Shown: positions 1 to 64,000 of the stretch, piece by piece
Position numbering within the stretch: position 1 is the stretch's first letter
How the letters are laid out: every line of letters starts with the position of its first letter
NCBI GenBank assembly: GCA_035501175.1
Contig: DATJWQ010000046.1
Location: forward strand, 9,701-73,700
Direction: 5' to 3'
Source of the DNA: Verrucomicrobiia bacterium
Lineage (GTDB): Bacteria > Verrucomicrobiota > Verrucomicrobiia > Palsa-1439
Length of the DNA stretch: 64,000 bases
The notes under the pieces: generated by a model
The model's input: the letters and a program-made list of their open reading frames with translations, nothing else
Database searches by the model: none
Told to the model about the DNA's origin: nothing
Position numbers and translations under genes: made by a program

Positions 1-744
1 GAAGCCCTCGATACGCCTCAGCGGATCTCGGAGGAATTCGCCCGCACCGTGCTCGGCTCGTTCCTGTTTCGCGGCGATGACGTGTTCAAGTCGGTCGGCG
101 TGCTCAGCGGCGGCGAGAAGAGCCGGCTGGCGCTGGTCAAACTGCTCCTCGATCCGCCCAATCTGCTGTTGATGGATGAGCCGACCACACACCTCGACAT
201 GGCCAGCATCGATGCGTTGATCGCTGCCCTCGAATCATTTGAAGGCACGCTGATTTTCATCAGTCACGATGTCTATTTCATTCGCCAGCTCGCGCGGCAC
301 GTGTTGCATGTGAACAACGGCCAGCTCACGCCGTATCACGGCGATTACCAGTATTACCTCGATAAATCCGCCGCCAACGCCGCCGTCGCGCAGGCAGCCG
401 CTCCCGCCGCGCTCGCGGTTGATTCTCCACGGACGAAGGCCCGCGAACAGAAACGCCTCGAGGCCGAGGCGCGTCAGGCCCGGTCCCGCGAACGCCGTGC
501 TCAGGAACAGATCGTCAACCGTCTGGAAAAGGAGATCGCCCGCCTGGAACAGTTACAGAGAGAACTCGCTGCCGAATTGGAGAAGCCGGAAACGTACGAC
601 AAGCCCGGCCGCGCCGTGGCGATCAATCGTGAATTGAGCCATGTCACCGACGACCTCGCCCGGGCCGTCACCGACTGGGAACTAGCCGCTGCGCGACTCA
701 CCGAGTTGAACCCAGCATCGCCCCCTGGCGTCCCGGCGTCTTGA
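1..744 (+). CDS. ABC-F family ATP-binding cassette protein, C-terminal portion; the 5' end lies upstream of the window
   Basis: Reading frame is open from base 1. The translation shows an ABC signature (LSGGEKSRLAL), Walker B (LLLMDEPTTHLD), H-loop (FISHD) and a C-terminal charged coiled-coil tail, as in EttA/Uup-type ABC-F proteins. Confidence 0.8.
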   Translation, partial: EALDTPQRISEEFARTVLGSFLFRGDDVFKSVGVLSGGEKSRLALVKLLLDPPNLLLMDEPTTHLDMASIDALIAALESFEGTLIFISHDVYFIRQLARHVLHVNNGQLTPYHGDYQYYLDKSAANAAVAQAAAPAALAVDSPRTKAREQKRLEAEARQARSRERRAQEQIVNRLEKEIARLEQLQRELAAELEKPETYDKPGRAVAINRELSHVTDDLARAVTDWELAAARLTELNPASPPGVPAS

Positions 745-765
745 CGTGCTCGATCCGGTCGGTCT

Positions 766-1647
766 CTACTCCCAGAGTTTCTCCGGGTATTCGCTGCGGG
801 CGATGAGGCCGCGGATGCCAGCGGTGACGCGGGGCTTGTCCTGCTGGTAGGTGACACCGAACCACGATGACGGCGTGCGGAGTACCTTCACCCGGGCAAC
901 CCCGGTTTTGACGAGGTCATTGACAGTGGACGGAATAAAACACTCGCTCTTCATTTCCTGGCCGTGCCGCTGCATGAACTCGTCGAACCGTTCCCGAAGT
1001 TGGGCGAACACCCGCGGCGTGAATCCCCAGAAATTCATCGAGACCGGTTCGTCCCCGGTCAGGGGGCGGCCATCGGCCAGGACGCTGCTGCCCTGCCTCT
1101 CGATCTTGAGCAACTCCACGATCGTGCGCAGGTAATCGTCTGAATCGCACTCGCACACGCCGCGTGTGACGGCGCCATGTTCCGATAGCGTATTGCGCAA
1201 CGTATAGCCCACCATCGAGTAGTCCGCGGTCCCCATGCGGAGGAAACCGCCCATGACCTGGAATGATTCACGTCCGTAAAAATCATCGGCGTTGATCACC
1301 CCGAAAGGCTCGTTGATGAGGTCCTCAGCCTGGAGGATGGCATGGGTTGTCCCCCACGGCTTGATTCGCCCCTCCGGCACGGTGAATCCCTGGGGAAGAT
1401 TGGCTAGCTCCTGAAAAGCATAGTCGACGGCGATCCGTTTCTCGAACCGCCGCCCAACCGACTCGCGAAAGGGCGCTTCGATGTCGCGACGGATGATAAA
1501 CACCAGCCGCGCAAATCCCGCCCGCAGCGCGTCGTACACCGAATAATCGATGATCGTCTCGCCGTTGGGCCCAACGGGATCGATCTGCTTCAAGCCGCCG
1601 TAGCGGCTGCCCATACCCGCGGCCATGACCAAAAGTGTCGGTTGCAT
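766..1647 (-). CDS. sugar-phosphate nucleotidyltransferase (NTP_transferase fold)
   Basis: N-terminal motif LLVMAAGMGSRYGGLKQ fits the GxGxRxxxxxK nucleotidyltransferase signature. Start placed at the internal Met; the ORF extends to 1707. Confidence 0.6.
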   Translation of the reverse strand: MQPTLLVMAAGMGSRYGGLKQIDPVGPNGETIIDYSVYDALRAGFARLVFIIRRDIEAPFRESVGRRFEKRIAVDYAFQELANLPQGFTVPEGRIKPWGTTHAILQAEDLINEPFGVINADDFYGRESFQVMGGFLRMGTADYSMVGYTLRNTLSEHGAVTRGVCECDSDDYLRTIVELLKIERQGSSVLADGRPLTGDEPVSMNFWGFTPRVFAQLRERFDEFMQRHGQEMKSECFIPSTVNDLVKTGVARVKVLRTPSSWFGVTYQQDKPRVTAGIRGLIARSEYPEKLWE

Positions 1648-1848
1648 TCTCGCCTCAGAAATCGTTGCGCATCCGTTTTCCTTACTGTGCTGCGGGGAAT
1701 CCGTCAAGGACGACTTCGAGTGGAGGCATTTGCGGCGTCGGGGCTTACGGAGTGTGGAAAATCGTGTCGTTAACGATAACGGCGTTGACTTTGGCGGGGA
1801 ATTCTTTCACCCTTGAACCGGGATTTGACAGCGAGGGATTGAGACCTC

Positions 1849-3276
1849 ATGAGATTTTGGAACCGACTTGGTGTCTGCGGCTGGAGCTTGGCAATCGTTT
1901 GCACGCTCACTTTTACCGGCTGCGGCACGCCTCCTCCGTCTAATGGCCGCGTCGAGATCTCCTACTGGGAGAAGTGGATCGGATTTGAAGACGACGCCAT
2001 GCAGGCCGTCATCGACGATTTCAATCGTTCGCAAAACCACATCTTCGTCCGCAAACTCGCCGGCATTGGCGAAGTCGAACGCAAACTGATGCTCGCGACC
2101 GCCGGCGGCGACCCGCCCGATGTCGCCGGAGTCTGGCCGACCACGGTAACGGCGTTCTCAGAGAAGGGCGCGCTGACCCCGCTCGACAAGTTCATCAACG
2201 AGGCGGGCATCAAGCGTGAGGACTATATCCCCGTCTTTTGGGACATGTGTTCGTATCACGGATTCATGTGGGCCCTGCCCAGCACGCCAACCTCGCTCGC
2301 GTTGCATTGGAACAAGAAACTGTTTCGCGAGGCGGGGCTTGACCCCGACCGGCCACCGCACAGTCTCGACGAGTTGGAAGCGATGTCCGAGCGGCTGACG
2401 ATTGTGGAGATCAAACGCGGCGACAAAATCGTGCGCGTGCATTATCCCGATCTGACCCCCGCCGAAAAGCAGGCCAAGAATTTCAAGCTGGTGCAGGTCG
2501 GGCACGACCCACAGCAGCCGGGCTGGTGGATGCCGATGTGGGTTTATTGGTTTGGCGGCAACCTGTGGGACGGCGAGCGGCACATCACCGCCAACACGCC
2601 CGAGATGATCGAAACCTTCCGCTGGCTCCGTTCTCAGTCGGAGAAGTACGGTGTCGATAATCGACGGGCCTTCGGCGCCTCGTTCGGGAATTTCCAGTCG
2701 CCGCAAAACCCGTTTTTCTCCGACCAGATCGCGATGACGTTGCAGGGCGTGTGGATGTACAACTTCATCAGCAAGTACGCGCCGCAGATGGACTGGGGGG
2801 CCGCGCCGTTCCCGGCGAAAGACCCCGCGCGATTCCCGCTGGTCACGATTGTGGACGAGGACGTGCTGGTGATCCCGATGGGCGCGAAGCATCCGCGGGA
2901 GGCGTTCGAGTTCATTCGGTATGTGAATCAACAAGGGCCGATGGAGAAACTTTGCCTGGGCCAGCGCAAGTTCAGTCCGCTGGCAAAGGTCAGCGATGGT
3001 TTTTACAAGCAACACCCGAATCCGTACATCAAGGAGTTCGTGGAGTTGGCCAAAAGTCCGGGCGCGCGGTATGAGCCGCGGTTCGCGATCTGGGGCGCGT
3101 ACAACGACGAGATGAATGCGGCGATCGACCGGATCATGGCGTTGGAAGCGACGCCAGAAGAAGTGGTCGGGCCGGTGCAGGCGCGCGTGCAGTGGAAGCT
3201 GGATCGGATGCTGACGCGCTGGGACCTGGTCAAGGACTGGCGGATGAAAGAGTGGAGCGACTATGACCCGCGGTGA
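1849..3276 (+). CDS. carbohydrate ABC transporter substrate-binding lipoprotein (solute-binding family 1)
   Basis: Lipoprotein signal with lipobox LTFTGC. Length (475 aa) and composition are typical of sugar-binding proteins, and it is followed by two MalFG-type permease genes. Confidence 0.85.
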   Translation: MRFWNRLGVCGWSLAIVCTLTFTGCGTPPPSNGRVEISYWEKWIGFEDDAMQAVIDDFNRSQNHIFVRKLAGIGEVERKLMLATAGGDPPDVAGVWPTTVTAFSEKGALTPLDKFINEAGIKREDYIPVFWDMCSYHGFMWALPSTPTSLALHWNKKLFREAGLDPDRPPHSLDELEAMSERLTIVEIKRGDKIVRVHYPDLTPAEKQAKNFKLVQVGHDPQQPGWWMPMWVYWFGGNLWDGERHITANTPEMIETFRWLRSQSEKYGVDNRRAFGASFGNFQSPQNPFFSDQIAMTLQGVWMYNFISKYAPQMDWGAAPFPAKDPARFPLVTIVDEDVLVIPMGAKHPREAFEFIRYVNQQGPMEKLCLGQRKFSPLAKVSDGFYKQHPNPYIKEFVELAKSPGARYEPRFAIWGAYNDEMNAAIDRIMALEATPEEVVGPVQARVQWKLDRMLTRWDLVKDWRMKEWSDYDPR

Positions 3277-4147
3277 GAAACGCAATCTGGGGATCGGATT
3301 GGCGTTCATCAGCCCGTGGATCATCGGGTTTCTCGCGTTCACCGTTTTTCCGGTGTGCGCGTCGATCTTCTATTCGTTCTGCGATTACGACGTGCTGTCG
3401 AAGCCGGTCTGGGTCGGCACGTTGAATTATCGGGACATGGTCACGGACACCGTGTTCTGGCAGTCGCTGTACAACACGCTGTATTACGCGTTCCTCTCGT
3501 TGCCGTTCTGCCTGATCATCGCGTTGTTGATCGCCGTGATGCTCAACCAGGAAGTGAAAGGACGATCAATTTTTCGGACGGTTTACTTCCTGCCCTCGCT
3601 CGTGCCCGTGGTGGCGAGCTCGATGGTCTGGCTCTGGATTCTCAACGGCAACTTCGGCCTGCTCAATCATGCGCTCGAACTGATTCACATCAAAGGTCCG
3701 CAATGGCTCGCCGACGAGAAATGGACCAAGCCCTCGCTGATCCTCATGGCGATGTGGGGGTGCGGCAACACGATGGTGATCTATCTGGCCGCGTTGCAGG
3801 ACGTGCCCCGCTCGTTGTATGAGTCGGCCGAGATCGACGGCGCCAATCCGTGGGTGAAATTCCGCCACATCACCGTGCCGATGATTTCGCCCGTGATCTA
3901 TTTCAATCTCATCATGGGCATCATCGGCTCGCTGCAGGTGTTCGCCCAGGCGTACATCATGCTCGGCGGCGGCGGGCCGAATCGGTCGGCGCTGTTTTAC
4001 ACGGTCTACCTGTACCAGAACGCCTTCGATTATCAGCAGATGGGCTACGCGTGCGCCATGGCGTGGGTCCTGTTCGTGATTATCCTGGGGCTGACCTGGC
4101 TGGCGACGCGGACGACGCGCCGGCACATTTATTACGAGGGAGAATAA
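3263..4147 (+). CDS. carbohydrate ABC transporter permease (MalF/UgpA-like)
   Basis: Six-TM protein with a conserved EAA-type loop (SAEIDGANPWVKFRHITVPM). Overlaps the end of the binding-protein gene. Confidence 0.85.
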   Translation: MTRGEKRNLGIGLAFISPWIIGFLAFTVFPVCASIFYSFCDYDVLSKPVWVGTLNYRDMVTDTVFWQSLYNTLYYAFLSLPFCLIIALLIAVMLNQEVKGRSIFRTVYFLPSLVPVVASSMVWLWILNGNFGLLNHALELIHIKGPQWLADEKWTKPSLILMAMWGCGNTMVIYLAALQDVPRSLYESAEIDGANPWVKFRHITVPMISPVIYFNLIMGIIGSLQVFAQAYIMLGGGGPNRSALFYTVYLYQNAFDYQQMGYACAMAWVLFVIILGLTWLATRTTRRHIYYEGE

Positions 4148-4151
4148 CCCA

Positions 4152-5069
4152 ATGCGATTTGTCCAACGCCTGATGCTGTACCTCCTGCTCGTGCTTGGGG
4201 CGGTCACCTGCCTGGTGCCGTTGCTGTGGATGATTTCCACGGGATTGAAACCGATCGAGCAAACCATGTCCCTCCCGCCAACGTGGATCCCGTACCGGCT
4301 CTACGTCGAGAAGAACGGCACGCTCACGGAAATCCCTCAGGCCGATATCGATAAGTATCCGGCCGACAAGATCGTGAAGAAATTCGCGCCGCGCTGGGAG
4401 AATTTTGCCGGTGCCATCCGCGCGATGCGCATCTTCTGGACGTGTCTGCGCAATACGCTCGTGTTGTGCGTGCTCACCGTCATCGGCACCGTCGCGTCGA
4501 GTTCGCTCGCGGCGTATGGATTTGCGCGAGTGGACTGGCGTGGACGGGACAAGGTGTTCATGGTCTGCCTGGCGACGATGATGATCCCGTTTCCCGTGGT
4601 GATGGTGCCGGTGTACTGTCTGTTCCGCTGGCTGGGCTGGATCGGCACGCTCAAGCCCTTGTGGGTCGGCTCGTTTTTTGCCGGGGCGTTCAACGTGTTT
4701 CTGCTGCGGCAGTTTTTCCTGACCATTCCGAAAGACCTGGCCGAGGCGGCGCGCATTGATGGCTGCAGCGAGTTCCGCATTTTCTGGCAGATCATCCTGC
4801 CGTTGTGCCGGCCCGCGCTGATGGTCGTCGCGCTGTTTCAGTTCATGTACACGTGGAATGATTTTCTCGGGCCGTTGATCTATCTCACCAAGCAGGAAGA
4901 CTACACACTCGCGCTGGGCCTGCAATTTTTCCAGAGCGAGCACGGCGGGACGGAGTGGCATTATCTGATGGCCGCCAGCACGCTCGTCGCCCTGCCGATC
5001 ATCATCCTGTTCTTCTTCACCCAAAAGACCTTCATCGAGGGCATCTCGATGACGGGAATCAAGGGGTGA
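4152..5069 (+). CDS. carbohydrate ABC transporter permease (MalG/UgpE-like)
   Basis: EAA loop AARIDGCSEFRIFWQIILP; multi-TM; immediately downstream of the first permease gene. Confidence 0.85.
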   Translation: MRFVQRLMLYLLLVLGAVTCLVPLLWMISTGLKPIEQTMSLPPTWIPYRLYVEKNGTLTEIPQADIDKYPADKIVKKFAPRWENFAGAIRAMRIFWTCLRNTLVLCVLTVIGTVASSSLAAYGFARVDWRGRDKVFMVCLATMMIPFPVVMVPVYCLFRWLGWIGTLKPLWVGSFFAGAFNVFLLRQFFLTIPKDLAEAARIDGCSEFRIFWQIILPLCRPALMVVALFQFMYTWNDFLGPLIYLTKQEDYTLALGLQFFQSEHGGTEWHYLMAASTLVALPIIILFFFTQKTFIEGISMTGIKG

Positions 5070-5543
5070 AGGGTTGTCTCGATCAGCCGCAATGATGTAG
5101 CTCTCCGCCCATAGGGTCCTCGTTACAGAATTGTCCACGGTTGAGGGCCGAAGCCCCGTCATTCCTTGCAAAAACGTCAACGCGATCTTTTGCATCCGTG
5201 AGACTTACCGTAACGACGTCGCCGTCGGGACTGTCAAACGGCGTAATGGCGTTTTGAACGGGTTCCCGGCACGGGGGATGCAGGGCGAGAACGGGATGTT
5301 TCGTCAACAAAGTATTATGAAGCGGATTTTGGACGGCTCGGAACCGAAGAACGCCTGCACGGTGGCGCGCGCGACAGCCGCGCACGCGGCATATACGTCG
5401 CCCATCGCAACTCTGGCGACAGAACCTGCAATCCGACCGCAGTTCGCGCCCCCCGTGTCCCTTCACCCCGGGCCGTCCACGGAGTTTTCGGTCGCGGTGG
5501 GGGAGAGATCTGCCGCGTAACAATCGAGTCAAGGAATGAATTT

Positions 5544-6293
5544 ATGAGCGTGGCAGACGAGCCGGCGACCAGAAATGATGCGCTGCGGGCCGAGGTAAGG
5601 AAAAGTTCACTGGAAGAAGTTCGTCCCGCGATGGCGCCGGTCCGGCTGGCGTTACAGGCGGTTGCGAAGCATCCGAATGACCCGGCGAAGTTGAGCCAGT
5701 TGTTCGAGCGGGTGCAAGACTTGCGTGGCAACCCGATTCTGACGAGGCTCCCCACCATCGCTCGCATGGTGAATGCGTTCGAGGGATTGTTGCGTCAGTT
5801 GGTGGACAAGCCCGACTGCCTCAACCAATCCGTCCAGCGCACGATGGCACAGACCGTGGACCTGTTGTGCCGGTTGTTTGACGGCGATGGCCGCGAAGTC
5901 GATCTTCTCACCGTGCGCGTGCTGGCGGTTGATGACCAGCAGATTGCGCTGCGATCCGTGATGAACGCGCTGGAGAAGGCCAGCCTGAAATCGCAGGCGT
6001 TGTCCGACCCGAGCGCGGCGCTCAGCGTGGCGCAGGAGTGGGAGTTTGATTTGATCGTGCTCGACCTGGAGATGCCCGTGATGACGGGTCTGGAGCTGTG
6101 CGCCAGGCTGCGCGTCTTGCCCAACTACAAGACGACGCCGATTGTGTTCGTCACCAGCGCGACGGATTTCCAGCATCGGGCCGAAATCTGCCGCAGCGGG
6201 GGCAATGATGTCATTGCCAAGCCGTTTCTGGCGACGGAGCTCGCGCTCAAGGCTCTCACCCTGATTGTGAAGTCGCGGACGATCGCTGACTGA
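5544..6293 (+). CDS. response regulator: C-terminal receiver domain preceded by an Hpt-like alpha-helical N-terminal domain
   Basis: Receiver hallmarks VLAVDDQQIAL ... DLIVLDLEMPVMTGLEL ... TTPIVFVTS ... AKPF. The N-terminal 120 aa are helical with a candidate phospho-His region (AVAKHPNDPAKL). Confidence 0.7.
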   Translation: MSVADEPATRNDALRAEVRKSSLEEVRPAMAPVRLALQAVAKHPNDPAKLSQLFERVQDLRGNPILTRLPTIARMVNAFEGLLRQLVDKPDCLNQSVQRTMAQTVDLLCRLFDGDGREVDLLTVRVLAVDDQQIALRSVMNALEKASLKSQALSDPSAALSVAQEWEFDLIVLDLEMPVMTGLELCARLRVLPNYKTTPIVFVTSATDFQHRAEICRSGGNDVIAKPFLATELALKALTLIVKSRTIAD

Positions 6294-6397
6294 GCAAGGC
6301 GCCAGTCTTTACGACCGCAGTTCGAGCGCTTGTTTCTCTCTACGCGTGTTGACGTCTCGCGGAGGCGATGGGTAGACTTGCCCGGCAAGCTCTCTGA

Positions 6398-7525
6398 ATG
6401 ACCGACAGCGCCATCATTCGACCGACACGTACGCCATGGGGATTTCTGGCGTTCAACTTCGTTCTCTCGCGGCTGTTTCTCCTCACGGTGGCCAGGTTGG
6501 GTCTGCTGCTGTTCCAGAAAGGGGCGTTCTATACCCCACCAGGTTCGATTCTCGACTGGCTCAAGCAATGGGACTCTGGATGGTACCTGGGCATTGCGCA
6601 GAATGGATACAGGTACGTGCCTGGCCGGCAGTGCAATGTGGTGTTCTTCCCGCTGTACCCCATTCTAATGAGATGGCTTGCGTTCGGAGGTATGATCGAC
6701 TACCGCCTGATCGGTTATTTCATCTCCAACAGCAGCTTGTTTTTCGCGGCGGTGGTACTGTGGAAGCTGGCGGTGATCGAGATGCCGGATGAATCGTCCG
6801 CCCGGCGTGTCGTGCAGCTTGTGCTCTTCAATCCGGCGACCGTGTTCTACTCCTCAATTTACTCGGAATCCTTGTACCTGCTCTGTTTGGTGAGCACGCT
6901 GTACCTGGCCCGGGTGGAACGCTGGCTGTTGGCTGCGGTGTGCGCGTACGCTACGGGATTATCGCGGGTCGTGGGGCTGCTGCTCGTAATTCCACTGATC
7001 TGTGAGTACGTTCTTCAAAACCGTCGTGACTGGACCTGGCGCAACCTCAAAGCCTGGCGCGCGCTGGCCTGCATTGCGGCACCGGGGTTGGGATTCTTGA
7101 CCTATGTCGGATACCTTGATCGGACGTTTGGCGAGCCGCTGGCATTTATCAAGGCCGAGGTGGCTTGGGGAAGGAAACTCGTGTGGCCGTGGGTGCCGTT
7201 TCGCCACCTTGGCTGGTACGATCCGCCGTACGCGATTCTGTTTGTGTGCACCGCCATAATTGCGCTGGCCCTGCTTTTCGTTGCCGCGCGATGGCGGATG
7301 CGTCCCACATATCTTCTGGTTCTCGTGATCTTCCCCGCGATTTGCGTCTCCAGCAGCCGGCTGGAATCTCTCCCGCGCTACTTCTCCGTGCTGTTCCCGT
7401 TCTATTTCGTGCTCGCCCTGATAACTCGGAAATGGCCGCACTTGGCCGGGCCCCTATTCGTGCTGTTTGGAGGACTTCAGGTAATGGCGACCATCCTGTT
7501 TGTGAACGGGTACTGGTTCACGTGA
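6398..7525 (+). CDS. GT-C fold membrane mannosyltransferase-like protein (PIG-V / GT76-like)
   Basis: Motif WDSGWYLGIAQNGY followed by FFPLYP matches the PIG-V/Gpi18 mannosyltransferase signature (WDaehFl.IAehGY ... FFPLYP). About 10 predicted TM helices. Confidence 0.65.
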   Translation: MTDSAIIRPTRTPWGFLAFNFVLSRLFLLTVARLGLLLFQKGAFYTPPGSILDWLKQWDSGWYLGIAQNGYRYVPGRQCNVVFFPLYPILMRWLAFGGMIDYRLIGYFISNSSLFFAAVVLWKLAVIEMPDESSARRVVQLVLFNPATVFYSSIYSESLYLLCLVSTLYLARVERWLLAAVCAYATGLSRVVGLLLVIPLICEYVLQNRRDWTWRNLKAWRALACIAAPGLGFLTYVGYLDRTFGEPLAFIKAEVAWGRKLVWPWVPFRHLGWYDPPYAILFVCTAIIALALLFVAARWRMRPTYLLVLVIFPAICVSSSRLESLPRYFSVLFPFYFVLALITRKWPHLAGPLFVLFGGLQVMATILFVNGYWFT

Positions 7526-8546
7526 CCGCAGGGCGAGAGCGAATGTCATCCCCGGCTGCCAACGCCCGTTGCACGGCTGACGCTACCTCGCTCACCGTGA
7601 TCGCCGAGAAAGATCGTCGCCAGTAGCTCTTGCGCGACTCCCAGTGTTTGCGGCGGATGGGCTTTGTTACGATGATCGCCCGGTCGGTCAGGGGACGCCA
7701 GCGCGTCGGGCCGTAGAGCGGCGTGGTGCGTCCGAAGATTACCACGACGGGACAGCCGACTGCCGCTGCCAAGTGGCTCGGACCGGTGTCCCGAGTGACC
7801 AGCACACGCGCGTGCTTCAATAGCCAAGCCAATTCCGCCAGGTCCGTTCGGCCGGTCAGATTGAGGTGGTGCGCCGGGGCATTGGCGGGGGAATCGGCTG
7901 CGTCCGCGCCCACGAACACGAGCTTCAGATGCAGTTCCTGGTCGATCCAATCGGCCAGATGCAGGAAGTTCTCGGCGGGCCAGCGGGCGATCAGGGAATG
8001 GGCCGATGGATTCACCACAGCAAACGGGGTTGAAGGGAGTGGCCACGGCAGTTTCGCGCCAAGCGAGGCGAGCGCCGATTCTGGAAGATGGACGCTGGGA
8101 ATGAAACGGTCTGGAGATGGCACCCCGATAAGAGCCAACAGATCGAAGTTGTACGCCGCTTCATGTTTCATGCCCCTGGCACGTCGATCGGGCAGTCCGT
8201 GCGTGAGATATCGGGTCAGGAAACGCTCATGGTAGCCGATACGAACGGGTATGTTCGCCTGGTACGCGCCACAGTAGCATTCCGCATCAGGGTGAAGATG
8301 AATGACAGCATCGAATGCCAACTTCGCAAGGCACGTTGGATCGGAGAGGAAGCCGTCGAGATCCGGATGGCCATCGAACAGCGGGCGCATCCGTTCCGCC
8401 GCGAAGAAATAGAGCGTAGCGCGCGGAAAGCGCTGGCGAATCGGGGCGATACAGGAGGTCGAAATGATCACGTCGCCGACGCGATCGGGACGGGCGACAA
8501 GCAATCGCGGGGCATCAGGCAGCGTTAATCTCGTGGAGCAGGGCAT
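7518..8546 (-). CDS. glycosyltransferase family 9 (ADP-heptose:LPS heptosyltransferase-like)
   Basis: N-terminal LLVARPDRVGDVIISTS and C-terminal VTRDTGPSHLAAAVGCPVVVIFG motifs are typical of GT9 WaaC/WaaF-type enzymes. Confidence 0.8.
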   Translation of the reverse strand: MPCSTRLTLPDAPRLLVARPDRVGDVIISTSCIAPIRQRFPRATLYFFAAERMRPLFDGHPDLDGFLSDPTCLAKLAFDAVIHLHPDAECYCGAYQANIPVRIGYHERFLTRYLTHGLPDRRARGMKHEAAYNFDLLALIGVPSPDRFIPSVHLPESALASLGAKLPWPLPSTPFAVVNPSAHSLIARWPAENFLHLADWIDQELHLKLVFVGADAADSPANAPAHHLNLTGRTDLAELAWLLKHARVLVTRDTGPSHLAAAVGCPVVVIFGRTTPLYGPTRWRPLTDRAIIVTKPIRRKHWESRKSYWRRSFSAITVSEVASAVQRALAAGDDIRSRPAVT

Positions 8547-9696
8547 TCGTGTAATCGTCCCAGGAACGGAAGCGTCGCTGCCGGGCTTCGGCGAAAAGCC
8601 GGTCGTAAAGGGCGCGGTCGGTGAGCAACTGCCGCATCCCGTCGGCGACCGCGTTGGTGTCAGCGCAGGTGACCGTCAGGCAACCGCCTCCTGCCGAGAC
8701 TTCGCCGAGCGCGCCGTTGGCGCCGCAGACGCAGGGGCGTCCATGCCACAAGCTTTCGAGAATGGGCAATCCGAATCCTTCGCGCACGGACGGATACACC
8801 GTGAATGAGCAGTCATGGTAGGCCTGATGAAGAGCCTGGTCGCTGATGTGGCGCAGCCATTTCAGCGGGCGTCCCTGGTCCACCAAACGGTTGGCCTCCG
8901 TGAGAACCGTCGCGCCCCAGTCCGCCGTCATCCGTCCGACGAGAACCAATTCGAAGTCGAGGCCGCCGGCCCAAAGGGTCTCGGCCGCTTCCAGCAATTT
9001 CAAATGATTCTTGCGCCGCTCCAGCGTGGCGACGCAGAGGATTCGTCGCGTGTCGAAACGGGGCAGGGCGTCCGGTCGGTCTTTTCCGAAATCGGTGGGC
9101 CAACCCAGCACGGCAGTCGGCATGCGCGAGACTCCCAGGGATGTCCAATAATGCTGCAGATCATTCTCCACCTCGCAGGAGACGCAAACGACCTTGTCGA
9201 ACGCTCCGAGAGCCCGAACATACTCGGCGAAATTGGGCTGATGATCCTGCGCGGTCAGATCGGGCAGACGCAGGGCGATGGCGTCGTGAAACACGGCGTA
9301 ACATCGCCCCGGGAAACGTCTTGCGGGAGCCGTAAACTGATGGATACGTTTGTCCCGAAAGATCTCCGGTACGAACAACACGTCGTCGGTTGTCGCGGCG
9401 ATTTCCAGAGCGAATTGTCGTTTTCGATTACGAAAGTGGCGGATGGTTTTCGACCACGGGAATCGAATGACGACCTGTTCCGGTTTGGCGCTCGGGGCGC
9501 GGTGGCGGGCAAAGGGTTTCACGAGAAAGCGATGTTCGCGCGAGGACAGACGGCAGTAGGAATTCAGTTTGTCATTCCAGAGAATCGGCACCACGGCTGT
9601 GCGGCGACTGAGCGCGGCAAAGAGACCGCGCACCATTCGTTGCACGCCGGTGTTCAATGGCGACTTACAGGAACTGGAGACATCCAGGTAGAGCAC
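8515..9696 (-). CDS. glycosyltransferase family 4
   Basis: GT4 C-terminal motif REGFGLPILESLWHGRPCVCG and an E(x7)E-like region. Overlaps the GT9 gene on the same strand. Confidence 0.75.
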   Translation of the reverse strand: MLYLDVSSSCKSPLNTGVQRMVRGLFAALSRRTAVVPILWNDKLNSYCRLSSREHRFLVKPFARHRAPSAKPEQVVIRFPWSKTIRHFRNRKRQFALEIAATTDDVLFVPEIFRDKRIHQFTAPARRFPGRCYAVFHDAIALRLPDLTAQDHQPNFAEYVRALGAFDKVVCVSCEVENDLQHYWTSLGVSRMPTAVLGWPTDFGKDRPDALPRFDTRRILCVATLERRKNHLKLLEAAETLWAGGLDFELVLVGRMTADWGATVLTEANRLVDQGRPLKWLRHISDQALHQAYHDCSFTVYPSVREGFGLPILESLWHGRPCVCGANGALGEVSAGGGCLTVTCADTNAVADGMRQLLTDRALYDRLFAEARQRRFRSWDDYTNALLHEINAA

Positions 9697-9871
9697 GATT
9701 GATTATAGTGGTGGGCGCAATCGCGTGGCAAGAGGGCCCTTGTTGCCCGGACGGGAGCCGCGCGGACGTTGAATTATCTTGTTCGACGGCAGAGCGTTTG
9801 GCAGTATCCCCGGGCGAAGCACGGAGGTTATCTGATTCATTGGCGCAGCCGGAGACTGTGATACACAGGAC
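9697..9871. promoter_or_regulatory. divergent intergenic region between the GT4/GT9 operon (minus) and the Wzt-led biosynthesis operon (plus); probable divergent promoters
   Basis: 175-bp non-coding gap between divergent gene starts at 9696 (minus) and 9872 (plus). No sigma-factor box could be identified by eye. Confidence 0.3.
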
Positions 9872-11362
9872 GTGAGTTCAGACATCGTTATCGACGTAGA
9901 GAACGTATCGAAGGCCTACGCGATCTGGACCTCGCCCGCGGCTCGGTTGCACGGGCCGCTGTTGGGTCGCGTCGGACAATTGCCGTTTCTCCCCGCGGGC
10001 ACCCGCAACCTCTGCAAGCGGCTTTCACGCGAATCGTTCCGAAATTTCTACGCGCTGAAGAACATCTCATTCCAGGTCCGCCGTGGGGAAAGCTTCGGCA
10101 TCATCGGTCGCAACGGCTCGGGCAAGAGCACGCTGCTGCAGATCATCGCCGGGACGCTGATGCCGACGGAAGGCGAAACCCGCCTGGGCGGCAAGGTGGC
10201 GGCGCTGCTGGAATTGGGCAGCGGATTCAACCCGGAATTCACCGGCCGCGAGAACGTGTACATGAACGCCACGGTGCTGGGATTGAGCAGGCACCAAATC
10301 GATCTGAAATTCGACGAAATCGCCGATTTTGCCGACATTGGCGAATTCATTGATCAGCCGGTCAAGACGTACAGCAGCGGCATGCTGATGCGGCTCGCAT
10401 TCGCCGTGACGACGCGGGTGGACGCGGAAGTTGTCGTGATCGACGAGGCTCTGGCCGTGGGGGACATGTTTTTTCGGCAAAAATGCTACCAACATTTGGA
10501 ATCGTTGCGAGCCAAAGGCGTGTCCATTGTGCTGGTCTCGCATGGCATGGCAGATGTGGAGCAGTTCTGCCAGCGGGCCGTGTTGCTGCATCACGGCGAA
10601 CTGGTGTTCCAAGGGAGCGGTTCGGAAGCAGTCAAACGATATTATCTCGTCGAACAGGAAGAATACGCCCAGTCAATTGCGGCCAGTACCCCTCTTCCCC
10701 GGAGCCCGACCGCCCGGACGGTGGCCAGCGACGACGAGATTGAGTGGCCCACACCTGAGGCATTCCTCAATCTGTCGCGCGTGTCACAGGTGTCTAATGG
10801 CTGTGCGCGCTGTACCGGCGTCGCCATCTGTGATGCCGAGGGCCGCCCGTGTGCGGCCTTCCAGCAGGGAGAAACCGCGACGTTCTATTGCGAATTTGAA
10901 TTGGAGCGGGATATCGACGCGCCTTTGGCCGGCGTTGAGATCATTAACGACAAGGGGATCATTGTGCACGGGCGGACAACTCTCGAATACGGCGTGCCTG
11001 TTCCCTGCGGGGTGTCCCGGGGCAGTCGTCTGCGGTTGAAACAGGATATCACTCTCGAACTGGCCCTGGGCGAGTATACCTTCACGGTAGGACTGGGGAT
11101 GCTGGCACAACGAGATTACGAGATGGCCGATCGCTTCCCGCATGTCGAATTGCACAGCAAGATCGTGCGGCTTTGTGTTGTTCCAAAGGTTGGACAATTC
11201 TGCATTATCTTTCGTCGCGCCGGGAAGCCCGTGCAGTTGTTGCATCATGGCCTTGCGAATCTCCCCGGTTCGGCCCATCTGGTGGCCCGCGAAGGATCAC
11301 GCGCGTCAGCTCCGATTGAAACAGCAGTGGTGTTGGAGACGCATGATCGGGCGCATGTGTGA
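9872..11362 (+). CDS. wzt: polysaccharide export ABC transporter ATP-binding protein (Wzt/TagH/KpsT family) with a roughly 230-aa C-terminal extension, possibly a glycan-terminus-binding domain
   Basis: GTG start with AGGA ribosome-binding site. Walker A GRNGSGKST, signature YSSGMLMRLAFA, Walker B VVVIDEAL. The extra C-terminal domain is the arrangement seen in Wzt proteins that recognise capped O-antigen termini. Confidence 0.85.
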   Translation: MSSDIVIDVENVSKAYAIWTSPAARLHGPLLGRVGQLPFLPAGTRNLCKRLSRESFRNFYALKNISFQVRRGESFGIIGRNGSGKSTLLQIIAGTLMPTEGETRLGGKVAALLELGSGFNPEFTGRENVYMNATVLGLSRHQIDLKFDEIADFADIGEFIDQPVKTYSSGMLMRLAFAVTTRVDAEVVVIDEALAVGDMFFRQKCYQHLESLRAKGVSIVLVSHGMADVEQFCQRAVLLHHGELVFQGSGSEAVKRYYLVEQEEYAQSIAASTPLPRSPTARTVASDDEIEWPTPEAFLNLSRVSQVSNGCARCTGVAICDAEGRPCAAFQQGETATFYCEFELERDIDAPLAGVEIINDKGIIVHGRTTLEYGVPVPCGVSRGSRLRLKQDITLELALGEYTFTVGLGMLAQRDYEMADRFPHVELHSKIVRLCVVPKVGQFCIIFRRAGKPVQLLHHGLANLPGSAHLVAREGSRASAPIETAVVLETHDRAHV

Positions 11363-11398
11363 TGGTGAGACGGCCCGCGAAAGGTGCGACACTACCCG

Positions 11399-14300
11399 AT
11401 GAAAACCGGTCACCACAAACAAACGGATGTCGGCGGGGGTTCGCAGGGAGGTTCCCCCGTTCGCCGCGTGTGTTGGTGCGGCAACCTCCATTTTCAGGAA
11501 TTTGGAGGTGAGTATGGCTTGTGCCCGCAGTGTCAGACCTTGGTTTCGCTGGCCGGCACCGCGCCAGAAACCCGGATCACCAACGAGCAGGATTTCTACG
11601 GTGAGCAGTATTGGTATAAGCATCAGGTGGCGGAGTTGGGGTTCCCGAATATCCAAACGCGGGCGCGTATGGATATGCCCGAGCGATGCCTGTACTGGAT
11701 CCGGGCATTGCTCAGGTACAAATTGCCACCCGGGAAGGCGCTGGAGATGGGCTGTGCTCACGGCGGGTTTGTGAGCCTGCTCCGCTGGGCAGGGTTTGAT
11801 GCCGCCGGCTTGGAGATCAGCCCGTCCATTGCGGATCTGGCACGCTCCATTTTTGATGTGCCCGTGCTGGTCGGCCCCGTGGAGGATCAGTCGCTCGGCC
11901 AGAATAGCCTGGACGTGGTTGTCCTGATGGATGTGTTGGAGCATTTGCCGGAGCCCTTGGCGACGATCCGCCAATGCGTCAAGCTCCTCAGACCGGACGG
12001 GGTATTGCTCATCCAGACGCCGGAGTATCCCGCGGGGAAGCAGTATCAGCAGTTGGTTTCGGAGAAAAGCCGCTTTCTGGAGCAACTGAAGCCTCGCGAG
12101 CATCTCTTCCTGTTCAGTCAGGATTCGATCAAGCAATTCCTGATGCAGGCCGGATTGCGGAATCTGTCCTTCGAGCCGGCGATCTTCGGGCACTACGACA
12201 TGTTTTTTGTCGCGAGCCGCGCGCCGTTGCCAGTGCGAACCCCGGACGACATCGCACAGCAATTGTGTTCACAGGCTCCCGGGCGGCTGGTCTTGGCGCT
12301 CCTGGATTTGGACGAGCGGTTCCGGAACATGACTGCACGTTACGTCGAATCCGAAGCCGATCGTGGCGCCAGGCTGAACAGCATGCATGCCCTGGAGGCT
12401 CTCCTGAGGGAGTCCGAGACCGACCGCGCGGCGAGGCTGAAGGTGATTGAAGGACAGGGCGGCGAAATCGCCGTGTTGAACGCCGAGTTGAGGAGCCAGC
12501 AACAGGCTCGGACCGAAGCCGTCCATCGCCTGGGCGCGTTGGAATCGGAACTGTCACAGGCGGCGGCGCGATGTGCCGAGTTGAACGCCGAATTGAGGAG
12601 CCAGCAACAGGCTCGGACGGAAGTCTTGAATCGCCTGGGCACGTTGGAATCGGAACTGTCGCAGGCGATGGCCCGATGCGTCGCACTGGAGGGTGAGCGG
12701 GCTGCCACAGCGAGAGTGATTGAGGGACAACGTGGCGAAATCACCGGATTGAATGCCGAATTGCAGCGCCGGCAGAATCGCATGGATGCATTGGAAGCGG
12801 AATTGTCCCAAACTCACCGGACTCTGGGCGAACTTCAGCAGCGCCACGACGAACTGGATACTTCCTGCCAGCGGTTGCAAAACGAGTCACGATATCGCCA
12901 GGGACAATGGCAAACCTTGCTGCCTGCGTTGGAGAGCTTCCGAAACAGCGAAGCGCTCCATCTCCTTCGCTGGTGGAGGCCCCTACGTGAGCTGAATCAA
13001 GCTGCGCAGGCCGTTGTTCCCGAGCCCGCGCGCATCGAACCCCGTCCCCGTCGCCCGCAAACGCTCAGCCGCGTTTGGGTCGACCTGGCGCCCCTGCAGC
13101 CGGGGGGCGAAAACGGCGGCGCCAAATGGCTTGCGCTCGAATTGGTCAGGGAACTGGCGAGGCTCACCCCGGATTGTCAGTGGATCTTGCTTGCGTCCGA
13201 CAAGGCTCTTCCGGAACTGGCCGGCTATGCGAGGGAGAATATAAGCTGCTCCCGCGCTGACGCACGGCCCCGGAGACGGGGCCGCAACGGCTCACCCAAA
13301 CAAGCCTGGCGCATGCTGGGGTCAAACCGGTCATCATTGCCCCGACCGGATCTGGTGTTCTGTCCGTTTACGACCGCACGTCTGTATACCGACGATGTGC
13401 CGCTGGTCGCCGTCGTGCATGATCTTCAATACCTGGTTTATCCGCAGTTCTTCAGCGAACACGAGAGATCCCACCGGGCGAGGGAATTCAGTGATGTGTG
13501 CCGTTTTGCCTCGCGGATCATTTGCGTTTCCGACGCCGTGCGGGAAGCTGTCGTGCGGGAGGGAATGATCCAACCACACCGGGTGAAGAGCGTTCACACG
13601 CGGCTCTTTCACCGTCTACCGTCGCCAGCGGCGACAGCCGTGGCGCGGACCTTGCATCGGCTCCACGTGGAACCGGGCCGGTATCTGCTCTATCCGGCGA
13701 ATTTCTGGGCTCACAAGAACCACGAGATGCTCCTGACGGCGTTTGGCATGTACCGGGCCCGGGCGCCGGGTTCCGAAGTAAAGTTGGCTTTCACTGGGGC
13801 TCCCGGTGATCGAAGCGAGGAATTGCGGAAGATCGCTCGCCGCATGGGTCTGCAATCTGTCGTGGAGTTTTTGGGATTCCTGCCGGGGGATGACTTCGCG
13901 GCGGTGCTCAGCGGTTGTCGAGCCGTGATCTTTCCGTCGCTGTTCGAGGGGTTTGGATTGCCGGTACTGGAGGCCATGGCGTTTGACAAGCCCGTCTTGT
14001 GCAGCAATGGAACCGCCTTATCCGAAGTCTCGGGTGAGGCAGCGTTGTTTTTCGATCCTCGAAAACCGAAGACCATTGTCGCCGCGCTGGAGAGGCTTGA
14101 GAATGACTCGTCCCTGGCGCCGAAGTTGGTCGCTCTCGGTCGCCGCCGGTTGGCGGAGCTGGGGGGCGCCGAGGTGATGGCCCGCGACTACCTGCGGATT
14201 TTCCAGGAAGCGTTGAAGGAAGATGACAATTGGGTCCCTGCGGCGCGCGGCATTTACGGGGACGGGTGGACCCAGGATCGTATAACCATCGTTTACGACA

Positions 14301-14617
14301 GCAGCAACGTCTCCCGCTACCTGGAGCTGGAGCTTCGTGCGCCGCCATGGTTGCCCTCGCCGGCGGTGTCCGTAACGATCACCGGCGGAAAAGACCGTCG
14401 TGACCACCAGACCCGGCAGATCCGACGCGGGCACTCGGTGGTGTTGCGTCGCGCCCTCCCCGAGGCGGGAGGAAGAGTCGAAATTCGGATCGATCCGTGT
14501 TTTCAACCCAGCGCTGTCAATCTGGGACCTGACACGCGCCTGCTGGGATGCTTTTGCGACCAGTGTCGGATCGTATCGGTTGACGGTAGCTCCGCGCTGT
14601 ATCAGAAGGACAGATGA
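11399..14617 (+). CDS. multidomain protein: N-terminal Zn-ribbon plus class I SAM methyltransferase, central coiled coil with tandem repeats, C-terminal GT4 glycosyltransferase (putative chain-terminator/ruler-polymerase fusion)
   Basis: CxxC...CxxC then methyltransferase motifs (LEMGCAHGGF; VVVLMDVLEHLPEP). Residues around 300-520 are a heptad-rich coiled coil with 35-aa repeats. C-terminal GT4 motif FPSLFEGFGLPVLEAMAFDKPVLCS. Stop overlaps the next gene start (ATGA). Confidence 0.8.
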   Translation: MKTGHHKQTDVGGGSQGGSPVRRVCWCGNLHFQEFGGEYGLCPQCQTLVSLAGTAPETRITNEQDFYGEQYWYKHQVAELGFPNIQTRARMDMPERCLYWIRALLRYKLPPGKALEMGCAHGGFVSLLRWAGFDAAGLEISPSIADLARSIFDVPVLVGPVEDQSLGQNSLDVVVLMDVLEHLPEPLATIRQCVKLLRPDGVLLIQTPEYPAGKQYQQLVSEKSRFLEQLKPREHLFLFSQDSIKQFLMQAGLRNLSFEPAIFGHYDMFFVASRAPLPVRTPDDIAQQLCSQAPGRLVLALLDLDERFRNMTARYVESEADRGARLNSMHALEALLRESETDRAARLKVIEGQGGEIAVLNAELRSQQQARTEAVHRLGALESELSQAAARCAELNAELRSQQQARTEVLNRLGTLESELSQAMARCVALEGERAATARVIEGQRGEITGLNAELQRRQNRMDALEAELSQTHRTLGELQQRHDELDTSCQRLQNESRYRQGQWQTLLPALESFRNSEALHLLRWWRPLRELNQAAQAVVPEPARIEPRPRRPQTLSRVWVDLAPLQPGGENGGAKWLALELVRELARLTPDCQWILLASDKALPELAGYARENISCSRADARPRRRGRNGSPKQAWRMLGSNRSSLPRPDLVFCPFTTARLYTDDVPLVAVVHDLQYLVYPQFFSEHERSHRAREFSDVCRFASRIICVSDAVREAVVREGMIQPHRVKSVHTRLFHRLPSPAATAVARTLHRLHVEPGRYLLYPANFWAHKNHEMLLTAFGMYRARAPGSEVKLAFTGAPGDRSEELRKIARRMGLQSVVEFLGFLPGDDFAAVLSGCRAVIFPSLFEGFGLPVLEAMAFDKPVLCSNGTALSEVSGEAALFFDPRKPKTIVAALERLENDSSLAPKLVALGRRRLAELGGAEVMARDYLRIFQEALKEDDNWVPAARGIYGDGWTQDRITIVYDSSNVSRYLELELRAPPWLPSPAVSVTITGGKDRRDHQTRQIRRGHSVVLRRALPEAGGRVEIRIDPCFQPSAVNLGPDTRLLGCFCDQCRIVSVDGSSALYQKDR
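12475..12685 (+). repeat. two tandem copies of a 105-bp (35-aa, five-heptad) repeat inside the coiled-coil segment, flanked by degenerate copies
   Basis: 12475-12579 and 12580-12684 are about 90% identical (gttgaacgccgaRttgaggagccagcaacaggctcggac...). More diverged copies lie around 12430 and 12740. Confidence 0.8.
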
Positions 14618-15507
14618 AGGTCCCCATTAGCATCATTACGCCCTCCTACAACCAGGGCCGGTACATTGAACGGACGATCCGCAGCGTGCTGGATCAGGGG
14701 ATCGCGGGCATGGAGTATCTCGTAATCGACGGGGGAAGCAACGACGAGACCGTTCCGATCCTGCGCGATTTTGGGGACAGAGTGTCCTGGGTCTCGGAAA
14801 GCGATGCGGGCCATTCCGATGCGATCAACAAGGGGATCCGTCGATCAACGGGGGCGATTATTGGCTGGCTGAACTCGGATGACGTGTATTACCCGGGAGC
14901 GCTCCAGAACGTGTTGGAGTATTTCGAAGAACACCCGGATGTCGAGGTGGTTTATGGCGATGCCAACCACATTGATGAGCACGATCAATTCATCGAGAAG
15001 TACCCGACGGAGACGTGGGATTGGAACCGGCTGATCGAGACGTGTTTCATCAGCCAGCCGGCAACGTTTCTGCGGCGGTCGGTGGTGGATCGCTGTGGCT
15101 TGCTCGACGTGACACTACGCCAGAGCATGGACTACGAATACTGGATCCGCCTGGGCAAGGCCGGCGTGCGGTTTGCCTATTTGCCGAGGCTGCTCGCCGC
15201 GACACGGCTGCATGATGAGTCGTTTACCGTTGGCTCGCGGGTGGCGTGCCATCGCGCGGTCAATGTGCTGATGCGCCGGCATTTCGGCCGGGTGCCGGAC
15301 CGATGGATTTTCAACTACGCGCATGCCGTCGTCGAAACCAAAGGAATTCAGCGGGATCATGCGTTGTCCTTTGCCATCGCCATTTCCGCGGTTTCCTGGT
15401 ACGCGGCGGTGCGCTGGAACCACGGGATCAATGGTGCCATCTGGAAGACCACCGGCTCGTGGTTGTGGGGAAACCTGCGGCGCAGTATGCACGGAAGGCC
15501 GGCATGA
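14614..15507 (+). CDS. glycosyltransferase family 2
   Basis: N-terminal ISIITPSYNQGRYIERTIRSVLDQ and YLVIDGGSNDET are classic GT2 motifs. Start overlaps the upstream stop. Confidence 0.8.
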   Translation: MKVPISIITPSYNQGRYIERTIRSVLDQGIAGMEYLVIDGGSNDETVPILRDFGDRVSWVSESDAGHSDAINKGIRRSTGAIIGWLNSDDVYYPGALQNVLEYFEEHPDVEVVYGDANHIDEHDQFIEKYPTETWDWNRLIETCFISQPATFLRRSVVDRCGLLDVTLRQSMDYEYWIRLGKAGVRFAYLPRLLAATRLHDESFTVGSRVACHRAVNVLMRRHFGRVPDRWIFNYAHAVVETKGIQRDHALSFAIAISAVSWYAAVRWNHGINGAIWKTTGSWLWGNLRRSMHGRPA

Positions 15508-16658
15508 GAATCGGATTCGATGTCAGTCAAACCGGTGCGGGCAGGTCGGGTTGCGGCTATTTTGCTGAGAGCATGATTCGTCATCTGGCAGAAATTGATG
15601 ACGGGAATGAGTATGTGCTCTACCCGACCTTCGGCAGCCATTGGTGGGATCCCGATTGGCAGTCGGGAATCGCCACCGTGGCGGGGCCGAACTTCCAGCG
15701 CTGGGAAGGGCACCAATCGCATCAGGAATCACGACGGTTCTGGGACGAGCCAACGGAGCAATTCGAGGCTCATCTTGGTGATCCGGATATCGTCCACGCC
15801 AATAACTTTTTCTGTCCCAAGGGCCTCCACGCAGCACGTCTGGTGTACACACTGCACGACCTGGCGTTTCTGGAATATCCCGAGTTCGCAACGGAAGCGA
15901 ATCGGCTGGCGTGTTTTGACGGGGTCCTCCGCGCGAGTCTGTTGGCGGATTTGATTGTTGCGGTCTCCGAGCATTCGCGCCACCACTTTTTGGAAACATT
16001 CCCGCATTATCCGCCCGAGAGAGCGATTGTCATGCATGAGGCCAGCCGGTTCGCGTCCCGACCGATTGCTCGCCCGGAGAAGCTGTCAATGCTCGCACCG
16101 GGAGAATTCTGGCTGAGCGTCGGCACGCTTGAGCCGCGCAAAAACCCTGTTCGATTGTTCCGCGCTTATGCCCGGCTCAAATCCAGCGCACCGCTGACAT
16201 GGCCGCTGGTTTGGGCTGGCGGTAACGGCTGGCTGATGGATGACCTCCCGCATCTGCTCAAAGAGGAGGGGCTGGAGCGTGACATCCTGTTGCTGGGGCG
16301 CGTCGATGACGAAAGCCTGCAGTGGCTCTACCAGAATTGCTTCGCCTTCGTCTTTCCTTCCGTCTTCGAAGGCTTCGGCCTGCCCGTCCTCGAAGCACTC
16401 AGCTTGGGCGCGCCGGTCATCGCCGCCAACACAACGTCGATTCCGGAAGTGGTCGGCGCGGCTGGGTTGTTGGTCGATCCGCTTTCCGAGGACGAGATCC
16501 TCGCGGCCATGATGAAACTCGATGGTGATAAGGCTCTGCGACAGGGTCTCAGCTCGGCAGGACCCCGTCAGGCCGAGCGGTTTTCCTGGACCCAATCTGC
16601 GCGGCAGCTCTTGCAGCAATACCAACGCACCTGTGAATCGGCTCCGTTCGCGAATTGA
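15504..16658 (+). CDS. glycosyltransferase family 4
   Basis: ATG at 15504 overlaps the upstream stop (ATGA). GT4 motif FPSVFEGFGLPVLEALSLGAPVIAANTTSIPEV. Confidence 0.8.
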   Translation: MRIGFDVSQTGAGRSGCGYFAESMIRHLAEIDDGNEYVLYPTFGSHWWDPDWQSGIATVAGPNFQRWEGHQSHQESRRFWDEPTEQFEAHLGDPDIVHANNFFCPKGLHAARLVYTLHDLAFLEYPEFATEANRLACFDGVLRASLLADLIVAVSEHSRHHFLETFPHYPPERAIVMHEASRFASRPIARPEKLSMLAPGEFWLSVGTLEPRKNPVRLFRAYARLKSSAPLTWPLVWAGGNGWLMDDLPHLLKEEGLERDILLLGRVDDESLQWLYQNCFAFVFPSVFEGFGLPVLEALSLGAPVIAANTTSIPEVVGAAGLLVDPLSEDEILAAMMKLDGDKALRQGLSSAGPRQAERFSWTQSARQLLQQYQRTCESAPFAN

Positions 16659-16788
16659 ACTTCCGAACCACAAATATGGGCGAGGCGACGATTCACTCAA
16701 GACTGCGAATGCAACAACGTCTAACCGCAAGAGATGCTGGCGATGCCCTTGGGTTGGATGCCACTTGTTCCAAAGAAGTTGGCCGATT

Positions 16789-19155
16789 ATGAGTCGATAT
16801 TTGGAGTTAGGAGCGGAAGAAGGCAGGTCCTCTTGGTGGGCTGAATTCCTGACGTTCTCGCCCGTCTGGTTGGCTCTTGTGATTATGCTCCCGCGACTTC
16901 TCCAGCCGCACTTCGGTTTACTCGACGACGGGGTCACCCTCAGTGCCAGTCAAGGTGTCGGGGGTTGGACGCTGCCATTTCACATGTCCGGTGATACGGG
17001 CAGGTTCTGTCCTGTTTACTGGGCTTACTACCGCGCCATCTACAAGATCGTGGGTGCCAGACCGCTGCTTTTTTTTGGCGCCCAGTGCGTTCTCTTGGCC
17101 GCTACGGTCGCCGGGCTGATCCACTTTGGCCGACTGGTTGGCGCCAGCCGGTTCCAAGCCGGCACTGCGGGACTCTTCTTTGTGGTCTCCGGTCCTGTCA
17201 TCGAGAACTTCTATACCATCTCGAAGGCGGAGCCCATCCAGGTTTTGCTCCTCCTTTGTTCGCTTATTTTGGCGGAGTACTGTGCTCGGCAGGGCGCGCT
17301 TAAACGACAAATTGGATTTGTATTGGTAATTGCGGGCATGCTGCTGATGGCGAATGGGGCCAAGGAAACCAGTTTGGTGATGATCCCGATCAGCATGGCC
17401 CTGCTTGCAGTGACTCTGGTCCGAAAGCGCTGGCGGAGAGAAGGTCCCCCCGTTCGAGACAGCATCCTCTTCGTGTTTGCGACTCTTGTCGCCGGGATGG
17501 CATTCCTGCTTCTGCGCAAGCATTTTTCGACCTCTTCAATTGCCTCGGGCAGCTACACAAAAGCGTACTCTCTGGTCAATGTCCACGACTCGGCTTGGCG
17601 GCTACTGGCATGGTTGATTAGAGATTTCCCCCAACTGTTGCCATTGGGGGTTGTTGCGGGCCTGTCGTACAAACAGCGTAACCTATCCCAAAGCCGGCTA
17701 TTGTGGCTCTCGGTGATATGGATGCTGTTCTGGATGGGGATTTTTGCCCCTTGGCATTCTTGCTTGGAGTATTACCTGTTGCCCTTTGCGATGGGTTCCG
17801 CGCTCTTTTTCGGGCTGACCGTTGCCGAAGGCATCGACATGCTGTCTCAACCCGGCAAGGGGATTCCAAGGGTTGTCGCCGCCATATGCATGGTGGTCGC
17901 TGTCTGGCTGACCCAATTTACCGTCATAAATAATATTACCAATGCCAGGGTCCAGCTGAACGTTGACCGGGTGAATTCGAAGCTTGTGAGGTTTCTGGCT
18001 GGGTTGCCGGTGGACAGCCGTGTTCTTATCAATCTCTTGGAACCAAATGAATACACCTACGAGGTGGGAGTACACCTGCGGGATTTGAATCGCCGACCCG
18101 ATCTGCACGTTGATTACTTCCGGTTTCAGACCGCGACTCCGACTGAGCCAACAACGACCTATTATGTCGCGTCACCCCTGATGACCAATCAATTGCTCCC
18201 GTCGGTTCGCGTGGCCGTCGACGAATCAACAGCCAATGTGATGACCGAGTGCTTGGCTGGTTTTCTCGGCGAAACGGATCCGCTGGTTTATCATTCGCAA
18301 GCCGCCTTTCCATTATTGGATATTGGTTTCCAACGGATTCTATGTGGACTCGGTGTCGACGGCTTGGATTGCGGGGTGCCGAGAGCGTTTGTCGAAGGTC
18401 GGACTTTCCTTTACGGCTGGCAGGTGCATCGTGTGGTTCGGGAAATCTTGCATCAGGCGCGTCCCGGCAGATATTATGCAGGTGGAAGGTGGGAGCTAAG
18501 CGGCCCTGCCGCGGTGGTACAGAGGATTCAGTTTGGCAAGGACGCTGACCTGCCCGTTGTGGGAGACTGGAACGGGGATGGTTCAACCGGTATCGGCGTG
18601 TTCCGACCGTCTGACCTGACGTGGCGACTGGATTCTAACATGAACGGCACAACGGGGCTGGTGTTTCGGTTTGAGGGGATGAAAGCTGGCGACATTCCGA
18701 TTGTCGGAGATTGGGATGGCAACGGTACCGCCACCCCGGGGTATTTTCGTCCCGCAGACGCCAGCTGGCACCTGCGAAACAGTAATTCAACGGGCGCTGA
18801 AGACTGGCCGATTCTGCACTTCGGGATGCCAACGGATCTCCCCGTTGTTGGTGATTGGAATGGTGAGGGTCGCGATACCATTGGGATTTATCGACCGGAG
18901 AATGGCGAAGTGGACCTGAAGAATGACCTCAGTCCGGCACCGGCTCAAATCGTGTTCAGTGCACCGCGGAACGCGAAGCCAGTCGTGGGAAAGTGGTCTG
19001 GAGGCAGGGTCTGCACATTCGCTTTTGTTGTCGGGACCAATTGGAAATTGCGGCCGGTGAATTGTCAGGCCCCGGTTCTCAATCCGCCAGCCGATTTCGA
19101 GTTTGGCTCCACGGAAGGCCGTCCTGTGGCTGGGAACTGGAGGCCGGGACCGTGA
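16789..19155 (+). CDS. GT-C fold polytopic membrane glycosyltransferase-like protein with a C-terminal domain of FG-GAP-like repeats
   Basis: About 12 TM helices, with an acidic DD motif in the first extracytoplasmic loop (FGLLDDGV). The C-terminal 250 aa contain four VGDWNGDG...G.FRP repeats. Sits directly upstream of a GtrB-like gene. Confidence 0.6.
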   Translation: MSRYLELGAEEGRSSWWAEFLTFSPVWLALVIMLPRLLQPHFGLLDDGVTLSASQGVGGWTLPFHMSGDTGRFCPVYWAYYRAIYKIVGARPLLFFGAQCVLLAATVAGLIHFGRLVGASRFQAGTAGLFFVVSGPVIENFYTISKAEPIQVLLLLCSLILAEYCARQGALKRQIGFVLVIAGMLLMANGAKETSLVMIPISMALLAVTLVRKRWRREGPPVRDSILFVFATLVAGMAFLLLRKHFSTSSIASGSYTKAYSLVNVHDSAWRLLAWLIRDFPQLLPLGVVAGLSYKQRNLSQSRLLWLSVIWMLFWMGIFAPWHSCLEYYLLPFAMGSALFFGLTVAEGIDMLSQPGKGIPRVVAAICMVVAVWLTQFTVINNITNARVQLNVDRVNSKLVRFLAGLPVDSRVLINLLEPNEYTYEVGVHLRDLNRRPDLHVDYFRFQTATPTEPTTTYYVASPLMTNQLLPSVRVAVDESTANVMTECLAGFLGETDPLVYHSQAAFPLLDIGFQRILCGLGVDGLDCGVPRAFVEGRTFLYGWQVHRVVREILHQARPGRYYAGGRWELSGPAAVVQRIQFGKDADLPVVGDWNGDGSTGIGVFRPSDLTWRLDSNMNGTTGLVFRFEGMKAGDIPIVGDWDGNGTATPGYFRPADASWHLRNSNSTGAEDWPILHFGMPTDLPVVGDWNGEGRDTIGIYRPENGEVDLKNDLSPAPAQIVFSAPRNAKPVVGKWSGGRVCTFAFVVGTNWKLRPVNCQAPVLNPPADFEFGSTEGRPVAGNWRPGP

Positions 19156-19175
19156 GCGATGCCCGCGACAACAAA

Positions 19176-20192
19176 ATGCTTTCGATGGATATTATTGTGC
19201 CGCTGTTTAATGAGGAACTGGTCCTCACGGAATTCCACGGGCAATTGGTCCAGGCGGTTTCCAAACTACCGTGCGAGATCCGGATTCTATATGTCGATGA
19301 CGGCTCATCCGATGACACACCGGCTCTGTTGCAGAACCTGGCAAACAAGGATTCGCGCGTGGCGTTCATCAGGTTCAGCCGCAATTTTGGCCATCAGTCC
19401 GCGCTTACGGCCGGCTTGGATCACGCTGACGCCGATATTGTCATCATGATGGATGGCGACGGGCAGCATCCGCCGCAACTGATCCCGGAGATGGTCGACC
19501 AGTTCCGCGCTGGTTACGATGTGGTTCTGACTCAACGGAGCGACGAAGCCGGATTGTCATTCCTGAAGCGGAAGAATTCGCAGCTGTTTTACGGGCTCAT
19601 CAACCGCATTGGAAATACAAGGATCATTCCCGGCGCTGCCGACTTCCGCTTGCTGTCGCATCGCGCGGTAGACGCTCTCCGTCAGATGCCTGAGTATCAT
19701 CGATTCCTGCGCGGCATGGTGTCCTGGGTCGGGTTCCGAACAGCGATTCTGCCGTATACGGCTCCAGCCCGCCTCCATGGGAGCTCCAAGTATTCCCCTG
19801 GCAAGATGATGAGGCTGGCCATGGATGCCATCTTCTCGTTCTCGCTGGTGCCCCTTCAAATCGGCCTGGTTCTCGGTCTCTTGTTCTTCGTCCTGGCCGC
19901 ACTTGAAGTCATCTACGTCCTGAGCTTTTGGGTGCGGGGCAAACAAGCGTTGCTGGTGCCCGGCTGGAGCTCTTTGATGTTTGTTATACTTATCACCGGG
20001 GGGTTTCTCATGACGCTGGTCGGTCTGATCGGCAATTATGTGGGATATATTTTCCAGGAAGTGAAACATCGTCCTGTCTACGTGATTCAAACGGCGCACA
20101 TGGAGTCCCGGAGCGCACGGCCACTCCGTTCATTAGGCGAACTTCCTCGTTCACCAAAGACGTTGGAGACCCGGCCGGGCCCGCGACAATGA
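19176..20192 (+). CDS. polyprenyl-phosphate sugar synthase (GT2; GtrB/ArnC/dolichol-phosphate-mannose synthase-like) with C-terminal TM helices
   Basis: DIIVPLFNEE, YVDDGSSDDT and MDGDGQHPP motifs, plus two C-terminal TM helices, as in GtrB/ArnC. Confidence 0.8.
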   Translation: MLSMDIIVPLFNEELVLTEFHGQLVQAVSKLPCEIRILYVDDGSSDDTPALLQNLANKDSRVAFIRFSRNFGHQSALTAGLDHADADIVIMMDGDGQHPPQLIPEMVDQFRAGYDVVLTQRSDEAGLSFLKRKNSQLFYGLINRIGNTRIIPGAADFRLLSHRAVDALRQMPEYHRFLRGMVSWVGFRTAILPYTAPARLHGSSKYSPGKMMRLAMDAIFSFSLVPLQIGLVLGLLFFVLAALEVIYVLSFWVRGKQALLVPGWSSLMFVILITGGFLMTLVGLIGNYVGYIFQEVKHRPVYVIQTAHMESRSARPLRSLGELPRSPKTLETRPGPRQ

Positions 20193-21043
20193 CCACAAGC
20201 TGCCCCTGCTGTGAAGCTCGCGATTGGATCCGTCGCTGGCCCGGATTTGTTATCTGCGCCCAATGTGGCGTCATGATGTTTGAACAGCAGGTCGATCTCG
20301 CAACGTTGCGGCCGCACTACGGAACCGACTACTTCCAGGGCCACGAGTATCTGGATTATCAGGGGGACCGCGCGATCCACGAAAAGACCTTGCTGCGGCA
20401 CCTGCGCCTCGTGAAACGGTTCGTCCCCAGAGGCGAAGGGCTTTTGGAAATGGGCGCCGCTTACGGCTTCTTCTTGGAGCTGGCGCAGTCATATTATCCT
20501 GATTCCGTCGGGGTGGAGTTGTCAGCCGACGCGGCGAAGTCGGCCGTCGCGCGAGGGCTGGACGTGAGAACCGGCGATTTGCTGGAATTGGATTTTGATC
20601 GCTCTTTTGCAGCAGTCTGCTTGTGGGATACCATTGAGCATCTGCCCCATCCCTATGAGACTGTTCATCGAGCGGTAGGTCTGCTGAAGCCCGGGGGCTA
20701 TATGTTTCTGACAACCGGCGATTTTGGTGCGTGGCTACCTCGACTGCAAGGGCTTCGATGGAGACAGATTCATCCTCCCACACATTTGTTCTACTTTACT
20801 CGCCGATCCTTGGACCGTTTATGCCTGCGTTGCGGTCTTGTTGTGCTGGAGTTCGGCACCGTGAGTGTTTTCCGCAGGCTGCGATCCTCGTTGAGATCTC
20901 TCGACCAGTTTCATGCAAACACCTTGCCCGGCCGACTTGCCAAAGCTGCTCTACGGATCCTCCCCGGCCGACTGCTGGATTGTGGCTTCCCGCTGAATCT
21001 GGGAGACACGATGTTCTTGGTGGCCCAAAAGCCCGTTCTTTAG
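20189..21043 (+). CDS. class I SAM-dependent methyltransferase with an N-terminal Zn-ribbon
   Basis: ATG overlaps the upstream stop (ATGA). CPCCEA...CAQCG zinc ribbon; LEMGAAYGFF and LWDTIEHLPHP methyltransferase motifs. Confidence 0.7.
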   Translation: MTTSCPCCEARDWIRRWPGFVICAQCGVMMFEQQVDLATLRPHYGTDYFQGHEYLDYQGDRAIHEKTLLRHLRLVKRFVPRGEGLLEMGAAYGFFLELAQSYYPDSVGVELSADAAKSAVARGLDVRTGDLLELDFDRSFAAVCLWDTIEHLPHPYETVHRAVGLLKPGGYMFLTTGDFGAWLPRLQGLRWRQIHPPTHLFYFTRRSLDRLCLRCGLVVLEFGTVSVFRRLRSSLRSLDQFHANTLPGRLAKAALRILPGRLLDCGFPLNLGDTMFLVAQKPVL

Positions 21044-21116
21044 GTTGGCGGCACTTGGCGACAGGACGCTTTTGCTTGCCACGTCCGATTGATTCCAAGA
21101 ACATGAGCCAGACTGC

Positions 21117-22127
21117 ATGATACCCGAACCCAAGTGTTCCAATGAGGAGTTTGTCGAGTTTTGCTACCAGAGGGTGCTCCGTCGGGCCAGCGACCCGCAG
21201 GGACGTGAGGAAAAGATCGCGGCTCTGAATCGCGGACTGTCCCGACTCGATCTGCTGCTGCAGTTCTTGGACTGTCCCGAGTTTCTCTCCCGGGCATCCG
21301 AGTGGGTTCCGCCCGGCCACTTCTATTCGCCCATTCCCAACCTGCAGGACATTGCCGACCGGCTCAAGGATCTTCGGCTCGACGCTCAGGCATGCCCGAA
21401 TCTCGACATGCGGGACAACGAGCAAGTCCGCCTGCTCAATGCCCTTGCCGCCTATTACCCGGACCAGCCGTTTTCTGCAAAGCCATCAGCTCCGCTCCGG
21501 TATTATTTCGACAATGATTCCTTCCCATACGGCGACGCACTGGTTCTGTATGCGATGCTGCGGCACTTCAAACCCTCGCAAATCATTGAAATCGGCTCGG
21601 GGTATTCATCGGCAGTGATGCTGGACACCAACGACTTGTTTTTGGAGGGGAGCATCCGGCTCACGTTCATCGAACCCTACCCGCAACGGTTGTACGGCCT
21701 GTTGAGTGAAGACGACAAAGGGCACCACCGCGTTGTGGAACAGCCGGTTCAGAAAATGCCGGTGGCGGTGTTCCGTGAACTCAAGGCCGGAGATATCCTG
21801 TTTGTGGACTCCACCCATGTTGCCAAGTGCAACAGTGATGTGTTGTATGTTTTCTTCGAGATTATCCCCTCCCTGGCGGACGGTGTACTGATTCATTTTC
21901 ACGACATCTTCTGGCCGTTCGAATACCCCGCCAAATGGCTGCAGGAAGGCCGGGCGTGGAACGAGGCGTACTTCCTTCGAACGTTTCTGGAATACAATCA
22001 CAGATTCCAGGTTGTCTATGGCAGCAGCTACATGGCGCACTTTCATTCGGATCTTCTCCAGGAGAAAATGCCCCTGGTCATGCGCAACACTGGTGGGAGT
22101 TTCTGGTTGAAGAAGTTGCCCGCTTGA
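21117..22127 (+). CDS. DUF4214-like N-terminal domain fused to a TylF/CmcI-type class I methyltransferase (likely sugar O-methyltransferase)
   Basis: N-terminus EFVEFCYQRVLRRASDPQGREEKIAALNRG resembles DUF4214. IIEIGSGYSS and DILFVDSTHV resemble the Methyltransf_24 (macrocin O-methyltransferase) family. Confidence 0.6.
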   Translation: MIPEPKCSNEEFVEFCYQRVLRRASDPQGREEKIAALNRGLSRLDLLLQFLDCPEFLSRASEWVPPGHFYSPIPNLQDIADRLKDLRLDAQACPNLDMRDNEQVRLLNALAAYYPDQPFSAKPSAPLRYYFDNDSFPYGDALVLYAMLRHFKPSQIIEIGSGYSSAVMLDTNDLFLEGSIRLTFIEPYPQRLYGLLSEDDKGHHRVVEQPVQKMPVAVFRELKAGDILFVDSTHVAKCNSDVLYVFFEIIPSLADGVLIHFHDIFWPFEYPAKWLQEGRAWNEAYFLRTFLEYNHRFQVVYGSSYMAHFHSDLLQEKMPLVMRNTGGSFWLKKLPA

Positions 22128-22220
22128 CCGCCGTCGGCAAGCCGCTTTCGGCTTGCTTTCACCTTGTACCTCGGTAAACCATTCCGGTCACAGCGGTTTG
22201 GAGGAGGAACAAGGTCGGCC

Positions 22221-22787
22221 ATGCAAATGCGCAAGCAATCAACGGGGATTCGCGACTGCGAAGTGCTGATGCCCGAGGTGTTCGAAGATGCGCGAGGATT
22301 TTTCCTCGAGGTGTTTCGCGCGGATCAGTTCCGGGAATTCGGGCTGCCCGAACGATTTCAGCAATGGAATCATTCCCGCTCGTGCCAGAACGTCGTGCGC
22401 GGCCTGCATTTCCAGACCGATCCACCGATGGCCAAGATGATGCGTGTGACGCTTGGCGAGGCGTTTGTGGTCGCGGTGGATATCCGCAAGAACTCGCCAA
22501 CGCTGGGGCAGCATTTTGCGACCATTGCCTCGGCGGATAACAAGAAGATGGTTTACGCACCCCCGGGATTCGCCCGCGGGTTTGCCGTTCTCTCCGACTA
22601 TGCAGAGGTCCAATACCTGTGCACGAGCATTTACAACGTCAAGACGGAGTCGGGCATCCGCTGGAATGATCCGGCGCTGGCCATCCCGTGGCCCGTAACG
22701 AACCCGATCTTGTCGGGGAAGGATGAGAAGGCGCAGACGTTGGCGGAATGGTTGAAGCGCCCCGAATCGAATGCGTTCGTCTATTGA
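22221..22787 (+). CDS. dTDP-4-dehydrorhamnose 3,5-epimerase family protein (RmlC-like cupin)
   Basis: ATG preceded by GAGGAGGA ribosome-binding site. Motifs FFLEVFR, RGLHFQ and YAPPGFARGFAVLSD match the RmlC fold. Confidence 0.7.
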   Translation: MQMRKQSTGIRDCEVLMPEVFEDARGFFLEVFRADQFREFGLPERFQQWNHSRSCQNVVRGLHFQTDPPMAKMMRVTLGEAFVVAVDIRKNSPTLGQHFATIASADNKKMVYAPPGFARGFAVLSDYAEVQYLCTSIYNVKTESGIRWNDPALAIPWPVTNPILSGKDEKAQTLAEWLKRPESNAFVY

Positions 22788-22882
22788 GGAGATCAAGTGC
22801 GCTTGTGAATGTGTCCGAGCAAACACCGGTGTGGACAGTGAATCGCGCAACGGGCCAGCCAGTCTCTCTGGTCCGTCTGCTG

Positions 22883-23686
22883 ATGCCGTGGCAAATGGTC
22901 CATGATCTGCGCCGGCACAGCTCGTTGATCTGGCAATTCACCAAGCGCGACGTGCTGATGCGTTACCGCGGATCGTATCTGGGCATCTTGTGGTCGCTGT
23001 TGCGTCCGCTCTGTATGCTGGCGGTGTTCTTCGTCGTGTTCGGCTACATCTTTCAGTCGCGGTGGGGCCACGACCAGAACGAGACCCGCATCGACTACGC
23101 GCTGGGATTGTTCTGCGGTCTGATCGCCTTTGATTTCATGGCCGAATGCCTCGCCCGGGCGCCGACTCTCGTCCTGTCGAACCCGAACTACGTGACCCGG
23201 GTGGTGTTCCCGGTCGAGATTCTGCCCGTGTCCGCCGTCGGCGGGGCGCTGTTGCACATGGTGCTCAGTTCGATCCCGTTGTGTTTGGGATACCTCTTCG
23301 TGCACGGCTCGCTGCACCTGACGGCGCTGTATCTGCCGCTGATTTTCATTCCGTTGGCGCTTTTGGGGCTGGGACTGACATGGCTGTTTGCCAGCCTCGG
23401 GGTGTTCATTCGTGACATCAATTCATTCGTGCCCGTGCTGATCACGATTCTGATGTACGCCAGTGCGATCTTCTATCCGATCAGCCGGGTGCCCGCGGCA
23501 ATGCTGCCCGCGGTGATCCACAATCCGCTGGCCGTATTGGTGGAGAACACGCGCAACGTGTTTATGTGGGGGATGCCATTGAACTGGGGGCAGTACCTGT
23601 CCGCGACGCTGCTCTGCCTTGTCATCATGTTGTTCGGCTACGGGTTCTTTATGAAGACCAAGAACGCGTTCGCGGACGTGGTTTAG
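22883..23686 (+). CDS. wzm: ABC-2 type polysaccharide export permease (Wzm/KpsM/TagG family)
   Basis: N-terminal LIWQFTKRDVLMRYRGSYLGILWSLLRPL motif followed by six TM helices. The start could be an upstream GTG at 22805. Confidence 0.8.
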   Translation: MPWQMVHDLRRHSSLIWQFTKRDVLMRYRGSYLGILWSLLRPLCMLAVFFVVFGYIFQSRWGHDQNETRIDYALGLFCGLIAFDFMAECLARAPTLVLSNPNYVTRVVFPVEILPVSAVGGALLHMVLSSIPLCLGYLFVHGSLHLTALYLPLIFIPLALLGLGLTWLFASLGVFIRDINSFVPVLITILMYASAIFYPISRVPAAMLPAVIHNPLAVLVENTRNVFMWGMPLNWGQYLSATLLCLVIMLFGYGFFMKTKNAFADVV

Positions 23687-24423
23687 CGGGCCGGGCCGCT
23701 GCGCACGATCACGCCGTCTTTCATTTCGTGGATGAAATCGCTGGAGCGCGCAACCAGCGGGTTGTGCGTGGCCAGCAGGAGCGCTTTCTGTTCGCGTTTT
23801 ACCAGCTCGGTCAGCAACCGGAACACGCGCTCCGAGTTTTCCGTGTCGAGATTACCGGTCGGCTCGTCTGCGAGGAGGATTCTGGGGTCGTTGGCCAGCG
23901 ACCGGGCGATGGCCACGCGCTGTTGTTCGCCACCGGACAAGTGGTTGGCCAGACGATCAAGTTTGTTGCCGAGTCCCACCGCGTCGAGGAGCATCCCCGC
24001 CCGCTCTCGCATTTCTTTCCCGCTTAATCGACCGAGACGGCGCATGGGGATCATCACGTTTTCTGCCGCGGTGAACTCGTTCATGAGGAAATGGAACTGG
24101 AAGACGAACCCGATCAATTCGTTTCGCTTGGCCGAGAGTTCGTGGTCGGGCAGGTCCGAAACATCCTCGCCGCCGATGGCAATTGTGCCTTCATCGGGCG
24201 TGTCCAGCAGGCCGAGCACGTACAGCAAGGTGCTTTTCCCGCAGCCGGACGGGCCGACAATAGAATGAACCGATCCGACACCGACCTCCAGCGTGATTCC
24301 GCGCAACACGTGGACGCGCGACTCGAATTCGCCCAGGTAACGGTGCAATCCGCGGCACGCCAGCGGCGCAGGGGGAGCCGCAACGGAGGTTGGATCAACG
24401 GTGGATGGGCTCCTGTCGGTCAT
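23683..24423 (-). CDS. ABC transporter ATP-binding protein (LolD/MacB/FtsE-like)
   Basis: Walker A GPSGCGKST, signature LSGGEQQRVAIARSL, Walker B ILLADEPTGNLD. Start placed at the internal Met; the ORF extends to 24507. Confidence 0.85.
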   Translation of the reverse strand: MTDRSPSTVDPTSVAAPPAPLACRGLHRYLGEFESRVHVLRGITLEVGVGSVHSIVGPSGCGKSTLLYVLGLLDTPDEGTIAIGGEDVSDLPDHELSAKRNELIGFVFQFHFLMNEFTAAENVMIPMRRLGRLSGKEMRERAGMLLDAVGLGNKLDRLANHLSGGEQQRVAIARSLANDPRILLADEPTGNLDTENSERVFRLLTELVKREQKALLLATHNPLVARSSDFIHEMKDGVIVRSGPAR

Positions 24424-24433
24424 GGCAGTTGTC

Positions 24434-25681
24434 TCATTGGCCCGAACCTCGCAGAATAGTGACGGGCGCGAGCGTCGCCGCGCGCCGCGCGGGGAAATAG
24501 CTGGCAATGAACACGCCTACGAACGCGATGGCGATGGCAGCGACGTAGTGGTGCCAACTCCAGTACACGAGGAAATGGTCGGTCGCAAAGAAGCCGCGGA
24601 CGCGGACGGGAATGCGCGAGACACCCCAGGTCAGGAGAGCGCCGAGAATGCAGCCGGCCGTCGACCCGATCACGGCGATCAGCAGGCCCTGCCACAGGAA
24701 TATCGCGCTGATATCCGACCGCTGGTAGCCCATCGACCGCAAGATCGCGATCTCGCGCACTTTTTCCAGCACCATGAGCGTGAGGATGTTGAAGATGCCG
24801 AACCCGGCCAGAACGATGATCGTCGACACCGTGATGGCTGCCGAATACCGGATCGCCTTGAAGATTTCCAGATTGCCGCGCTCCCGCTCCTGCCAACTGC
24901 GCGAGCGGTGCTGCAGCAATTCCTCGAGATGCGCGGCCAGTTGCGGCGCGCGATCGACGTCGCGGAGCTTGACGATGATGTAGGACACTTCCGACGGCCT
25001 GTTCAGCAGGCTCTGAGCAACGCGCAAATGGACGTACCCCCGCCTCTCATCGATCATGTTGTCGCCGGTGCGGAAGATGCCGCTGACATCGAAATTGCGC
25101 GTCTCACCATTGGCGCCCAGGATCGAGACCGTGTCGCCGACCTGGAGGTTGAGTTTTTGCGCCAGCAACACGCCGACAAGCAGCCCCGAAGCCTTCTGGC
25201 GAAAGGCGTTGAGATCGCCATCGATCAAATAGCTGCGCAGATTGGTCGCCCGAAGTTGCGCGTCCAAATCGATCCCCTGCAACCGAAACACCTCGCTGCG
25301 AAAATCGATTTGCAGGCTCGCGCTGTCTTCCAATACAGGCGCGCAGGCGATCACGTTGGAGAATTCCTGAATCGCGCGCATGACCTGATCGGCGTCGGTG
25401 ATTCCGGGGTAGTATTTCCTCGGTCGCTCGTTCTTCAGGCTGACAAGGGCATTTCCCTCATCCTGCAACGCGCCCGAGTAGCGGTCCTGGAAGCGGTCCT
25501 GCACGACGATGGCTCCCGATGTTCCCAGCACGGTTTGGATGTAGAACCGCTCGAATCCCTGGGTCTGCGCCTGGGTGCAAATGAAAAACGCCACGCCGAG
25601 GACGATGCCACCGAGGCTGAGGATGATCGCCTTCTTGCGATGGCCGATGAAGCGGAGGGCGATATACAGCGGCGAAGGCAT
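24434..25681 (-). CDS. ABC transporter permease, FtsX/MacB-like (four TM helices plus a large periplasmic domain)
   Basis: MacB_PCD-like periplasmic domain between TM1 and TM2; C-terminal FtsX-type helices. The ORF extends to 25783. Confidence 0.8.
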   Translation of the reverse strand: MPSPLYIALRFIGHRKKAIILSLGGIVLGVAFFICTQAQTQGFERFYIQTVLGTSGAIVVQDRFQDRYSGALQDEGNALVSLKNERPRKYYPGITDADQVMRAIQEFSNVIACAPVLEDSASLQIDFRSEVFRLQGIDLDAQLRATNLRSYLIDGDLNAFRQKASGLLVGVLLAQKLNLQVGDTVSILGANGETRNFDVSGIFRTGDNMIDERRGYVHLRVAQSLLNRPSEVSYIIVKLRDVDRAPQLAAHLEELLQHRSRSWQERERGNLEIFKAIRYSAAITVSTIIVLAGFGIFNILTLMVLEKVREIAILRSMGYQRSDISAIFLWQGLLIAVIGSTAGCILGALLTWGVSRIPVRVRGFFATDHFLVYWSWHHYVAAIAIAFVGVFIASYFPARRAATLAPVTILRGSGQ

Positions 25682-25688
25682 GGCCACG

Positions 25689-26810
25689 CTACATGTTTCG
25701 GGGGGGGATGGCCCGAACCCGCTGGCCCGGACGGAACAGGTCCTGATCGGCGATGATGACCTGTTCTCCGTCGCGGAGGCCATCGAGAACTTCGGAGAGA
25801 TCCAAATTGTGGAAGCCGATCTTCACATCGCGGGGACTGACGATGTCGTCTTTGACCACGAGCACGCGTCCGCCGAGGACGGCGCTCGAGGGGATGATGA
25901 GGGTGTTCTCGCGCTGGCCCGCGATGACGTTCATCTCTCCCGTCATGCCCGCCATGAGATTGGCGGGGGCTTTATCCAGCGTCAGAGTCACGGTATAGCG
26001 CTCGTTGTTGGCCGTGGGCAGAATCTGCGAGACGGTGGCCATCAAATTCGTATCGGGGTAGGAGTACAGTCTGACGGCGGCCTTCATTTTCGGCGCGATC
26101 AGGCCGACATCCTCCTCATTGATCTGGCCTTCGAGATAGTTTGATTTCGTCGAGACGATGAACGGAATTGAGCCTTCGCCAATAAACTCGCCATCGGCGC
26201 AGCCGAGGGATTCCAAATAGCCGGTCAGCGGCGAGGTGATGAGACATCGCGCCTTGCGATCCTGCAAGACGCCCGCCTGCTCCCGCAAGACGGACACCGC
26301 CCGATCGAGTTCGACCTGCTCGGTGCGCACGCGATCGCGGAGGGTTTGAACGGTGCTGCGCTCGCGGTCGACATCGGTGGCGGGAACGTTTTGCGATTGC
26401 GCGAGTTTCTCGAGCCGGGCGAGTTGCGCTTCGTTATTGCCAAGCTCCGGCTGGCTGGGAGGACCGAGCTGCTGCTTTTCCTCGGCGGCTTTGAGTTCGG
26501 TCTCGGCGTTGGCGAGTTCGCGTTCGAGGTCTTCATCCACGATGGTGCCCAGCAGTTCGCCCTGCCTGACCTCCAGCCCGACCACGGCGTTTTTCGCGAT
26601 CCGGTCAGCCAGATGCATGACACCGCTGGTGCGCGCGCGAAGATTCAGGGTCACGGACGCCACGACTTTGACGGTGCCGTAGACGGCCGAAACCGCCCTG
26701 CCTCGCCGGGCGACGTAGACCTCCGCCACGGGCCGCGATGACCACACGCCATAGAAAACCGCGACGACCGCGCAGGCGACCACCGTTGTCAGAATCACGG
26801 GCTTTTTCAT
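25689..26810 (-). CDS. HlyD/MacA-family periplasmic adaptor (membrane fusion protein)
   Basis: N-terminal TM anchor, long coiled-coil hairpin and beta-barrel/lipoyl-type segments typical of membrane fusion proteins. Adjacent to the ABC pump genes. Confidence 0.8.
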   Translation of the reverse strand: MKKPVILTTVVACAVVAVFYGVWSSRPVAEVYVARRGRAVSAVYGTVKVVASVTLNLRARTSGVMHLADRIAKNAVVGLEVRQGELLGTIVDEDLERELANAETELKAAEEKQQLGPPSQPELGNNEAQLARLEKLAQSQNVPATDVDRERSTVQTLRDRVRTEQVELDRAVSVLREQAGVLQDRKARCLITSPLTGYLESLGCADGEFIGEGSIPFIVSTKSNYLEGQINEEDVGLIAPKMKAAVRLYSYPDTNLMATVSQILPTANNERYTVTLTLDKAPANLMAGMTGEMNVIAGQRENTLIIPSSAVLGGRVLVVKDDIVSPRDVKIGFHNLDLSEVLDGLRDGEQVIIADQDLFRPGQRVRAIPPRNM

Positions 26811-26863
26811 GTGGAAGACAACGTCGCGATACTAATCGTGGGCCCGTGCCAACACAAGCGCCG

Positions 26864-28291
26864 TCATGGAGCGTTTTCGGAATGAAACTGCAGGTAGCGA
26901 CCCATGACCCGGTCCAGATTCGCCCGGGCGACCTCATGTACATACGTGGCGTCCGCGACGCCGGCGCGGACCGAGAGCAAATCCGTCTGCGCCTTGAGGA
27001 AATCCAGTTGCGTGGCCTGGCCGAGCCGAATCTGTGCTTCAATCAGTTTCAGGTTTTCTTCGGCTGCCGTGGCGGACTTGGCGAGCGCATCGTGCCGAGC
27101 TTCGGCCGTCTGGAGCGCATTCTTGACGGCGACAAGTTCACGCGGGATGTCCTGTTGAAGCTTGCGACGGTCGATCACGTACTCCTGGCGGATGGCTTCA
27201 AGCTGATGGCTGGCGCCCGTGATCTGGCCGTTATCGATGACCTGCCAGCTCAAGGCGACGCCGACGCGCCCCTCGGACGATTCGGTTTGCTGCCCGACAA
27301 CGATCTGGGTTTGACGGGTGAGCAGATAGTTCTCCGGGATGAACAACGCCGAGCCGATGAGGGAGATGACCGGGAAATAGCCCGCCTCGGTGCTCTGTTT
27401 GTCCGCGGCGGTGGCATCCACCAGCGCGTCCAGCAGTTTCAAATCGGCCCGGTGCGCCAATGCGTAGGCGGATTCCCGGGAGAGGTCCACGGTCACCGGC
27501 GCGTATTCCATGTCACCGACCGGCTTCGGGAACCACAATTGTCCCGGGTTCCCGGTGTCGTCTTTCAGGTTGAGACCGCACAGGTCGTCGATACGCGTCA
27601 GCGTGGTGACATATTCACCGCGCAGGTTCGACAGCGTCAGCGCCAGATTGAGCTTCTGGACGTTGGCCGAGGCCACCGCCTGCTTTGTGCCAGTGCCGGC
27701 ATCCAGCCGCTGCTGTTCGCTGGTGACATTGGCGTCGAGTTGCCGGGCGATCTCTTCGTGAATCCGAATCAGATCGCGCAAATAAAGCGCGCGAAGGAAC
27801 GCGACGCGGGCATCGTAGAGGCGGTCGGTGACCTCGCGGTTGAGGTTTTGCTGGGCAATGACAATCTCGAGTCTCCCGCGGCGGAGGGAGGACGGAATCC
27901 CGAGGTCGATCAGCGGCTGGGAGAATTGGGCGGACACCGCGCTGAATAGCGTGGGATTGAATTCGCGGGATCGATTGGTCGATATGACGCCGGTGTCGGG
28001 GTCCTTTCTGGTGTCTGGCCCGTTGTACAGGTTGCCTCCGCGCAGGCCGGCGGTCAGGGACCCATTGAGCTGCGGGAGCGCGCGGGAGCGGTCGACGATT
28101 TGTGTCCCGGCGGCGCGGTCCACTTCTTTTTGCAACTGTTGGATTTCGGGAGATCGTCGAAAGGCCTGGGCGAGGCAATCGTCCAGTGTCAGGTCATGGG
28201 TCGGCGTTTGCTGTTCGAGTTGCCCGACAACCGATGAGGTCGTACCGGCGACCAGAAGGATGCTCCCGACGACACAGCACCACCGTCTCAT
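26864..28291 (-). CDS. TolC-family outer membrane efflux protein
   Basis: Signal peptide; two repeated halves with the alpha-helical/beta-barrel pattern of the outer-membrane factor family (N-terminal TLDDCLAQAFRRSPEIQ). Confidence 0.8.
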   Translation of the reverse strand: MRRWCCVVGSILLVAGTTSSVVGQLEQQTPTHDLTLDDCLAQAFRRSPEIQQLQKEVDRAAGTQIVDRSRALPQLNGSLTAGLRGGNLYNGPDTRKDPDTGVISTNRSREFNPTLFSAVSAQFSQPLIDLGIPSSLRRGRLEIVIAQQNLNREVTDRLYDARVAFLRALYLRDLIRIHEEIARQLDANVTSEQQRLDAGTGTKQAVASANVQKLNLALTLSNLRGEYVTTLTRIDDLCGLNLKDDTGNPGQLWFPKPVGDMEYAPVTVDLSRESAYALAHRADLKLLDALVDATAADKQSTEAGYFPVISLIGSALFIPENYLLTRQTQIVVGQQTESSEGRVGVALSWQVIDNGQITGASHQLEAIRQEYVIDRRKLQQDIPRELVAVKNALQTAEARHDALAKSATAAEENLKLIEAQIRLGQATQLDFLKAQTDLLSVRAGVADATYVHEVARANLDRVMGRYLQFHSENAP

Positions 28292-29742
28292 CGGGCACCT
28301 CCCGCCGACGCTCGTGTTTCCGTGACCTGAAACCGGCTGCCCATGGCCCGCTCCAGCCGCGCCAACGCGGCATTGTAGTCGAACCGGGCCGACAGCTCGG
28401 CTGTTTGGGCTCGCGTCAAATCCAGCCGGCTCTGTAGCAATTCCAATTGACTGGTCAATCCGAGCCCGAAATTGGTGGTGGCCAGGTCGAGTGATTCGGC
28501 GGCGAGTTGGACGTTGGCCGTCTGGGTTTGGATATTCTCCTCGGCTCGTTGCAGGTCGCGAAAGGCGCGGACCACATCGGTTTGGATGGTGCGACGCGTC
28601 GCATCAAGCTGAACATCTGCGGCCTCCATGCGCGCGCGTGTCTCGCGCATCCGTCCGCGTGTCGCCAGGCCATCGAAGATGTGCCAATCGACCTGCACAC
28701 CGGCCACGTAGCCGTCGTAATAATCACGCGGCAGAGTGGTATCAGGCTCGCTGACAACATCGTAACCGGTGAACAGATTTACGTGCGGCAGCACTTCACT
28801 GTGATCGACGGTGAGTTGTCTCTGTTGGACCTTGACATCGTTCTCGCGAGCGGTGAGTTCGGGCCGTTGGATCAGCGCGCGCGACAGGCAGTCATTGAGG
28901 TCGAGGGTCGATTTCTCATAGCCGAGCGCGCCGTCGAGATCGAATGGAACCTGGTCCTGATCGATGGAGTAGGGGATCGAGAGCAGTTCGCTGAGGCGGA
29001 GGTAGGAGTCGCGCAGACGATTGCGCGAGTCGACCAGAGCGGACTGCTCGAGCGCGAGGTTGACCTCGGCCCGGAGCACGTTGAGTTTTTGGCCGGTGCC
29101 GACGTCGAGTTTCGCCCGTTCATTCCGCGCCTGTTCGGCGAGAAAATTCACAGCCTGGTCGTGGACGGCGACATCGGCCTCGTTTCGCAAGATATCGTAG
29201 AATGCAACGCGGACGTCCTGGATTACCTGGTCGACCACCGCCTCGAAATCGAAGGTGCGCGATTGTTTCTGGAGCCGGGCGATGGCCATGCGCGCGCCCA
29301 CTGCGCCTCCTGAATAGATGGTCTCGGTCAGACGGATGTTGACGTTCCAGATATACGTTCGATTGCTGGTCGTGCCCCCCAACGTGGCGTAGTCGGTCTC
29401 GAGCTTCTCGTAGCTGGCATAACTCGTGAGACTCGGCAGAAACCCCGCGCGGGCCTCGACGATCGCTCCCGCCGCCTCTTCGAGGTGCTGTTTGGAAAGC
29501 AGAATGTCGGGATTTTGCGCGAGGGCGCGGTCGATGCATTGCTGAAGCGTGTACCGCGGGAATTGCGGCGGCGTATTGGAGGCGATGTTGCCATCTGCCC
29601 GCGCCCATCGCACGCACCCCAACACCATCAACCAACAGTAGGTTATTCGTCGCAGCAACAAGGCGGCAGAAGTTTTAATGACAAACCGCGTCTTTGCCAA
29701 CGACTTTCGCTGAGGGGGCGTTCTCTTGCAGCGGATAGTCAA
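28288..29742 (-). CDS. TolC-family outer membrane efflux protein (second tandem paralog)
   Basis: OMF-like sequence (YTLQQCIDRALAQNPDIL...). The annotated start is a TTG; the true start may be an internal TTG or GTG near 29700. Overlaps the first TolC gene by 4 bp. Confidence 0.7.
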   Translation of the reverse strand: MTIRCKRTPPQRKSLAKTRFVIKTSAALLLRRITYCWLMVLGCVRWARADGNIASNTPPQFPRYTLQQCIDRALAQNPDILLSKQHLEEAAGAIVEARAGFLPSLTSYASYEKLETDYATLGGTTSNRTYIWNVNIRLTETIYSGGAVGARMAIARLQKQSRTFDFEAVVDQVIQDVRVAFYDILRNEADVAVHDQAVNFLAEQARNERAKLDVGTGQKLNVLRAEVNLALEQSALVDSRNRLRDSYLRLSELLSIPYSIDQDQVPFDLDGALGYEKSTLDLNDCLSRALIQRPELTARENDVKVQQRQLTVDHSEVLPHVNLFTGYDVVSEPDTTLPRDYYDGYVAGVQVDWHIFDGLATRGRMRETRARMEAADVQLDATRRTIQTDVVRAFRDLQRAEENIQTQTANVQLAAESLDLATTNFGLGLTSQLELLQSRLDLTRAQTAELSARFDYNAALARLERAMGSRFQVTETRASAGGAR

Positions 29743-30376
29743 TTTGGGATGCGACAGCGCGGCGGATCGCCGAGGTCAGTTCCTCGACACTGGAAAAGCT
29801 GCGGGGGTCGAGTGGCGGATGAAAATGGACCTCCACGCGGCCCGAGAGTCTATCTGGTCTTGGGATGTTTTTGAACAATGGCTGAACGCCGCGGAGGCTG
29901 CACGGTACGATCAACGCGCCGGTCTCCATTGCCGCCCAGGCTGCACCGGGCTGGAAGGGCCCGAGCGCATCGAGACGTTTGCCTTCACAGGCGATGATCA
30001 CACTACGGCCCTCGCGCAGATGAATCATGATTTGCCAGAGAGCCTGCGAGCGGGCCGCGCGCTGGCTGGTCCGTCCGATGGTCACCACACGCCAGGCACG
30101 GAGCCACGAGCCGATGAGTGGATACTCCATCGTTCCCTGCCACGTGACGGGCACGGGGATTTCACCAAGTACGCGTCGGCCTACGGCGAGCATGAAGAAA
30201 AGATCGTAGTGTGATCCGTGATTGTAACAGAACACAAGCGGACGGCCGTGGGGGAGCGATTCGATTCCGCGCAGCCGCAGCCTGAACAGGCCGCGCAAGA
30301 CCAGCTCGTATCCGCTCTCAAACAGTCGGGAGCGAATCAGGCCGTACCACCACGGCTCTTTTGGAGCAACGCCCAT
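29675..30376 (-). CDS. 1-acyl-sn-glycerol-3-phosphate acyltransferase family protein (PlsC-like)
   Basis: HX4D acyltransferase motif YNHGSHYDLF, then the IIACEGKR and PGAAWAAMETGALIVPC blocks. Start chosen at the internal Met; the long upstream extension of the ORF looks non-coding. Confidence 0.7.
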   Translation of the reverse strand: MGVAPKEPWWYGLIRSRLFESGYELVLRGLFRLRLRGIESLPHGRPLVFCYNHGSHYDLFFMLAVGRRVLGEIPVPVTWQGTMEYPLIGSWLRAWRVVTIGRTSQRAARSQALWQIMIHLREGRSVIIACEGKRLDALGPFQPGAAWAAMETGALIVPCSLRGVQPLFKNIPRPDRLSGRVEVHFHPPLDPRSFSSVEELTSAIRRAVASQIDYPLQENAPSAKVVGKDAVCH

Positions 30377-30408
30377 GAGACGTTTGTGGGGCAGCGACGG
30401 ACGGGTTG

Positions 30409-30756
30409 TCACGCACGAAATATGAAGTACACCGCGCCGACGAGGCACAGCCCGGCCCAGACGAAATCGAGTTTGATCGGCTGGCGCATGTAGAGGATGG
30501 CAAACGGGACAAACACGGACAGCGTGACCACCTCCTGAATGATTTTCAACTGTGACAGAGTCAGGGCGGTGTAACCGATGCGGTTTGCCGGTACCTGAAA
30601 CATGTACTCGAAGAAGGCGATTCCCCAACTCAACGCGGCGGCGATGTACCATTTCTTGTCGTGCCAGTTGCGCAGATGCGCGTACCAGGCGAACGTCATG
30701 AACGTGTTCGAGCAGATCAACAGGAGGACAGTTTTCGATACGATGGCACTTTTCAT
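30409..30756 (-). CDS. small DMT-superfamily membrane protein (DUF486-like)
   Basis: About 115 aa with four predicted TM helices; WYAHLRNW resembles DUF486/EamA-like small transporters. Confidence 0.45.
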   Translation of the reverse strand: MKSAIVSKTVLLLICSNTFMTFAWYAHLRNWHDKKWYIAAALSWGIAFFEYMFQVPANRIGYTALTLSQLKIIQEVVTLSVFVPFAILYMRQPIKLDFVWAGLCLVGAVYFIFRA

Positions 30757-30924
30757 CCGACGAACATAACAAACAAACGGGGCGTCGGCAAAATGTGGAT
30801 GGGGCGCGGGCGGCTTGACTGGGGAATCCGGTTCCACTAGCCTCGCCGAGGTCAAATCAACAGAAGTCTATCAACCTTGTTTTCAAGAAATTCCAAGCCC
30901 ATCATCGACCGCTGCGAATCCGAC

Positions 30925-32082
30925 ATGAATACGCGGCTGCGGCTGAAGTATGCGCCGTATTATCGGGTGGTGGATTCGGCGGACGGGGTCAGCATCGTGG
31001 TCGAGGGCCGGCCGATGGTGATGATGTCGACGAACGAGTATCTGGGATTCGCGCGGCATCCGAAGGTGATCGCGGCCGCGAAGCGGGCGCTGGACGAATG
31101 GGGTGCGAGCGCCTGTGGGTCGCGACTGGCCAACGGCAGCCGGGCGTACCATGTCGAGTTGGAGGAGGCGCTGGCGGATTTCCTCGGCAAGGAAGCGTGC
31201 CACGTTACCTCGGCGGGTTATCTGGCGTGCGTGTGCAGTCTGAGTTCGCTCGTTCAGCGGGGCGACGCGCTTCTCGTCGATCCGAGCATCCATTCTTCGC
31301 TGTGGGATGGCGCGTTGCTCAGCGGCGCGAAGATCGAGCGATTCGCGCATGAAGACATGGATTCGCTGGCGAAGGCGCTTGAACATCTCGACCCAAAACA
31401 GGCGAAAGCGATCGCGGTGGATGGCGTGTATTCGATGGAAGGGCACGTCGCGTCGTTGCCGCGATTGTGTGAGTTGGCGGAGCAATATCACGCAGCGCTG
31501 GTGGTGGATGACGCGCACGGGTTTGGGATTCTTGGCCGCGACGGACGCGGCGTGTGTGATCATCTGGGGGTGACGGACCGCGTGGACCTGATCGCCGGAA
31601 GTTTTTCCAAATCGCTCGCGAGCACGGGTGGATTTGTTGCGGGGAGCAAAGCGCTGATCGAATATCTGCGCAGCAGCTCGCGCCAGATCATCTTCAGCGC
31701 AGCGATCAGTCCGTCGGCGTCGGCCAGCGCACTCGCCGCACTGCGCGTGATGAAGGAGGAACCGGAACATCGGGAGCGGCTGTGGGAGAACTACCGGTAT
31801 TTGCGCGGGATTCTGGAGGCGCTGGGGCTCGATTACTGGCAAAGCCCGACGCCGGCGTTGCCCATTGTCGTGGGGGAGAAGGAGAAGTGCTACTGGATGT
31901 GGAAGACGCTCTGGGACCAGGGATTCTTCACGGTCATGTCCATCGCTCCCGGCGTGCCGCCCGGTAAAGATCTGATCCGTTGTGCCGTCACATCGCTCCA
32001 CACAAGGGAACAACTGGATCGTTTTGGCGAGGCCCTAAAACTGGCGATGAAGAAAGCGGATCTAAGGCCGAAGGGTGCCTAG
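30925..32082 (+). CDS. PLP-dependent alpha-oxoamine synthase family enzyme (serine palmitoyltransferase / 8-amino-7-oxononanoate synthase / KBL-like)
   Basis: Aminotransferase class I/II fold with the PLP-lysine block SFSKSLASTGGF, then DDAHGFGILG and the YLGFARHP N-terminal region, as in the BioF/SPT family. Confidence 0.8.
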   Translation: MNTRLRLKYAPYYRVVDSADGVSIVVEGRPMVMMSTNEYLGFARHPKVIAAAKRALDEWGASACGSRLANGSRAYHVELEEALADFLGKEACHVTSAGYLACVCSLSSLVQRGDALLVDPSIHSSLWDGALLSGAKIERFAHEDMDSLAKALEHLDPKQAKAIAVDGVYSMEGHVASLPRLCELAEQYHAALVVDDAHGFGILGRDGRGVCDHLGVTDRVDLIAGSFSKSLASTGGFVAGSKALIEYLRSSSRQIIFSAAISPSASASALAALRVMKEEPEHRERLWENYRYLRGILEALGLDYWQSPTPALPIVVGEKEKCYWMWKTLWDQGFFTVMSIAPGVPPGKDLIRCAVTSLHTREQLDRFGEALKLAMKKADLRPKGA

Positions 32083-32535
32083 ACTGGAAAGATCCGACTC
32101 GTGGAAGGGCTCGAATTCCCGGCTTGGTTGCCGGCAGTGCGTTTTGCGCACTGCCGGCCGCCGGCTCGCCATTCACCTGCGACCACTCGAAACGGATAGC
32201 GCGCTTGCTCCGTCGGCGACGGGCACGCTGGAAATAGGAGTTGGGGCAACGGTAACGGGGTGAAGTGTGCCACTGCCCCACGATACTGGATAATCATACG
32301 CCCAGCGGCTCGTGCGTCGGGATGGCCGATGGGTCCACCGCCCGTGTCGGCGTCGAGTTGTGCCGAGTGCATTTGCCGAACGGGATCGGGGGACAACAAG
32401 AGAGGCGGACGCCCGGCATGGAGGGAGGGTAGACCGGGCGTCACTGAGGGAAAGACGCAGAAATCGACGGCCGAGTTCTATCGGCGTAGCGTTTGTCATC
32501 ACGCCGACTACTTAAGCACGCTGGGTTCCGTCGAG

Positions 32536-33429
32536 CTACGCCCGGTTTGGCGAATCCTTTGCCTGGATTGACCGGGTCTGGCGGGCCCGAAATTCGGATG
32601 GCGAGCAACCGACGTGTCGGCGGAAGGCGCGATTGAAATAGGGGATGGAATCGAACCCGGCTTCGTAGGCTGCTTCGCTAATGCGACGGGTGGGGTCCAA
32701 CAGCAAGCGTTTTGCCGTTTCGACGCGCACCTGTGTCCGGTACGCCGTAAAGGTCAATCCCGTCTGCTTGCGAAACAGTTTGCAGAAGTAACACGGGCTG
32801 ATGTGCAGGCGCTCGGCCAGCTCTCGGACGGTCAGCGCCTGGTCGGAGGGAGAGGCCATTTGGGCCTCGATTTTTTGCAGGAGTGGTGACTGTTGACCGG
32901 CCTCCTGGAGCAACAATCGTTGGCCGCACTCGGCCAGGTACTGCGCGAACATCTCGAGCAACGTCGCCACCGCGTGCAGTCTCTCGCGCGTGATCGTCGG
33001 GCTGCTGTCCCAACTCGTTTTCGCGGCCTTCGCCTGCGAGCCGAGTCCGCTGGCCTTTAGTTGGTTCATCAACTGGCGGCGCCCGGAGCTTTTCGCTGGA
33101 GCGATGCGAAACGGCCCGGCCAACAGGCTGCCGACGTGCCGACCGTTGATCGTCACCGGCATCAGCACTTTCGTCAGCCCGATCGGGCACTTGAATTGAT
33201 TGGCCACGCCCGAACAGGAAGCGGTGTGCTCGGCGGACAGAAGGGAGCGCTGACAGAACCGGCTTCCATTCGGACCCACGCATCCGTCCACGCAAAATGC
33301 AGGTGGCACGTGCGACTTCGAGTCCTGGGTTGCGGGCAGCAACGTCACGGGCAGCCCGGTCGCGTAGCCGAATGCGAGCTGTTGTCGGCGCACGGCGTCG
33401 GACTCAGTGAGTTTCTGCCAGATATCCAT
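32536..33429 (-). CDS. AraC-family transcriptional regulator with an N-terminal PocR-like sensory domain
   Basis: C-terminal double helix-turn-helix (LTVRELAERLHISPCYFCKLFRK...YFNRAFRRHVGCSPSEFR). N-terminal Cys-rich PocR-like region. Confidence 0.7.
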   Translation of the reverse strand: MDIWQKLTESDAVRRQQLAFGYATGLPVTLLPATQDSKSHVPPAFCVDGCVGPNGSRFCQRSLLSAEHTASCSGVANQFKCPIGLTKVLMPVTINGRHVGSLLAGPFRIAPAKSSGRRQLMNQLKASGLGSQAKAAKTSWDSSPTITRERLHAVATLLEMFAQYLAECGQRLLLQEAGQQSPLLQKIEAQMASPSDQALTVRELAERLHISPCYFCKLFRKQTGLTFTAYRTQVRVETAKRLLLDPTRRISEAAYEAGFDSIPYFNRAFRRHVGCSPSEFRARQTRSIQAKDSPNRA

Positions 33430-33659
33430 TGATGATTCTGCTGCCTGTAGCCCGGTTGTAGTCGACACGTATTCCCTAGGGCAAAAACGCCCCGAGGATT
33501 CAGCAGTGGGGGTGCCACATCGTATATAACCTTCGCAACGGGTTGCGCTTCAAGAGGAAGCAGAGCACGCTGTGGCGGTGCTGCGGGATTCTGCTTCTGA
33601 CGTTTTGGCGGAATGGCAAACCTCATCTCGACAAGTTGTCGGCGAGGGTGCAGCGCTGT

Positions 33660-34157
33660 CTACCGGGTAGCGGGGGCACTAACGGACGGTTTTGGTCGCG
33701 AAACGGCGCCAAACAGACCGAGCTTTCGCGGTTCGAGATCGCGCTGATCGATGAGGACCAGCTCGCGGGTTCGAAGGTCGAAGCGCCACTCCTGGTGAAC
33801 ACTTTTCACAAAGCCACCTGTACGAAAGGCAGGCAGGTGGCGCACGATGGAGAATTCGACGCCGACGGGCGTCTTCTTCCAATTCGTGCCGCGCTCCTCG
33901 ATTTTTGCCTGCGCGAGTTTCTGCGGCATACCGCCCGCGGGAAAGAGGCCTTCGACGTGGCGGCTGAACAGGTTTTTGAATTGAGGGGTTGGTTCAGTTG
34001 CGGTGATCCATCGGGAGTAGGCGTTGAGGAAGACTTGTTCCAGCGCCGGGAAGTAGTGTTCGCCGCAATAGAACTTTCCCTGCACTTCCCAATCGAGACC
34101 GGCCCACCGCGCGCACTCGGGCCATTCACAATGCCTGTCACTCACGATCACCTCCAT
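33660..34157 (-). CDS. hypothetical protein
   Basis: ORF with a plausible Met start (MEVIVSDRHCEWPECARWAGLDWE...). No recognisable motif; a competing plus-strand ORF 33543-34181 looks less protein-like. Confidence 0.35.
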   Translation of the reverse strand: MEVIVSDRHCEWPECARWAGLDWEVQGKFYCGEHYFPALEQVFLNAYSRWITATEPTPQFKNLFSRHVEGLFPAGGMPQKLAQAKIEERGTNWKKTPVGVEFSIVRHLPAFRTGGFVKSVHQEWRFDLRTRELVLIDQRDLEPRKLGLFGAVSRPKPSVSAPATR

Positions 34158-34285
34158 GATTTGACGCGGTTGGGAGAATAAACCCCGAGATCGCGCGGTG
34201 CAACGGGAATGTGCCCGGACCCGACCGCGACTCGCGCGCGCAGGAAACACTGGCGGGGCGTTGCGGCCTCCGCTAGACTTGTGGT

Positions 34286-36496
34286 TTGTTGAAACCGCGT
34301 CACTTCATCCCCCTGCTGCTGATTGCCGTTGGAATCTGCGCGTACCACGATAGTTTTCGCGTGCCGTTTCTCTTTGATGATCAGTTGTCAATTGAAGAGA
34401 ACCAGAGCATTCGGCATTTATGGGCGATTGGGAAGGTGCTGTCGCCATCACCCACCTCGTTGGTTGGAGGACGCCCGGTCGTCAATCTTTCGCTGGCGGT
34501 GAACTATGCGCTGGGGAGGGGCGACGTGCGCGGGTATCACGTCTTCAATCTGGCGGTGCATCTCCTAGCAGGCCTGACGCTGTATGGGATCGTGCGTCGG
34601 ACGCTGTTGCAGCCGGGATTGCGAGAACGATTTGGCCCGGTGGCGGAGCGCCTCGCATTGGCAGTGGCGCTGTTCTGGGTGGTCCATCCGTTGCAGACCG
34701 AAGCGGTGACGTACATCTCCCAGCGATGTGAATCGTTAATGGGTTTGTTTTACCTCCTGACGTTGTACGCGTTCATTCGGGGCGTGGAGTCCGCGAGGTC
34801 CGCCGGGTGGTTCGGCCTGTCGGTGGCCGCGTGTTTCCTCGGCATGGCGAGCAAGGAAGTGATGGTGACGGCTCCCGTGATGACGCTGTTGTATGATCGG
34901 ACGTTTGTCAGTTGCAGTTTCCGGGAGGCGTGGGCTCGACGTCGTCGGCTGTACCTGGCGCTGGCTGGCAGTTGGCTGTTCCTGAGCTGGTTGATGGTAG
35001 GGTTGAGCAACCGGAAGGTCGGTTACGGTCTGGGGTGCACATGGTGGGAGTATGCGCTGACGGAATGTCGGGTGGTGGTGCAGTATCTCGGGTTGGCCAT
35101 CTGGCCGCATCCATTGGTTTTTGATTACGGACTTTATATACCAAACGAGCGCCTGGTCGCCGCGCTTCCGTATGCACTGGTTCTGGCGATTCTGGTTGTG
35201 GGCGTTTTGTTAGCGCTGCGGGCGCGGCCAGCGGTCGGGTTTATTGGTGCATGTTTCTTCGTAGTGCTGGCACCGACCTCGAGCGTCGTGCCGATTGTAG
35301 GGTCGCCGATGGCGGAGCATCGGATGTATCTACCCCTGGTATCCGTGGTGGCGCTTGAGGTGGTGGGCGCCTATGCGCTTGGGAAACGAGTACTCAGCAA
35401 GGCGCAGGGTATCGCCCTCGCGTCCGTCGCGGGCGGGGCCGTCACGGTGGCACTGACGTTGGTGACGATCCAACGGAATCAGGATTACCGGTCAGCGCTG
35501 GCGATCTGGCAGGATACGGTGGAGAAGCGGCCCGACAATCCTCGGGCGCAAAGCAATCTTGGAGTCTTGCTGGCCGACGCGGGCGACACGCGGGCAGCCA
35601 TCCGCCACTGCAAGCGGGCGGTGGAGATTTATCCCGATTACGCCGTTGCCCACAACAACCTCGGAGTCGTGCTCGCTCGCGAAGGCAGGACAGAGGAAGC
35701 CATCCGCCACTACGAGCGGGCGGTGGAGATCGATCCCCATTACGCTGACGCGCACAACAATTTCGGCAACGCCCTGGCCCGCGAAGGCAAACTGCGGGAG
35801 GCGATCGAGCACCTGGAGGAAGCGTTGCGGCTACAGCCCGATGACGCGAGCACGCATGACAATTTTGGCGATGCTTTACTCCGGGCAGGCAGAGTGTCCG
35901 AAGCCGTCGCGCAATTCGAACGGGCGTTGCAGCTCAAGCCCGATTTTGCCGAGGCGCACTACAATCTGGGAATCGCGCTGCAGAAGGCGGGGGATGTGCC
36001 CGGGGCGATTGGGCATTACGAACAGGCGTTGCGGATCAAACCCGACTACGCCGAGGCGCATGACAACATCGGGCTGCTTCTTGCCCGGGTGGGGCGAATG
36101 GACGAAGCGGTCCAACATTTGGAGCGGGCGTTGCAACTCAAGCCAGACGACGCTGCCCTGCGCAGTAATTTGGGGAACATCCTCGCGCGCGCGGGGCGGA
36201 TGCCGCAGGCGATCGAGCAGTACAAGGAAGCGTTGCGGATCAAGCCGAACGATGCCGGCGTGCACAACAATCTCGGGAATGCGCTGCTCCAGACGGGCAA
36301 CGCATCGGGTGCGGTGGCGGAATTCGAGCAGGCGCTCCACCTCAAGCCTGATTTTGCCGAGGCGCATTACAACCTGGGCGTGGCGTTGGAGAAGCTCGGG
36401 CGCGCGTCGGAGGCCAAACAGCACTACCAGGAGGCGCTGCGCATGAAACCCGATTTCGCTCCGGCTCGGGAGGCTCTGGCGCGAGCCCGGCAATGA
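34286..36496 (+). CDS. TMTC-like protein: N-terminal polytopic membrane domain (PMT_2/GT-C-like) plus C-terminal array of about ten TPR repeats
   Basis: Apparent TTG start. N-terminus LLLIAVGICAYHDSFRVPFLFDDQLSIEEN and about ten TM helices, then tandem 34-aa TPR units (AHNNLGVVLAREGRTEEAIRHYERAVEIDP...). Confidence 0.75.
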   Translation: MLKPRHFIPLLLIAVGICAYHDSFRVPFLFDDQLSIEENQSIRHLWAIGKVLSPSPTSLVGGRPVVNLSLAVNYALGRGDVRGYHVFNLAVHLLAGLTLYGIVRRTLLQPGLRERFGPVAERLALAVALFWVVHPLQTEAVTYISQRCESLMGLFYLLTLYAFIRGVESARSAGWFGLSVAACFLGMASKEVMVTAPVMTLLYDRTFVSCSFREAWARRRRLYLALAGSWLFLSWLMVGLSNRKVGYGLGCTWWEYALTECRVVVQYLGLAIWPHPLVFDYGLYIPNERLVAALPYALVLAILVVGVLLALRARPAVGFIGACFFVVLAPTSSVVPIVGSPMAEHRMYLPLVSVVALEVVGAYALGKRVLSKAQGIALASVAGGAVTVALTLVTIQRNQDYRSALAIWQDTVEKRPDNPRAQSNLGVLLADAGDTRAAIRHCKRAVEIYPDYAVAHNNLGVVLAREGRTEEAIRHYERAVEIDPHYADAHNNFGNALAREGKLREAIEHLEEALRLQPDDASTHDNFGDALLRAGRVSEAVAQFERALQLKPDFAEAHYNLGIALQKAGDVPGAIGHYEQALRIKPDYAEAHDNIGLLLARVGRMDEAVQHLERALQLKPDDAALRSNLGNILARAGRMPQAIEQYKEALRIKPNDAGVHNNLGNALLQTGNASGAVAEFEQALHLKPDFAEAHYNLGVALEKLGRASEAKQHYQEALRMKPDFAPAREALARARQ

Positions 36497-36572
36497 ACCG
36501 CAGGCGGTGTCGGGCTGCGCGTTTGCCAGCTTGGAATTGACCGCGAGAGAGGTTGATAGTAGAGACCTGCCG

Positions 36573-37385
36573 ATGAAACCGAGCAATTGGGGGAAGACTT
36601 GCGCCAGGCTGGCCGCACGCATCCGCGAGCGGCGTCCGCTCATCCATCACATCACGAATTTCGTCGTGATGAACGACACCGCCAATGCCACGCTGGCGCT
36701 CGGCGCGACGCCGGTGATGGCGCACGCGCGCGAGGAGGTCGTCGAGATGGTCGGCATGGCGGGCGCGCTGGTCTTAAATCCCGGCACGCTGACGCCGGAG
36801 TGGGTGGAGTCGATGCTGGCAGCCGGGCGGCGGGCGAACGAGCTGGGTGTGCCGGTGATTTATGATCCGGTCGGGGCGGGGGCGACGACGTTGCGAACCA
36901 AGACGGGCGCGCGGTTTCTGAAATCGCTCCGGCTTGCCGTGGTGCGGGGCAATTCGGGAGAAATCGGCGCGCTGGCCGGTGCGGGCGGCGTGGTACGGGG
37001 CGTGGACTCGGTGAAAGGCGTCAACAACGCGGTCAAGGTTGCCCGGAAGTTCGCGCAACGTCAGCGGACCGTGGTGGCGATCACTGGCAAACGCGACATT
37101 GTTTCCGACGGCCGGCGCGTGCTCGGCGTCGACAACGGCCACGCATTGCTCCAGACGATTACGGGAAGTGGCTGCATGGCGACGACGGCGGTCGCGGCGT
37201 TTTGTGCGGTCGAACCGGATCATCTCGTGGCCACGGCGGCGGCGCTGGCGTGTTATGGACTGGCGGCGGAGCGCGCGGCACGGCGCGCGAAAGCGCCCGG
37301 CTCGTTCCGGGTCGCATTGCTCGACACCCTGTTCGAGTTGACCCCGGCCCAAATCAAAACGGGTGTGAAGATCGTCGAGTTGTAG
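36573..37385 (+). CDS. thiM: hydroxyethylthiazole kinase
   Basis: Close match to ThiM across its length: HHITNFVVMNDTANATLALGATPVMA, VLNPGTL, VIYDPVGAGAT, VVRGNSGEI and TGSGCMATTAVAAFCAV. Confidence 0.8.
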   Translation: MKPSNWGKTCARLAARIRERRPLIHHITNFVVMNDTANATLALGATPVMAHAREEVVEMVGMAGALVLNPGTLTPEWVESMLAAGRRANELGVPVIYDPVGAGATTLRTKTGARFLKSLRLAVVRGNSGEIGALAGAGGVVRGVDSVKGVNNAVKVARKFAQRQRTVVAITGKRDIVSDGRRVLGVDNGHALLQTITGSGCMATTAVAAFCAVEPDHLVATAAALACYGLAAERAARRAKAPGSFRVALLDTLFELTPAQIKTGVKIVEL

Positions 37386-37412
37386 GAGGATTGCGTCGGT
37401 ATCGAAACGGCC

Positions 37413-38354
37413 TTGCCCTTTTGTGTGGCAAGGATGATTCTTCTCCTCGTGGCAATTCCCGAGACAACTTCTGCGGAGGCATTGGAAACCTATCTTGGCG
37501 GAAAATGCCTCGTGGCCGGTCGCGGGAAGGCGTGGCGCGACATCAAGGCTTGGATCGTCTCCCTGCCGCCCAACGTCAATACCTTGCCGCTGCCCTCGGT
37601 CAGTGAGCCGTTCCTCGCATGGACCCTCTCGGGCGAGGTCGAGTTTCAGGAACGGGAGGGCAAGCGGCCGTGGATCACGCATCGGATCAGGAAGGGATCT
37701 TTGTTTCTCACCTCCGGAGGCGCACCCTACGAGTGCCGGTGGAAAGCGGTCACCTCCGAGCCGTTCGAAAGCATGGCGGTATTCATCGAGCTGCCGTTGC
37801 TGGAGCGCGACTTGGAAGAGGTTTTTGGGGCCGATGCGTCTCATGTCCGGCTGCGGGATATCTCCGCGTTCACGGACGCGGTATTGAATTCGTTGATGGA
37901 ACGGGTGCGTGAGGAGCTGACGCGACGGAAGGCAAGTCCACTGCTTTTACAGGGCATTGCCCAGGCGGTCGCCATCCATCTGGCGCGAAACTATGCCGAA
38001 ATGGACAAGGCGTCGTCCAGGGGCAGTCCGTCGCTGCCGGGGTACAAGCTTCGACAGATCACGGACTGGATGGCGGAGCATGTCGCCGAAGAGTTCAACC
38101 TCGATCAACTGGCGGCACAGGTGGGGTTGAGCAAGTTTCACTTCGATCGCCTGTTCAAAAGCGCCATAGGCGTGTCACCGTCGCGGTACTACATTAATTT
38201 GCGGCTGGATGCCGCGCGGCGATTGCTGCGCGAGACCAAGAAGAGCGTCGTGACCGTTGCGCTCGATGTTGGCTACACGAATCCCAGCCATTTCGCACAA
38301 CTGTTCCGCCGGGAAACGGGTCTTTCCCCGAGCGATTACCGCCGGCAGCGATAA
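37413..38354 (+). CDS. AraC-family transcriptional regulator (cupin-like N-terminal domain plus helix-turn-helix)
   Basis: C-terminal AraC helix-turn-helix (LDQLAAQVGLSKFHFDRLFK...GYTNPSHFAQLFRRETGLSPSDYR). Confidence 0.75.
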   Translation: MPFCVARMILLLVAIPETTSAEALETYLGGKCLVAGRGKAWRDIKAWIVSLPPNVNTLPLPSVSEPFLAWTLSGEVEFQEREGKRPWITHRIRKGSLFLTSGGAPYECRWKAVTSEPFESMAVFIELPLLERDLEEVFGADASHVRLRDISAFTDAVLNSLMERVREELTRRKASPLLLQGIAQAVAIHLARNYAEMDKASSRGSPSLPGYKLRQITDWMAEHVAEEFNLDQLAAQVGLSKFHFDRLFKSAIGVSPSRYYINLRLDAARRLLRETKKSVVTVALDVGYTNPSHFAQLFRRETGLSPSDYRRQR

Positions 38355-38364
38355 AGGTAGAATT

Positions 38365-39621
38365 ATGGGTAATTTCTATACGAGTTTCACACTGCGTGGT
38401 TCCGACCATGAATCGGTAGCGGCGGCAATGGCCGGCCGTCCCGCGTTCGTCGCTCCAACTCACGCCGGCTGCGTTGTTGTTTTTGACGAGGAATCCGACA
38501 AGCAAGATCAAGAGATTATTGCCGAACTGGCCTCCAAGTTGTCTGGCCAGTTCCGTTGTCCGCTGTTGGCCGTACTGAACCACGACGACAGCATTCTGTG
38601 GTATCAGCTGTATCAACGCGGTGAATTGATGGATGAGTATAATTCTGCTCCAGATTATTTCGGAACAGGCGACGGAGAAGCTGCCATGGCGGGGCCGGAA
38701 GGCGGCGACGCCGGAAAGCTCTGTGCCGCGTTTGAAGCAGATGCAGTCAAGAAGGTGGAGGGGATTCTAAGAAGACCTTCAGGGGAAGCTGGTGGCTACA
38801 TCTTCGCCATGGAACGACACCTGGATCTTGCGTCTGCGCTTGGTATCCCCGAGTTCGCGGCTGCAGGATTCGAGCAAATCAGGGAAGATGAGTTACCGGT
38901 AGGACTTGCAGCGGAGGATTTGATAAGGACCGAAGATCTAGTTCCCGGCCCACAGATGGAAGACATCTGGCGCAGGCCAGTTCCTGGGTATTACAAAGTT
39001 AGCTTCCGCGCCCATCCACAGTTGACGAAATCCCTCCCGTCGGGATGGATGCCAGGCACTTGGGCGGAGCTTGAATGTCCGGAACAGGATCTCTCCCAAG
39101 CCTTTCGCACCGCGACCGCCGCGTATCGTGAGAAATTCAAGCAGTTGGGATTTGTCGAACTAGGATTTAAGAAACTGAAAGGCGTCCTCAACCCCATCCA
39201 CCGCGATGATGGCGGCGTTAACTATCTGGATGGCAGCCGCTGCCAATTTGGCCAACTGATTTACAACCGGTCCTTTCTCCGGGCACAGAAGACGGAAAAA
39301 GAGCATGTGGTTATTGGGTTCACAGCCGTGTTTCAAGACGAAATCGTAAGTTGCACAAACCGAGTTACGCCTTTGGATGATGCGCTTCCCAATCGCAAGG
39401 TCACCCGGGTTGAATCGAATGACGTGGCGTTTCTGCACCGAAAATTCGTGGAGCAATTGGCGCAACGGGGCAGGTCGCCTCGCCGGTTTGATGATTTGGC
39501 AGCGCTTCAGAAGTGGTTTGACGCGCAAAGGATTGAAGTCTTTGAGGACAAGGTGCGGCGCGGTTTGTGGGTTCGGATGAGTGATTACGAGGTCGAAAAG
39601 GTTCGCCGCAAACTGGAATGA
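38365..39621 (+). CDS. hypothetical protein encoded in a lower-GC (about 50%) segment
   Basis: 418-aa ORF with ATG and AAAGG ribosome-binding site. No recognisable motifs. GC is clearly lower than the flanking genes. Confidence 0.5.
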   Translation: MGNFYTSFTLRGSDHESVAAAMAGRPAFVAPTHAGCVVVFDEESDKQDQEIIAELASKLSGQFRCPLLAVLNHDDSILWYQLYQRGELMDEYNSAPDYFGTGDGEAAMAGPEGGDAGKLCAAFEADAVKKVEGILRRPSGEAGGYIFAMERHLDLASALGIPEFAAAGFEQIREDELPVGLAAEDLIRTEDLVPGPQMEDIWRRPVPGYYKVSFRAHPQLTKSLPSGWMPGTWAELECPEQDLSQAFRTATAAYREKFKQLGFVELGFKKLKGVLNPIHRDDGGVNYLDGSRCQFGQLIYNRSFLRAQKTEKEHVVIGFTAVFQDEIVSCTNRVTPLDDALPNRKVTRVESNDVAFLHRKFVEQLAQRGRSPRRFDDLAALQKWFDAQRIEVFEDKVRRGLWVRMSDYEVEKVRRKLE

Positions 39622-39799
39622 AGTAAGTCTTCTCTGCGTTTCATCGCGATCGAGGTTGTTGGCCGAAATGTGTCGGTCGAATCATCGACCGTTGTTCTCC
39701 ATTAACTCCGTGCTTTTCGCGCAATCCCACAACAGGTGGAGCAAGAAGGCGTGCGACAGGGACGAAGATGTGGGGTAGGTTCGTCGCGGCGTTTAACCC

Positions 39800-41033
<1,234 letters not shown>

Positions 41034-41035
41034 TT

Positions 41036-41782
41036 ATGAGCAATAACATCGCAGGAAAGGTCGTGGTGATTACGGGCGCGAGCAGTGGGCTGGGCGAGGC
41101 GACGGCCCGGCTTCTGTCCGCCGAGGGCGCAATGGTAGTGCTGGGCGCGCGGCGCGTCGATCGCCTCAAGTCGTTGGCCGACGAGCTGACCGTCAAGGGC
41201 GGGAAGGCGGTCGCGGTCGCTACGGACGTCACCGACTGTGACCAGGTGAAGAGGTTGGTGGATGCAGCCGTGCGGAAATTCGGGCGGATTGACGTGATGA
41301 TTAACAACGCCGGGTTGATGCCAAGTTCGCCACTTGAGCGTCTGAAGATTGACGACTGGGACCGGATGATCGACGTCAACATCAAGGGCGTGTTGTATGG
41401 CATTGCCGCGGCGTTGCCGTATATGAAGCAGCAGAAATCCGGGCAGATCATCAATGTTTCCTCCGTGGCCGGCCACAAGGTGCGCGCCGGTGGGGCGGTC
41501 TATGCGGCCACCAAGCATGCGGTGCGGGCACTGTCCGAAGGGCTGCGCCTGGAAGTGAAACCCTACAACATTCGCACGACAATCATTTCACCGGGCGCAG
41601 TAGCCACCGAACTGCCCGACAGCGCGACCGAGCCAGATATCGCGGAAGGCATGCTCAAGTTTTACAAGGAGGTCGCGATTCCGGCGGAGTCATTCGCGCG
41701 CGCGGTTGCGTTTGCGATGAGCCAGCCGGAGGACGTGGACGTGAATGAGATCCTGTTCCGGCCGACGCGCCAGGAGTTGTAA
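41036..41782 (+). CDS. SDR-family short-chain dehydrogenase/reductase
   Basis: TGASSGLG cofactor-binding motif, NNAG, and catalytic S...YxxxK (YAATKHAV). Confidence 0.85.
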
Positions 41783-41833
41783 GTGATGTAGAATGGCGGA
41801 TCATATAATAATGGCGGACTGAAAGGATTACGT

Positions 41834-42229
41834 ATGGACATCAAACGGAGTGGTTCGCAGGCTTCGGGCAAAGGGCCGGCGGATTGGTTTACCGGCACGG
41901 TGCGCGTTGACCCGCTGTTTCAGGCAAGCGCGCCGGCGCGCGCGGCGGGGGCGAGCGTCACGTTCGAGCCCGGTGCGCGGACGGCGTGGCACACGCATCC
42001 GCTCGGGCAGACGCTGATCGTGACGGCGGGGTGCGGACGAGCGCAGCGGTGGGGCGGACCGATTGAGGAGATTCGTCCGGGCGACGTGATCTGGTTTCCA
42101 CCGGGGGAGAAGCATTGGCACGGCGCGGCGCCGACGACGGCCATGACGCACATTGCGATTCAGGAGTACCTCGATGGCAAAGTCGTCGAGTGGATGGAAA
42201 AGGTCAGCGACGAGCAATACCGAGGGTAA
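41834..42229 (+). CDS. cupin-domain protein
   Basis: Cupin motifs G(x5)HTH(x3)Q and later P.GxxHxH-like ([15 protein letters not shown] ... [15 protein letters not shown]). Confidence 0.7.
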
Positions 42230-42307
42230 CTAAGAGTCGATTCTGTAATTCGATGGTGGCTGGGCGACTGGTCACGTGCCGATCTCTTGATCCCCGGCCC
42301 TGCAAAG

Positions 42308-42340
42308 CAATCAAGCCGGTTTCGTGAACCGGCTTGATTG
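42308..42340. terminator. bidirectional intrinsic-terminator-like hairpin between convergent genes
   Basis: caatcaagccggtt-tcgtg-aaccggcttgattg: perfect 14-bp stem with 5-nt loop in the 148-bp gap between the cupin gene and the PEP-CTERM gene. Confidence 0.5.
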
Positions 42341-42377
42341 GCGAACATGGGTTCGAAAACCCGGCCTGGTCAAACGG

Positions 42378-43241
42378 TCAGGTCGTGCGGTTCTTGCGCC
42401 GCCGCAGGGTAAACGGCAGCAGCAGCAAAGCGACCGCGCTCAGCGCCAGGGTCGTGGGTTCGGGTACGGCTTCGAGATCGAATTGCACGTTTCCCTGGGT
42501 GGTGTTGATGTTGACGTTGTCAACCATGCCGGTGAAACCGCCCGCCCACGCTGAGCCTGTTGATAAGACGATGCCCTCGATGTTCTGGCTGGCGTAATTG
42601 ATCGGTGTGGAGCTCCCGCCGGCGGTATAGGAACTCCAGGTAATCGAGCCACTCTGGATGTTGGCCAGCGTCGGTTCGCCATAGAACCCCTCGTTTCCTG
42701 ACAGGGCGGTGTCATCGAGCCGCAACTGATTGGCGCCGGAGGCGGTTGACCAGGTAACCCACTGGTTGGCCGGGTTGGTATAATTGGCCGCGAGATACGG
42801 CTCGAGTATCAGACGATTGCCATACCAGGATGCTTCGCCGCCAGCGTACGGAGCCGTGTAAACGATCAGATACCAGTTGGGGGATGAGGCCGCGTTGGCC
42901 GGGCTGAGGAAGGTGGAAAAGTTGAGCGAGTTGAGGTCGCTGATCGTGAGCTGACCGAGACCGCGGTTGGTATTGTCGATGGAAGAGTTGGCAGTGGAAT
43001 AGAGATAATACTGGGACGCAGCGGTGTCGTTGGCCTGCCATGCTCCCGAGCCGATCGCGGCCTCACTGGTCGTGGTATTGATGGGTGCGCTGCCGTTGCT
43101 GAGGGGGCCGTTCGAGGCATTACTGGGTCCCAAGACCACGTACGAACTTTGGCCGAAGATACTGGGCGACAAACCGGCCGCCAGCAAGATCGCCAATGCC
43201 ACGAATGTTGTGTTCATGTTTCCGTTTTGGGTTGTCCTCAT
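42378..43241 (-). CDS. PEP-CTERM sorting-domain secreted protein
   Basis: C-terminal VPEPTTLALSAVALLLLPFTLRRRKNR (PEP motif, TM helix, basic tail). N-terminal signal peptide. ATG preceded by an AAGGAG ribosome-binding site. Confidence 0.8.
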   Translation of the reverse strand: MRTTQNGNMNTTFVALAILLAAGLSPSIFGQSSYVVLGPSNASNGPLSNGSAPINTTTSEAAIGSGAWQANDTAASQYYLYSTANSSIDNTNRGLGQLTISDLNSLNFSTFLSPANAASSPNWYLIVYTAPYAGGEASWYGNRLILEPYLAANYTNPANQWVTWSTASGANQLRLDDTALSGNEGFYGEPTLANIQSGSITWSSYTAGGSSTPINYASQNIEGIVLSTGSAWAGGFTGMVDNVNINTTQGNVQFDLEAVPEPTTLALSAVALLLLPFTLRRRKNRTT

Positions 43242-43904
43242 GGTAACTCCTTTGTTTTGTCCGAATGTTCTCCGGCGGTCCTGCTTGGAGGAGTCGAGTG
43301 CAGTCCTTCTCCCGGACTGAATCCAGAAAGCCATCGCCAGTGATCACGCTCCTACGCCCATGGCTGTCAGATTACAAGCGAAATCCCGCGGAAGCATCCC
43401 GGCGAAATGCATTGGCCTTGATCTGCACGGACAATCGGGATCACCTCGATGCCAACTCCGCCTGGCCCTCGGCAGCCCTCGCCCTGTATCACGGCCCGAC
43501 GAGGGCAAGGCGTGAAATCCGGAACGGACACGCTGGCATTGGCTCCTTACTGAAGGATATGGCGGAGGTGGGGGTCTGGCGGACTCGCGGCGAGACTGTG
43601 GCTGTAGCCGGAGAGCGGAGGCATCAGGTCGCGGCGTTGCGGAAGGCGTGGGCGAGGATGCCGGCGTTGGAGGGGTGTGCACACACGTACACGATTACCA
43701 GGAGAGGGGTACTCGGCGTGCTGATGGGGCTGGTCCTGACATGCGCGGCGGACGAGGGATCGAGGTACGAATGCCATCATATTTGTGCTTGTTACTTCCG
43801 TAGCGAAGCCATACTGTGGTCAAGGAAAAGTTTGTAACGAAACCGATGGGATTGCTGGCCCGACGCTGTTGATGGTTGGGCCAAAATTGTGATTGGAGGC
43901 CGAA

Positions 43905-44477
43905 ATGTGTCACACCCGTTTGGGTTGTGTTCTCCTTGTGTCGGCGACACTCGTGTCGCTTGCGGTTGTATTGCCGAGCATTCATGCGGCAGCAGCGCCG
44001 CCAAAAGTCACTGACGTTGCTGGAGGTCAGAGTGGCATTTCTGGGAGTCAAACCAATAGTCCGACGCCGGAGGCTTCTGGCGCAGCCCTAACTACCATCC
44101 CGGCCGAGCAGGCCAAACAGCACGTTGGGGAGACCAACACGGTTTGCGGACTGATTGCCAGCGCGCGCTACATGGACTCGACAAGAGCCAAGCCGACGCT
44201 GCTGAATTTTGTCCACCCCTATCCGGACCATGTGTTTTCCGTCATGATCCCCAACTCGGCCAGGTCCAAGTTCAAGGATCCTCCCGAAACCGCGTTTATC
44301 AACAAGACGGTGTGCGTCACGGGGGCGATCATTGATTATCGAGGAAAGCCGGAAATTGTGGTGGACGACCCTTCGCAACTCGTGGTCAACGAATCGGCGC
44401 AGGTCAGTCCTGATACGACGGCCACCAACACAGTCCAGAAGACCCCGGCGCCGGGCAACGCTCCCGGACACCTGTAG
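43905..44477 (+). CDS. secreted hypothetical protein (domain shared with the 44714-45358 product)
   Basis: Signal peptide (LLVSATLVSLAVVLPSIHAAAA). A roughly 100-aa domain (QHVGETNTVCGLIASARY...KTVCVTGAIIDYRGKPEIVVDDPSQLVV) is paralogous to the neighbouring convergent gene. Confidence 0.5.
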   Translation: MCHTRLGCVLLVSATLVSLAVVLPSIHAAAAPPKVTDVAGGQSGISGSQTNSPTPEASGAALTTIPAEQAKQHVGETNTVCGLIASARYMDSTRAKPTLLNFVHPYPDHVFSVMIPNSARSKFKDPPETAFINKTVCVTGAIIDYRGKPEIVVDDPSQLVVNESAQVSPDTTATNTVQKTPAPGNAPGHL

Positions 44478-44713
44478 GATTGGAAGCCTTCATCCGCGCT
44501 GATTTCGCTGCGGAGTTTCGTTCTGCCCGGTCGCGCATTCTTGCCGGGCAGGGTGGCTTGGAGTTGTTCCCCGGCATGCAAGGCCGGACCAGATGATTGG
44601 GGCAAAGGCCGTATGCCTGCGCGAAGGGTGATACAGCCGACACTTGCGTGGTTCGTCGCTGCCGCGGCAGGGAAAGCAGGCGGAGGTTTACTTGCCGTGC
44701 TGGTGACAGCCGG

Positions 44714-45358
44714 CTAGTTGTTGGACGGAGGAGTTGGCGTATCTTCCACGACGATTTGCGCGGGGTCGCTGACCACGATCTGCGCCCGGCCGCGGCGGTC
44801 CGTCGTGATGAGGCCGGTGACACAAACCGATTTCCCCGCGAACGCGATTTCAGGAGCGACTTTGAAACGGGCCCGGCTCGCCTCGGCGATGACGACGGCG
44901 CAACTCTGGTGGGGGAACGGTCGGTCGAAGTTCAGGTACGTGGGATTTCCCGGTGAGCCGACCGCGTATTTTGCGCTGGCGACGGTTGCGCAGACGGTGT
45001 TGGTCTCCCCGACATGCTGGATCGCTTCGTCTCCGGTAAGCGTTTGGACGACCTTGATGCCGGCTGTGGCGAACAACGAACCGAGACCGCAGGCCGCGAC
45101 GATGGCCAGGAGGTAAAAGCAAACAGGATGACGACCCTTGGGCTCCCGACCTTTCATCGGAGTGTAGACTACCATGAGACCGGACCGGATACAACACATA
45201 GCTTGATCAAATAACCGAGCGGTTTGATGCGTTGGAGCAGACTTTTGCCCGGTAGCCACGACGATGATTCCTGCGGTTGCGGTGACGCGGCTGTTGGCGG
45301 TGAGCTTTGCGGAAGGCGCGGGCGAGGATGGCGGCGGTGGGGGAGATGAGCGTCGCAT
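44714..45358 (-). CDS. secreted hypothetical protein (paralog of the 43905-44477 product)
   Basis: Hydrophobic signal/anchor, then the shared domain (IQHVGETNTVCATVASAKY...KSVCVTGLITTDRRGRAQIVVSDPAQIVV). Confidence 0.5.
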   Translation of the reverse strand: MRRSSPPPPPSSPAPSAKLTANSRVTATAGIIVVATGQKSAPTHQTARLFDQAMCCIRSGLMVVYTPMKGREPKGRHPVCFYLLAIVAACGLGSLFATAGIKVVQTLTGDEAIQHVGETNTVCATVASAKYAVGSPGNPTYLNFDRPFPHQSCAVVIAEASRARFKVAPEIAFAGKSVCVTGLITTDRRGRAQIVVSDPAQIVVEDTPTPPSNN

Positions 45359-45441
45359 AAGCGAACGCGACTTTTGGGTGAGGTGGATTTGCCGTGAATA
45401 CAGGTCTGACGTCGGCTACCGAGGGGGAGGAGAAGTTGGGG

Positions 45442-47040
45442 TCAAGGCGCTCTTTCCGGATGAGGATTGAGCTCGTTTAATGCCATGGCTACTTCGGCGG
45501 AGACTTCCGAATGGGTATCGGCAAGTTTCTGGAGAACGGGGACGATGAGATGGGCCTGAGACTTGAATTCTGCCAGTGAAATGATAGCGGTCTTGCGCAC
45601 CTGCTGGTCTTCGTCATTGATGGCGGCAATCAGGGCGTCAACGCTCGCCTTGTCTTCGGCGTGCACATGACCCAACGCCCAAGCCGCCAGATACCGTGTA
45701 TACGAGTCGCTGGTCTTGAGGAGGCGAATTAGAGCCGGGACAGCGGTTGTGACGGATGCACTACTTTTCATATTGGGGTTGAGGCTTGCCAACCCGATAA
45801 TGGCACCTCGCTGAATGGTCAAATTGGTGTTCGATAAAGCCGCGATGACCGGGGCATATTCACCGACTTGAACCAACTCGCTGGCGGCTCGGCCGGAGTC
45901 CTTTTCGTCATTGAGCTGTTCCGTCAGGCGCGCAATTTCCGGCTGGATGGACTCCGGCGGCCTCTGCAAACACTCGCGCACCAGCCTGGGAAACTCGCCG
46001 TCCTGGGAAGCCGCGTCGACGGTGATGGCAATGTCTGCGCCGGGCAAGAGTTCGTGATACACCTGCTCGATTGTGATTTTCTCTTTTGATCCCAACGGTT
46101 GCCACTCGCCGACGACGCCAGCCGGATAGTCGTGATGTTCCACCGGGTTTAACTCCCAGCGCGGGGTTTCAAAATGCGCCGAGATCCGGAGATAGATCTG
46201 ACCCTTCGAGCCGGGAACGGTGTTCTGCATGAAAGATGAGTCCACCGAGGTCTCCAACAAGTTGTCGGTAGCGGATCGGTTAACGGAAGCGCGAGGGATG
46301 CTGCCGGATGCGATGCCACTGTATCCTTTGACCTCCAGGACAATCTGCTTCTGGATGGCCGACACTCGGTCGGCGATTGCCTGTTTCAAATGCTCGTCAT
46401 ATATACGATAGTTACCTTTGTTCTTGGCCCACCAATCCCACCACCAGCGGACAAACTGCTCGTGTTTTTCCCCGGTCGAATACTGGTAAAAGTTCGCGTA
46501 GTCGCGCCCGGTGATTTGACACAGGATTTGGGCGGCTTGATCCCGGATGGTCGTTTTAGTGCCCGGATAATCGAGCATGATAATCAACGGCTCGATGACG
46601 CTGGGGTCGCTGATCTCGTGCCGATTGGCCAAGTCTCGCAAGAGATACATCCGCCCCTCATTCCACTGGCACAACCGGCGCAAGGCCGCTTCCGTCGGCG
46701 TATCGGCGGACGTTGGCTGGTAGAGCACTCGGTCGACGGTGTCGGCGGAGATGCAGTCGCCATTGGTGGTGCACAACGACAGCTCGCGGGCGGCCGCGAC
46801 GGCGATTCGATTACGGTACGCTGGCGACGGATCCTGAATTGTGTCGACCCAGTTCCCCGTCCATCTGCTTCCTCCCTTTTCGCCAGGAAACGGAGCATGC
46901 AGCAACGATTCCAAGCTTTGCTCGGTATTCGTTGCCGGGGATTTTGTAGCGGCAGCTTCCTCGGCATGGGCGGCAACGGAGTACCGCATCAACGCTCCAC
47001 CCCAAACGAGTGCGAGAGCGAGGAGGAGTTTAGATGTCAT
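45442..47040 (-). CDS. secreted HEAT-repeat (PBS-lyase-like) protein
   Basis: Signal peptide MTSKLLLALALVWGGALMRYSVAAHA. C-terminal HEAT-like repeats (YTRYLAAWALGHV..., QQVRKTAIISLAEF..., SAEVAMALNEL). Lower GC than the core genome. Confidence 0.7.
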   Translation of the reverse strand: MTSKLLLALALVWGGALMRYSVAAHAEEAAATKSPATNTEQSLESLLHAPFPGEKGGSRWTGNWVDTIQDPSPAYRNRIAVAAARELSLCTTNGDCISADTVDRVLYQPTSADTPTEAALRRLCQWNEGRMYLLRDLANRHEISDPSVIEPLIIMLDYPGTKTTIRDQAAQILCQITGRDYANFYQYSTGEKHEQFVRWWWDWWAKNKGNYRIYDEHLKQAIADRVSAIQKQIVLEVKGYSGIASGSIPRASVNRSATDNLLETSVDSSFMQNTVPGSKGQIYLRISAHFETPRWELNPVEHHDYPAGVVGEWQPLGSKEKITIEQVYHELLPGADIAITVDAASQDGEFPRLVRECLQRPPESIQPEIARLTEQLNDEKDSGRAASELVQVGEYAPVIAALSNTNLTIQRGAIIGLASLNPNMKSSASVTTAVPALIRLLKTSDSYTRYLAAWALGHVHAEDKASVDALIAAINDEDQQVRKTAIISLAEFKSQAHLIVPVLQKLADTHSEVSAEVAMALNELNPHPERAP

Positions 47041-47044
47041 TGTA

Positions 47045-47938
47045 TCAATCGATGATTCCCCAAGCCAAATAGGGATTGGAAATGTTGCGGATGGTGTCCG
47101 CGGGGCGTTCTTCGAGCACATTTTGTTTCGGGTCTGAAGGTTTAAAATCGACATCCACCCTGATGTACGGACAGCGGCGATGAACAGACGTTCGATGCTT
47201 TGCGGTCGAAAGGCCACCCTCCGTGGTAAAAACCTTAGAAAGCTCTGCGCGTGTCATTCCGGGCTTAATCTTCTGACACTCGGTGAGAATGTTGGAAATC
47301 TGCTTCGTGAGATATTCGTCAACGCCGTTGCCAGTGGATTTCCGCCCATTCGTTTCGTCGAGTGTCTTCTCTGCCTCCCAACTCACGAGCCTGTCGTGCT
47401 CATCAAACTGTAGTGTGACCTCGTTCAGCCATGACGGTGTTTGGGCGGCCGTCTCGTGCTGCGAGACCTGCACTCTCCCATCGTTGTTCGTCGTGGGCGG
47501 TAGCACGTCGAGGGTGACTTCGTCACTCCAATACGTCTTCCGGCTATCGATCGGCGTGAAGCCCATACGAAACGAGACTGTCTTTTGGGAAATCGGTCCC
47601 GAGACGAGCATCTCCAACTGGTTCGTATATACGCCACCGGGCGGGAATTCGACATTCCTCGCCACGTTTCTCGTACACTCTCCGACAATCCAGGAGACGT
47701 TTGTGTTGCTCGTCTTCCATTCGTCCTGCCAACGGCAACTCATCACGCGCACGGTTTGATTGGTTGCTGTCGGATTCTCAACGCGCAGTGTGACCGGGAA
47801 AACTTCTTTGATGCGAACCACGGTCCTGGAAGGTGTGACAACAACCCGAAGTGAGTCTGCGTCGGCGGCGCCTGCAGACAAAGCCGCCAATGCGCCACTC
47901 CAAACGAGCGCGAGGCAACAGATGATTTTGGGGTTCAC
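47045..47938 (-). CDS. secreted mosaic protein: family signal peptide, unique N-terminal domain, conserved roughly 90-aa C-terminal domain shared with the 50982-51890 product
   Basis: GTG start encoding VNPKIICCLALVWSGALAALSAGAADA. C-terminus ILTECQKIKPGMTRAELSKVFTTEGG...CPYIRVDVDF...NPYLAWGIID. About 85% nucleotide identity to 50982-51260. Confidence 0.6.
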   Translation of the reverse strand: MNPKIICCLALVWSGALAALSAGAADADSLRVVVTPSRTVVRIKEVFPVTLRVENPTATNQTVRVMSCRWQDEWKTSNTNVSWIVGECTRNVARNVEFPPGGVYTNQLEMLVSGPISQKTVSFRMGFTPIDSRKTYWSDEVTLDVLPPTTNNDGRVQVSQHETAAQTPSWLNEVTLQFDEHDRLVSWEAEKTLDETNGRKSTGNGVDEYLTKQISNILTECQKIKPGMTRAELSKVFTTEGGLSTAKHRTSVHRRCPYIRVDVDFKPSDPKQNVLEERPADTIRNISNPYLAWGIID

Positions 47939-47945
47939 AGCCGTC

Positions 47946-48494
47946 CTATTTCTTTCGCGACTCAAATGTTTTTTGCGACTCGCGTCCTTCCTGTGATTCG
48001 AGTTCCCTGATATACACCCCGTCTTCGATGTAGACAAACCGCAGCGTCTCGGTATCAAGAACAAAATCCGTCCACGCCATGCGTCCCCACGGCACTGCGA
48101 TGAATAACATCTTTTCGTTGAGCCAAGCGTGGCGAATCTCGTAACTCGCCTGATCAAGCAGCTCCACGCGGACACACCGATTCGTGTCGGCGGAATCAAA
48201 GATATAAAGCCGCGTATCCCAGGGCCCGGCGCGCCTGGTATCCGGCTTTTCTTCGACCAGCCACCGTGAATTAAATTCTGTGTTATCTTTCGGCAGGGAA
48301 GCCAATTCAGCCAGTTGTTCGCCCGTCAAGGGAATGCGCTTGATTTTGATTTTCTGCAAACTGGCCCCAGAAGGTGTGGAATACAACACGGCATCCTGTC
48401 GCGGTGATGGAACCGTCGTGCATCCGAGCAGACCGCCGCTCCAAACGAGCGCGAGGGCGAGGACTTTGAGAGTGTGGCGCGCAGTGCTTCGCAT
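47946..48494 (-). CDS. lipoprotein, hypothetical
   Basis: Signal with lipobox (LKVLALALVWSGGLLGCT). Lower GC (about 50%). Confidence 0.55.
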   Translation of the reverse strand: MRSTARHTLKVLALALVWSGGLLGCTTVPSPRQDAVLYSTPSGASLQKIKIKRIPLTGEQLAELASLPKDNTEFNSRWLVEEKPDTRRAGPWDTRLYIFDSADTNRCVRVELLDQASYEIRHAWLNEKMLFIAVPWGRMAWTDFVLDTETLRFVYIEDGVYIRELESQEGRESQKTFESRKK

Positions 48495-48500
48495 TGTGAG

Positions 48501-49265
48501 TTATGGCGTCTTTAGCGGCACGGCAAATGGCTTCCCCGTATTCAGATCCATCTCCTGCCCATCAACAACAGACCTGCTTACCTTCTTGGCGGTGAGATCC
48601 ATCCATATACTTCCCAGCTTCTGCGTCTTTGGATGCCGTATATCAAGCCGCAAGATGCCATCGGTTAGGTCTATCGCTTCGACCAGAGGCATTACCAATC
48701 CTCCGCCCGGAGCCGGGGCGTCCGAGAAATAAAATTGCGGAAGGGACTGCATTAATTGTATTCGATTAGCTGTTATGCGCTGATTGAACTCGTGACTCAG
48801 CTTCTCGGTGTTGATCTCTTTCTCAAACTGAGCAATGGCGGTGGTGCTGGAATTGGTGTCAGGCAACCCGAAGTAACTGCTCGACCAAACCAGAACGCCA
48901 GGGCCGACAGTGAACCCCTTCATTCCAGAGCGATCGGAAACGTAAAAGGAATGTTCTCCGTCAATGAACCACCATTTCTTGGTATGGGGATCGTCAACTT
49001 CCAGGATCGAAAACCTCTCCGGTATAAGACTTCCGGGGTCGGGCTTGGGTACGACTTGATAGACAGCCCGCCTTACCGTAGTTGTCTCAGTTTTGCATTT
49101 GGTTGCAGGCGGCCCGGAAGAACCGGGCACGATCAACTTGATAGTGCTATCGGCCCACGGCTCGATAAATTCAGTTTTCATGGGCGTTGCGTTGGAAACG
49201 CTATCTCCCATCGAATACACCAAGGTTGCCACCAAGAGAAAGAAGATCACAGCAGTGTATTTCAT
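48501..49265 (-). CDS. secreted hypothetical protein
   Basis: Signal peptide MKYTAVIFFLLVATLVYS. GC about 48%, the lowest in the window. Confidence 0.55.
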   Translation of the reverse strand: MKYTAVIFFLLVATLVYSMGDSVSNATPMKTEFIEPWADSTIKLIVPGSSGPPATKCKTETTTVRRAVYQVVPKPDPGSLIPERFSILEVDDPHTKKWWFIDGEHSFYVSDRSGMKGFTVGPGVLVWSSSYFGLPDTNSSTTAIAQFEKEINTEKLSHEFNQRITANRIQLMQSLPQFYFSDAPAPGGGLVMPLVEAIDLTDGILRLDIRHPKTQKLGSIWMDLTAKKVSRSVVDGQEMDLNTGKPFAVPLKTP

Positions 49266-49378
49266 TGTTTCAATTCGGTTCTGCCTTCATTGGACACCTG
49301 GTTTGGGCGTTCGTTCGCTTACGCGCGCCAAAGAAGCGGATTGCTTTGCCGTTCGCTCCGCTGCGTCATCAGACGGCG

Positions 49379-49993
49379 TCATGGCTTCTTGACCGCAATT
49401 TTGACCTTGGGCAGTTGAAGCGTTCCCTGCCAGACGTAGTAGTTGAGGGAACTGGGGTGGTTGGTCGGGGGGCGGAACGTGGCCGACAAGTAGTAGTCGT
49501 TGGTAGCGCCAGGCCGAATGTCCCACAAGTCATCGGGGCCTACCAGTATGCTTACCCCGTCGGGCTTCGTCGAGTCAGAGCACAAACCGGGATCGGCTTG
49601 CAACCGCAGGGTGGAATTGCACGGCAACGTCACCCAGTACGGATTCGTCGGCACGTAGGCGTCAATTGGAGGGGATTTGTACGGGATGGCTTTGTTGAGA
49701 CCATCGTGCATTTCAAAGTGCAGGCCGGCGGACATACGGAAACAAATCTCGATCGGGTTGCGCCAGACATCGGTGCAGATGTGTTGCAACTCCAGATAGA
49801 CTCGGGCGTGTCCCCACATTTTGGTTCTGCTGTAATACTCCGCATCGTAAATGAGCAGGCGTCCGCGAAGCGTGTACCCGGCGGGATCACTGACGGGTTC
49901 CGACCAATCGCCGACGGCAATGAGGTTTGTGTCGGTCTGGGCGAAGGCGCAGGGAGGGCCGGCGAGCAACAGGAATAAGACGACGGACTTCAT
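49379..49993 (-). CDS. secreted hypothetical protein homologous to the N-terminal domain of the 50982-51890 product
   Basis: Signal MKSVVLFLLLAGPPCAFAQ. Shared blocks NLIAVGDWSEPVSD, GYTLRGRLL, VYLELQ, TLPCNSTLRLQ and WQGTLQLPKVKI. Confidence 0.6.
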   Translation of the reverse strand: MKSVVLFLLLAGPPCAFAQTDTNLIAVGDWSEPVSDPAGYTLRGRLLIYDAEYYSRTKMWGHARVYLELQHICTDVWRNPIEICFRMSAGLHFEMHDGLNKAIPYKSPPIDAYVPTNPYWVTLPCNSTLRLQADPGLCSDSTKPDGVSILVGPDDLWDIRPGATNDYYLSATFRPPTNHPSSLNYYVWQGTLQLPKVKIAVKKP

Positions 49994-50216
49994 AATGTGC
50001 GAACGCCATTAGACCTCTGATGAAACACCAAGAAAAGCACAAAGGCCAGCCTCCACGTTGAGTAATTTGCGAGCCTCGCGGCTTGAGGTGCGGAGAACTG
50101 CCGCGCTTGGCAACCGCGGCTACAGTTCCCGCTTGATGATGCGGCTATCTCCCGCCCGCAGCCCGCTCTTGCCCTCTGAAACCCGCCCCTGCCACTCAAG
50201 TCCACCCCTGTACCGT

Positions 50217-50801
50217 CTAGTCTGATATAATGAAGTCTGCAAAATTGGACTGCAAAGTGCCAACCCAAGTGTTCCACCCCACCCAAACAAACCCGCTGTT
50301 ATTGTGGTGTTGGTGGGTTTCCGAGAGTTGAGCAGCGATACGGTAGGCCCCTTTCTCTAGTTTCATCGTCCATTCCTTTGTTTGCGGACACCAATACTGG
50401 CTAAGCCTGACCCTCAAAACATGAACTGCACCCGCTTGAAGTCCAACTGCATAGTCATCAATCCGCCCTGAGACACTAGCCGGGCCGGTTGGCTCAAGTT
50501 CTCTGCGATGTCCTTGAGCATCCAGGAGAACAAGATGAATGGCTGTAGGAAAGAGACTACGTCCGTTTCCGAGGGTCATACCGAGATTCAAGAATACGTC
50601 GTTCGTGCCGACATTCCGCACCGCAATGTCAAACTCAGGGTCTTGCCCTGTTTTAAGTTGGGTATACACGGGAGAAATTGCGATTTGTAATCCATTGCTG
50701 GCGGTTCCCCAAAACTCAGGTGCGTCGTTGACCAATGAGGTTGCATAGGAGCATGGAACGGAAACGATCAGCAGCACGGCAAGGCTCAGAGTCTTAATCA
50801 T
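50217..50801 (-). CDS. secreted hypothetical protein
   Basis: GGAGG ribosome-binding site; signal peptide MIKTLSLAVLLIVSVPCSYA. Confidence 0.55.
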   Translation of the reverse strand: MIKTLSLAVLLIVSVPCSYATSLVNDAPEFWGTASNGLQIAISPVYTQLKTGQDPEFDIAVRNVGTNDVFLNLGMTLGNGRSLFPTAIHLVLLDAQGHRRELEPTGPASVSGRIDDYAVGLQAGAVHVLRVRLSQYWCPQTKEWTMKLEKGAYRIAAQLSETHQHHNNSGFVWVGWNTWVGTLQSNFADFIISD

Positions 50802-50828
50802 TGTTGCCTCCTTCTGTCCGTCGATTCA

Positions 50829-50978
50829 TCAATCCGTTCTTGCCGTCACGGACAAATAACTCTGTGCTGCGTTCGTCGAGACCGGTGCATTGGTTTCGTC
50901 AGCGCGGGCAACACGGGCACAGCCAGACAAGCCGACGCCCCAAACCAGCGTGAGGGTGAGGAGGAGTTTAAATGTCAT
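50829..50978 (-). pseudogene. 49-codon ORF encoding only a family-type lipoprotein signal peptide (MTFKLLLTLTLVWGVGLSGCA...); probable gene remnant or micro-lipoprotein
   Basis: Begins with the same conserved cassette (atgacatttaaactcctcctc...) found at the starts of the 45442-47040 and 56657-57964 genes, then stops after 49 codons. Confidence 0.35.
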
Positions 50979-50981
50979 TGT

Positions 50982-51890
50982 TCAATCGATGATGCTCCAA
51001 GCCAAATACGGATTGGAAATCTTGGTGATGGTGTCTGTGGGGCGCTCTTCTAGGACATTCTGTTTCGGGTCTGAAGGTGTAAAATCGACATCCACCTTGA
51101 TGTACGGACAGCGGCGATGAACAAACGTTCGATGAGCCGCGGTTGACATGCCGCCTTCGGTTGTGAAGACCTTCATCAGGTCGGCGCGGGTCATGCCGGG
51201 CTTGATCGTCTGGCATTCCGTGATAACGTCCAGAATCTGGTCCATCAGGCCCTTGTCGATTTCAGATTTCCGGGTCGTGGCAGGCGGGACCTTGACTCTC
51301 GGCAGCACCAACGTCCCGTGCCAGACGTGTCCGCGTGCAAGTTCCTTTCGCATCGCCTCGATGTCGGTAGAGTTGGACTTGGGCACGGTGAACGTCCCGG
51401 AGAGGAAGCGGTCGCCAGGAGCGCTGGGTGGAAGGAACCAGAACGCTGCAGGGAGCTGAATCGCCCAACCGGGGCCTTTGGGGATTCCCCAGCCATTGAC
51501 GGAAACGCGGAAGCGCAGCGTGGAATCGCAAGGAAGAGTCAGTGTGGTGATCGCGTCAGGCAGTGGACCGATAATGTCCGCCTCTGTGGGCGTTGGTGGC
51601 GGTGTCTTCCCCGCAGCATCGACAACCTCGCAATCCAGCGCCCGCTCGCTGTAGTCCACAAGTACCGAGGCGAGGATGCGGGATAGGTTCTGCAACTCGA
51701 GGTACACGACAGCCGTACGGGTGCCATTGTATGGCGCGTCTTCGGCAAGGATGAGTCTTCCGCGAAGCGTGTAGCCATTATCGCTCACGGGCGCCGACCA
51801 CTCGCCGACGGCGACGAGGTTGGTATGGGTTTGTCCGAGGGCACCTGAAGAGCTGGCGAGCAGCAGGAACAAGACGATGGACTTCATCAT
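50982..51890 (-). CDS. secreted mosaic protein: N-terminal domain shared with the 49379-49993 product plus conserved C-terminal domain shared with the 47045-47938 product
   Basis: Signal MMKSIVLFLLLASSSGALGQ. C-terminus ITECQTIKPGMTRADLMKVFTTEGG...CPYIKVDVDF...NPYLAWSIID. Confidence 0.65.
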   Translation of the reverse strand: MMKSIVLFLLLASSSGALGQTHTNLVAVGEWSAPVSDNGYTLRGRLILAEDAPYNGTRTAVVYLELQNLSRILASVLVDYSERALDCEVVDAAGKTPPPTPTEADIIGPLPDAITTLTLPCDSTLRFRVSVNGWGIPKGPGWAIQLPAAFWFLPPSAPGDRFLSGTFTVPKSNSTDIEAMRKELARGHVWHGTLVLPRVKVPPATTRKSEIDKGLMDQILDVITECQTIKPGMTRADLMKVFTTEGGMSTAAHRTFVHRRCPYIKVDVDFTPSDPKQNVLEERPTDTITKISNPYLAWSIID

Positions 51891-52158
51891 GGGCGATTAC
51901 CCTTCATACCAGTCGAGCGTGCGAATGCCATTAGACCGCTGATGAGACGGCGAGGAAAGCACAAACGGCGGCCATTGTTGCCGGGCGCGCGCGGAAGGCG
52001 CGGGCGAGGAGAGGGGCGGTCGGCATGAAGTACGGAGCTGGGTCCTCTTACTGACTGACGATAAGAGCGCAGCCGGAGATTGTTCACCGAGTCGTGAACG
52101 CGGCTTTATTGTCTGAGTGCCGTTTCGTCCTCTCGGCTGCGCTCCCGATCCTGAATCG

Positions 52159-54030
52159 TCAGGGCGTGACCTGCATCCGATAGAATCGTTGGGGTCCCAA
52201 GGCCCCGCCGGAGTTGGTCAGGATGATCAACCCACCGGGGCTATTGCTCAGGACGACGCCCGAGACGTTTGCCCAACTGCCCGTCGTCATTGAACTCCGG
52301 GTTTGCAATTGGTAATCGTCCCCCGCAACGGCCTGGGCGGAGACGGCGACGCCATTCGGGATCGCCGCAATCCCGCAGATCTGATTTGTCGTCCCGCGGG
52401 TCGGCGCGAAGTTGGCTGTCAGGATCTCGCTGTTCGTCGCGGTGAACGTATAACACGGCAAAGTGCTGACCACGTTGCTATTCGGATCAGTCCAGCTCAC
52501 GAAGTTGTAACAATCGTCCGGGATCGCGAAGATCTGTACGGGGAAGCAGCAACGGATGGTGCCGCCGCCAGTGGTCCAGCCGCCATTCGGTTGCGCGGAA
52601 GCGGTACCGGTCGTATACGTACACGCAATCAGGCAGGTGAGCGTTGCTCCATAGCTGCCCGTCCCTGAATAGTTGCCGGAATGCACCAAGAGCGTGTAGA
52701 CACCGGAGACACTGAATGTGACGTTACTGGCTGTACCCGGACCGATGCTGAACAATTTGTTGCCGGTTGGGTCGTACAGGTCGAACTCCGAACCGCTGAA
52801 GCCGCTGGTGCTGATTATCACCACGTCGTTGCTGCAGCCGTCGATTTGATAGGCATCCATCTCCGCTCTGTTCGTGGTGGCGCCACTGACAGTTTGTCCG
52901 CAAACGATCGGTTGACCATCGCACCCGCCGCCAATGATCGACTGAATGCTCAACTGATAGTTGCCGGTGCCATTGTAGGAGGCAGCATGCACGAGGATTG
53001 TGTACGTACCGCTGTTGGTCAGGGTCATGTTGATGGCGGTGCCGGCGTTGCAGTTGGGTGAAGCTACGGTGGCGAGGTATTGCCCGCTAGGACTATAGAT
53101 GTCCGCGTTCATCGATTGGTAAGGTGAAAGGCAATCGAGCGGCCCGTACAAGGCGAACGACAGGTCCTGCCCGGCTGCGCCAACGTAGCTGTAGGCGTTG
53201 ATCTCACTGTTAAAAACCGTGTTGCTCGCAATTGGCTGGCCACAGGTAATGGGTGTGCCGTTACACCCACCCTCGATAGCTGATTGGATACTCAACTGAT
53301 AGTTGCCGGTGCCATTGTAGGAGGCAGCATGCACGAGGATTGTGTACGTACCGCTGTTGGTCAGGGTCATGTTGATGGCGGTGCCGGCGTGGCAGTTGGG
53401 TGAAGCTACGGTGGCGAGGTATTGCCCGCTAGGACTATAGATGTCCGCGTTCATCGATTGGTAAGGTGAAAGGCAATCGAGCGGCCCGTACAAGGCAAAC
53501 GACAGGTCCTGCCCGGCTGCGCCAACGTAGCTGTAGGCGTTGATCTCACTGTTAAAAACCGTGTTGCTCGCGATTGACTGGCCGCAAACAATGGGTGTGC
53601 CATTACACCCGCCGTCGATGGCTGACTGGATACTCAACTGATAATTGCCGGTGCCATTGTAGGATGTGCAATGCACAAGAATTATGTAGCTGCCGGTATT
53701 CGTTAGGGTCATGGTGAGAGCAGCACCGGTGTTGCAGTTACCCGATGTAAGGGCGGCCAGATGCTGTCCGCTAGGGCTATAGATGTCCGCGGTCATTGAT
53801 TGGTAAGGTGAAAGGCAATCGAGTGGTCCGTACAATGCGAACACCAATTCCTGCCCCGCGGTGCCGGCGTAGGTGTACTGGTCGACTTCGCTGTTGGCAA
53901 CGGTGTTGCTTGCGATTGGTTGTCCGCAGGTGATGGGGGTTTGGGCGCGGACGGCCCTCGCCCAGAAGGCCAGCCCGAACACCAGCAGGACGTAGAAATT
54001 GAACGCGCGGTTTGTCGAAGATGTTTTCAT
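52159..54030 (-). CDS. secreted protein with four tandem PPC-like (pre-peptidase C-terminal-like) domains and a C-terminal tail
   Basis: GGGAGA ribosome-binding site. Signal MKTSSTNRAFNFYVLLVFGLAFWARAVRA. About 110-aa units, three nearly identical (ITCGQPIASNTVFNSEINAYSYVGAAGQDLSFALYGPLDC...DIYSPSG...GTYTILVHAASYNGTGNYQLSIQS). Confidence 0.65.
   Translation of the reverse strand: MKTSSTNRAFNFYVLLVFGLAFWARAVRAQTPITCGQPIASNTVANSEVDQYTYAGTAGQELVFALYGPLDCLSPYQSMTADIYSPSGQHLAALTSGNCNTGAALTMTLTNTGSYIILVHCTSYNGTGNYQLSIQSAIDGGCNGTPIVCGQSIASNTVFNSEINAYSYVGAAGQDLSFALYGPLDCLSPYQSMNADIYSPSGQYLATVASPNCHAGTAINMTLTNSGTYTILVHAASYNGTGNYQLSIQSAIEGGCNGTPITCGQPIASNTVFNSEINAYSYVGAAGQDLSFALYGPLDCLSPYQSMNADIYSPSGQYLATVASPNCNAGTAINMTLTNSGTYTILVHAASYNGTGNYQLSIQSIIGGGCDGQPIVCGQTVSGATTNRAEMDAYQIDGCSNDVVIISTSGFSGSEFDLYDPTGNKLFSIGPGTASNVTFSVSGVYTLLVHSGNYSGTGSYGATLTCLIACTYTTGTASAQPNGGWTTGGGTIRCCFPVQIFAIPDDCYNFVSWTDPNSNVVSTLPCYTFTATNSEILTANFAPTRGTTNQICGIAAIPNGVAVSAQAVAGDDYQLQTRSSMTTGSWANVSGVVLSNSPGGLIILTNSGGALGPQRFYRMQVTP
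52870..53530. repeat. near-identical roughly 330-bp tandem repeats (two full copies) inside the PPC-domain gene; a third more diverged copy follows to about 53850
   Basis: 52890-53220 and 53221-53550 differ by only a few bases (for example gtgccggcgttgcag versus gtgccggcgtggcag). Confidence 0.8.
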
Positions 54031-54588
54031 GATCCGTTTCTCCCTACGATGATTTTGTCGGTTCACACTTGTCGTACGTTGTCGCTGCGCCGGGCGAATT
54101 CTGTTCGCACGGGAAATTCAGATCTCCTTTTCCGGAACGCAGAATGACGGACAGGCAGGGTGAAACAGTGGGATGAAGACACAGGAATTCCTCGCCCTCA
54201 TGGTTTCTCGCCTTCCTTATCCTCGCCTCGGTGCAGACGCTCCCAGGCCGGTGCTTTCCTGACTCGGCCTGGCGACACAACTCGCCATTGGTTATGTATT
54301 GCTCCTAGCCTGGCGCAGACAGGGCACCGGGTCGGGCCGTAGAAAACAGGCCCTCAAACGGGGTGACGTGGCTTATACGCGTATGGAGGTCATAATTGCA
54401 AGACATTTTGGATGACGGTTTCGTGATAACTGGCTGGGCGTGCCGAAGAAGAGAAGGACATGAAGACGCCACGGCGGAGACGCTTCGGTCGGAGGAAGTG
54501 CGCGGTCGGGAGACCGGTGCACAACGAGCGGCACGGCTCGGAGAGCCGCGCCAGAGGCGGGCAAGCCGTGGCTACACCGGCGACGCGC

Positions 54589-56082
54589 TTATCGTCGGCA
54601 GGTTTCGCGGAAGGCGCGGGCGAGGATGGCGGCGTTGGTGGCGATGAGGAAGTTGTGTTCGGTCCAGGCGCGGCCCGAGTTGCTGAGGCGTTGACGGAGA
54701 GCCGGATCGGCGGCGAGGCGTTGGACGGCGGTGGTGAGGTGGGCGGGGTTGGATGGGTCGGCGATGATACCCGTGACGTCGTGGGTGACGGCTTCCATCG
54801 GGCCGGCGGTGGGGCTGGAGATCACGGGCAGGCAACGGGCGAAGGCTTCCGGGATGACGTTCGGGATGCCGTCGCGGTCGCCTTCGGGATCGACGATGCC
54901 GGTGTGCCAGAAGATGTCGGCCCAGAGATATTGATCGTTGACCTGATCGGGCGGGAGCGGGCCGGTGAGCGTGACGAAGTCGTGAAGGCCGGTGCGGTCG
55001 ATTTGCTGTTGAAGTTCGCGGCGGAGCGGGCCGTCGCCGACGATTGTTGCTACAAACGGCACGCCACGGGATTTCAAGAGCGAGCAGGCGGCGAGTTGGT
55101 GGACGTGACCCTTCTTCGGGACGAGACGGCCGACGGAGAGGAGTCGGATCGGGCGTGAGGTCGAGGTGGTGGCGTCGCGTTTCGGGAGAGGCGGAAGTTT
55201 TTCCAGGCCGCGGCGGGCAAGGACGATTTTCACGGGCGCGCCGTGGGCGCGGTCGCGGAGGTATTGCGCGGCGGCGTTGGTGGTGGTGTGGACGAAGGCA
55301 GCGGCGCGCAATTTGGGTTCCAAGAACGCGTCGCCGCCATGACGATAGATGTCGTAGGCGTGACCGCCGAAGCTGAACGGGACGTTGCAGAGTCGGGCGA
55401 GGATGGCGGCGGCGGTGGCGGGCGCGGTGGCCCAGACGCCGTGGATGATGTCGGGTTTGTGTTGGCGGAAGCGGCGGGCGCGGCAGATGGCGAAGACCAC
55501 GGCCCAGATGGTTGACCAGAAATTCTCGGGGTTGGTGGGTCGGTAGCGGCGGAAGAGATGCCAGCCGTCGCGGAGGAGGGCGGGGTCGCGGAGGAGTTCG
55601 CGGGGCAGGGCGATGAGGACGGCGATGGATTCCCACCAGCGGAACGTGTCGACGGGGATGTCGGCGATTAGTGATGAAGAACCCGCCTTCGCCACACGAC
55701 TGGCTACGGCGGGCAAGCCCTCACCCTGACCCGCCTTCGCCACACGACTGGCTACGGCGGGCAAGCCCTCTCCCTTATCCGGCAAGGGCGAGGGGACTCT
55801 CGTCTGTGGCGTCGTTTGGTGAGTGGGAGATTTGCGCTTTGAATTTTGACCAGGGAGAAGCTGTGCCAGGTCGGCGGGGCGCGGGGGGAAGAGCGAGTGG
55901 ATTTCGATGCGGATGCCGTGGTCGCGGAGGCCGGCGAGTTCGCGGCGGAAGAAAGTCTGGGAGAGCACGGGGTAGCGCTCGAAGATGTAGGCGACGGTGA
56001 GGCCACCGACATCCAATGTCGGGGTGAATACGGGGGGGTTAGTTTTCAATCGTGGAGCGTATTCAGCGGGTGCGTCAGTCAT
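54589..56082 (-). CDS. glycosyltransferase family 4 with a low-complexity N-terminal insert containing a 15-aa duplication
   Basis: GT4 C-terminal motif (EAFARCLPVISSPTAGPMEAV). The insert GEGLPAVASRVAKAG occurs twice, encoded by a 45-bp tandem duplication around 55690-55790. Confidence 0.7.
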   Translation of the reverse strand: MTDAPAEYAPRLKTNPPVFTPTLDVGGLTVAYIFERYPVLSQTFFRRELAGLRDHGIRIEIHSLFPPRPADLAQLLPGQNSKRKSPTHQTTPQTRVPSPLPDKGEGLPAVASRVAKAGQGEGLPAVASRVAKAGSSSLIADIPVDTFRWWESIAVLIALPRELLRDPALLRDGWHLFRRYRPTNPENFWSTIWAVVFAICRARRFRQHKPDIIHGVWATAPATAAAILARLCNVPFSFGGHAYDIYRHGGDAFLEPKLRAAAFVHTTTNAAAQYLRDRAHGAPVKIVLARRGLEKLPPLPKRDATTSTSRPIRLLSVGRLVPKKGHVHQLAACSLLKSRGVPFVATIVGDGPLRRELQQQIDRTGLHDFVTLTGPLPPDQVNDQYLWADIFWHTGIVDPEGDRDGIPNVIPEAFARCLPVISSPTAGPMEAVTHDVTGIIADPSNPAHLTTAVQRLAADPALRQRLSNSGRAWTEHNFLIATNAAILARAFRETCRR

Positions 56083-56656
56083 TCCGTGCGGAGGATAGTA
56101 TGTTTGCGGGGGTTATTTCAATGGTGGCGGGAGACGATGGGTGAGAATCGGCAGACTCGTCCTCAGATTGGAGTGATGGAGTGAGGGGGTACTGGAGTTT
56201 TGGACGCGGATCCTCCCTCAATTCGGATGCTTTCGGCTCCACGCAGCCCCGAACTCCGAACGAGTTCGCGAGTCCTGCGGAGGAATTCGGGGTAAAAGTT
56301 CGCAGAGGGCGCAGAGAACACCCGGACTGATCTTTGCCCGATTCGGTAAGGGGCCAAATCAGGCAAACGGCACCCGGGGGCGGTGGCGGAGTGGGGCGCG
56401 GCGGGCAACGCCTTTGCAGAAAGGAGGGACCCCGACCTCGACCGTTCCGCAGCCCCGACGTACACAGGCCATCCGCGTTGTGTCAATACTAAGGACTGAC
56501 CCCTTTATGACCCCTTTACTAAGGACTGACCCCTTTACGGGGACGGTTGCGTAAAACGTTGACCCCCCTTGACCGCCGAATTCAACGGGAATCGTCGTTT
56601 GCTCCTCCGCCCGTTGTAGGGGCGCTTCTGCGAAGCGCGCGCGATTGGGCAAATCT

Positions 56657-57964
56657 TCATTCACTCGTAGCTATTCTCTTGAGTGCAGACCGCGCGGCAC
56701 GTCGCACATTCTCGTCGGGATCGACAAGAAGTTGCTTAAGATCTGGGACGGCTGCAATTGCGACCGCTCCTAAACGTCCCAATGCATCAGCGGCATGCAT
56801 TCGAACGATGTACTCCGGATCGTGCAGCAGGGCGACCAACCCGGGCGCGGCATCCTTTGCTCCCGGGCCGATCTTACCAACAGCAACCGCACCCCAGTCA
56901 CGAACGAGATTGCGATAACTCCGGCTTTGATCCTGGAGCGTTGAGGTTAGCAAAGGCACTGCTGATTCGGCGTGCGGTCCAATTGCACCAAGGCAATATA
57001 TAATCGCAAGGCGTCCCTGTAAGTTCTCTGTTTGATATAGCCGCATCAAGGCGGGAACGGCTTCTGCTGCATTTGCACCTCGGTCCGCTATTGCGCGGAC
57101 TGCGAGCACACGAATCTCCGCGTCTTTGTCCTTCATGAGATCGATGAATATGGAGACGCTCCTTGTGTCGTTGGGAAGTGACACGGATAATGCGTCCGCA
57201 GTCATATACCGCGCACGGTTATCCAGTGCCTCGTCGCGAAGCAAATTCAGTAGCGAGGGGATTGCCTCCTGAGCTGCGCGGCCCATCCGGCCAAGGGCGC
57301 CGAGGGCCGTAACACGCAGCTTGGTGTCCCGGAGGGCTTGCGCTAACTGTGGGGCTGCTTGCACGGCCGACGGCCCCACGGAATCCCAACACTCAATAAT
57401 CTTCAGTCGTGTCTGTTCATCGCTGGTTTGATAGAGTGTCATCAGCACAGGCATTGCTTCCACGGCCTTCTCATGAAACGTGCCCAAGGTAGTGATAGCC
57501 AGATCCCTCAGGTCCGGGTCGTGCTCTTTTAGGAGTTCGACATAGGCCGGAAGCGCGTCCGGATCACGAGGATAGACTCTGTCCAAGGCGTATGCGGCCG
57601 ATAGGCGCACTTCCTTCGGCTGGCTCTTGTCTTGCACCATTTTAATCAACGCGGGCGCGGCCGCCTGCCCGGCCTCAGCGATCTTGCTAATGCCGTAGAG
57701 AGCTTGGTCAACATTGGTGCTTTGGGCAGTAATGATAGTCCCGGGAACAGCTTGGCCTGCTTCATTGGTTGAGAGGCTCGAAAGCGGCGGGCTGGCCGCA
57801 TGCTCGTCTTGAGTCACACCGAAGGAAGATTGGAGCCGAACGGCGAACAGCCATATCACGAGCACCACTAGATTAGGCACTGCATGCCTGTTTTTGTGTG
57901 CCCCAAAGCCAAGCATGCTGACGTTCCAAACGAGCGCAAGGGCGAGGAGGAGTTTGGGGTTCAT
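56657..57964 (-). CDS. secreted HEAT-repeat (PBS-lyase-like) protein
   Basis: Family signal peptide MNPKLLLALALVWNV... Multiple HEAT-like units (EVRLSAAYALDRV, RDLAITTLGTF, RVLAVRAIADRG, VRMHAADALGRLG, VRRAARSALKRI). Confidence 0.7.
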   Translation of the reverse strand: MNPKLLLALALVWNVSMLGFGAHKNRHAVPNLVVLVIWLFAVRLQSSFGVTQDEHAASPPLSSLSTNEAGQAVPGTIITAQSTNVDQALYGISKIAEAGQAAAPALIKMVQDKSQPKEVRLSAAYALDRVYPRDPDALPAYVELLKEHDPDLRDLAITTLGTFHEKAVEAMPVLMTLYQTSDEQTRLKIIECWDSVGPSAVQAAPQLAQALRDTKLRVTALGALGRMGRAAQEAIPSLLNLLRDEALDNRARYMTADALSVSLPNDTRSVSIFIDLMKDKDAEIRVLAVRAIADRGANAAEAVPALMRLYQTENLQGRLAIIYCLGAIGPHAESAVPLLTSTLQDQSRSYRNLVRDWGAVAVGKIGPGAKDAAPGLVALLHDPEYIVRMHAADALGRLGAVAIAAVPDLKQLLVDPDENVRRAARSALKRIATSE

Positions 57965-57997
57965 GGCTTTGTGGGGCATACAGCCGGCCTCTTGAAA

Positions 57998-58342
57998 TTA
58001 CAACAGGTGCGCGACGACGAATAGAAAGAGCAGAAACGTTAGAAGTAACAAGGGCACGGCGGCCACGGCGAACGTTTGAAGCGCGGGTTTCACGTCGCCC
58101 CGAATAGCTTGCAGCACGGCTCCGAGCACCAGGAACGGTGCGCACAACGCGTAGGCCGCTAGCAACACGTCTGTGGTGTGATCAATCCTGGAGGCATTTA
58201 CTCCCGTGAAATGAATGATAATCGGATCGCCGAGGAGAATACGAAAAACCAAGTAGAACGGGAAAACGCTGACGACATACAGTTTGAATGGAATCAGCAC
58301 CCAATTGGTCCATTTGGCTTTCGTGAATGGGGAGCGGCACAT
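57998..58342 (-). CDS. small membrane protein, hypothetical
   Basis: 114 aa with three predicted TM helices; preceded by the conserved leader motif. Confidence 0.45.
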   Translation of the reverse strand: MCRSPFTKAKWTNWVLIPFKLYVVSVFPFYLVFRILLGDPIIIHFTGVNASRIDHTTDVLLAAYALCAPFLVLGAVLQAIRGDVKPALQTFAVAAVPLLLLTFLLFLFVVAHLL

Positions 58343-58512
58343 GGTAGATCATGATTGTTGTAGTGCAGACGCCATTAGACTGCTGAAGGGGCGGCAAGGA
58401 AAGCAGAAAGAGGAGTAGTTGGCAGTTGGGAATCTATTTCGCCAGGCTGATCGCGGTGATACTATATGGATCGTGCGGTTCGGCGCCGACACAAAGCCAT
58501 GAGGAGTTGCTT

Positions 58513-58875
58513 ATGAAACGAGTCCTTGGATTGTTGGTCGTGATGACACTTGCATGTCAAACCCAGATCGCCCAGTCCGCGCTGGAGGGAGATCGTACCA
58601 TCCCACTCCCGAAGTATAGTCCTGCTCAAGCGATTGAAAAGGTGAGCAAGTATTATCGGGACGACAACGGCGATCCCGAGTGCTTCGTGATTTCCGTCCG
58701 TTACGGGCGACCCGACCTGATGGGGCCTTGTCTGGGCAGCAATTCGGTGCGCGGAGATTGGCAGGAGTGGTCATGGTTTGTCACATTCGCGCATCCTAGG
58801 AAACCCTACTCGGAGATCGTGTACCGTTTGCGGGACAACGGAGAGATCTACCCGCTCATTCAAGCGCGCACGTAA
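58513..58875 (+). CDS. small secreted hypothetical protein
   Basis: GAGGAG ribosome-binding site then MKRVLGLLVVMTLACQTQIAQS signal peptide. Confidence 0.45.
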   Translation: MKRVLGLLVVMTLACQTQIAQSALEGDRTIPLPKYSPAQAIEKVSKYYRDDNGDPECFVISVRYGRPDLMGPCLGSNSVRGDWQEWSWFVTFAHPRKPYSEIVYRLRDNGEIYPLIQART

Positions 58876-59033
58876 TAGCGGTTTGAAGTGGCTGAATTGT
58901 TGGGGGCGTGGTCGACAGGCTGGGGCGGAGCGGCCAGCGCATTTACAAATAGGAGAGAACGAAGATCGACCATTGCACGGGAACGACGTAGGCAAAGCGA
59001 GCGGCGTTGCGGCGATACTGAGGGCTGACCCGT

Positions 59034-59318
59034 TTATGGTGTGAAGCCCCAAATCATGAACCCCGCCGAGAATACCACTACCAATCCGAGTCCACCGGCG
59101 ACGTAATCGCGGCGCATTAGACTGACAACAGAAAGCGGCAGAACTGCGAGGAAGCAGGCCAACCCACCGTACAGGAGCCACGGCCCTATGTTGGGAAAAT
59201 GGTGCCCGACAAGCCGGTCGTAACCAAGAATTAGAAGTAAAAAGGGCGTCCAGAACATTCCTGCGCCGCAAATCGTAAGGGTCACCAGCAATCTCCGTAG
59301 TGTGCAAGGGGTTTTCAT
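59034..59318 (-). CDS. small membrane protein, hypothetical
   Basis: 94 aa with three hydrophobic helices. Confidence 0.4.
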   Translation of the reverse strand: MKTPCTLRRLLVTLTICGAGMFWTPFLLLILGYDRLVGHHFPNIGPWLLYGGLACFLAVLPLSVVSLMRRDYVAGGLGLVVVFSAGFMIWGFTP

Positions 59319-59778
59319 TCTGGCACCGTCGGGTAATTGCCCCCGGGCTGTTGGTTACTTGCCGTAACGGGCCGGCTTCTCGCGGGCGAGCAACGCGGGA
59401 GCATCGACGGTACCGCTTGCGACGCGCTTCCACCAGGCACCCAAGGCTCCTGAGCTTGCGCGTCGGCGGAAGTAATGTATTTGTTCGGCGACCGACATGC
59501 GCTCGGTATCGGCACGAATTTTCTCCTGGCCTGCCGTTTCAAGGCGACACAATTGATCGGTTGTTTACTTCGAGCCTTTTTCATCGCTGAGCACCTGTTT
59601 TGGCGTCACGATTGTAAGGATACCATAGCCTTGCTGGAGATTCACCTGATTATACGCCTTCATCTTGGCCAGACGGACGATGTGTTGAAAGTTCCAGGAG
59701 ACGATGGCGTCGGCGCGGGCGGGTCGCGAGCGGGGCCGTGGCTACACCGGCGCGGAGCGGCGCGGTTGGGCGATGAGA

Positions 59779-60837
59779 TTAGTGGGCGCGTTGGGAGTAG
59801 AGGTTGATGAGGGCGCGGACGCGGGCGATGACGGTGTCGGTGCCGTCGACGAATTTCGTTTGCACCTGGCGGCGGTAGTGGTCGAGGCGGGATTCGAAGT
59901 TGGTGAAGGTGTCGAGGGAGGGGTGGCGGGTGGTGGAGAAATCGCCGTAGCCGAGGTGGCGGATGTAGGCGGCGTTGATGAACTGCTCGAAGGTGCCGGC
60001 GATGGGGAAACAGAGGACGGGTTTGCCGAGGGCGAGGGCTTCGCAGATGAGGTTGTGGCCGGCGGTGGTGACGGCGAAGGCGGAGGCGGCGAGGTCGGCG
60101 AGGATCTGTTCTTTGTGGAAGGGTTTGAAGGTGAGGTTGCCTTCCGTAGCTGTTTCGTTGCGGACGCCGTAGACGACTGCGGGACGCGGGAGACGGTGGG
60201 CGACATCGAGGAGGGCGGGGAAGGTGGCGGTGGATTGGTAGATGAAGATGTGATCGCCCGTGGTGGGGCGGAGGTCGCGGATGGCGGGGCGGAGGATGGG
60301 AGGGAGCAGTTCGTTTTGGCCGTCGGGTTTGAGTTCGGGATGGAAGAAGGAGGTGACGAGGTTGTGGCGGGTGTGATTGAAGAAGAGGGCGTCTTCGAGT
60401 CGGCCGAGCGCCCAGGAGACGAACTCGGACGGCGGGACGTGGTAGCGGCAGACCTGGAGGACGTGCGAATGGTCGAGCGCGAAGATCGGGAGGCCGGCGC
60501 GGTTGGCGGCATGAGGCAGGAAGAATTCGCGGTCGCAGATGGCGACGTCGGGTTGCCAGCGGTCGATGAGGTCGAGAATCTGGCGGGTGACGCGTGGGAG
60601 GTTGGTGGTGCAACGGGCGAGATGGCGGCACGTGCGCGGGACCGAGACGCGCTGGTTCTGGTGGACGGTGTGAGCCACTGGCACTTCCAGGACGGGGTAC
60701 AAGCCGCGCAAGACTTCGGGAACGCGCTCGCCGCCGACGAAGTGAAATTCGTGCTCGGGGAGCCGGCCCGCGACGGCGAGAGAGCGCGACACGTGGCCGA
60801 ACGTGTTGCCCATTACGCCGTAGAGGACTCGTGCCAT
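59779..60837 (-). CDS. GT-B glycosyltransferase (GT28/GT1 MurG-like family)
   Basis: N-terminal VLYGVMGNTFGHVSRSLAV (glycine-rich GT-B N-terminal domain) and C-terminal TTAGHNLICEALALGKPVLCFP nucleotide-sugar-binding motif. The plus-strand 416-aa ORF over the same span is low-complexity antisense. Confidence 0.65.
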   Translation of the reverse strand: MARVLYGVMGNTFGHVSRSLAVAGRLPEHEFHFVGGERVPEVLRGLYPVLEVPVAHTVHQNQRVSVPRTCRHLARCTTNLPRVTRQILDLIDRWQPDVAICDREFFLPHAANRAGLPIFALDHSHVLQVCRYHVPPSEFVSWALGRLEDALFFNHTRHNLVTSFFHPELKPDGQNELLPPILRPAIRDLRPTTGDHIFIYQSTATFPALLDVAHRLPRPAVVYGVRNETATEGNLTFKPFHKEQILADLAASAFAVTTAGHNLICEALALGKPVLCFPIAGTFEQFINAAYIRHLGYGDFSTTRHPSLDTFTNFESRLDHYRRQVQTKFVDGTDTVIARVRALINLYSQRAH

Positions 60838-61034
60838 GGTTGTGCGGAGATTCTCCTTATGTGCCAATCGATTCCGGCCGGACAGTTGACTTTCGTACAT
60901 CACACCGCCGCGGCAGCGAACCTGCAGCATAGCGAATCCAAGACGGGTGGATAGCATTTTTTGGACGGCGCATAGAGCCCAGGGATGTTTCCTACTTGTC
61001 GCATAGGAAAATTTCCTTATACTCGTTTCCGCCC

Positions 61035-62303
61035 ATGCGAGTTTTGATACTCACATCGAGCACAGGGGGAGGCCACAACATGCGCGCCCGCGCGTTTCAG
61101 GAATGGGCGCAAGCAGACCCGTCGCTCGATCTTTCGGCCCAACTCCATCGTCCGCTGGAGAAGTCTCACGAGATTTATGCGTTTGGCGTGTGGCTGTATA
61201 ATTGGATCCAGCGGACGGCGCCGTTTCTGCATCACATCTATTTTAATTTTCTGGAAGTCGTGCCGATCGTTCGCACGCGAAAGCCGCTGGGAGCGGCGAA
61301 GTATCGTCAGGTGTTGACGGAGATCCGACCCGACGTCCTGATCAGCGTGCATGATTCGCTGAATCACGGTTTTTTTGAGTATGCGCGGGAAGTGCTGGGG
61401 CGCGATCGGGTGAAATGCGTGACGTATTGCGGGGAATTGTCCGGCGGCTACGGCTTCAGCCGGCATTGGGTCAATCCGTCCGCCGATCTGTTTATTGGGG
61501 CGGTCCGTGAGACGTGTGACGCGGCGGTGCGATGGGGGATGCCGCCCGAAAAGACGCGGGTTGGCGGTTTTCTGTTGCGGCGTGTTTTTTATGATTCGCC
61601 AGAGGACGCCGCGGAACGCGCGACGTTCATCCGCGACAAACTGCGTCTTGACCCGGACGATTTCATTCTGCTGTTGAGCGCGTCGAGCCGGGGTGCCCAC
61701 AATCACGTTCGTTTTCTCGACGCCTTGAAGCGGCAGAGGGTCGATGCGCAGGTGGTGCTGTTGTGTGGCAAATCGCAGATTGCCGAGCGCGAGGTGTCGG
61801 CGTGGGCGGCGGCCCATCCATCCGCGCGTGTTCGCCTGCTCCCCCACAATACCAATGTCGGTCAATTGATGCGCTCGGTGTCGGCGATCGTCGCCCGTCC
61901 GGGGACGGGCACAACCAGCGAAGCCATCGTCAGCGGTTGTCCGCTGCTGCTCAACAGCCTGGGCGGGATCATGCCGCAGGAGCGGATCACGGTGAAGTTT
62001 TGCCGGGAGCATGGTGTGGCGCAATTGGTCCGCAGCCCGGAAGAACTGGCGGGCATTGTTACCGAATGGCGGAAACGGCCCGAGCTGACGGAAGCGATCC
62101 GCCGGGCGATGCGGCAAGTCTGTCCGGCATTTCATCCCAGCGACATTGTGAAGACTGTCGCGGCGCTGGATGTCAGAGCCGGTAGTATTTCCGAAGGACG
62201 AATTCCTGTAGTCGAAGCGGCAAGAGCCGGGCGCCCAGCGTCGCCACCCGTGCCTGGAATATCCCTCCCACGACCATCACCGGTGGGGGATTCGTCGTCG
62301 TAA
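61035..62303 (+). CDS. monoglycosyldiacylglycerol synthase-like glycosyltransferase (MGDG synthase / UgtP-like, GT28)
   Basis: N-terminal VLILTSSTGGGHNMRARA is the MGDG_synth domain signature. C-terminal GT28 domain (IVARPGTGTTSEAIVSGCPLLL). The 3' tail overlaps the convergent SDR gene. Confidence 0.7.
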   Translation: MRVLILTSSTGGGHNMRARAFQEWAQADPSLDLSAQLHRPLEKSHEIYAFGVWLYNWIQRTAPFLHHIYFNFLEVVPIVRTRKPLGAAKYRQVLTEIRPDVLISVHDSLNHGFFEYAREVLGRDRVKCVTYCGELSGGYGFSRHWVNPSADLFIGAVRETCDAAVRWGMPPEKTRVGGFLLRRVFYDSPEDAAERATFIRDKLRLDPDDFILLLSASSRGAHNHVRFLDALKRQRVDAQVVLLCGKSQIAEREVSAWAAAHPSARVRLLPHNTNVGQLMRSVSAIVARPGTGTTSEAIVSGCPLLLNSLGGIMPQERITVKFCREHGVAQLVRSPEELAGIVTEWRKRPELTEAIRRAMRQVCPAFHPSDIVKTVAALDVRAGSISEGRIPVVEAARAGRPASPPVPGISLPRPSPVGDSSS

Positions 62304-62994
62304 TTGCCCGCAGGATCACTCGCGCCACGCGATCCGGCCGCGGTGAGGCCGCCATGCATCGCAATTGTGTTTCCCAGACGTTTTTCATGCGTCGTTGCTC
62401 TTCCGCGTTCTTCGCGGTGTCGAGCCGGTTGGTTCGATCGTGAAACGGGGTGTTGATGTCGCCGGGGCGAACTTCAACGACGCGGATCGGTGTGTGGAAA
62501 AGCTCCGCGCGCAAACTCGCGGTCAGAACGCTGAGGGCGGATTTCGCGGCGCTGTACGGGGCCATGAACGGGATGGGAAACTGGGCGGCCAGCGAGGTGA
62601 CGTTGATGATGGTTCCCGCACCGCGCTGACGCATCGACGGAAGCGCCAGTCGGATCAACTCCAGCGGCGCGTCCACCAATATCTGAAACTGTTCGCGAAC
62701 CACTTCCGCGGGCATCGTGTCCAAGCCGCCAAACGCGCCGGCGCCGGCGTTATTGATCAACAGGTCGAAACCACCCGCGTCTTCAGATGCGGCGGCAAAA
62801 CCGTGGCGGACTGAGTCCCTATGCCCCAGATCCATCGTCACCCGATGGAAGCGAGGAAATTCTGGCAGTCGAGTCAGGTCGCGGGATGTCCCCCATACTT
62901 CGAATCCGCGCGAGACAAGAATCCTGGCCGTTTCCAGTCCGATGCCGGAGCTGGCGCCCGTCAGAAGAACTCTGCGAGTATCACGAGACGTCAT
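62173..62994 (-). CDS. SDR-family oxidoreductase (ketoreductase-like)
   Basis: TGASSGIG, NNAG and S...YxxxK (YSAAKSAL). Its start overlaps the KAS gene stop, suggesting translational coupling. Confidence 0.8.
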   Translation of the reverse strand: MTSRDTRRVLLTGASSGIGLETARILVSRGFEVWGTSRDLTRLPEFPRFHRVTMDLGHRDSVRHGFAAASEDAGGFDLLINNAGAGAFGGLDTMPAEVVREQFQILVDAPLELIRLALPSMRQRGAGTIINVTSLAAQFPIPFMAPYSAAKSALSVLTASLRAELFHTPIRVVEVRPGDINTPFHDRTNRLDTAKNAEEQRRMKNVWETQLRCMAASPRPDRVARVILRAITTTNPPPVMVVGGIFQARVATLGARLLPLRLQEFVLRKYYRL

Positions 62995-64000
62995 TGTCCC
63001 ATCGACGGAATGCCAGGCAGACATTGGTGCCGCCGAAGCCGCTCGAGTTGCTCACGGCGACGCGCGGTTTGTCGGAGACCGGTTTGGTGACGATCGGCAC
63101 GATCGCGCACTGTGGATCGAGCTGTGTGATGTGCGCGGAAACCGGAATGAACCCGTCCTGCAACGCGAGCACGCAGAACCCCGCTTCCATCGCGCCCGCC
63201 AGAGAAAGCCCGTGACCGGTCAGACTCTTGGTGCTGCTGACATGCGGCATCCTGCCGTTATTGAACACGGCGCGGATCGCGCGGCACTCGCTGACATCGC
63301 CCACGGTGGTTGAGGTCGCGTGAGCATTGATGTAATCGACATCCTCCTTCGTCAGGTGGGCATCCAGAAGCGCTTCATCCATGGCGCGGCGCAAGCCATC
63401 ACCCTCGGGATCGGGCGCGAGCACGTTGTAACCGTCGGCCGACTGGCCCCATCCAAGGACCTCGGCGGCAATGGACGCGCCGCGGCGTTGGGCATGCTCC
63501 AATTCCTCCAACACCAGAACCGCGGCCCCGCCGGTGCCAACGAACCCATCGCGTTTCACATCGAAGGCGCAGGGCGTTGTTGCCGGGTCAGTTTGCAGGC
63601 TCAGCGCACGGATCCCCGCAAACGGGAGAATATTGAATTTGTTGCAGTCCTCCGCGCCGACTACAAACACAATATCCTGGCGACCGAGACGGATCAGGTC
63701 GGCGGCGGTGCCGAGTGCGTGGGCAGAGGACGAGCACGCGCTGGAAAAACCGAGCGCGCCGCCCTTGAGTTTGAAGCAGGTGACGAGATTGATGTAGAGG
63801 GAGCCGGGGATACTATTAATGATGGCCATGGGCTGGCATCGGGCGACACCGCGCGTGACCATCGTGTGCAGGTTGTCGTAGGCGAGCCACATGGAACCGC
63901 CGGAAGCGCACATAACGCCGGTGCGCGGATTGGATACCTGACCGGGCGTCAGCCGCGCTTCCGCGATCGCCTGCTGCATCGCGCCATACGCGTACAAGGA
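62981..64000 (-). CDS. beta-ketoacyl-ACP synthase (KAS I/II family), C-terminal 339 aa; the N-terminus lies beyond the window end
   Basis: Active-site Cys block GFSSACSSSAHALG, His motifs INAHATSTTVGD and TGHGLSLAGA, and C-terminal NSSGFGGTN. Reading frame is open to base 64000. Confidence 0.85.
   Translation of the reverse strand, partial: SLYAYGAMQQAIAEARLTPGQVSNPRTGVMCASGGSMWLAYDNLHTMVTRGVARCQPMAIINSIPGSLYINLVTCFKLKGGALGFSSACSSSAHALGTAADLIRLGRQDIVFVVGAEDCNKFNILPFAGIRALSLQTDPATTPCAFDVKRDGFVGTGGAAVLVLEELEHAQRRGASIAAEVLGWGQSADGYNVLAPDPEGDGLRRAMDEALLDAHLTKEDVDYINAHATSTTVGDVSECRAIRAVFNNGRMPHVSSTKSLTGHGLSLAGAMEAGFCVLALQDGFIPVSAHITQLDPQCAIVPIVTKPVSDKPRVAVSNSSGFGGTNVCLAFRRWDNDVS

Follow-up and report, generated by a model that had tools for sequence, protein, structure and literature searches.

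Gene content of the locus

The window, a 64,000-nucleotide stretch of DNA from an uncultured Verrucomicrobiae bacterium, contains a series of genes coding for glycosyltransferases, methyltransferases, an epimerase and an ABC transporter. The features are listed below.

6398..7525, + strand: PIG-V-like (GT-C type) membrane mannosyltransferase homologue (Pfam Mannosyl_trans2, E 1.2e-13)
7518..8546, - strand: GT9 (heptosyltransferase-family) glycosyltransferase, conserved flank gene (Pfam Glyco_transf_9, 82.6 bits)
8515..9696, - strand: GT4 glycosyltransferase, GT4a, conserved flank gene (Pfam Glycos_transf_1, 69 bits)
9702..9731, - strand: candidate sigma-70-like promoter serving the divergent GT4a-GT9 unit (TTGCCA-18-TATAAT, 11 of 12 consensus positions)
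9872..11362, + strand: Wzt, ABC ATPase (approximately residues 1-270) with C-terminal carbohydrate-binding domain (Pfam ABC_tran, 75 bits)
11399..14617, + strand: fusion protein of methyltransferase, coiled coil and GT4 (Pfam; SMC coiled-coil matches)
12470..12678, + strand: 105-bp tandem duplication in the coiled-coil linker (Tandem Repeats Finder, score 334)
14614..15507, + strand: GT2 glycosyltransferase, cassette gene 2 (Pfam Glycos_transf_2, 96 bits; ATGA overlap)
15504..16658, + strand: GT4 glycosyltransferase, GT4b, cassette gene 3 (Pfam Glycos_transf_1, 89 bits; ATGA overlap)
16789..19155, + strand: uncharacterised GT-C-fold membrane glycosyltransferase, 788 aa (fold search)
19152..20192, + strand: GtrB/ArnC/PgfS-like polyprenyl-phosphate glycosyltransferase (Pfam Glycos_transf_2, 106 bits; GTGA overlap)
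20189..21043, + strand: MT2, Zn-ribbon and Methyltransf_23 methyltransferase (Pfam, 73.7 bits)
21117..22127, + strand: MT3, DUF4214 and Methyltransf_24 methyltransferase (Pfam)
22221..22787, + strand: RmlC, dTDP-4-dehydrorhamnose 3,5-epimerase (TIGR01221, 208 bits; cut-off 155.75)
22805..23686, + strand: Wzm, ABC-2 permease, from its putative start (Pfam ABC2_membrane, 69.7 bits)

The twelve genes named in the original prediction, GT9 to wzm, are all present; their types were confirmed by Pfam, NCBIfam, PDB and fold searches, and their coordinates are roughly as first given. Its core reading, an ABC-dependent glycan locus with a cap-binding domain on Wzt and many methyltransferases, is upheld by the Pfam and NCBIfam family matches. 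Judged from these genes, the region is very probably a Wzm/Wzt (ABC-transporter-dependent) surface-glycan locus. The closest PDB match to Wzt is Aquifex aeolicus Wzt (8dku/7k2t, E 5e-66), and its Wzt_C domain (residues 308-409) scores 50.1 bits against a Pfam cut-off of 30. The start of wzm, previously placed at ATG 22883, probably lies upstream, at GTG 22805, with ATG 22748 as an alternative. Wzm proteins of relatives align upstream of the Met at 22883, gene callers choose 22748, and a Shine-Dalgarno sequence for GTG 22805, GAGGAG, can be read overlapping the rmlC stop codon. The epimerase, first described as RmlC-like, is a full-scoring RmlC, with further support from Pfam (198 bits) and from RmlC structures in the PDB (E 1e-43). 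MT3 belongs to a very large family whose best non-self matches are 52-58% identical (archaea, cyanobacteria and Burkholderia). It is unique to the window among the relatives examined, with no counterpart in the nine loci L001-L009.

The genes had also been described as lying in a row in one long operon. This description is correct from wzt to wzm (11 genes), where three ATGA overlaps (14614, 15504 and 20189, as predicted) and a fourth 4-nt start/stop overlap, GTGA at 19152, were read directly in the sequence and every remaining gap is 130 nt or less. It does not extend to GT9 and GT4a, which are both on the minus strand and thus form a separate unit, divergent from wzt. GT4a shares a transcript with GT9; its start is placed at ATG 9636 by gene callers, and it is 373 aa as called in L090, a separately assembled contig. 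The promoter candidate of this unit is a consensus match only, and such sites are not more frequent in the region than expected by chance. In L001 and L004-L006, GT9 and GT4a are 65-72% and 63-72% identical respectively. The PIG-V-like gene lies just beyond the twelve genes, tail-to-tail with GT9, and codes for a protein with approximately nine hydrophobic segments. This protein has no similarity to the 382-404-aa proteins at the same position in L004 and L005, and its gene may be a further variable component of the island.

Nature of the product

The locus had been called complete, which the gene content does not support: the window contains no initiating phosphoglycosyltransferase, WaaL-type ligase or lipid-sugar flippase (GtrA/MATE type), and rmlA, rmlB and rmlD, already noted as missing, were not found among the window ORFs scanned. 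The chance that the final product is LPS O-antigen is about even. The same export machinery could instead serve an S-layer or surface-protein glycan, as in Geobacillus and Paenibacillus, or a lipid-anchored capsule-like polymer, but such products are rather unlikely here. Ligase and initiating genes are often unlinked in ABC-dependent O-antigen systems, and no KpsC/S/E/D-type capsule genes were seen. Verrucomicrobia have two membranes, and in every close relative the island is flanked by a heptosyltransferase-family GT9 gene and a conserved GT4, as expected for a core-linked LPS. GT9 itself scores under the NCBIfam cut-offs for named heptosyltransferases.

The fusion protein and its cassette

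The fusion protein consists of a Zn-ribbon and SAM methyltransferase region (residues 30-290), a helical linker (293-515) with SMC coiled-coil matches over residues 304-515, a GT4 domain of the GT-B type (558-940) and a conserved beta-sandwich (948-1069). Its AF2 model (pLDDT 82) is interrupted at residues 377-394, where confidence is low, and does not distinguish an extended coiled coil from a hairpin; in Foldseek comparisons the model matched GT4 enzymes. The duplication in the linker comprises 2.0 copies with 88% matches, each of 35 aa or five heptads, and the repeated peptide (LNAELRSQQQARTE...LESELSQA) is seen in the translation. The fusion protein has 192 homologues, and across 107 homologues the linker spans 65-707 aa between conserved flanking domains. 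GT2 follows the fusion gene in nine of nine contexts, including the window. Together with GT4b these genes form a conserved cassette of three, in which GT2 and GT4b are 53-70% and 51-60% identical respectively in L001-L005.

Terminator-ruler-polymerase logic has been demonstrated experimentally for Klebsiella pneumoniae O12 WbbB and O7 ORF6 and for Escherichia coli O9a WbdD (PMC11231755, PMC3482155). Similar to O7 ORF6 and O12 WbbB, the fusion protein has an N-terminal, distal terminator candidate, a long coiled coil and a C-terminal glycosyltransferase module (PMC11231755). Stand-alone glycosyltransferases are also encoded alongside, with Wzm and a Wzt bearing a C-terminal binding domain for export; O7 draws on dTDP-rhamnose. 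O7 has a kinase domain and O12 a Kdo transferase, whereas the candidate terminator here is solely a methyltransferase with a Zn ribbon; a single GT4 domain takes the place of GT2 or GT102/103 modules as the putative polymerase, and the conserved C-terminal beta-sandwich is additional. A methyl group by itself forms the cap in E. coli O8. In WbdD of E. coli O9a/O8, too, a coiled coil carries a SAM methyltransferase, capping regulates chain length, and the C-terminal domain of Wzt reads the cap (PMC3482155). However, WbdD and the polymerase WbdA, which it recruits, are two proteins; here methyltransferase and polymerase are fused. By analogy with these systems, the fusion protein could combine the roles of terminator, chain-length ruler and polymerase module, setting length by methyl cap and ruler, a proposal about as probable as its converse.

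A methyl-capped polymer, as originally suggested, agrees with this architecture and with the way the Wzt binding domain varies along with the fusion protein, a pattern seen in four loci only. In three relatives carrying the fusion protein the binding domain is 54-60% identical; in L006, where the fusion protein is missing, it could not be detected (E<=10), whereas the ATPase domain is 66-77% identical across relatives. The suggestion is weakened by L002, in which the Wzt beside this cassette is short and has no binding domain. The cassettes of L003, L008 and L009 have no transporter within 9-10 kb. Thus, cap-dependent export is not universal in the fusion family.

L002, L003, L008 and L009 also favour another reading, in which the methyltransferase acts on a sugar precursor or on residues within the chain rather than ending it, and the linker is a spacer or oligomerisation element. 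So do the lack of a sequence match between the methyltransferase and WbdD and the top PDB match of the GT4 domain, 7qsg, a mycobacterial methylmannose polysaccharide mannosyltransferase, where methylation is internal. This reading is nevertheless unlikely. A ten-fold variation in linker length between conserved catalytic domains is a hallmark of ruler proteins, and in every characterised case the terminator is at the coiled-coil end distal to the polymerase, as it is here (PMC11231755). That the Wzt binding domain varies with the fusion protein also argues for the terminator-ruler-polymerase assignment.

The GT-C, GtrB-like and MT2 module

The 788-aa protein gave no Pfam match and no PDB sequence match. 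It is predicted to have a GT-C fold like that of ArnT (approximately residues 1-555), with an invariant DD (46-47) after the first transmembrane helix, and a C-terminal five-bladed, lectin-like (tachylectin-like) propeller (558-788). The GtrB-like enzyme has C-terminal transmembrane helices (hydrophobic segments 231-285) after its GT2 domain and scores under the NCBIfam cut-offs for both PgfS (279 bits) and ArnC (142 bits); it is 346 aa by gene callers, with an alternative start at 19176. MT2 and the fusion protein are alike in having an N-terminal CxxC...CxxC. The identity of MT2 in L004 and L005 is 72-73%, and conservation there extends upstream of the annotated starts. The order GT-C, GT2, methyltransferase is kept in L004-L006 at 66-80% identity.

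This conserved module probably carries out periplasmic glycosylation, and whether it adds a side branch there is evenly poised. In GtrA/B/V of Shigella and Salmonella, GacI/J/K/L of group A Streptococcus and the GT136 pentofuranose system, the polyprenyl-phosphate sugar comes from a cytoplasmic enzyme, a role expected here of the GtrB-like enzyme, and a GT-C enzyme transfers the sugar outside the cytoplasm onto an already exported polymer; the lipid-linked donor can be altered by a further, auxiliary enzyme in the cytoplasm (PMC11127046). The GT-C enzyme of the GT136 system also has a C-terminal glycan-binding module (PMC11127046). Unlike these three-component systems, the locus has no flippase gene (GtrA/SMR, MATE or Wzx-like), its third conserved gene codes for a methyltransferase, and its GT-C protein, with the tachylectin-like propeller, belongs to a family without a Pfam model.

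In L006, the module is accompanied by quite different cytoplasmic glycosyltransferases, and its acceptor may therefore differ from the polymer of the cassette. An independent system acting on lipid A/core, as do ArnC and ArnT, or on protein, by Pgf- or PMT-type O-glycosylation, is nonetheless improbable. The module always lies within a wzt-led gene string and is translationally coupled through the GTGA and ATGA overlaps, and the propeller resembles the modules of glycan-binding GT-C enzymes (PMC11127046). The 788-aa protein is just 10-12% identical to ArnT (GT83) and protein O-mannosyltransferases (GT39), from which its C-terminal domain also differs, and the Ara4N-pathway genes ArnA/B/D are absent from the window.

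Separation of wzt and wzm

The wide spacing of wzt and wzm, already noted as unusual, was measured at approximately 11.4 kb and is shared by none of the 22 verrucomicrobial comparison loci found with Wzm. In 17 of these, wzt is immediately upstream of wzm and divergent; it is adjacent and co-directional in two, and approximately 3 kb away in two others. The flanks of the window's block are a response regulator, GT9 and GT4a on one side and wzm with a MacB efflux operon on the other. The same flanks are found at 54-86% protein identity in L001, L004, L005 and L006, in which wzm (-) and wzt (+) adjoin and GT4a and GT9 lie downstream, co-directional. They enclose the window's block in reverse orientation relative to these relatives.

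From this comparison, the separation is very likely the result of a single, lineage-specific inversion of the island's variable middle, the wzt..rmlC block (approximately 13 kb), between conserved flanks, and it is without special function. A designed bracketing of the locus by wzt and wzm was rejected because the block is inverted between these flanks. The inversion would have changed wzm from a divergent neighbour of wzt to the last gene of the 11-gene co-directional unit. Although the sequence comes from a metagenome-assembled genome and the layout is unique against the 22 relatives, an assembly artefact is extremely improbable, since the gene order recurs in a 133-kb ENA contig that includes both junctions (L090) and an independent 14-kb Logan contig spanning the rmlC-wzm-MacB junction (L091), the breakpoints have no inverted repeats able to mislead an assembler, and the rmlC-wzm junction is compact, with its Shine-Dalgarno sequence positioned for wzm.

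Proposed pathway

Synthesis would begin with priming of a polyprenyl-phosphate acceptor by an enzyme encoded elsewhere. The chain would then be built in the cytoplasm by the cassette, with the C-terminal GT4 domain of the fusion protein acting as polymerase together with GT2 and GT4b. The N-terminal methyltransferase, approximately 220 helical residues away, would cap the non-reducing end and so set chain length; the cap would be recognised by the C-terminal domain of Wzt and the chain exported by Wzm/Wzt. The propeller-bearing GT-C protein would then attach, in the periplasm, a side-branch sugar from the polyprenyl-phosphate donor made by the GtrB-like enzyme, and MT2 may methylate this sugar. 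RmlC and MT3 would be strain-specific extras, suggestive of an L-rhamnose-type sugar and further O-methylation.

Overall, the best explanation, and a reasonably likely one, is a variable, serotype-like surface-polysaccharide island that uses the ABC-dependent (Wzm/Wzt) route. For this soil or peat Verrucomicrobium, the cluster is real yet fairly ordinary, and serves the synthesis and export of a surface sugar polymer.

Gene content and pathway assignment

Pfam and NCBIfam scans bore out the gene list of the original prediction, and its assignment of the locus to an ABC-transporter-dependent glycan pathway is sound; the observation was largely right.

Genes of the glycan locus (window coordinates; Pfam and NCBIfam scans unless stated otherwise)
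7518-8546, minus strand: GT9 glycosyltransferase
8515-9636/9696, minus strand: GT4a, a GT4 glycosyltransferase
9872-11362: Wzt, ABC_tran plus Wzt_C carbohydrate-binding domain (Pfam)
11399-14617: fusion protein, 1072 aa
14614-15507: GT2 glycosyltransferase
15504-16658: GT4b, a GT4 glycosyltransferase
16789-19155: 788-aa protein, no family match
19152-20192: GtrB/ArnC/PgfS-like GT2
20189-21043: MT2, Zn-ribbon/Methyltransf_23 enzyme
21117-22127: MT3, DUF4214/Methyltransf_24 enzyme
22221-22787: RmlC, score above the equivalog cut-off
end at 23686: Wzm

Wzm is an ABC-2 permease (PF01061, 69.7 bits against a cut-off of 26.9) that is 56-77% identical to the Wzm proteins of verrucomicrobial relatives. 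The ATPase domain of Wzt (PF00005, 75 bits) is nearest to the Aquifex aeolicus O-antigen Wzt structures (E 5e-66), followed among the top PDB matches by TarH/TagH and RfbE. The C-terminal carbohydrate-binding domain of Wzt matches PF14524 (Wzt_C) at residues 308-409 with 50.1 bits, against a cut-off of 30.4. The 3,5-epimerase RmlC scores 208.2 bits with TIGR01221 (cut-off 155.75), and solved RmlC enzymes are its nearest PDB structures (E 1e-43). The nearest non-self relatives of MT3 are found in archaea, cyanobacteria and Burkholderia, with 52-58% identity.

Inversion of the locus core

The neighbourhoods of homologues were compared with the window by tblastn of all window proteins. Four relatives' loci (L001, L004, L005 and L006) share one frame, which begins with a MacB-type efflux operon, wzm on the opposite strand, wzt and a variable block of glycosyltransferases and methyltransferases, and continues with GT4a, GT9, a variable gene and a response regulator. 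Their flank proteins are 54-86% identical to those of the window. The window flanks retain the relative orientation seen in these relatives, and the whole stretch from wzt to rmlC is reversed.

A scan for Wzm in species-representative genomes, a set that does not include the window's own genome, gave 22 verrucomicrobial loci. In 17 of them, including the closest locus, L010 (Wzm 77% identical), wzt lies directly upstream of wzm and is divergent from it; in two it is adjacent and co-directional, and in another two, both from Opitutaceae, it lies about 3 kb away. A distance of 11 kb, which the original prediction had called unusual, occurs in none of the 22. The arrangement, with its conserved flanks and reversed wzt-rmlC stretch, is a derived, lineage-specific inversion of approximately 13 kb. 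Misassembly could also produce such a separation of wzt and wzm, but it is unlikely: both junctions are reproduced in a 133-kb ENA contig, the rmlC-wzm-MacB junction is reproduced in a separately assembled 14-kb Logan contig, and a search of the breakpoints for inverted repeats returned only short matches at chance level. With the inversion, wzm no longer lies beside the divergent wzt promoter region and is the terminal gene of the long unit, and GT4a-GT9, which is downstream of the variable block in relatives, is now divergent from wzt.

Transcriptional organization

All three ATGA overlaps noted earlier (14614, 15504 and 20189) exist, and a GTGA overlap at 19152, where an independent gene call has the same start, connects the 788-aa gene with its GtrB-like neighbour. 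The other gaps between wzt and wzm are at most 130 nt, and all genes in 9872-23686 are accounted for. From these start/stop overlaps and short gaps, an 11-gene co-directional unit from wzt to wzm is therefore plausible. The single long operon proposed earlier is thus plausible for this part, by its overlaps and common direction, but not for GT9 and GT4a, which run in the other direction. Between GT4a and wzt, the 235-nt intergenic region contains a sigma-70-like site with 11/12 matches, pointing toward GT4a. Scans for terminators and promoters gave site counts expected by chance, and this 11/12 site alone is noteworthy. Given gene strand and this site, the locus comprises at least two divergent units and not a single operon.

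The start of wzm had been placed at 22883, but relatives' Wzm proteins align before that methionine, and a GAGGAG overlapping the rmlC stop precedes a GTG at 22805. The start is probably upstream of 22883.

A variable island with conserved flanks

O-antigen loci commonly have conserved flanks around a mosaic interior of lower GC. In the window, GC3 is 0.63-0.76 in the block, whereas wzm and the efflux genes have values of 0.76-0.83. Among the relatives compared, the block of L001 lacks the GT-C module (the genes for the 788-aa protein, the GtrB-like GT2 and MT2), that of L006 lacks the fusion cassette (fusion gene, GT2 and GT4b), and that of L004 carries extra methyltransferases and a sulfotransferase. 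MT3 is confined to the window, and rmlC is common to the window, L004 and L010 only.

A homologue of PIG-V-like (GT-C type) membrane mannosyltransferases at 6398-7525 (plus strand) lies tail-to-tail with GT9. In the same slot, L004 and L005 have unrelated Pfam-less proteins of 382-404 aa, and L001 and L006 have a 251-aa protein. Comparison rejected orthology of the PIG-V-like gene with these same-position genes, and the slot is therefore variable too. L004 encodes two paralogous Pfam-less proteins of this kind, 60% identical, at two places in its island (14636-15832 and 20966-22114; 382-404 aa), one of which is 72% identical to the protein at 18255-19469 of L005.

The MacB-type tripartite efflux operon at 23683-29742 (minus strand), which encodes an ATPase, an FtsX permease, a membrane-fusion protein and two outer-membrane factors, abuts wzm, and this adjacency is kept in most close relatives (L001, L005, L010-L019 and L031). 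L001 has, at 18358-19074 (minus strand), a GT2-like stretch that shares 49% identity with the cassette GT2 of the window. It is on the opposite strand, partly beneath a gene annotated as encoding a 543-aa GT4, and seems to be either left over from a previous rearrangement or the result of a gene-calling error. Apparent frameshifts or splits affect the cassette GT2 of L005 (7853-8754; 174 + 79 aa), wzt of L017 (8517-9919) and wzm of L031 (10049-10850). These could be pseudogenes or sequencing errors in metagenome-assembled genomes.

The methyltransferase-glycosyltransferase fusion protein

The AF2 model of the fusion protein (pLDDT 82) has four parts.

Residues 30-290: Zn-ribbon and methyltransferase
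Residues 293-382 and 391-515: two long helices
Residues 558-940: GT-B domain
Residues 948-1069: beta-sandwich

NCBIfam SMC coiled-coil models match residues 304-515, and the linker is described as a coiled coil on the basis of these matches, ATG16 coiled-coil profile matches and the AF2 helices. The family has 192 scored homologues. In 107 homologues, 65 to 707 residues (median 208) separate the methyltransferase from GT4, and both catalytic domains and the C-terminal domain are conserved despite this linker variation. The window's copy contains a recent in-frame tandem duplication in the linker (12470-12678; 2.0 copies of 105 bp, 88% matches), and each copy encodes 35 residues, which is precisely five heptads. 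A chain-length ruler would be made longer by a change of this type. The same GT2 and GT4 genes come after the fusion gene in all nine contexts compared (9/9), including the window.

In ABC-dependent O-antigen systems, experiments have established that the terminating enzyme occupies the distal end of a coiled-coil ruler, whose base recruits the polymerase modules unless they are already part of the same protein (PMC11231755; PMC3482155). The fusion protein, with its methyltransferase, helices and GT-B domain in that order, matches this terminator-ruler scheme and the cap-dependent subtype of E. coli O9a/O8 and K. pneumoniae O12/O7 in architecture only, not in family. A sequence link to the WbdD family (Escherichia coli O9a/O8) was rejected, as no WbdD chain was among its PDB sequence matches at E<=0.01, and Pfam gave no kinase domain. 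The combination of a methyltransferase only with one GT4 is unlike all characterized examples. When the whole model was searched against the PDB with Foldseek, matches to the GT4 domain prevailed, which left the methyltransferase and the C-terminal beta-sandwich uninformed.

The binding domain of Wzt is 54-60% identical in L001, L004 and L005, all of which have the fusion, and is unrecognizable in L006, which does not; the ATPase domains are 66-77% identical throughout. This co-variation in four loci offers indirect support for cap-dependent export. The link is not universal, however, since in L002 the cassette is accompanied by a short Wzt, and no transporter lies near it in three distant loci. 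The methyl-capped polymer of the original prediction is a plausible idea, by domain comparison and analogy with the O-antigen systems. The family is also a clean natural case of a methyltransferase, a coiled coil and a glycosyltransferase joined in one protein, with a linker length that varies ten-fold.

The GT-C protein and a putative periplasmic module

The 788-aa protein, locus VMP11_09520 in NCBI, has no sequence match in Pfam, NCBIfam or the PDB. Its fold matches, at lower scores, include ALG12, STT3B, PglB and AftA, giving the GT-C fold transferase expected of a Gtr-type system, and five PxVGxW repeats, 46-48 residues apart, fit five propeller blades. The fold thus supports the earlier 'GT-C/FG-GAP' label, although no Pfam model is significant. 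In GT-C enzymes the catalytic acidic pair usually lies after the first membrane helix, and the family alignment has 'FGLLDDG' just after that helix. A profile search with the family found 420 cluster representatives at E<=1e-30, most of approximately 550 aa and without the propeller. In L001, L002 and L007-L009 the cassette is followed by large Pfam-less proteins, which hmmsearch and blastp rejected as family members.

The GtrB-like enzyme (PF00535, 106 bits) has hydrophobic segments at 231-285, a C-terminal membrane anchor, and scores 279 bits with PgfS and 142 bits with ArnC, both below the equivalog cut-offs. L004-L006 keep the order GT-C, GtrB-like GT2 and Zn-ribbon methyltransferase, with 66-80% identity. 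On the model of Gtr-type and GT136 systems (PMC11127046), a sugar would be added in the periplasm from a polyprenyl-phosphate donor, and the methyltransferase may modify this donor or its sugar. The acceptor is uncertain because L006 has the module with a different backbone gene set. Gtr-type three-component systems have a dedicated flippase in the locus, whereas the window locus has none (GtrA/SMR, MATE or Wzx-like), and no such Pfam family is present in the window.

It seems improbable that this trio represents a new extracytoplasmic glycosylation system, in which cytoplasmic O-methylation of the lipid-linked sugar donor would precede transfer without a dedicated flippase, the GT-C enzyme with its propeller would found a new glycosyltransferase family, and different backbones would be decorated across serotype-like variants of the island. 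One component is of real interest: a GT-C family, so far unclassified, that has a lectin-like propeller and a methyltransferase as its partner. The comparison thereby yields an unannotated GT-C family for glycosyltransferase classification.

Functions not found in the window

Pfam scans of the ORFs in the 64-kb window found no initiating phosphoglycosyltransferase and no WaaL-type ligase or other attachment enzyme. They also found no RmlA, RmlB or RmlD, as the original prediction had noted, with no strong NTP_transferase, extended-SDR or RmlD_sub_bind protein, and tblastn of the window with an SDR from L007 found nothing. As these functions and a GtrA-like protein were not found in the window, the description of the locus as complete is not justified. 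In this pathway type such functions frequently have unlinked genes, and those for initiation and attachment may be located elsewhere in the genome.

A conserved nucleotidyltransferase-like protein near the island (766-1707, minus strand), 72% identical to L005 20818-21699, matches NTP_transferase weakly (E 1e-6 to 1e-9, below RmlA grade), but could nonetheless serve in sugar activation. A second glycosyltransferase group at 54589-62303 comprises a GT4 (497 aa), a Glyco_trans_1_3 protein (392 aa) and a weak GT28-like protein (435 aa), followed by fatty-acid-synthesis-type genes (short-chain dehydrogenase and ketoacyl synthase). The lowest GC of the window (0.53-0.56) is at 46000-51000, with Pfam-less ORFs at 47946-48494, 49379-49993 and 50982-51890, and a PEP-CTERM protein is encoded at 42378-43334.

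Implications

A literature search found nothing specific on verrucomicrobial O-antigen loci or surface glycans, and the surface glycans of Verrucomicrobia are almost unstudied. The loci compared here show that uncultured Verrucomicrobiae of one clade from soil and peat carry an O-antigen-like island with fixed flanks and a swappable middle. Such a pattern marks, at the genome level, serotype-like diversification under pressure from phages or predators. These results leave current models standing and extend them to a new phylum.

Follow-up and report, generated by a model that had tools for sequence, protein, structure and literature searches.

A 105-bp tandem repeat in the coiled-coil spacer of a methyltransferase-glycosyltransferase protein from a Verrucomicrobiae glycan cluster

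The gene, its domains and its cluster

In a 64,000-nucleotide stretch of DNA from an uncultured Verrucomicrobiae bacterium (the window) we analyzed a gene that encodes a methyltransferase (MT), a coiled coil (CC) and a GT4 glycosyltransferase (GT) in one polypeptide. The MT-CC-GT4 enzyme is part of a Wzm/Wzt (ABC-transporter-dependent) glycan cluster, in which wzt adjoins it on the upstream side and which also holds two more methyltransferase genes. The open reading frame (ORF) opens at a GTG at 11384, and the start ATG at 11399 yields the database protein P0001 (100% identity; database name "MAG TPA: glycosyltransferase [Verrucomicrobiae bacterium]"). The genes and domains are as follows:

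9872-11362, plus strand: wzt, ABC-transporter ATPase with a C-terminal Wzt_C carbohydrate-binding domain (ABC_tran E=9.5e-21, Wzt_C E=3.8e-13)
11399-14617, plus strand: MT / coiled-coil / GT4 glycosyltransferase gene, 1072 aa (ORF list, translation, Pfam)
11672-12169, plus strand: N-terminal class I SAM-methyltransferase domain, aa 97-262 (Methyltransf_23 E=4e-23)
12275-12943, plus strand: alpha-helical coiled-coil spacer, aa 293-515, 223 residues (AF2/DSSP, heptad register)
13115-14134, plus strand: GT4 (GT-B fold) glycosyltransferase module (Glyco_transf_4 and Glycos_transf_1, Pfam)
14240-14605, plus strand: C-terminal all-beta domain, aa 948-1069 (AF2 strands, pLDDT ~90)
22748-23686, plus strand: wzm, ABC-2 type transporter permease (ABC2_membrane E=5.6e-19)

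A CxC...CxxC zinc ribbon lies ahead of the MT domain, and the AF2 model of the MT region shows Rossmann-type alternating strands and helices with high confidence. This domain is presumed to be the chain-terminating module. The spacer that follows is given by AF2/DSSP as one helix (aa 293-515), which would measure ~33 nm at full extension. The model is of moderate confidence in the coil: block-mean pLDDT is ~48-83 along the helix and falls below 50 at aa 381-388, within the first of the two repeat copies described below. A single heptad register runs unbroken from about aa 347 to 517 (~170 residues) and crosses both copies. The whole model, when compared by Foldseek, best matches GT4 enzymes, MshA and BshA among them (E down to 4e-19), and the GT4 module is presumed to be the polymerase component. 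The C-terminal beta domain has no Pfam match; it is conserved in the family, with near-invariant residues in a 60-sequence alignment. In the Wzt of the cluster, the Wzt_C domain (aa 308-409) predicts the reading of a chain cap. The preliminary description of this DNA had placed the repeats inside a coiled coil, and Pfam, the heptad register and the AF2 model agree with this: they lie in a long helix of regular heptads that joins a methyltransferase domain to a GT4 domain, within a Wzm/Wzt cluster.

The 105-bp tandem repeat

The repeats in the coil region are:

12347-12441, plus strand: two copies of a 21-aa E-x-E-x-D-R-x-A-R-L motif, where the coil begins (repeat search)
12422-12501, plus strand: DRAARLKVIEGQGGEI... 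segment leading into copy 1 (repeat search)
12470-12574, plus strand: tandem repeat copy 1, 105 nt, 35 aa, five heptads (TRF, repeat search, base-by-base comparison)
12575-12679, plus strand: tandem repeat copy 2, identical to copy 1 at 92 of 105 nt, no indels
12695-12774, plus strand: ERAATARVIEGQRGEI... segment, counterpart of 12422-12501 (repeat search)
12749-12811, plus strand: degenerate relative of the unit, one heptad shorter, LNAELQRRQNRMDALEAELSQ (local protein alignment)

The in-frame tandem pair of 105 bp, 35 aa and five heptads that had been described before is real. TRF reports a single array at 12470-12678 with a period of 105, 2.0 copies, 88% matches, 0% indels and a score of 334; the repeat search pairs 12470-12574 with 12575-12679 at 88% identity, and a base-by-base count gives the same picture. 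The similarity at offset 105 has sharp ends at 12470 and 12573, which leaves exactly two tandem units. The pair is a close one, as had been said, with a true identity of ~87-88% and not ~90%: 92/105 in the phase 12470/12575 and 91/105 in the phase first proposed, 12475/12580. At this base composition, at least 92 of 105 matches would arise by chance with a binomial p = 1.4e-39, or ~4e-32 once every position and period in the window is corrected for. Both units are in frame with the ORF at 11384/11399-14617 and encode the peptides AVLNAELRSQQQARTEAVHRLGALESELSQAAARC and AELNAELRSQQQARTEVLNRLGTLESELSQAMARC; the peptide quoted earlier is in the true reading frame. Three minus-strand ORFs lie over the repeat (12129-12686, 12340-12783 and 12554-12880), and we regard them as shadow ORFs that arise from GC-rich coding sequence.

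The two copies differ by five synonymous and six non-synonymous codon differences, with an NG86 dS of 0.25, a dN of 0.10 and a dN/dS of ~0.4, and their longest common exact run is 26 nt. Each unit spans exactly five heptads and keeps the register, and only one difference falls in the core, where Val conservatively replaces Ala at a d position; coiled-coil character is retained by both copies. With a rise of 0.1485 nm per residue in a coiled coil, one unit of 35 residues corresponds to ~5.2 nm, in line with the length of about 5 nm expected at the outset.

The pair had also been described as flanked by degenerate copies, which holds only in part. Downstream there is one shortened relative (LNAELQRRQNRMDALEAELSQ), which begins 56 aa past the start of copy 2 and is not in tandem with it. 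Upstream there is only the 21-aa motif (12347-12378 and 12410-12441, 63 nt apart), which is family-wide and in which D321 and R325 reach a conservation of 90% or more across the 60 aligned sequences. In addition, 12422-12501 and 12695-12774 form a 71%-identical pair at a spacing of 273 nt, or 13 heptads. The coil is built of nested repeats of heptad-multiple length.

The exact protein is present on six contigs. Two of them, L001 and L002, were read as DNA (from ENA and Logan assemblies) and match the window at 100% identity; both may come from the same strain and so say nothing on variation. A 26-mer common to both copies gave no matches in metagenome and genome contig collections, the protein search returned no relative between 100% and <50% identity, and no same-species variant of the repeat was found in the databases searched.

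Coil length across the family

The protein has 185 matches at E <= 1e-10, and 107 of the 120 best listed cover both the MT and the GT segments of the query. Spacer length varies between 36 and 689 aa among about 100 homologues, and as a rule the spacer is made up of internal repeats with a heptad-multiple period. Significant internal repeats (z >= 10) were found in 51 spacers, and 48 of these have a best offset divisible by 7, most commonly 21, then 42 and 63 aa; in the window protein it is 35 aa (z=26.7). The total MT-to-GT spacing of 60 aligned homologues shows no preference modulo 7 (chi-square p = 0.35), a signal that is probably blurred by variable loops outside the coil. No other family member carries a counterpart of the 35-aa unit above 35% identity, and by this comparison the unit is lineage-specific.

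Strain-level differences were sought in 90%-identity clusters of homologues. In five such clusters, near-identical proteins differ by one coil block of 21, 42 or 67 aa, and in four of the five the blocks are whole repeat units:

P0027/P0122: 42-aa indel in the coil
P0144/P0142: 42-aa indel in the coil
P0135/P0016: 21-aa indel in the coil
P0150/P0153: 21-aa indel in the coil
P0130/P0133: 67-aa indel in the coil (67 is not a heptad multiple)

At the DNA level, L007 has a 126-bp tandem duplication that is absent from L005 and L006, where the flanks are 99.1-99.4% identical; the polymorphic pair in L007 is identical at 119 of 126 positions, with a longest common run of 61 nt. A 126-bp unit is also present in 11.5 copies in L003 and 10.5 in L004, and one adjacent pair in L003 is identical at 126/126 positions. 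Two of the five indels, P0027/P0122 and P0130/P0133/P0007, have 100% identical flanks and could reflect short-read assembly collapse instead of biology, while the other three clusters have diverged flanks and look robust. In a control of ten clusters, chosen mostly for weak or no internal repeats, no coil indel was seen among near-identical members. The sequences of these relatives thus indicate that coils of the family change length by gain or loss of 21-67 aa blocks, even between strains that are 96-100% identical elsewhere, and repeat gain and loss, which had been proposed as the way in which the coil could be shortened or lengthened, is seen in related genes. Our literature search gave no directly usable report of natural repeat polymorphism in ruler coils.

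Comparison with known systems

MT / coiled-coil / GT fusions have been described for Klebsiella pneumoniae O7, where the coil was termed a hallmark ruler (PMC11231755). The window locus has three features of the WbbB/O7 ORF6 type, namely a Wzm/Wzt cluster, a Wzt_C domain and a coil that separates the MT from the GT4. Set beside the published description of O7 ORF6, which has an MT-kinase, a carbohydrate-binding module (CBM), a coiled coil and two GT2 modules (PMC11231755), the window protein likewise joins an N-terminal methyltransferase, a central coil and a C-terminal GT in one polypeptide and lies in a wzm/wzt cluster where further GTs are encoded separately. Unlike ORF6, it shows neither a kinase nor a CBM ahead of the coil, since in the AF2 model the MT runs directly into the helix at 293-515; it has one GT4 of GT-B fold and not two GT2, and it adds a C-terminal beta domain. 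The K. pneumoniae O12 protein WbbB consists of a GT99 Kdo-transferase terminator, a coiled coil and polymerase GTs. As in WbbB, terminator, ruler and polymerase would be fused, with the terminator N-terminal and distal to the membrane (PMC11231755); the cap would be methyl in the window protein whereas it is Kdo in WbbB, and WbbB is not among the PDB matches listed. In the Escherichia coli O9a system (WbdD with WbdA), a methyltransferase-type terminator is held off the membrane on an extended parallel coil and the Wzt bears a CBM, both as proposed or found here. In contrast, WbdD carries a kinase domain, is separate from the polymerase WbdA and recruits it non-covalently, and its coil is ~20 nm long versus the ~33 nm predicted in the window protein.

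A single-sequence PDB search at E <= 0.001 gave 13 matches, all to generic GT4 and class I methyltransferases and none to WbdD or WbbB, and in a profile search at E <= 1 both were absent from the best 60 of 253 matches. Only GT4 and related GT-B enzymes are among the Foldseek matches listed for the whole model. The two PDB searches give no sequence-family link to WbdD or WbbB among the matches listed, and membership among the coiled-coil terminator/polymerase proteins would be architectural or functional rather than one of sequence family.

Repeats that change the length of a coiled-coil or surface protein are known from the streptococcal M and alpha C proteins, where large in-frame units occur in many near-identical copies and vary between isolates. 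The window pair shares with them a large in-frame unit and a change of length that does not destroy an elongated protein; unlike them it has just two copies, which have diverged, and belongs to a cytoplasmic protein. Phase-variable loci of Neisseria, Haemophilus and Campylobacter have units of 1-7 bp in many identical copies, and such simple-sequence contingency loci act by frameshift or promoter spacing in an on/off manner. The likeness here extends only to the general idea of copy number as a heritable and reversible tuning of a surface structure: a 105-bp unit in two diverged copies would give a graded change of length and not an on/off effect.

Discussion

The feature is probably an old in-frame 105-bp tandem duplication that lengthens the coiled-coil spacer of the MT-CC-GT4 enzyme. 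A function of this spacer is suggested by analogy with WbdD, WbbB and O7 ORF6, in which case the protein would oligomerise through its coil. At the membrane, the GT4 end would act on the lipid-linked glycan, with the methyltransferase ~30 nm away and able to cap only the chains that reach that far, and the capped chain would then be recognised by the carbohydrate-binding domain of Wzt for export. On this model the duplication would have added ~5 nm to the ruler. The modal O-antigen length rises with insertions in WbdD and falls with deletions (PMC5082667, PMC6286764). In the literature, an effect of coil length on modal glycan length is documented only for WbdD and WbbB (PMC5082667, PMC6286764, PMC11231755), and it is from the architecture of the window protein that we infer a role of its coil as a chain-length ruler. 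The methyltransferase could instead modify internal sugars and not cap the chain; the cluster holds two further methyltransferase genes.

Another hypothesis is that the coil serves oligomerisation or scaffolding only, that its exact length has no effect on the glycan and that the duplication is neutral in a loose linker. The wide range of homologue spacers and the missing mod-7 preference in the total MT-to-GT spacing are compatible with such a linker, as is the lack of a sequence link to the proven rulers WbdD and WbbB among the PDB matches listed; moreover, in some ABC-dependent systems stoichiometry and not a ruler sets the length (PMC6286764). We nevertheless regard it as unlikely. A terminator-type domain and a GT stand at opposite ends of a 223-residue helix and the Wzt of the cluster has a CBM, and terminator, coil and GT together with a Wzt CBM are the combination that marks ruler systems (PMC11231755). 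The coil is also maintained, since dN/dS is ~0.4 and the heptad core is preserved in both copies. In one subgroup of the family the spacer is constant at 104 aa in proteins that are only 79% identical, which suggests that length is constrained there.

A second alternative concerns the rate of change. It had been proposed that the repeat works in the manner of a contingency locus; copy number would then shift often within populations and retune the glycan chain length. In classical contingency loci, identical units of 1-7 bp form long tracts, and in actively varying large-unit arrays the copies are near-identical, as in the adjacent pair of L003; deletion between repeats is suppressed by divergence between the copies. 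The window pair, with two copies that are 12% diverged and no sign of homogenisation, is of neither kind, and both contigs read as DNA equal the window. Because of the 88% identity, the longest run of 26 nt and the dS of ~0.25, the pair must be old and have gone long without homogenising exchange. In favor of the proposal, coil blocks are polymorphic between near-identical strains of relatives, and any copy change at 12470-12679 would stay in frame and in heptad register. In E. coli, RecA-independent template switching deletes perfect tandem repeats of 101 bp at a measurable level (PMC7145654). Our literature search found nothing directly usable on the effect of divergence upon tandem-repeat deletion. 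Taken together, we consider frequent switching very improbable. The old-duplication reading is preferred, and the pair is best read, from its sequence, as a fixed fossil of one block-gain event and not a high-frequency switch, a probably stable state in which rare loss or gain of a unit by slippage or unequal exchange could still occur.

That the two-copy structure is an artefact of metagenome assembly, in which a unit was falsely duplicated or a longer array collapsed, is hardly credible: tandem repeats are known to cause assembly errors (PMC6868369), and two of the polymorphisms among relatives may themselves be artefacts, but ordinary reads can resolve the array because it is just 210 bp long with 13 differences between the copies, and the same protein stands on six contigs, with both DNA-read contigs matching base for base.

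Coiled-coil rulers are the accepted means of length control for capped polysaccharides that are exported by ABC transporters. The evidence to date rests on a few enterobacterial proteins in which insertions and deletions were engineered. The result for the window itself is modest: the known architecture gains one more example from the environment, and the duplication in it is old and probably stable. The MT / coiled-coil / GT4 family to which it belongs is widespread and uncharacterised. A more far-reaching proposal, which we make tentatively and hold to be possible if on balance doubtful, is that the coil blocks of this family (21-126 aa) form a natural length dial, in which strains differ by one unit (~3-6 nm) and hence in modal glycan length; the 35-aa pair of the window would then be one setting that may still be stepped on ecological timescales. 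If such a dial exists, natural tuning of chain length by repeat indels becomes directly testable, and if the strain-level block indels are real and alter glycan length, they would show how nature adjusts a ruler. In uncultured Verrucomicrobiota, Acidobacteriota and further phyla, a surface trait could then be read from sequence simply by counting repeats.

The Tandem Pair and Its Surroundings

The 105-bp tandem repeat that the preliminary description placed in a coiled coil is real, as TRF, a repeat search and a base count agree. TRF reports a single array (12470-12678, period 105, 2.0 copies, 88% matches, 0 indels, score 334). The two copies, described as about 90% identical, share 92/105 bases when the phase starts at 12470 and 91/105 in the phase first proposed, which is shifted by 5 nt. 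Their longest exact common run is 26 nt, and the chance of such a match between the copies is ~1e-39 (binomial, local base composition). The similarity at offset 105 ends abruptly on both sides of the pair and thus there are exactly two tandem units. The degenerate flanking copies that were also described are only partly tandem.

Repeats in the window
12470-12574, + strand, tandem repeat copy 1 (TRF, repeat search)
12575-12679, + strand, tandem repeat copy 2 (TRF, repeat search)
12749-12811, + strand, one-heptad-shorter relative of the 35-aa unit, beginning 56 aa after copy 2
12422-12501, + strand, segment running into copy 1, with a counterpart at 12695-12774 (71% identity, 13 heptads apart)
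12347-12441, + strand, further upstream, two occurrences of a 21-aa E-x-E-x-D-R-x-A-R-L motif (repeat search)

The exact protein is present on six contigs, and the DNA of two of these (ENA and Logan assemblies) equals the window base for base, which is uninformative on copy-number variation. Because of these two contigs, the two-copy structure is no assembly accident.

The Host Protein

The repeats are in frame within the ORF 11384/11399-14617, whose 1072-aa product is 100% identical to a Verrucomicrobiae MAG protein and joins a methyltransferase (MT), a coiled coil (CC) and a GT4 glycosyltransferase in one polypeptide (MT-CC-GT4).

Domains of the product
aa 97-262, + strand, N-terminal SAM-methyltransferase, Methyltransf_23 (Pfam)
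aa 578-917, + strand, C-terminal GT4 module, Glyco_transf_4 and Glycos_transf_1 (Pfam)
14240-14605 (aa 948-1069), + strand, all-beta C-terminal domain after the GT-B domain (AlphaFold2, pLDDT ~90)

In the AlphaFold2 prediction the MT and GT4 are joined by one unbroken helix (residues 293-515, 223 aa), at moderate confidence that falls below 50 at 381-388; in Foldseek the model matches GT4 and related GT-B enzymes. Each copy spans exactly five heptads, as had been proposed, and simple a/d scoring places about aa 347 to 517 in a single register that continues across both copies and the point where they meet. The copies differ at only one core position (Ala to Val at d), with a dN/dS of ~0.4. The all-beta domain has no match in a Pfam search, is near-invariant across the family at G951, D955, W957, P1037, D1045, R1047 and L1049, and could serve membrane or glycan binding at the polymerase end.

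The start of the coil is kept in sequence in most homologues, as a 21-aa E-[AS]-E-A-D-R-A-A-R-L motif with D321 and R325 conserved in at least 90%; many family members carry 2 to 13 repeats of it. Since the sequence itself is conserved and not the heptad pattern alone, this suggests a specific function in addition to spacing.

Gene Cluster

Genes around the MT-CC-GT4 gene
7518-8546, - strand, GT9 heptosyltransferase, upstream of wzt
8515-9696, - strand, divergent GT4, upstream of wzt
9872-11362, + strand, wzt with a Wzt_C carbohydrate-binding domain (Pfam), directly upstream of the MT-CC-GT4 gene
16789-19155, + strand, 788-aa protein, N-terminal half multi-pass hydrophobic
19928-21043, + strand, methyltransferase with zinc ribbon and Methyltransf_23
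21117-22127, + strand, second extra methyltransferase
22748-23686, + strand, wzm, ABC-transporter gene ~11 kb from wzt

GT and methyltransferase genes lie between wzt and wzm, and the cluster holds GT2, GT4, GT9 and two more methyltransferase genes. As one of the latter (19928-21043), like the MT end of MT-CC-GT4, has a zinc ribbon plus Methyltransf_23 and is 28% identical to it (E=1e-17), the chain may be capped either by MT-CC-GT4 or by another methyltransferase. The 788-aa protein has no match in a Pfam search and carries several 'VVGDWNGDG'-type (FG-GAP/VCBS-like) repeats in its C-terminal half.

Order is kept as MT-CC-GT4, GT2, GT4 in all relatives examined. The ~800-aa Pfam-less protein comes next on contigs with the exact protein (L001/L002) and on two with relatives (L005/L007), and because of this shared position it may be a conserved partner; an epimerase takes the place in L003/L004, and L006 stops short of it. 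In one related lineage a 440-aa Wzt_C and sulfotransferase protein lies directly upstream of MT-CC-GT4 (L005 2685-4007, L006 364-1686, L007 2685-4007), replacing the Wzt ATPase.

A Possible Ruler

Architecture and context match a terminator, coiled-coil ruler and polymerase scheme, and by architecture such a ruler context is well supported. In WbdD, a ~20-nm trimeric coil keeps the capping domains off the membrane, and the modal O-antigen length rises with insertions into the coil and falls with deletions (PMC5082667, PMC6286764). WbbB likewise unites terminator, coil and polymerase in a single protein, and K. pneumoniae O7 ORF6 combines methyltransferase(-kinase), coiled coil and GT in a fusion of a type for which the coil is termed a hallmark of the strategy (PMC11231755). 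WbdD and WbbB are absent among the PDB sequence matches listed for the window protein. By analogy, a lipid-linked glycan would be elongated at the membrane by the GT4 end, chains long enough to reach the methyltransferase ~33 nm off would be capped there, and the Wzt carbohydrate-binding module would pick out the capped ones to be exported; each 35-aa unit would equal ~5.2 nm of ruler.

Coil Length in the Family

The protein search gave 185 matches at E <= 1e-10, and 107 of the 120 best listed match both the MT and GT query segments; the closest relative besides the protein itself is <50% identical. Genomes with full-length matches belong to Bryobacterales, Chloroflexota, Chlorobium, Verrucomicrobiota, Desulfovibrio and Omnitrophota. 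From conserved MT end to GT start, the spacer spans 36 to 689 aa. Significant internal repeats are present in 51 spacers, and for 48 of them the best offset in aa is divisible by 7 (commonest 21, then 42 and 63; others 28, 35, 49, 56, 70, 84, 105 and 126). Weaker signals may be mere heptad periodicity, while those that are stronger, at 50-85% identity, represent genuine tandem arrays, such as the 42-aa unit repeated across ~500 residues of the homologue P0027.

Near-identical full-length proteins were compared within 90%-identity clusters, and all internal indels between them are located in the coil.

Coil indels between near-identical homologues (protein pair, indel, identity elsewhere, block)
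P0027 and P0122, 42 aa, 100%, whole tandem unit
P0130 and P0133 (and P0007), 67 aa, 100%, whole tandem unit
P0135 and P0016, 21 aa (three vs two copies of ERLAETQxQLAALQAERGRFE), 95.8%, whole tandem unit
P0144 and P0142, 42 aa, 99.6%, whole tandem unit
P0150 and P0153, 21 aa, 99.1%, block unlike tandem unit

With flanks 100% identical, the indels of the first two rows could be assembly collapses. The two-copy allele P0130 has two distinct one-copy counterparts, P0133 and P0007, which are otherwise 100% identical to it (the 67-aa unit is not a multiple of the heptad); they reflect either separate deletions within a single population or two modes of repeat collapse in assembly. In DNA, a 126-bp tandem duplication is present in L007 but absent from L005 and L006; these contigs come from different samples and their flanks are 99.1-99.4% identical. 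A 126-bp unit numbers 11.5 copies in L003 and 10.5 in L004. Ten further clusters, mostly picked for weak or absent internal repeats, have no coil indels, their length differences being start-codon calls and one garbled C-terminus; one subgroup keeps its spacer at 104 aa despite only 79% protein identity. Judged from these sequences, coil length does vary between close relatives, and block gain or loss as a route to changed coil length is supported for the family.

Age and Stability of the Pair

The proposal that the window's own pair acts as a contingency locus is not supported. It has two copies only, with 88% identity, the 26-nt run and a dS of ~0.25, whereas the L007 pair is identical at 119/126 bases with a 61-nt run and one adjacent pair in L003 at 126/126. 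Elsewhere in the family the 35-aa unit has no counterpart above 35% identity, so the duplication is lineage-specific, yet old. Divergence between copies suppresses tandem-repeat deletion. A pair of diverged copies that shows no homogenisation does not look like a hypermutable tract; on rare occasions a unit may be lost or gained through slippage or unequal exchange. Perfect 101-bp tandem repeats are readily deleted in E. coli (PMC7145654).

The protein adds a new environmental example to a known kind, and its duplication is nothing unusual. Of more interest is a side result: heptad-multiple tandem units occur throughout the family, with apparent differences in copy number between strains.

Follow-up and report, generated by a model that had tools for sequence, protein, structure and literature searches.

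The window considered here, a 64,000-nucleotide stretch of a Verrucomicrobiae MAG, contains two genes on the + strand, A and B, which are separated by 20 nt and embedded in an ABC-transporter-type (Wzm/Wzt) surface-polysaccharide cluster recognizable from Pfam matches. The relevant genes are:

6398–7525: a further GT-C-like gene
9872–11362, +: Wzt ABC ATPase with a C-terminal Wzt_C carbohydrate-binding domain (PF00005, 9.5e-21; PF14524, 3.8e-13)
11384–14617, +: 1077-aa methyltransferase/coiled-coil/GT4 fusion, a WbdD/WbbB-like terminator/polymerase candidate (Pfam)
14614–15507, +: GT2 glycosyltransferase, upstream of gene A (Pfam)
about 15504–16658, +: GT4 glycosyltransferase, directly upstream of gene A (Pfam)
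16789–19155, +: gene A, 788-aa ORF with its ATG at 16789
19176–20192, +: gene B, 338-aa GtrB/ArnC-type polyprenyl-phosphate glycosyltransferase with a GT2 domain and two C-terminal TM helices
20189–21043 and 21117–22127, +: two methyltransferases downstream of gene B (Pfam)
22164–22787, +: RmlC dTDP-4-dehydrorhamnose epimerase (PF00908, 1e-58)
22748–23686, +: Wzm ABC-2 permease (PF01061, 5.6e-19)
30409–30855, −: small DMT-superfamily membrane protein, DMT_6/DUF486 (PF04342, 5.4e-44)

The cluster encodes a complete set for cytoplasmic polymerization and ABC export. Its genes are tightly packed: the ATG of the GT4 gene at 15504 overlaps the stop of the GT2 gene, and the junction sequence ATGA joins the stop of B to the start of the first methyltransferase, which suggests translational coupling. 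LPS-core-type genes (GT9 heptosyltransferase) are found 8 kb upstream.

The GT2 domain of B (PF00535, 2.2e-30) is followed by TM cores at aa 231–249 and 267–285. The protein aligns practically end to end with the Synechocystis GtrB structure (PDB 5EKP; 9.5e-67, aa 3–305) and with ArnC in the PDB (1e-35, aa 4–307), scoring 229 bits against the former versus 127 bits against the latter. Its DGD at aa 93–95 aligns with the DAD of GtrB and its ADFRL at aa 155 with the GDFRL of that enzyme, the catalytic Asp being kept. Judged by these alignments, B is a bona fide full-length GtrB/ArnC-type synthase, as had been proposed in an earlier, sequence-only reading of the locus. Its best NCBIfam match is PgfS (3e-83), with ArnC at 2e-41; both fall below the equivalog cut-offs (279 vs 500 bits and 142 vs 529 bits, respectively), and these matches therefore do not assign a donor sugar.

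The product of gene A is identical to the NCBI MAG protein VMP11_09520 (P0001) and matches nothing in Pfam or NCBIfam, even at E ≤ 10, so that a GT-C assignment is not derivable from sequence families. A profile of its family (alignment A1) likewise found no sequence match in the PDB, and a weak QueF match (E 0.096) was dismissed as noise. It falls outside every annotated GT-C sequence family (PMT, PMT_2, STT3, YfhO, Arabinose_trans and others); membership of the ArnT/PMT_2 family in particular was rejected, with no match to Pfam PMT_2 and hhalign probabilities of 25% and 0.6% for the family profile against two PMT_2 proteins from locus L005. The affinities of the protein emerge at the level of its AlphaFold (AF2) model (pLDDT 83, pTM 0.78): the best 21 Foldseek matches in the PDB are all GT-C glycosyltransferases (E 1e-6 to 5e-4, probability 1.00), among them AglB (1e-6), STT3, ArnT (5f15; 2.8e-6), PglB, DPY19 and Pmt4. 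EmbB, AftA and AftD are recovered further down (2e-3 to 3e-3), and no WaaL- or Wzy-type structures appear among the matches. Together with a conserved acidic motif after TM1, this predicted structure confirms at the fold level the earlier call of a GT-C membrane enzyme, and no non-glycosyltransferase family intrudes among the best 21 matches.

The following regions can be delineated in A:

16789–17931, +: membrane domain, aa 1–381, with 11 predicted TM helices and a helical first outer loop (hydropathy, AF2 helices)
16924–16929, +: Asp46-Asp47 of the motif FGLLDDG, immediately behind TM1, acidic residues that are candidates for catalysis
17932–18444, +: predicted periplasmic alpha/beta domain, aa 382–552, found family-wide (alignment A1)
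18445–19152, +: predicted five-bladed beta-propeller, aa 553–788, with five PVVGDW-type repeats

The acidic pair D46/D47 is kept in all 23 homologs with an intact N-terminus, and solved GT-C enzymes have their catalytic Asp at the corresponding position (PMC11127046). The alpha/beta domain displays the invariant residues Q389, D393, N396, N415, Y422, R436, D438 and R474, and a Cys519/Cys528 pair retained in 22–23 of 25 sequences; the model of the extramembrane part (aa 385–788) has a pLDDT of 87.6. The hydropathy profile is best read with the N-terminus in the cytoplasm and K/R-rich even-numbered loops, such as aa 212–223 (6 K/R), even if the bias is only about two-fold (7 K/R in 41 residues on the presumed cytoplasmic loops vs 9 in 106 on the short outer ones). 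With this orientation all conserved polar residues (D46/D47, E139, K146, K192, D279, W322, Q389, D393 and N396) come to lie on the predicted periplasmic side. Taken with the fold homology and the Cys pair, hydropathy and charge bias suggest that the repeat domain, too, resides outside the cytoplasm, where the original reading required it to be. The outer-face polar residues and the GtrB-like neighbors described below point to a putative lipid-phosphate-linked sugar donor used by A at the extracytoplasmic face.

The PVVGDW-type repeats start at nt 18553, 18697, 18841, 18979 and 19123, corresponding to five PxxG[DKN]W motifs at aa 589, 637, 685, 731 and 779, with a spacing of 48, 48, 46 and 48 aa; not one of 20,000 shuffles yielded two or more matches to the motif. 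The first three read FG..PVVGDWNGDG, ..PIVGDWDGNG and FG..PVVGDWNGEG, and the last two are degenerate. The FG...GDWNGDG signature is typical of FG-GAP/VCBS repeats. The label 'FG-GAP-like' derives from this motif and from the weak matches of three homologs to FG-GAP_3 (best E 0.0013); a single homolog matches FG-GAP at 0.021, and the window protein itself matches FG-GAP_3 only weakly, at E 0.99. In the predicted structure, the domain comprises 20 strands arranged in five blades, the last of which is apparently closed by the N-terminal strands, and its nearest structural neighbors are glycan-binding propeller lectins. Accordingly, the repeats announced by the sequence-only reading are real, spanning about 236 rather than 250 aa, whereas their comparison to integrin blades fails: an integrin-type FG-GAP propeller with seven blades and repeats of about 60 aa is not borne out by the five predicted blades and the 46–48-aa spacing. 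The model instead favors a tachylectin-like propeller. The sequence identity to the propeller lectins Tachylectin-2 and UmbA4 is only 6–13%; those lectins are secreted, whereas the propeller of A is fused to a membrane enzyme and its repeats carry the FG...GDWNGDG signature. The idea of an uncommon fusion that might serve as a glycan-binding platform gains from these lectin-like neighbors, but such a fusion is no longer unprecedented, given the GT136 enzyme ORF12 (PMC11127046).

An exhaustive profile search at E ≤ 1e-30 recovered 420 clusters (50% identity) of A homologs, a larger family than implied by a word-indexed search, whose 26 matches understate its size. The family is found mainly in Chloroflexota, which contribute most members, Methylomirabilota, Verrucomicrobiota and Acidobacteriota, and is marked by the signatures FGLLDDG, GPVIENxYTLSKxE, KET and RDF in addition to the conserved periplasmic alpha/beta domain. 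In 28 of 74 loci (about 57 of them with usable flanks), a GtrB-like gene with 48–76% identity to B occurs no more than 400 bp from the GT-C gene, and in 24 of these 28 it is directly downstream on the same strand. The paired loci are spread over Chloroflexota, Methylomirabilota, Acidobacteriota and Verrucomicrobiota, and the pairing is kept far beyond chance across phyla. It is not universal, as about half of the family lacks a GtrB-like gene within 8 kb; nor is the family specific to O antigens, since most members are from Chloroflexota and sit outside polysaccharide clusters, so that O antigens are not its general acceptor. In L001, for instance, the pair is isolated among unrelated genes. 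By comparison, members bearing a lectin module, either a propeller or discoidin domains, share polysaccharide genes with the window, which the short forms do not, and homologs of the 1077-aa fusion adjoin lectin-bearing GT-C genes in L007 and L009 to L014.

A scan of all ORFs for small multi-TM proteins, combined with Pfam, detected no GtrA-type gene (PF04138) in the window, in agreement with the initial reading, and no small multi-TM ORF near the A/B pair. The only small flippase-like ORF in the window is the DMT_6/DUF486 protein, 10 kb from the pair; a flippase role for it would be speculative, with nothing tying it to A and B. Clustering of ORFs likewise revealed no conserved flippase in 61 related loci, one of which (L010) holds a 112-aa TMEM234/EamA-like gene; tblastn searches of the related loci with this protein and with DMT_6 found no conserved neighbor near the pair.

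We propose, with somewhat better than even confidence, that A and B constitute a two-gene cassette for extracytoplasmic glycosylation via a lipid-linked sugar, with the exported polysaccharide as the likeliest acceptor and the propeller acting as a lectin. Facing the cytoplasm, B would charge undecaprenyl phosphate with a single sugar taken from a nucleotide sugar, as its fold and active-site motifs indicate; the lipid-linked sugar would reach the periplasmic face through a flippase presumably encoded away from the pair, and A would then move the sugar onto the acceptor on that side. Here, the likeliest acceptor is the polysaccharide specified by the surrounding GT2, GT4 and methyltransferase genes, a methylated polymer containing rhamnose and exported by Wzm/Wzt; it would be modified once exported, before ligation or at about that stage, with the C-terminal propeller potentially keeping the enzyme on the polymer. 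The periplasmic glycan modification module originally suggested for this locus is upheld by the synthase and GT-C combination, the conserved pairing, the Wzm/Wzt setting and the lectin-like propeller, its location resting on the predicted topology. The further GT-C-like gene at 6398–7525 could be a co-user of the product of B, which is a point against this proposal.

A direct precedent by description, rather than by sequence, is the GT136 enzyme ORF12 of Citrobacter youngae O1 (Kelly et al. 2024), an 11-TM GT-C protein whose C-terminal CBM binds the O antigen in its unmodified form (PMC11127046). ORF12 and A share the GT-C fold and the number of TM helices; in both, TM1 is followed by a helical insert on the periplasmic side and the C-terminus forms a beta-rich module, and both are linked to an ABC-exported O polysaccharide and an undecaprenyl-phosphate monosaccharide donor (proposed in the case of A). 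The binding modules differ, being Ig-like in ORF12 and a predicted five-bladed propeller in A, as do the flippases (a MATE protein in the ORF12 cluster, none adjoining A/B) and the donor synthases, namely a PRPP-dependent PPPRS in the former and the GtrB-type GT2 enzyme B in the latter; given this last difference, the two systems are at most analogous. In the GtrA/GtrB/GtrC systems of Shigella and Salmonella and in gmlABC of Klebsiella, too, a GtrB-type synthase of Und-P-hexose works with a GT-C enzyme, and side-chain sugars are added singly in the periplasm; gmlABC acts on an ABC-dependent O antigen, as in the cluster setting seen here. Unlike these, the A/B pair has no adjacent GtrA (PF04138) or MATE gene, and A, at 788 aa, is much larger, belongs to no annotated family and features an alpha/beta periplasmic domain and a lectin-like propeller; gmlBC of Klebsiella do function without the flippase gene gmlA (PMC12797948). 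The ArnC/ArnT system shares the succession of a GT2 synthase and a GT-C enzyme, and it differs in its synthase, in the ArnA/B/D/E/F genes, none of which were found here, and in lacking the extra periplasmic domains of A. Mycobacterial EmbC/AftD, Gram-positive GacI/GacL and CsbB/YfhO-type GT-C enzymes also use polyprenyl-phosphate sugars outside the cytoplasm, as proposed for A, and Emb and AftD hold on to their polymeric acceptor by means of carbohydrate-binding modules, although these enzymes represent other sequence families, module folds and envelope types.

Protein glycosylation offers a different acceptor, in that the pair might glycosylate periplasmic or surface proteins, with the propeller binding these substrates. 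PMT/Ppm1 in actinobacteria and, in Streptococcus mutans, PgfS and its GT-C partners are such systems, and PgfS is the best NCBIfam match of B (3e-83, below the 500-bit cut-off), oligosaccharyltransferases and Pmt4 are among the top fold matches of A, and most family members are Chloroflexota proteins outside polysaccharide clusters, with the L001 pair forming an isolated cassette. At this locus, however, the pair lies between the GT4 gene and the methyltransferase, RmlC and Wzm genes with coupled junctions, members with propeller or discoidin modules track polysaccharide genes, and the nearest structures of the propeller are carbohydrate lectins, all of which make this alternative unlikely.

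We regard modification of lipid A, the core or another envelope glycolipid in the style of ArnC/ArnT as improbable: B does match ArnC over its full length (NCBIfam 2e-41, PDB 1e-35), ArnT (5f15, 2.8e-6) ranks with the best matches in the fold search with A, and LPS-core-type GT9 heptosyltransferase genes occur 8 kb upstream, but B is much closer to GtrB (229 vs 127 bits), the scanned cluster genes include no ArnA/B/D-type genes, the family is mostly from Chloroflexota, and one would not expect a lectin propeller if lipid A were the acceptor. Equally improbable is a processive role for A in building or extending a glycan outside the cytoplasm, as in Emb/Aft enzymes, or a ligase-like one, instead of side-chain transfer. 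In its favor, EmbB, AftA and AftD, which also carry carbohydrate-binding modules (PMC11127046), are found among the fold matches (2e-3 to 3e-3), but STT3, ArnT and PglB match better; moreover, the cluster already has its complete cytoplasmic polymerization and ABC export set, and WaaL- and Wzy-type structures are absent from the fold matches. That A and B are neighbors by accident and serve unrelated pathways is very improbable, for even if about half of the family has no neighboring GtrB-like gene, the two are within 400 bp in 28 loci from four phyla, 24 of which share their order and strand, and are only 20 nt apart here.

Returning to the preferred reading of a cassette for lipid-linked, extracytoplasmic glycosylation, the mechanism itself would be of a familiar type, the novelty being an unannotated GT-C family with a predicted five-bladed lectin-like propeller. 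We give about even chances to the broader view in which A is the first protein to be examined from a large, wholly unannotated GT-C family. On this view the family forms a flippase-less cassette together with a GtrB-type partner that is strongly conserved, and a sub-lineage has taken up interchangeable lectin modules, be it a five-bladed propeller or discoidin domains in tandem, in the specific setting of an ABC-exported polysaccharide acceptor. Exchange between propeller and discoidin modules goes along with a polysaccharide-cluster setting, offering comparative support for the recruitment of lectin modules by GT-C enzymes to hold polymeric acceptors, which has so far been tested only for GT136 ORF12 and EmbC/AftD.

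As the family is invisible to Pfam and NCBIfam, its members, which are common in Chloroflexota and Methylomirabilota MAGs, are labeled 'hypothetical' by automated annotation. Decoration in the periplasm makes surface polysaccharides antigenically diverse, and nearly all known examples of it are, to our knowledge, from Proteobacteria, Firmicutes and Actinobacteria; the same synthase/GT-C logic appears at the A/B locus in Verrucomicrobiota. Thus, the locus extends a known mechanism, rather than revealing a new one, and supplies a signature for finding more cases. If characterized, the family would found a new GT family in CAZy, and it would provide a sequence marker by which glycan decoration after export can be recognized in uncultured phyla.

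The membrane protein of gene A and the GtrB-like synthase of gene B are encoded side by side in a polysaccharide cluster, of which the following features are relevant here:

9872–11362, + strand: Wzt with a Wzt_C binding domain
11384–14617, + strand: fusion of a methyltransferase, a coiled coil and a GT4 domain, 1077 aa
16789 (ATG)–19155 (stop), + strand: gene A, ORF of 788 aa
19176–20192, + strand: gene B, ORF of 338 aa, starting 20 nt after gene A
22748–23686, + strand: Wzm

The gene order is Wzt, the 1077-aa fusion, GT2, GT4, gene A, gene B, two methyltransferases, RmlC and Wzm, a gene set that is that of an ABC-transporter-dependent, terminally modified, rhamnose-containing polymer. The stop codon of gene B shares the sequence ATGA (20189–20192) with the start codon of the following gene, which makes co-transcription and partial translational coupling of the genes probable. 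An NCBI protein of a Verrucomicrobiae MAG, annotated only as hypothetical, has exactly the sequence encoded by gene A. Wzt and Wzm of the one ABC exporter are not adjacent; ~11 kb encoding glycosyltransferases and methyltransferases lie between them. The 1077-aa protein (methyltransferase at aa 97–262, GT4 at aa 578–917, a C-terminal ~150 aa without assignment) includes a long coiled coil in which aa ~366–473 form an internal near-duplicate; the whole is reminiscent of a WbdD/WbbB-type chain terminator, molecular ruler and polymerase joined in one chain.

Gene A shows no match to Pfam or NCBIfam even at E<=10, nor does its family profile match any PDB sequence; the GT-C call of the sequence-only reading was therefore tested by structure. 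The AlphaFold model (pLDDT 83, pTM 0.78) bears it out: the best 21 Foldseek matches in the PDB are exclusively GT-C glycosyltransferases, featuring AglB (1.0e-6), yeast and human STT3, ArnT (2.8e-6), PglB, DPY19 and Pmt4, with EmbB, AftA, AftD, ALG3 and PimE ranked lower. Model and hydropathy concur on 11 TM helices, the first two of which are separated by a helical insert. Directly after TM1 lies an FGLLDDG motif, whose D46 and D47 are kept in 23/23 homologs with an intact N-terminus; this is the position of the catalytic Asp in solved GT-C enzymes (PMC11127046). In an alignment of 25 homologs, P136, E139, T143, K146, K192, D279, W311, W315, P321 and W322 of the membrane part are also invariant, and E139, K146, K192, D279 and W322 are predicted to line the same membrane face as D46/D47. 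Membership of the PMT_2 sequence family was considered and rejected, as hhalign gave a probability of only 25% against a PMT_2 protein. Fold matches in the absence of sequence-family matches thus place gene A, on its predicted structure, in the GT-C fold yet outside every annotated GT-C sequence family.

Given 11 TM helices and an N-terminus inside, the even-numbered loops of gene A would be cytoplasmic; one of these is RKRWRREGPPVR (aa 212–223), with six K/R. Overall, K/R account for 7/41 residues of the loops placed inside versus 9/106 in the short outer loops. The TM1–TM2 loop and the domains following TM11 would accordingly lie outside the cytoplasm, a placement also indicated by fold homology. 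In the soluble part after TM11, a Cys519/Cys528 pair kept in 22–23 of the 25 sequences suggests a disulfide. This part begins with an alpha/beta domain (aa 382–552) present in every family member, with invariant Q389, D393, N396, N415, Y422, R436, D438 and R474. It is followed at aa 553–788 by five PxxG[DKN]W repeats (aa 589, 637, 685, 731 and 779; spacing 46–48 aa), whereas none of 20,000 shuffles had even two such motifs. A separate model of aa 385–788 (pLDDT 87.6) displays 20 strands beyond the alpha/beta domain, i.e., five blades of four strands each, with N-terminal strands apparently completing the short fifth repeat. Foldseek recovers propellers generally for the repeat domain, including the GlcNAc lectins AAL2 (4.8e-4) and PVL, as well as Bap1 and integrin alphaV. 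The initial description of these repeats as FG-GAP-like stands for the motif (Pfam FG-GAP_3 reaches 0.0013 in a homolog and a non-significant E of 0.99 in gene A itself); the fold, as modeled, is a five-bladed propeller resembling lectins.

Gene B contains a GT2 domain (PF00535, 2.2e-30) and aligns with the full length of the NCBIfam models PgfS (3.1e-83) and ArnC (2.1e-41), in each case scoring under the equivalog cut-off. Its closest solved structures are Synechocystis GtrB (5EKP; 9.5e-67, aa 3–305) and then ArnC (1e-35), and its alignment retains the DxD motif (DGD, 93–95), the Asp of ADFRL (aa 155) and two C-terminal TM helices. These family, structure and motif matches therefore confirm the earlier assignment to GtrB/ArnC-type synthases.

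A word-indexed search yielded 26 gene A relatives. An exhaustive profile search gave 997 cluster representatives at E<=1e-10, 420 of them at E<=1e-30; among 170 proteins retrieved, about 26 share the repeats of gene A and measure 735–820 aa. Scanning species-representative genomes, we found 74 gene A-family loci, all in MAGs, mostly of Anaerolineae (Chloroflexota) and Methylomirabilota, with a few of Verrucomicrobiae and Bryobacteraceae; ~57 of these are flanked by at least 1.2 kb on both sides. The A and B genes are linked across phyla: a GtrB-like gene lies <400 bp from the GT-C gene in 28/74 loci, immediately downstream on the same strand in 24, upstream on the same strand in two and divergent in two. 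In the other half, no gene of this type occurs within 8 kb. At L001 the genes flanking the pair are unrelated, and it therefore behaves as a self-contained cassette. The GtrB-like partners are 48–76% identical to gene B, well above the 28–44% of non-Verrucomicrobiae GT-C partners. Beyond the close Verrucomicrobiae relatives (L011–L084), the synthases are mostly at 48–61% and the GT-C proteins at 28–44%, which suggests that the donor sugar of the cassette stays constant and its acceptor side diverges. In a Chloroflexota-type arrangement (L003 1–9665; also L004 and L039), the GtrB-like gene overlaps the GT-C gene start and the pair is preceded by a formyltransferase (Formyl_trans_N), a second GT2, a Wzy_C-like protein and a GT4-family phosphotransferase, which may point to a formylated amino sugar as donor, similar to the Arn pathway.

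The C-terminal module is present on the GT-C member at 12 loci (the window, L007 to L016 and L074). Nine of these (the window, L007, L009 to L014 and L074), representing ~6 independent lineages, also contain homologs of the WbdD-like fusion of the window, its GT2 and GT4 genes and/or Wzm/Wzt, while none of ~60 loci with short forms, which lack the module, has a WbdD-like or Wzm homolog. At L007 and L009 to L014, lectin-bearing GT-C genes occur together with homologs of the 1077-aa fusion. The L007 cluster is syntenic with the window (three upstream genes 48–62% identical), and its GT-C terminus features two discoidin (F5/8 type C) domains in place of the propeller. That such lectin-type modules are interchangeable in one genomic context argues for binding of the polymer by the module.

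No recurrent third gene or flippase adjoins the pair in the related loci. Only L010, among the loci examined, has a plausible linked flippase, a 112-aa TMEM234/EamA-like membrane protein between synthase and GT-C; the order there (5656–13096) is GtrB-like gene, TMEM234/EamA-like protein, methyltransferase, propeller-bearing GT-C and a 963-aa protein with a weak sulfatase-superfamily match. The sole small flippase-like ORF of the window is a 148-aa DMT-superfamily protein (30409–30855, −; DUF486/DMT_6, 5.4e-44), located 10 kb from the pair among unrelated neighbors, and no homolog of it was found near the pair in other loci.

Upstream of the polysaccharide cluster are a GT9 heptosyltransferase and a PIG-V-like second polytopic membrane transferase (6398–7525, +; Pfam Mannosyl_trans2/PIG-V, 1.2e-13; 8 TM); the latter, neighbored by the GT9 and a GT4 gene (7518–8546, −, and 8515–9696, −), could be a further user of a polyprenyl-phosphate sugar, e.g., the gene B product. 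A 736-aa protein (34286–36496, +) combines ~8 N-terminal TM helices without a Pfam match with at least nine TPR repeats, an architecture recalling TMTC/PMT-TPR-type GT-C enzymes, and may be another unannotated membrane glycosyltransferase. Beyond it, ORFs at 36774–37844 (−), 38257–39621 (+) and 40342–41478 (−), of 356, 454 and 378 aa, have no Pfam match at E<=0.01, and GC falls to 0.557, below the surroundings, at ~38–40 kb.

We consider it highly likely that the pair constitutes an extracytoplasmic glycosylation cassette using a lipid-linked sugar. In the specific form that we favor with moderate confidence, gene B, with its GtrB fold and active-site motifs, would make Und-P-sugar, an unlinked or promiscuous flippase would carry it across the membrane (Klebsiella gmlBC work without gmlA; PMC12797948), and gene A would transfer the sugar in the periplasm onto the exported polymer, to which the propeller would tether it, as the CBM of the GT136 enzyme ORF12 binds unmodified O antigen (PMC11127046). 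Glycosylation of proteins would fit the PgfS-like best match of gene B and the many family members outside polysaccharide clusters, but the window context and the lectin neighbors of the propeller speak against it, and we regard it as unlikely. Modification of lipid A or core and processive polymerization outside the cytoplasm each appear improbable, and incidental adjacency of A and B very improbable indeed.

As a decorator of exported polymer, the pair would work like the Gtr and gmlABC systems, its likeness to GT136 ORF12 lying in architecture; unlike the classical three-component system, defined by a linked flippase, it is without one. Such systems, and GT-C enzymes bearing carbohydrate-binding modules, are already known. 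What is new here is an unannotated GT-C family with its own motifs and predicted periplasmic domain, its propeller module and its phyletic setting.

Follow-up and report, generated by a model that had tools for sequence, protein, structure and literature searches.

Recombination at common signal-peptide and C-terminal modules probably shuffles exported-protein genes in soil and peat Verrucomicrobia

Common signal peptides and evolutionary units spanning a gene junction are already known in a few pathogen gene families. In conotoxin genes the signal sequences are conserved even at silent sites and the mature parts are variable, and the orphan toxin/immunity modules of CDI and Rhs systems keep a conserved upstream coding piece that allows their replacement by homologous recombination. 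The vsp and vpma genes of Mycoplasma, found in host-associated pathogens, have repeat-rich mature regions and switch by DNA inversion. In M. bovis vsp and M. agalactiae vpma, a conserved 5′ non-coding and lipoprotein signal-peptide region precedes divergent mature parts, the gene content varies between strains and the clusters adjoin a site-specific tyrosine (Xer-type) recombinase (PMC3365025). The recombinase-associated acquired interbacterial defence clusters (rAID-1) of Bacteroidales have as defining features a XerD-like recombinase at the 5′ end, intergenic repeats that are non-coding and a skewed GC (bioRxiv 10.1101/471110). In heterogeneous polyimmunity loci, the immunity proteins named include HEAT, ankyrin and LRR repeat proteins (Zhang et al. 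2012, PMC3482391).

We analysed a stretch of 64,000 nt from a Verrucomicrobiia bacterium (contig DATJWQ010000046.1), hereafter the window, in which exported-protein genes start with a common ~50-nt signal-peptide module and two of them end in a common C-terminal domain, X. Recombination at such 5′ and 3′ modules probably shuffles exported-protein genes in soil and peat Verrucomicrobia (Limisphaerales/Pedosphaera-like), where these modules belong to a lineage-specific modular gene architecture. As in S. aureus lpl, where homologous recombination at a conserved segment gives deletions, conversions, translocations and substitutions, phylogenies of the opposite ends of one ORF are incongruent and the evolutionary unit comprises parts of two genes. 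However, the lpl genes are paralogues with a central conserved crossover region and variable junction-spanning parts, whereas the geometry is inverted here, with a conserved junction (X end plus signal-peptide start) and mostly unrelated bodies. As in Mycoplasma vsp/vpma/vsa, all members have in common a conserved 5′ UTR and a conserved stretch coding for the signal peptide; unlike in those clusters, no recurrent recombinase was found among 105 flanking ORFs, the module copies are co-stranded in 119 of 120 contigs, the mature parts comprise folds and enzymes unrelated to one another, and the hosts are free-living peat and soil bacteria. Long co-directional, closely spaced arrays of unrelated small genes, with a repeat at every boundary and a structure suggesting gene acquisition, recall integrons and rAID-1, but no recurrent recombinase was found among the flanking ORFs, the repeat is a coding gene start without structured inverted repeat and the GC shows no distinct skew. 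The same orientation, tiny intergenic gaps, structurally unrelated proteins and strain-variable content are shared with polyimmunity loci, but no toxin context was seen here and a nucleotide-conserved common signal peptide is not described there (PMC3482391). In the CDI/Rhs and conotoxin genes, unlike here, what is conserved is either a large delivery domain or an exon of a eukaryotic gene, and the variable parts are toxins, whereas a mixed set of exported proteins is found here. A literature search returned no report of a common signal peptide in Verrucomicrobia.

The junction block and the genes around it

All genes concerned are carried by the minus strand. The self-blastn of the window showed a block of 293 nt present twice, at 47000..47292 and 50938..51229, with 82.9% identity (E 1e-81), and a repeat search aligned 47045-47311 with 50982-51248 at 81%. 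The first copy contains the 3′ part of X, the stop codon, the spacer and the module start, and the second the 3′ end of gene E, its stop, the spacer and the start of stub F, the block running from about 82 codons before the stop of the upstream gene, across a spacer of 3-4 nt, to about codon 13 of the next gene. The spacers differ, with TACA (4 nt, 47041..47044) separating K from L and ACA at the E/F joint. The first-pass annotation had proposed that this junction was conserved across the spacer into the preceding gene, and the conservation proved far longer than claimed; the two copies, which it called identical, are about 83% identical. Its three M-x-x-KLLLALALVW starts, at 47040, 50978 and 57964, were recovered with a 30-nt degenerate pattern of the signal-peptide core, which gave exactly three strong copies at up to three mismatches (0 expected from 100 shuffles), and the translations from the GTG at 47938 (K) and the ATG at 48494 (J) carry its looser family starts. 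A resemblance restricted to generic signal-peptide codons is excluded by the extended nucleotide identity and the fixed codon choice per position. In a sigma-70-like scan, sites were no commoner than in shuffles, and the one match (47068-47039) overlaps the ATG and is conserved neither at the other junction nor in other species.

Gene L (45442-47040) codes for a HEAT protein that reads MTSKLLLALALVW.. from the ATG at 47040, its 5′ end (46985..47040) holding the signal-peptide module MTSKLLLALALVWGG (n- and h-region) and a c-region, SVAAHA/EE by inspection. Upstream of it, gene K (47045..47938, 297 aa) reads VNPKIICCLALVW.. from its GTG and is made of a signal-peptide module, a variable middle and then, with the stop, the X domain (47045..47311, ~85 aa, ..ILTECQKIKPGMTRAEL..CPYIRVDVDF..NPYLAWGIID). 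Gene J (47946..48494, 182 aa) codes for a lipoprotein reading MRSTARHTLKVLALALVW.. from the ATG at 48494, with an altered module n-region (MRSTARHTL-KVLALALVWSGGLLGC) and a c-region ending in LLGC/TT by inspection. In public gene calls L starts at M18 (515 aa), which skips the conserved signal peptide, and J is called at V36; because these starts are later, public look-ups of the exact L and J sequences gave no match. Annotation is thus affected, since callers miss the true starts, and the stubs and X are left unannotated.

The second joint follows gene E (50982..51890, 302 aa), a chimera of an N-terminal part similar to gene H (49379-49993; 38% over 209 aa), with another signal peptide, and of X (77% identical to K over the last 92 aa). 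Behind it stands stub F (50829..50978, 49 codons), which reads MTFKLLLTLTLVW.. from the ATG at 50978 and stops after a complete family signal peptide, MTFKLLLTLTLVWGVGLSGCARVARA, 27 nt before the start of gene G. F is 48% identical to the start of L over 46 aa and is the remainder of a module-headed gene. The earlier proposal that one junction precedes different genes holds, mainly on the evidence of other genomes described below; in the window, one of the two downstream genes (50829-50978) is a truncated stub. The module is found again at 57925-57964, at the head of the second HEAT gene, B (56657..57964), which reads MNPKLLLALALVW.. from the ATG at 57964 and resembles L at the repeat level only, and a family leader sequence (49277..49356) lies upstream of gene I. 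Pfam and NCBIfam searches of the window proteins gave HEAT repeats and weak repeat matches only, and left E, F, G, H, I, J and K without match. At 0.52-0.58, compared to 0.54-0.68 for the flanks, the GC of the cluster is not distinctly skewed, though it is among the lowest of the profile.

X is an unannotated C-terminal domain of ~85 aa, weakly similar to BamE (SmpA_OmlA, Pfam PF04355) and BLIP, with a protein identity of 65-80% in more than 200 proteins; Pedosphaera parvula Ellin514 is among the bacteria that carry it. This strong conservation as a protein, the single contiguous block formed by the window copies and the resemblance of F to a decayed start of L would all agree with a plain segmental duplication, in which the 3′ end of K and the 5′ end of L were copied once beside E and then diverged under purifying selection with no ongoing exchange. 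We hold this reading to be very improbable on the evidence from other species and from inside X. The order X, stop, spacer of 2-4 nt, ATG and module recurs in at least 15 loci of other species (12 genome loci and 3 metagenome contigs), with at least 8 unrelated gene bodies downstream, and a single duplication leaves unexplained both this same joint before different genes and the codon-level identity of modules between genes with unrelated bodies.

The signal-peptide module and its arrays

The consensus of the module is ..AACC ATG AAA CCC AAA CTC ATC CTC TGC CTC GCG CTC GTT TTG AGC GGC. In 31 copies from 10 loci the codons are fixed, with CTC at four Leu, TTG at the fifth, GTT for Val, GCG for Ala and AAA for Lys, which departs from the local codon usage with binomial P of 1e-6 to 1e-14. 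The column profile showed that conservation spans about -10 to +45, with an onset 8-10 nt before the ATG. By inspection, the encoded peptide has the characters of a Sec or lipoprotein signal peptide (M-K-x-K, LILCLALVLSG, then a LFGC/S lipobox or ..A.A), and the module presumably works as such. No Rfam family matched 44000-60000 at E values up to 1. Thirty module segments, folded jointly with RNAalifold and also one by one, showed no structure, and their mean z-score was 0; a small CGCTC/GAGCG hairpin considered in the module is not kept in the window copies. Both strands of the window were searched and carry no antisense module copy.

The module distance was 6.71 differences per 39 nt within contigs and 6.97 between contigs (permutation p 0.13), so that this general test for intragenomic homogenisation of the module was not significant. 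As the two distances are alike, intragenomic homogenisation alone does not explain the conservation of the module, which must owe something to exchange between genomes or to selection acting on its DNA or RNA. It is possible, at less than even probability, that the module DNA or RNA is itself functional and held by selection, as a translation-initiation region in Shine-Dalgarno-poor polycistronic arrays or as the target of one regulator (an sRNA or RNA-binding protein), recombination being a by-product. The synonymous positions fixed across species, the similar distances within and between contigs, the conservation beginning upstream of the ATG and the stubs, which behave as coupled upstream ORFs for genes not exported via the module, are consistent with such a function; the folding, Rfam and antisense searches speak against it, and the mosaic X and the gene-content polymorphisms described below would need recombination anyway. 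Selection on the module complements the explanation by recombination and does not exclude it.

An exact 27-nt pattern of the module matched at least 120 metagenome contigs from peat and soil, on which it occurs 186 times. Arrays (L016, L111, L131, L136) count 6 to 12 or more genes headed by the module and spaced by -4 to +10 nt; the genes are co-directional, with abutting or overlapping stop and start codons, and code mostly for unrelated exported proteins and lipoproteins. The module is followed by 194 unique gene bodies, which belong to 78 families, and of the 216 pairs located on the same contig only 2 show homology. Fifty families of common upstream ends precede differing gene bodies, and one body family can stand behind different upstream ends. 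Array products include HEAT, LRR_5, TPR and WG repeats, beta-propellers, a serpin and enzymes (GH99, GDSL lipase); most members are without Pfam domain, and among the Pfam matches listed none was to Imm/SUKH or another named immunity family. That X genes might form arrays was considered and rejected, a single X match being present in 78 of 84 sources (83 loci and the window).

Stubs made of the signal peptide only, a class to which F belongs, represent ~29% of the module copies. Their lengths are bimodal (47 copies at 10-39 codons and 2 at 40-100), and half of them stop 8 nt or less from the next start codon, 11 as ATGA overlaps. Crossover between modules cannot by itself create such stubs, whose breakpoints cluster just past the module. 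The comparison sequences are all metagenome assemblies or MAGs. The data come entirely from short-read assemblies and the module is a repeat of 40-60 nt, which might let chimeric joins produce false junctions and stubs. Such an artefact has a next to negligible probability: the same stubs were found in independent samples (L138/L147/L155/L198, L144/L182, L089/L190, L086/L109), the window region is base-identical in three independent assemblies (ENA, JGI, Logan), tandem-repeat copy number elsewhere excepted, and a false join at the module would yield an intact fusion and not a stub.

The discrete 3′ boundary of the module, the bimodal stub lengths and the tight co-directional packing of unrelated genes would also suit a dedicated gene capture, in which the module is the attachment site of a site-specific recombinase and integron-like cassettes have the form gene body, stop, spacer, trailing module. 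On this view the stubs would be trailing modules belonging to cassettes that are terminal or were displaced, and X genes outside arrays do keep a trailing module remnant (L005, L006, L007, L008, L018/L019). This origin is improbable. Among 105 flanking ORFs of 84 array-bearing contigs, no recurrent integrase, transposase or recombinase was present in the best 25 Pfam families, most of these contigs being short, which limits the search around arrays, and the gene calls showed no recombinase within 10 kb in the contig of the window. The module moreover has neither inverted repeat nor fold, is coding and in frame, and gave 0 matches in 2.9 million viral contigs.

Recombination inside X and between related loci

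A four-sequence quartet test of K, E and the related loci L004 and L005 placed a recombination breakpoint within X, at about 47182-47207. Upstream of it, 17 of 17 informative sites group K with L004 and E with L005; downstream, 11 of 13 group K with E and L004 with L005, and the counts (17:0 vs 0:11(+2)) give an exact-test estimate of about 1e-8. The dS of the K-E pair falls from 1.32 for the 5′ half of X to 0.26 for the 3′ half, and X genes of other species exhibit no such difference. A general silent-site constraint on the 3′ half was considered and rejected (mean pS of 0.62 vs 0.56). The quartet test shows that the K/L and E/F joints were homogenised over about 190 nt, from the 3′ part of X across the junction into the start of the module, the tract lying at 47001..47195 with a partner at about 50939-51119. 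The leucine to tryptophan change TTG>TGG is carried by 5 of 5 module copies of the window, compared to 4 of 301 elsewhere, and is absent from the L004 counterparts of J and K. The incongruence inside X, the five-fold dS difference restricted to this pair and the variant common to all five window copies argue against a single duplication followed by divergence.

The related loci also differ from the window in gene content. Gene K and its L004 counterpart are 95-98% identical in the 5′ module and in the 3′ X end, with an unrelated middle (about 47340-47893). Gene I is present in the window and missing from L004, and in L005 a minimal gene made of signal peptide and X stands alone at the corresponding place; in both L004 and L005 a leader matching 49277..49356 runs directly into a module-headed gene. 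Genes A and B are missing at the syntenic place in L005. The counterpart of J in L004 is 94.6% identical, yet it starts MNPKLLLALALVL.. Among the window, L004 and L005, the breakpoints of body replacement, insertion and deletion fall at module edges. Remnants of signal peptides are moreover found inside fused proteins, as ..ILSSGLFGCSTT.. in the K of L004 and ..FALVLSGGLAAFST.. in P0003. The cassette-like exchange behind a fixed export signal suggested by the first-pass annotation is supported by the quartet test and, mainly, by other genomes, through the recurrent joint and the L004/L005 polymorphism.

Agent of the exchange and meaning for the lineage

In the explanation that we favour as probable, the 5′ module, which begins a few bases ahead of the ATG and extends through the n- and h-regions of a Sec signal peptide, heads many otherwise unrelated genes for exported proteins and lipoproteins, and X is a frequent 3′ module, an X-ending gene placed before a module-headed gene giving the order X end, stop, 2-4 nt and module. 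With 80-95% nucleotide identity across genes and species, the modules would offer a portable homology, and RecA-type recombination between copies may produce body replacement, insertion or deletion of whole genes, fusion and conversion of the joint. Possible routes are unequal crossing-over, gene conversion, loop-out and re-entry of circles, and double crossover with incoming DNA. As no dedicated cassette machinery was found, ordinary homologous recombination best explains the exchange, and we infer that this general process is the agent.

A further reading, rather doubtful in our view, is that the module forms the core of an undescribed gene-capture architecture and that the arrays are export-tagged binders and inhibitors, possibly periplasmic defence or immunity islands. 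If so, a body arriving behind the module would gain translation initiation and, when in frame, periplasmic export or lipidation, whereas an out-of-frame body would gain a coupled upstream ORF made of the signal peptide only. Recombination at a coding 'attachment' sequence, with no integron-type integrase, would have assembled the arrays, and the HEAT, LRR, TPR and WG repeats, beta-propellers, serpin and BLIP-like X would be their binders and inhibitors.

With shuffling by homologous recombination as the explanation, the principle known from pathogen families extends here to many unrelated exported proteins of abundant uncultured peat and soil Verrucomicrobia. It offers a testable bacterial case of exon-shuffling-like modular evolution, with a ~50-nt coding segment and an 85-aa domain as the portable homology, and the DNA motif provides a handle for finding the accessory secretome of this lineage.

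Gene layout and the repeated junction

Over the 12,983 bases compared, the window showed no mismatch to the JGI soil-metagenome contig 3300032954, Ga0335083_10000327, and an ENA assembly and a Logan assembly matched it near-perfectly; homology search with its proteins returned names from Verrucomicrobiae, near Pedosphaera/Limisphaerales. The genes of interest are all located on the minus strand and are given here in the order of transcription: A (58342-57998), a 114-aa multi-pass membrane protein (..PFK.YVV..PFYF.F..), B (57964-56657), a HEAT-repeat protein, C (56082-54589), a glycosyltransferase, D (54066-52159), a 635-aa secreted repeat protein, E (51890-50982), in which an H-like N-terminal half is joined to a C-terminal domain called here X, F (50978-50829), 49 codons with a module remnant, G (50801-50217), H (49993-49379), I (49265-48501), the lipoprotein J (48494-47946), K (47938-47045), which also ends in X, and L (47040-45442), a HEAT-repeat protein. 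The module is a stretch of ~50 nt comprising a few leader bases, the ATG and the first codons of a family signal peptide.

The first-pass annotation had proposed that the codons for M-x-x-KLLLALALVW recur at 47040, 50978 and 57964, and more loosely at 47938 and 48494, and this was confirmed, a 30-nt degenerate pattern recovering the three strong copies at three or fewer mismatches and none in shuffled sequences. The similarity that it saw crossing the gene boundary proved to be much longer: self-BLAST of the window gave one block of 293 nt with 82.9% identity (47000-47292 and 50938-51229), which begins ~82 codons ahead of the stop of K (or E), spans this stop and a spacer of 4 nt (or 3 nt), and reaches ~13 codons into L (or F).

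K and E were then aligned as a quartet with their counterparts from L004 and L005 (L numbers denote comparison loci and contigs from other genomes and metagenomes). Over the 5' part of X (columns up to ~125), K grouped with L004 and E with L005 at 17/17 informative sites, and from column 150 through the stop and spacer to the module start K grouped with E at 11/13 sites and with L004 at none; the recombination breakpoint lies at ~47182-47207. Between K and E, dS dropped from 1.32 over the 5' half of X to 0.26 over the 3' half and was back at saturation past module codon 14. X genes from other species exhibited no such contrast between the 5' and 3' halves, so the low-dS tract is a conversion tract and not the product of a general constraint. 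A rare TTG to TGG change (..LVW for ..LVL) was found in 5/5 window copies and in only 4/301 copies elsewhere; J and K of L004, otherwise 94.6% identical, do not have it.

In public gene calls the start of L is placed at M18 (515 aa) and that of J at V36 (147 aa), leaving out the conserved signal peptide; module homology favours ATG 47040 and ATG 48494 as the real start codons. Gene D carries three tandem 342-nt repeats (52907-53890; 93% and 76% identity) and has one repeat fewer (509 aa) in the ENA assembly of the same strain, so that the copy number varies among samples. A perfect-frame 48-nt tandem duplication with 96% identity in gene C (55681-55776), encoding a repeated AGQGEGLPAVASRVAK, appears single-copy in the ENA assembly. 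A second conserved element of ~55 nt (..TTTGTGCTTTCCTTGCCGTCTCATCAGCGGTCTAATGGCGTTCGCAC..) is present just upstream of H, E and A (49997-50051, 51919-51973, 58363-58417) and probably stands at the beginning of three transcription units; H and E also have in common a signal peptide, distinct from that of the module, and an N-terminal domain. The 3'-terminal ~35-70 nt of the glycosyltransferase gene (..NAAILARAFRE.., 54578-54648) recur as remnants upstream of the leader of E (51991-52023), just downstream of L (45280-45350) and near 43650 (43634-43673). Blocks of the cluster are therefore flanked by direct repeats, the arrangement expected after Campbell-type insertion through homologous recombination.

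The module as conserved DNA and the domain X

Across ten Verrucomicrobia loci with 31 copies, the module codons were nearly fixed at each position, with leucine as CTC at four positions and TTG at a fifth, valine as GTT (local GTT usage only 0.21), alanine as GCG and lysine as AAA (binomial P of 1e-6 to 1e-14). Conservation begins ~8-10 nt 5' of the ATG and fades after about codon 15. A likeness limited to generic signal-peptide codons, the outcome that the first-pass annotation had named as refuting, is thus excluded, and the signal-peptide start is best described as a DNA module, beyond a mere peptide motif. The c-region behind it is, by inspection and not from a predictor, a lipobox (LFGC|S) or an AxA-type site, so the module is read as the n- and h-regions of a putative Sec signal peptide.

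The exact 27-nt degenerate module pattern was found in at least 120 metagenome contigs, with 186 copies among the matches listed, on a single strand in 119 of the 120 contigs listed; judging by the JGI record names, the samples are presumably peat, bog and soil. The same pattern gave no match in 2.9 million viral contigs, which rules against a phage vector. Copies that share a contig resembled each other no more closely than those on separate contigs, so intragenomic conversion cannot be the sole force that freezes the silent sites. No promoter is conserved in the junction.

The upstream half of the junction can be described as a mobile C-terminal domain. X makes up the C-terminal ~85 residues of K and E (47045-47311, 50982-51248; ..CQKIKPGMTRAEL..FTTEGGLST..CPYIKVDVDF..PYL.WSI.D), with 65-80% identity across more than 200 proteins, two invariant Cys residues, an invariant PYL.W motif and a weakly BamE/BLIP-like fold, and neither Pfam nor NCBIfam contains it. 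A profile search (A1) gave 1,582 representatives at 50% clustering, 887 of them at E <=1e-10, from Verrucomicrobiota, Acidobacteriota, Planctomycetota and others; the position was nearly always C-terminal in the best 150 of the 1,582 matches. Among the more than 200 proteins, the N-terminal parts are highly diverse (LysM lipoproteins, F5/8C, ankyrin, others), and most of these proteins begin with the module.

Where X genes have no trailing module (L011, L012, L014, L015, L023, L024, L030, L045, L068), the stop is followed by a recurrent ..ATGCCTAACAA.., which looks like a dispersed repeat element; the module remnant at L007 3937-4020 runs into sequence that may be the same element. The neighbourhood in Acidobacteriota differs from that in Verrucomicrobia, the X gene being regularly followed by a conserved ~176-aa gene starting with MATLYTIGHSTR (L048, L056, L058, L064, L071, L073, L074, L078, L080).

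Joints, arrays and stubs among relatives

The joint of X stop, 2-4 nt, ATG and module was found in twelve genome loci, two in the window and ten from other genomes, and in three further metagenome contigs. Behind it stand the HEAT protein L in the window and elsewhere ORFs of 427, 211, 156, 347, 388 and 390 residues (the last two counted from the module's Lys codon), and in about half the loci only a module remnant (F, L005, L006, L007, L008, L018/L019). The shared junction is more than a local duplication. In 50 families a shared upstream 3' end or leader precedes the module, behind which the gene bodies differ, and the body family GG(R/K)Q.V.. occurs behind several different upstream ends, so that gene order is shuffled with the module as the seam.

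The window and L004 share the segment of J and the K start (94.6% identity) and the 5' part of X (~98%), and the middle of K is unrelated (~550 nt against ~490 nt). L004 has no gene I, and the family leader (window 49356-49277) runs straight into the module of J. L005 exhibits upstream synteny with the window (glycosyltransferase genes at 78-84% identity) and lacks A and B, its glycosyltransferase gene being followed only by a 124-aa module-lipobox-X gene and a module remnant. Internal module remnants are present in the L004 counterpart of K (9185-10279; ..ILSSGLFGCSTT.., ..LSSGLFGCSTT..) and in the protein P0003 (..FALVLSGGLAAFST..); in both, recombination inside the module has fused two genes that it headed. 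With the joint recurrence, the breakpoint and these differences in gene content, the first-pass idea of cassette-like exchange behind a fixed export signal is supported in substance.

Module-headed genes also form co-directional arrays, with at least 12 consecutive genes in L016, eleven in L111 and six each in L131 and L136, separated by -4 to +10 nt. The 194 unique bodies fall into 78 single-linkage families (44 singletons), and only 2/216 same-contig pairs are homologous. Pfam domains include serpin, WG repeats, LRR_5, TPR, HEAT, beta-propellers, BNR/sortilin, DUF2092, F5/8 type C, GH99 and GDSL lipase; for the majority of family representatives there was no Pfam domain.

Among 161 complete module ORFs, 47 are stubs of 10-39 codons with the signal peptide only, and only two have 40-100 codons. 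Identical stubs were found again in independent samples, which together with the agreement of independent assemblies counters an assembly artefact. A stub ends within 8 nt of the next start codon in 24 of the 50 stubs with a downstream ORF (11 being ATGA overlaps), and the genes behind these stubs frequently encode a small membrane protein or one that has a signal peptide of its own. These observations suggest that the module may also act as RNA, serving its genes as a common element for initiation or coupling; alternatively, the cassettes may carry a trailing module. For an RNA element, structure prediction gave no fold and Rfam no family. Homologues of gene A (38-44% identity) are located inside the arrays of L121, L088, L154, L129 and L090, directly after a stub in at least three contigs (L088, L129, L154), and gene A may be a functional partner of the arrays.

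Proposed recombination routes and known systems

The module (~50 nt) and X (~260 nt), with 80-95% identity among genes and species, would most likely provide homology for RecA-type recombination, an enzymology that we infer behind the directly seen sequence patterns. Unequal crossing-over between copies would lead to deletion or duplication, gene conversion to the homogenised tract of K/L and E/F, double crossover with incoming DNA to body replacement as in K, and loop-out with circle re-entry possibly to translocation. No recurrent integrase or transposase was present among the Pfam families listed for 105 array-flanking ORFs, the flanks being housekeeping genes, and the window's contig has none within 10 kb.

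The S. aureus lpl cluster, for which Tsuru and Kobayashi drew a recombination model with a two-gene evolutionary unit (PMC2568036), is closest in logic, with the same unit and routes, but the geometry is inverted here, the junction being conserved and the gene body variable. Mycoplasma vsp/vpma genes, where a conserved 5' UTR and signal peptide precede divergent mature parts (PMC3365025), are closest in anatomy, whereas their recombinase, inversions and repeat-rich mature regions are missing here. Integron-like rAID-1 arrays and polyimmunity loci have the array layout in common, but their recombinase, non-coding repeats and immunity-family membership were not found. The principle, recombination at conserved gene-end modules, is known, and the system belongs to none of these families. 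The literature searched, with subscription journals outside its coverage, holds no description of a shared signal peptide or such arrays in Verrucomicrobia. The significance lies in the codon-level freezing of the module, in the signal-peptide-only stubs, and in an architecture that spans many unrelated, putatively exported proteins in abundant uncultured soil bacteria.
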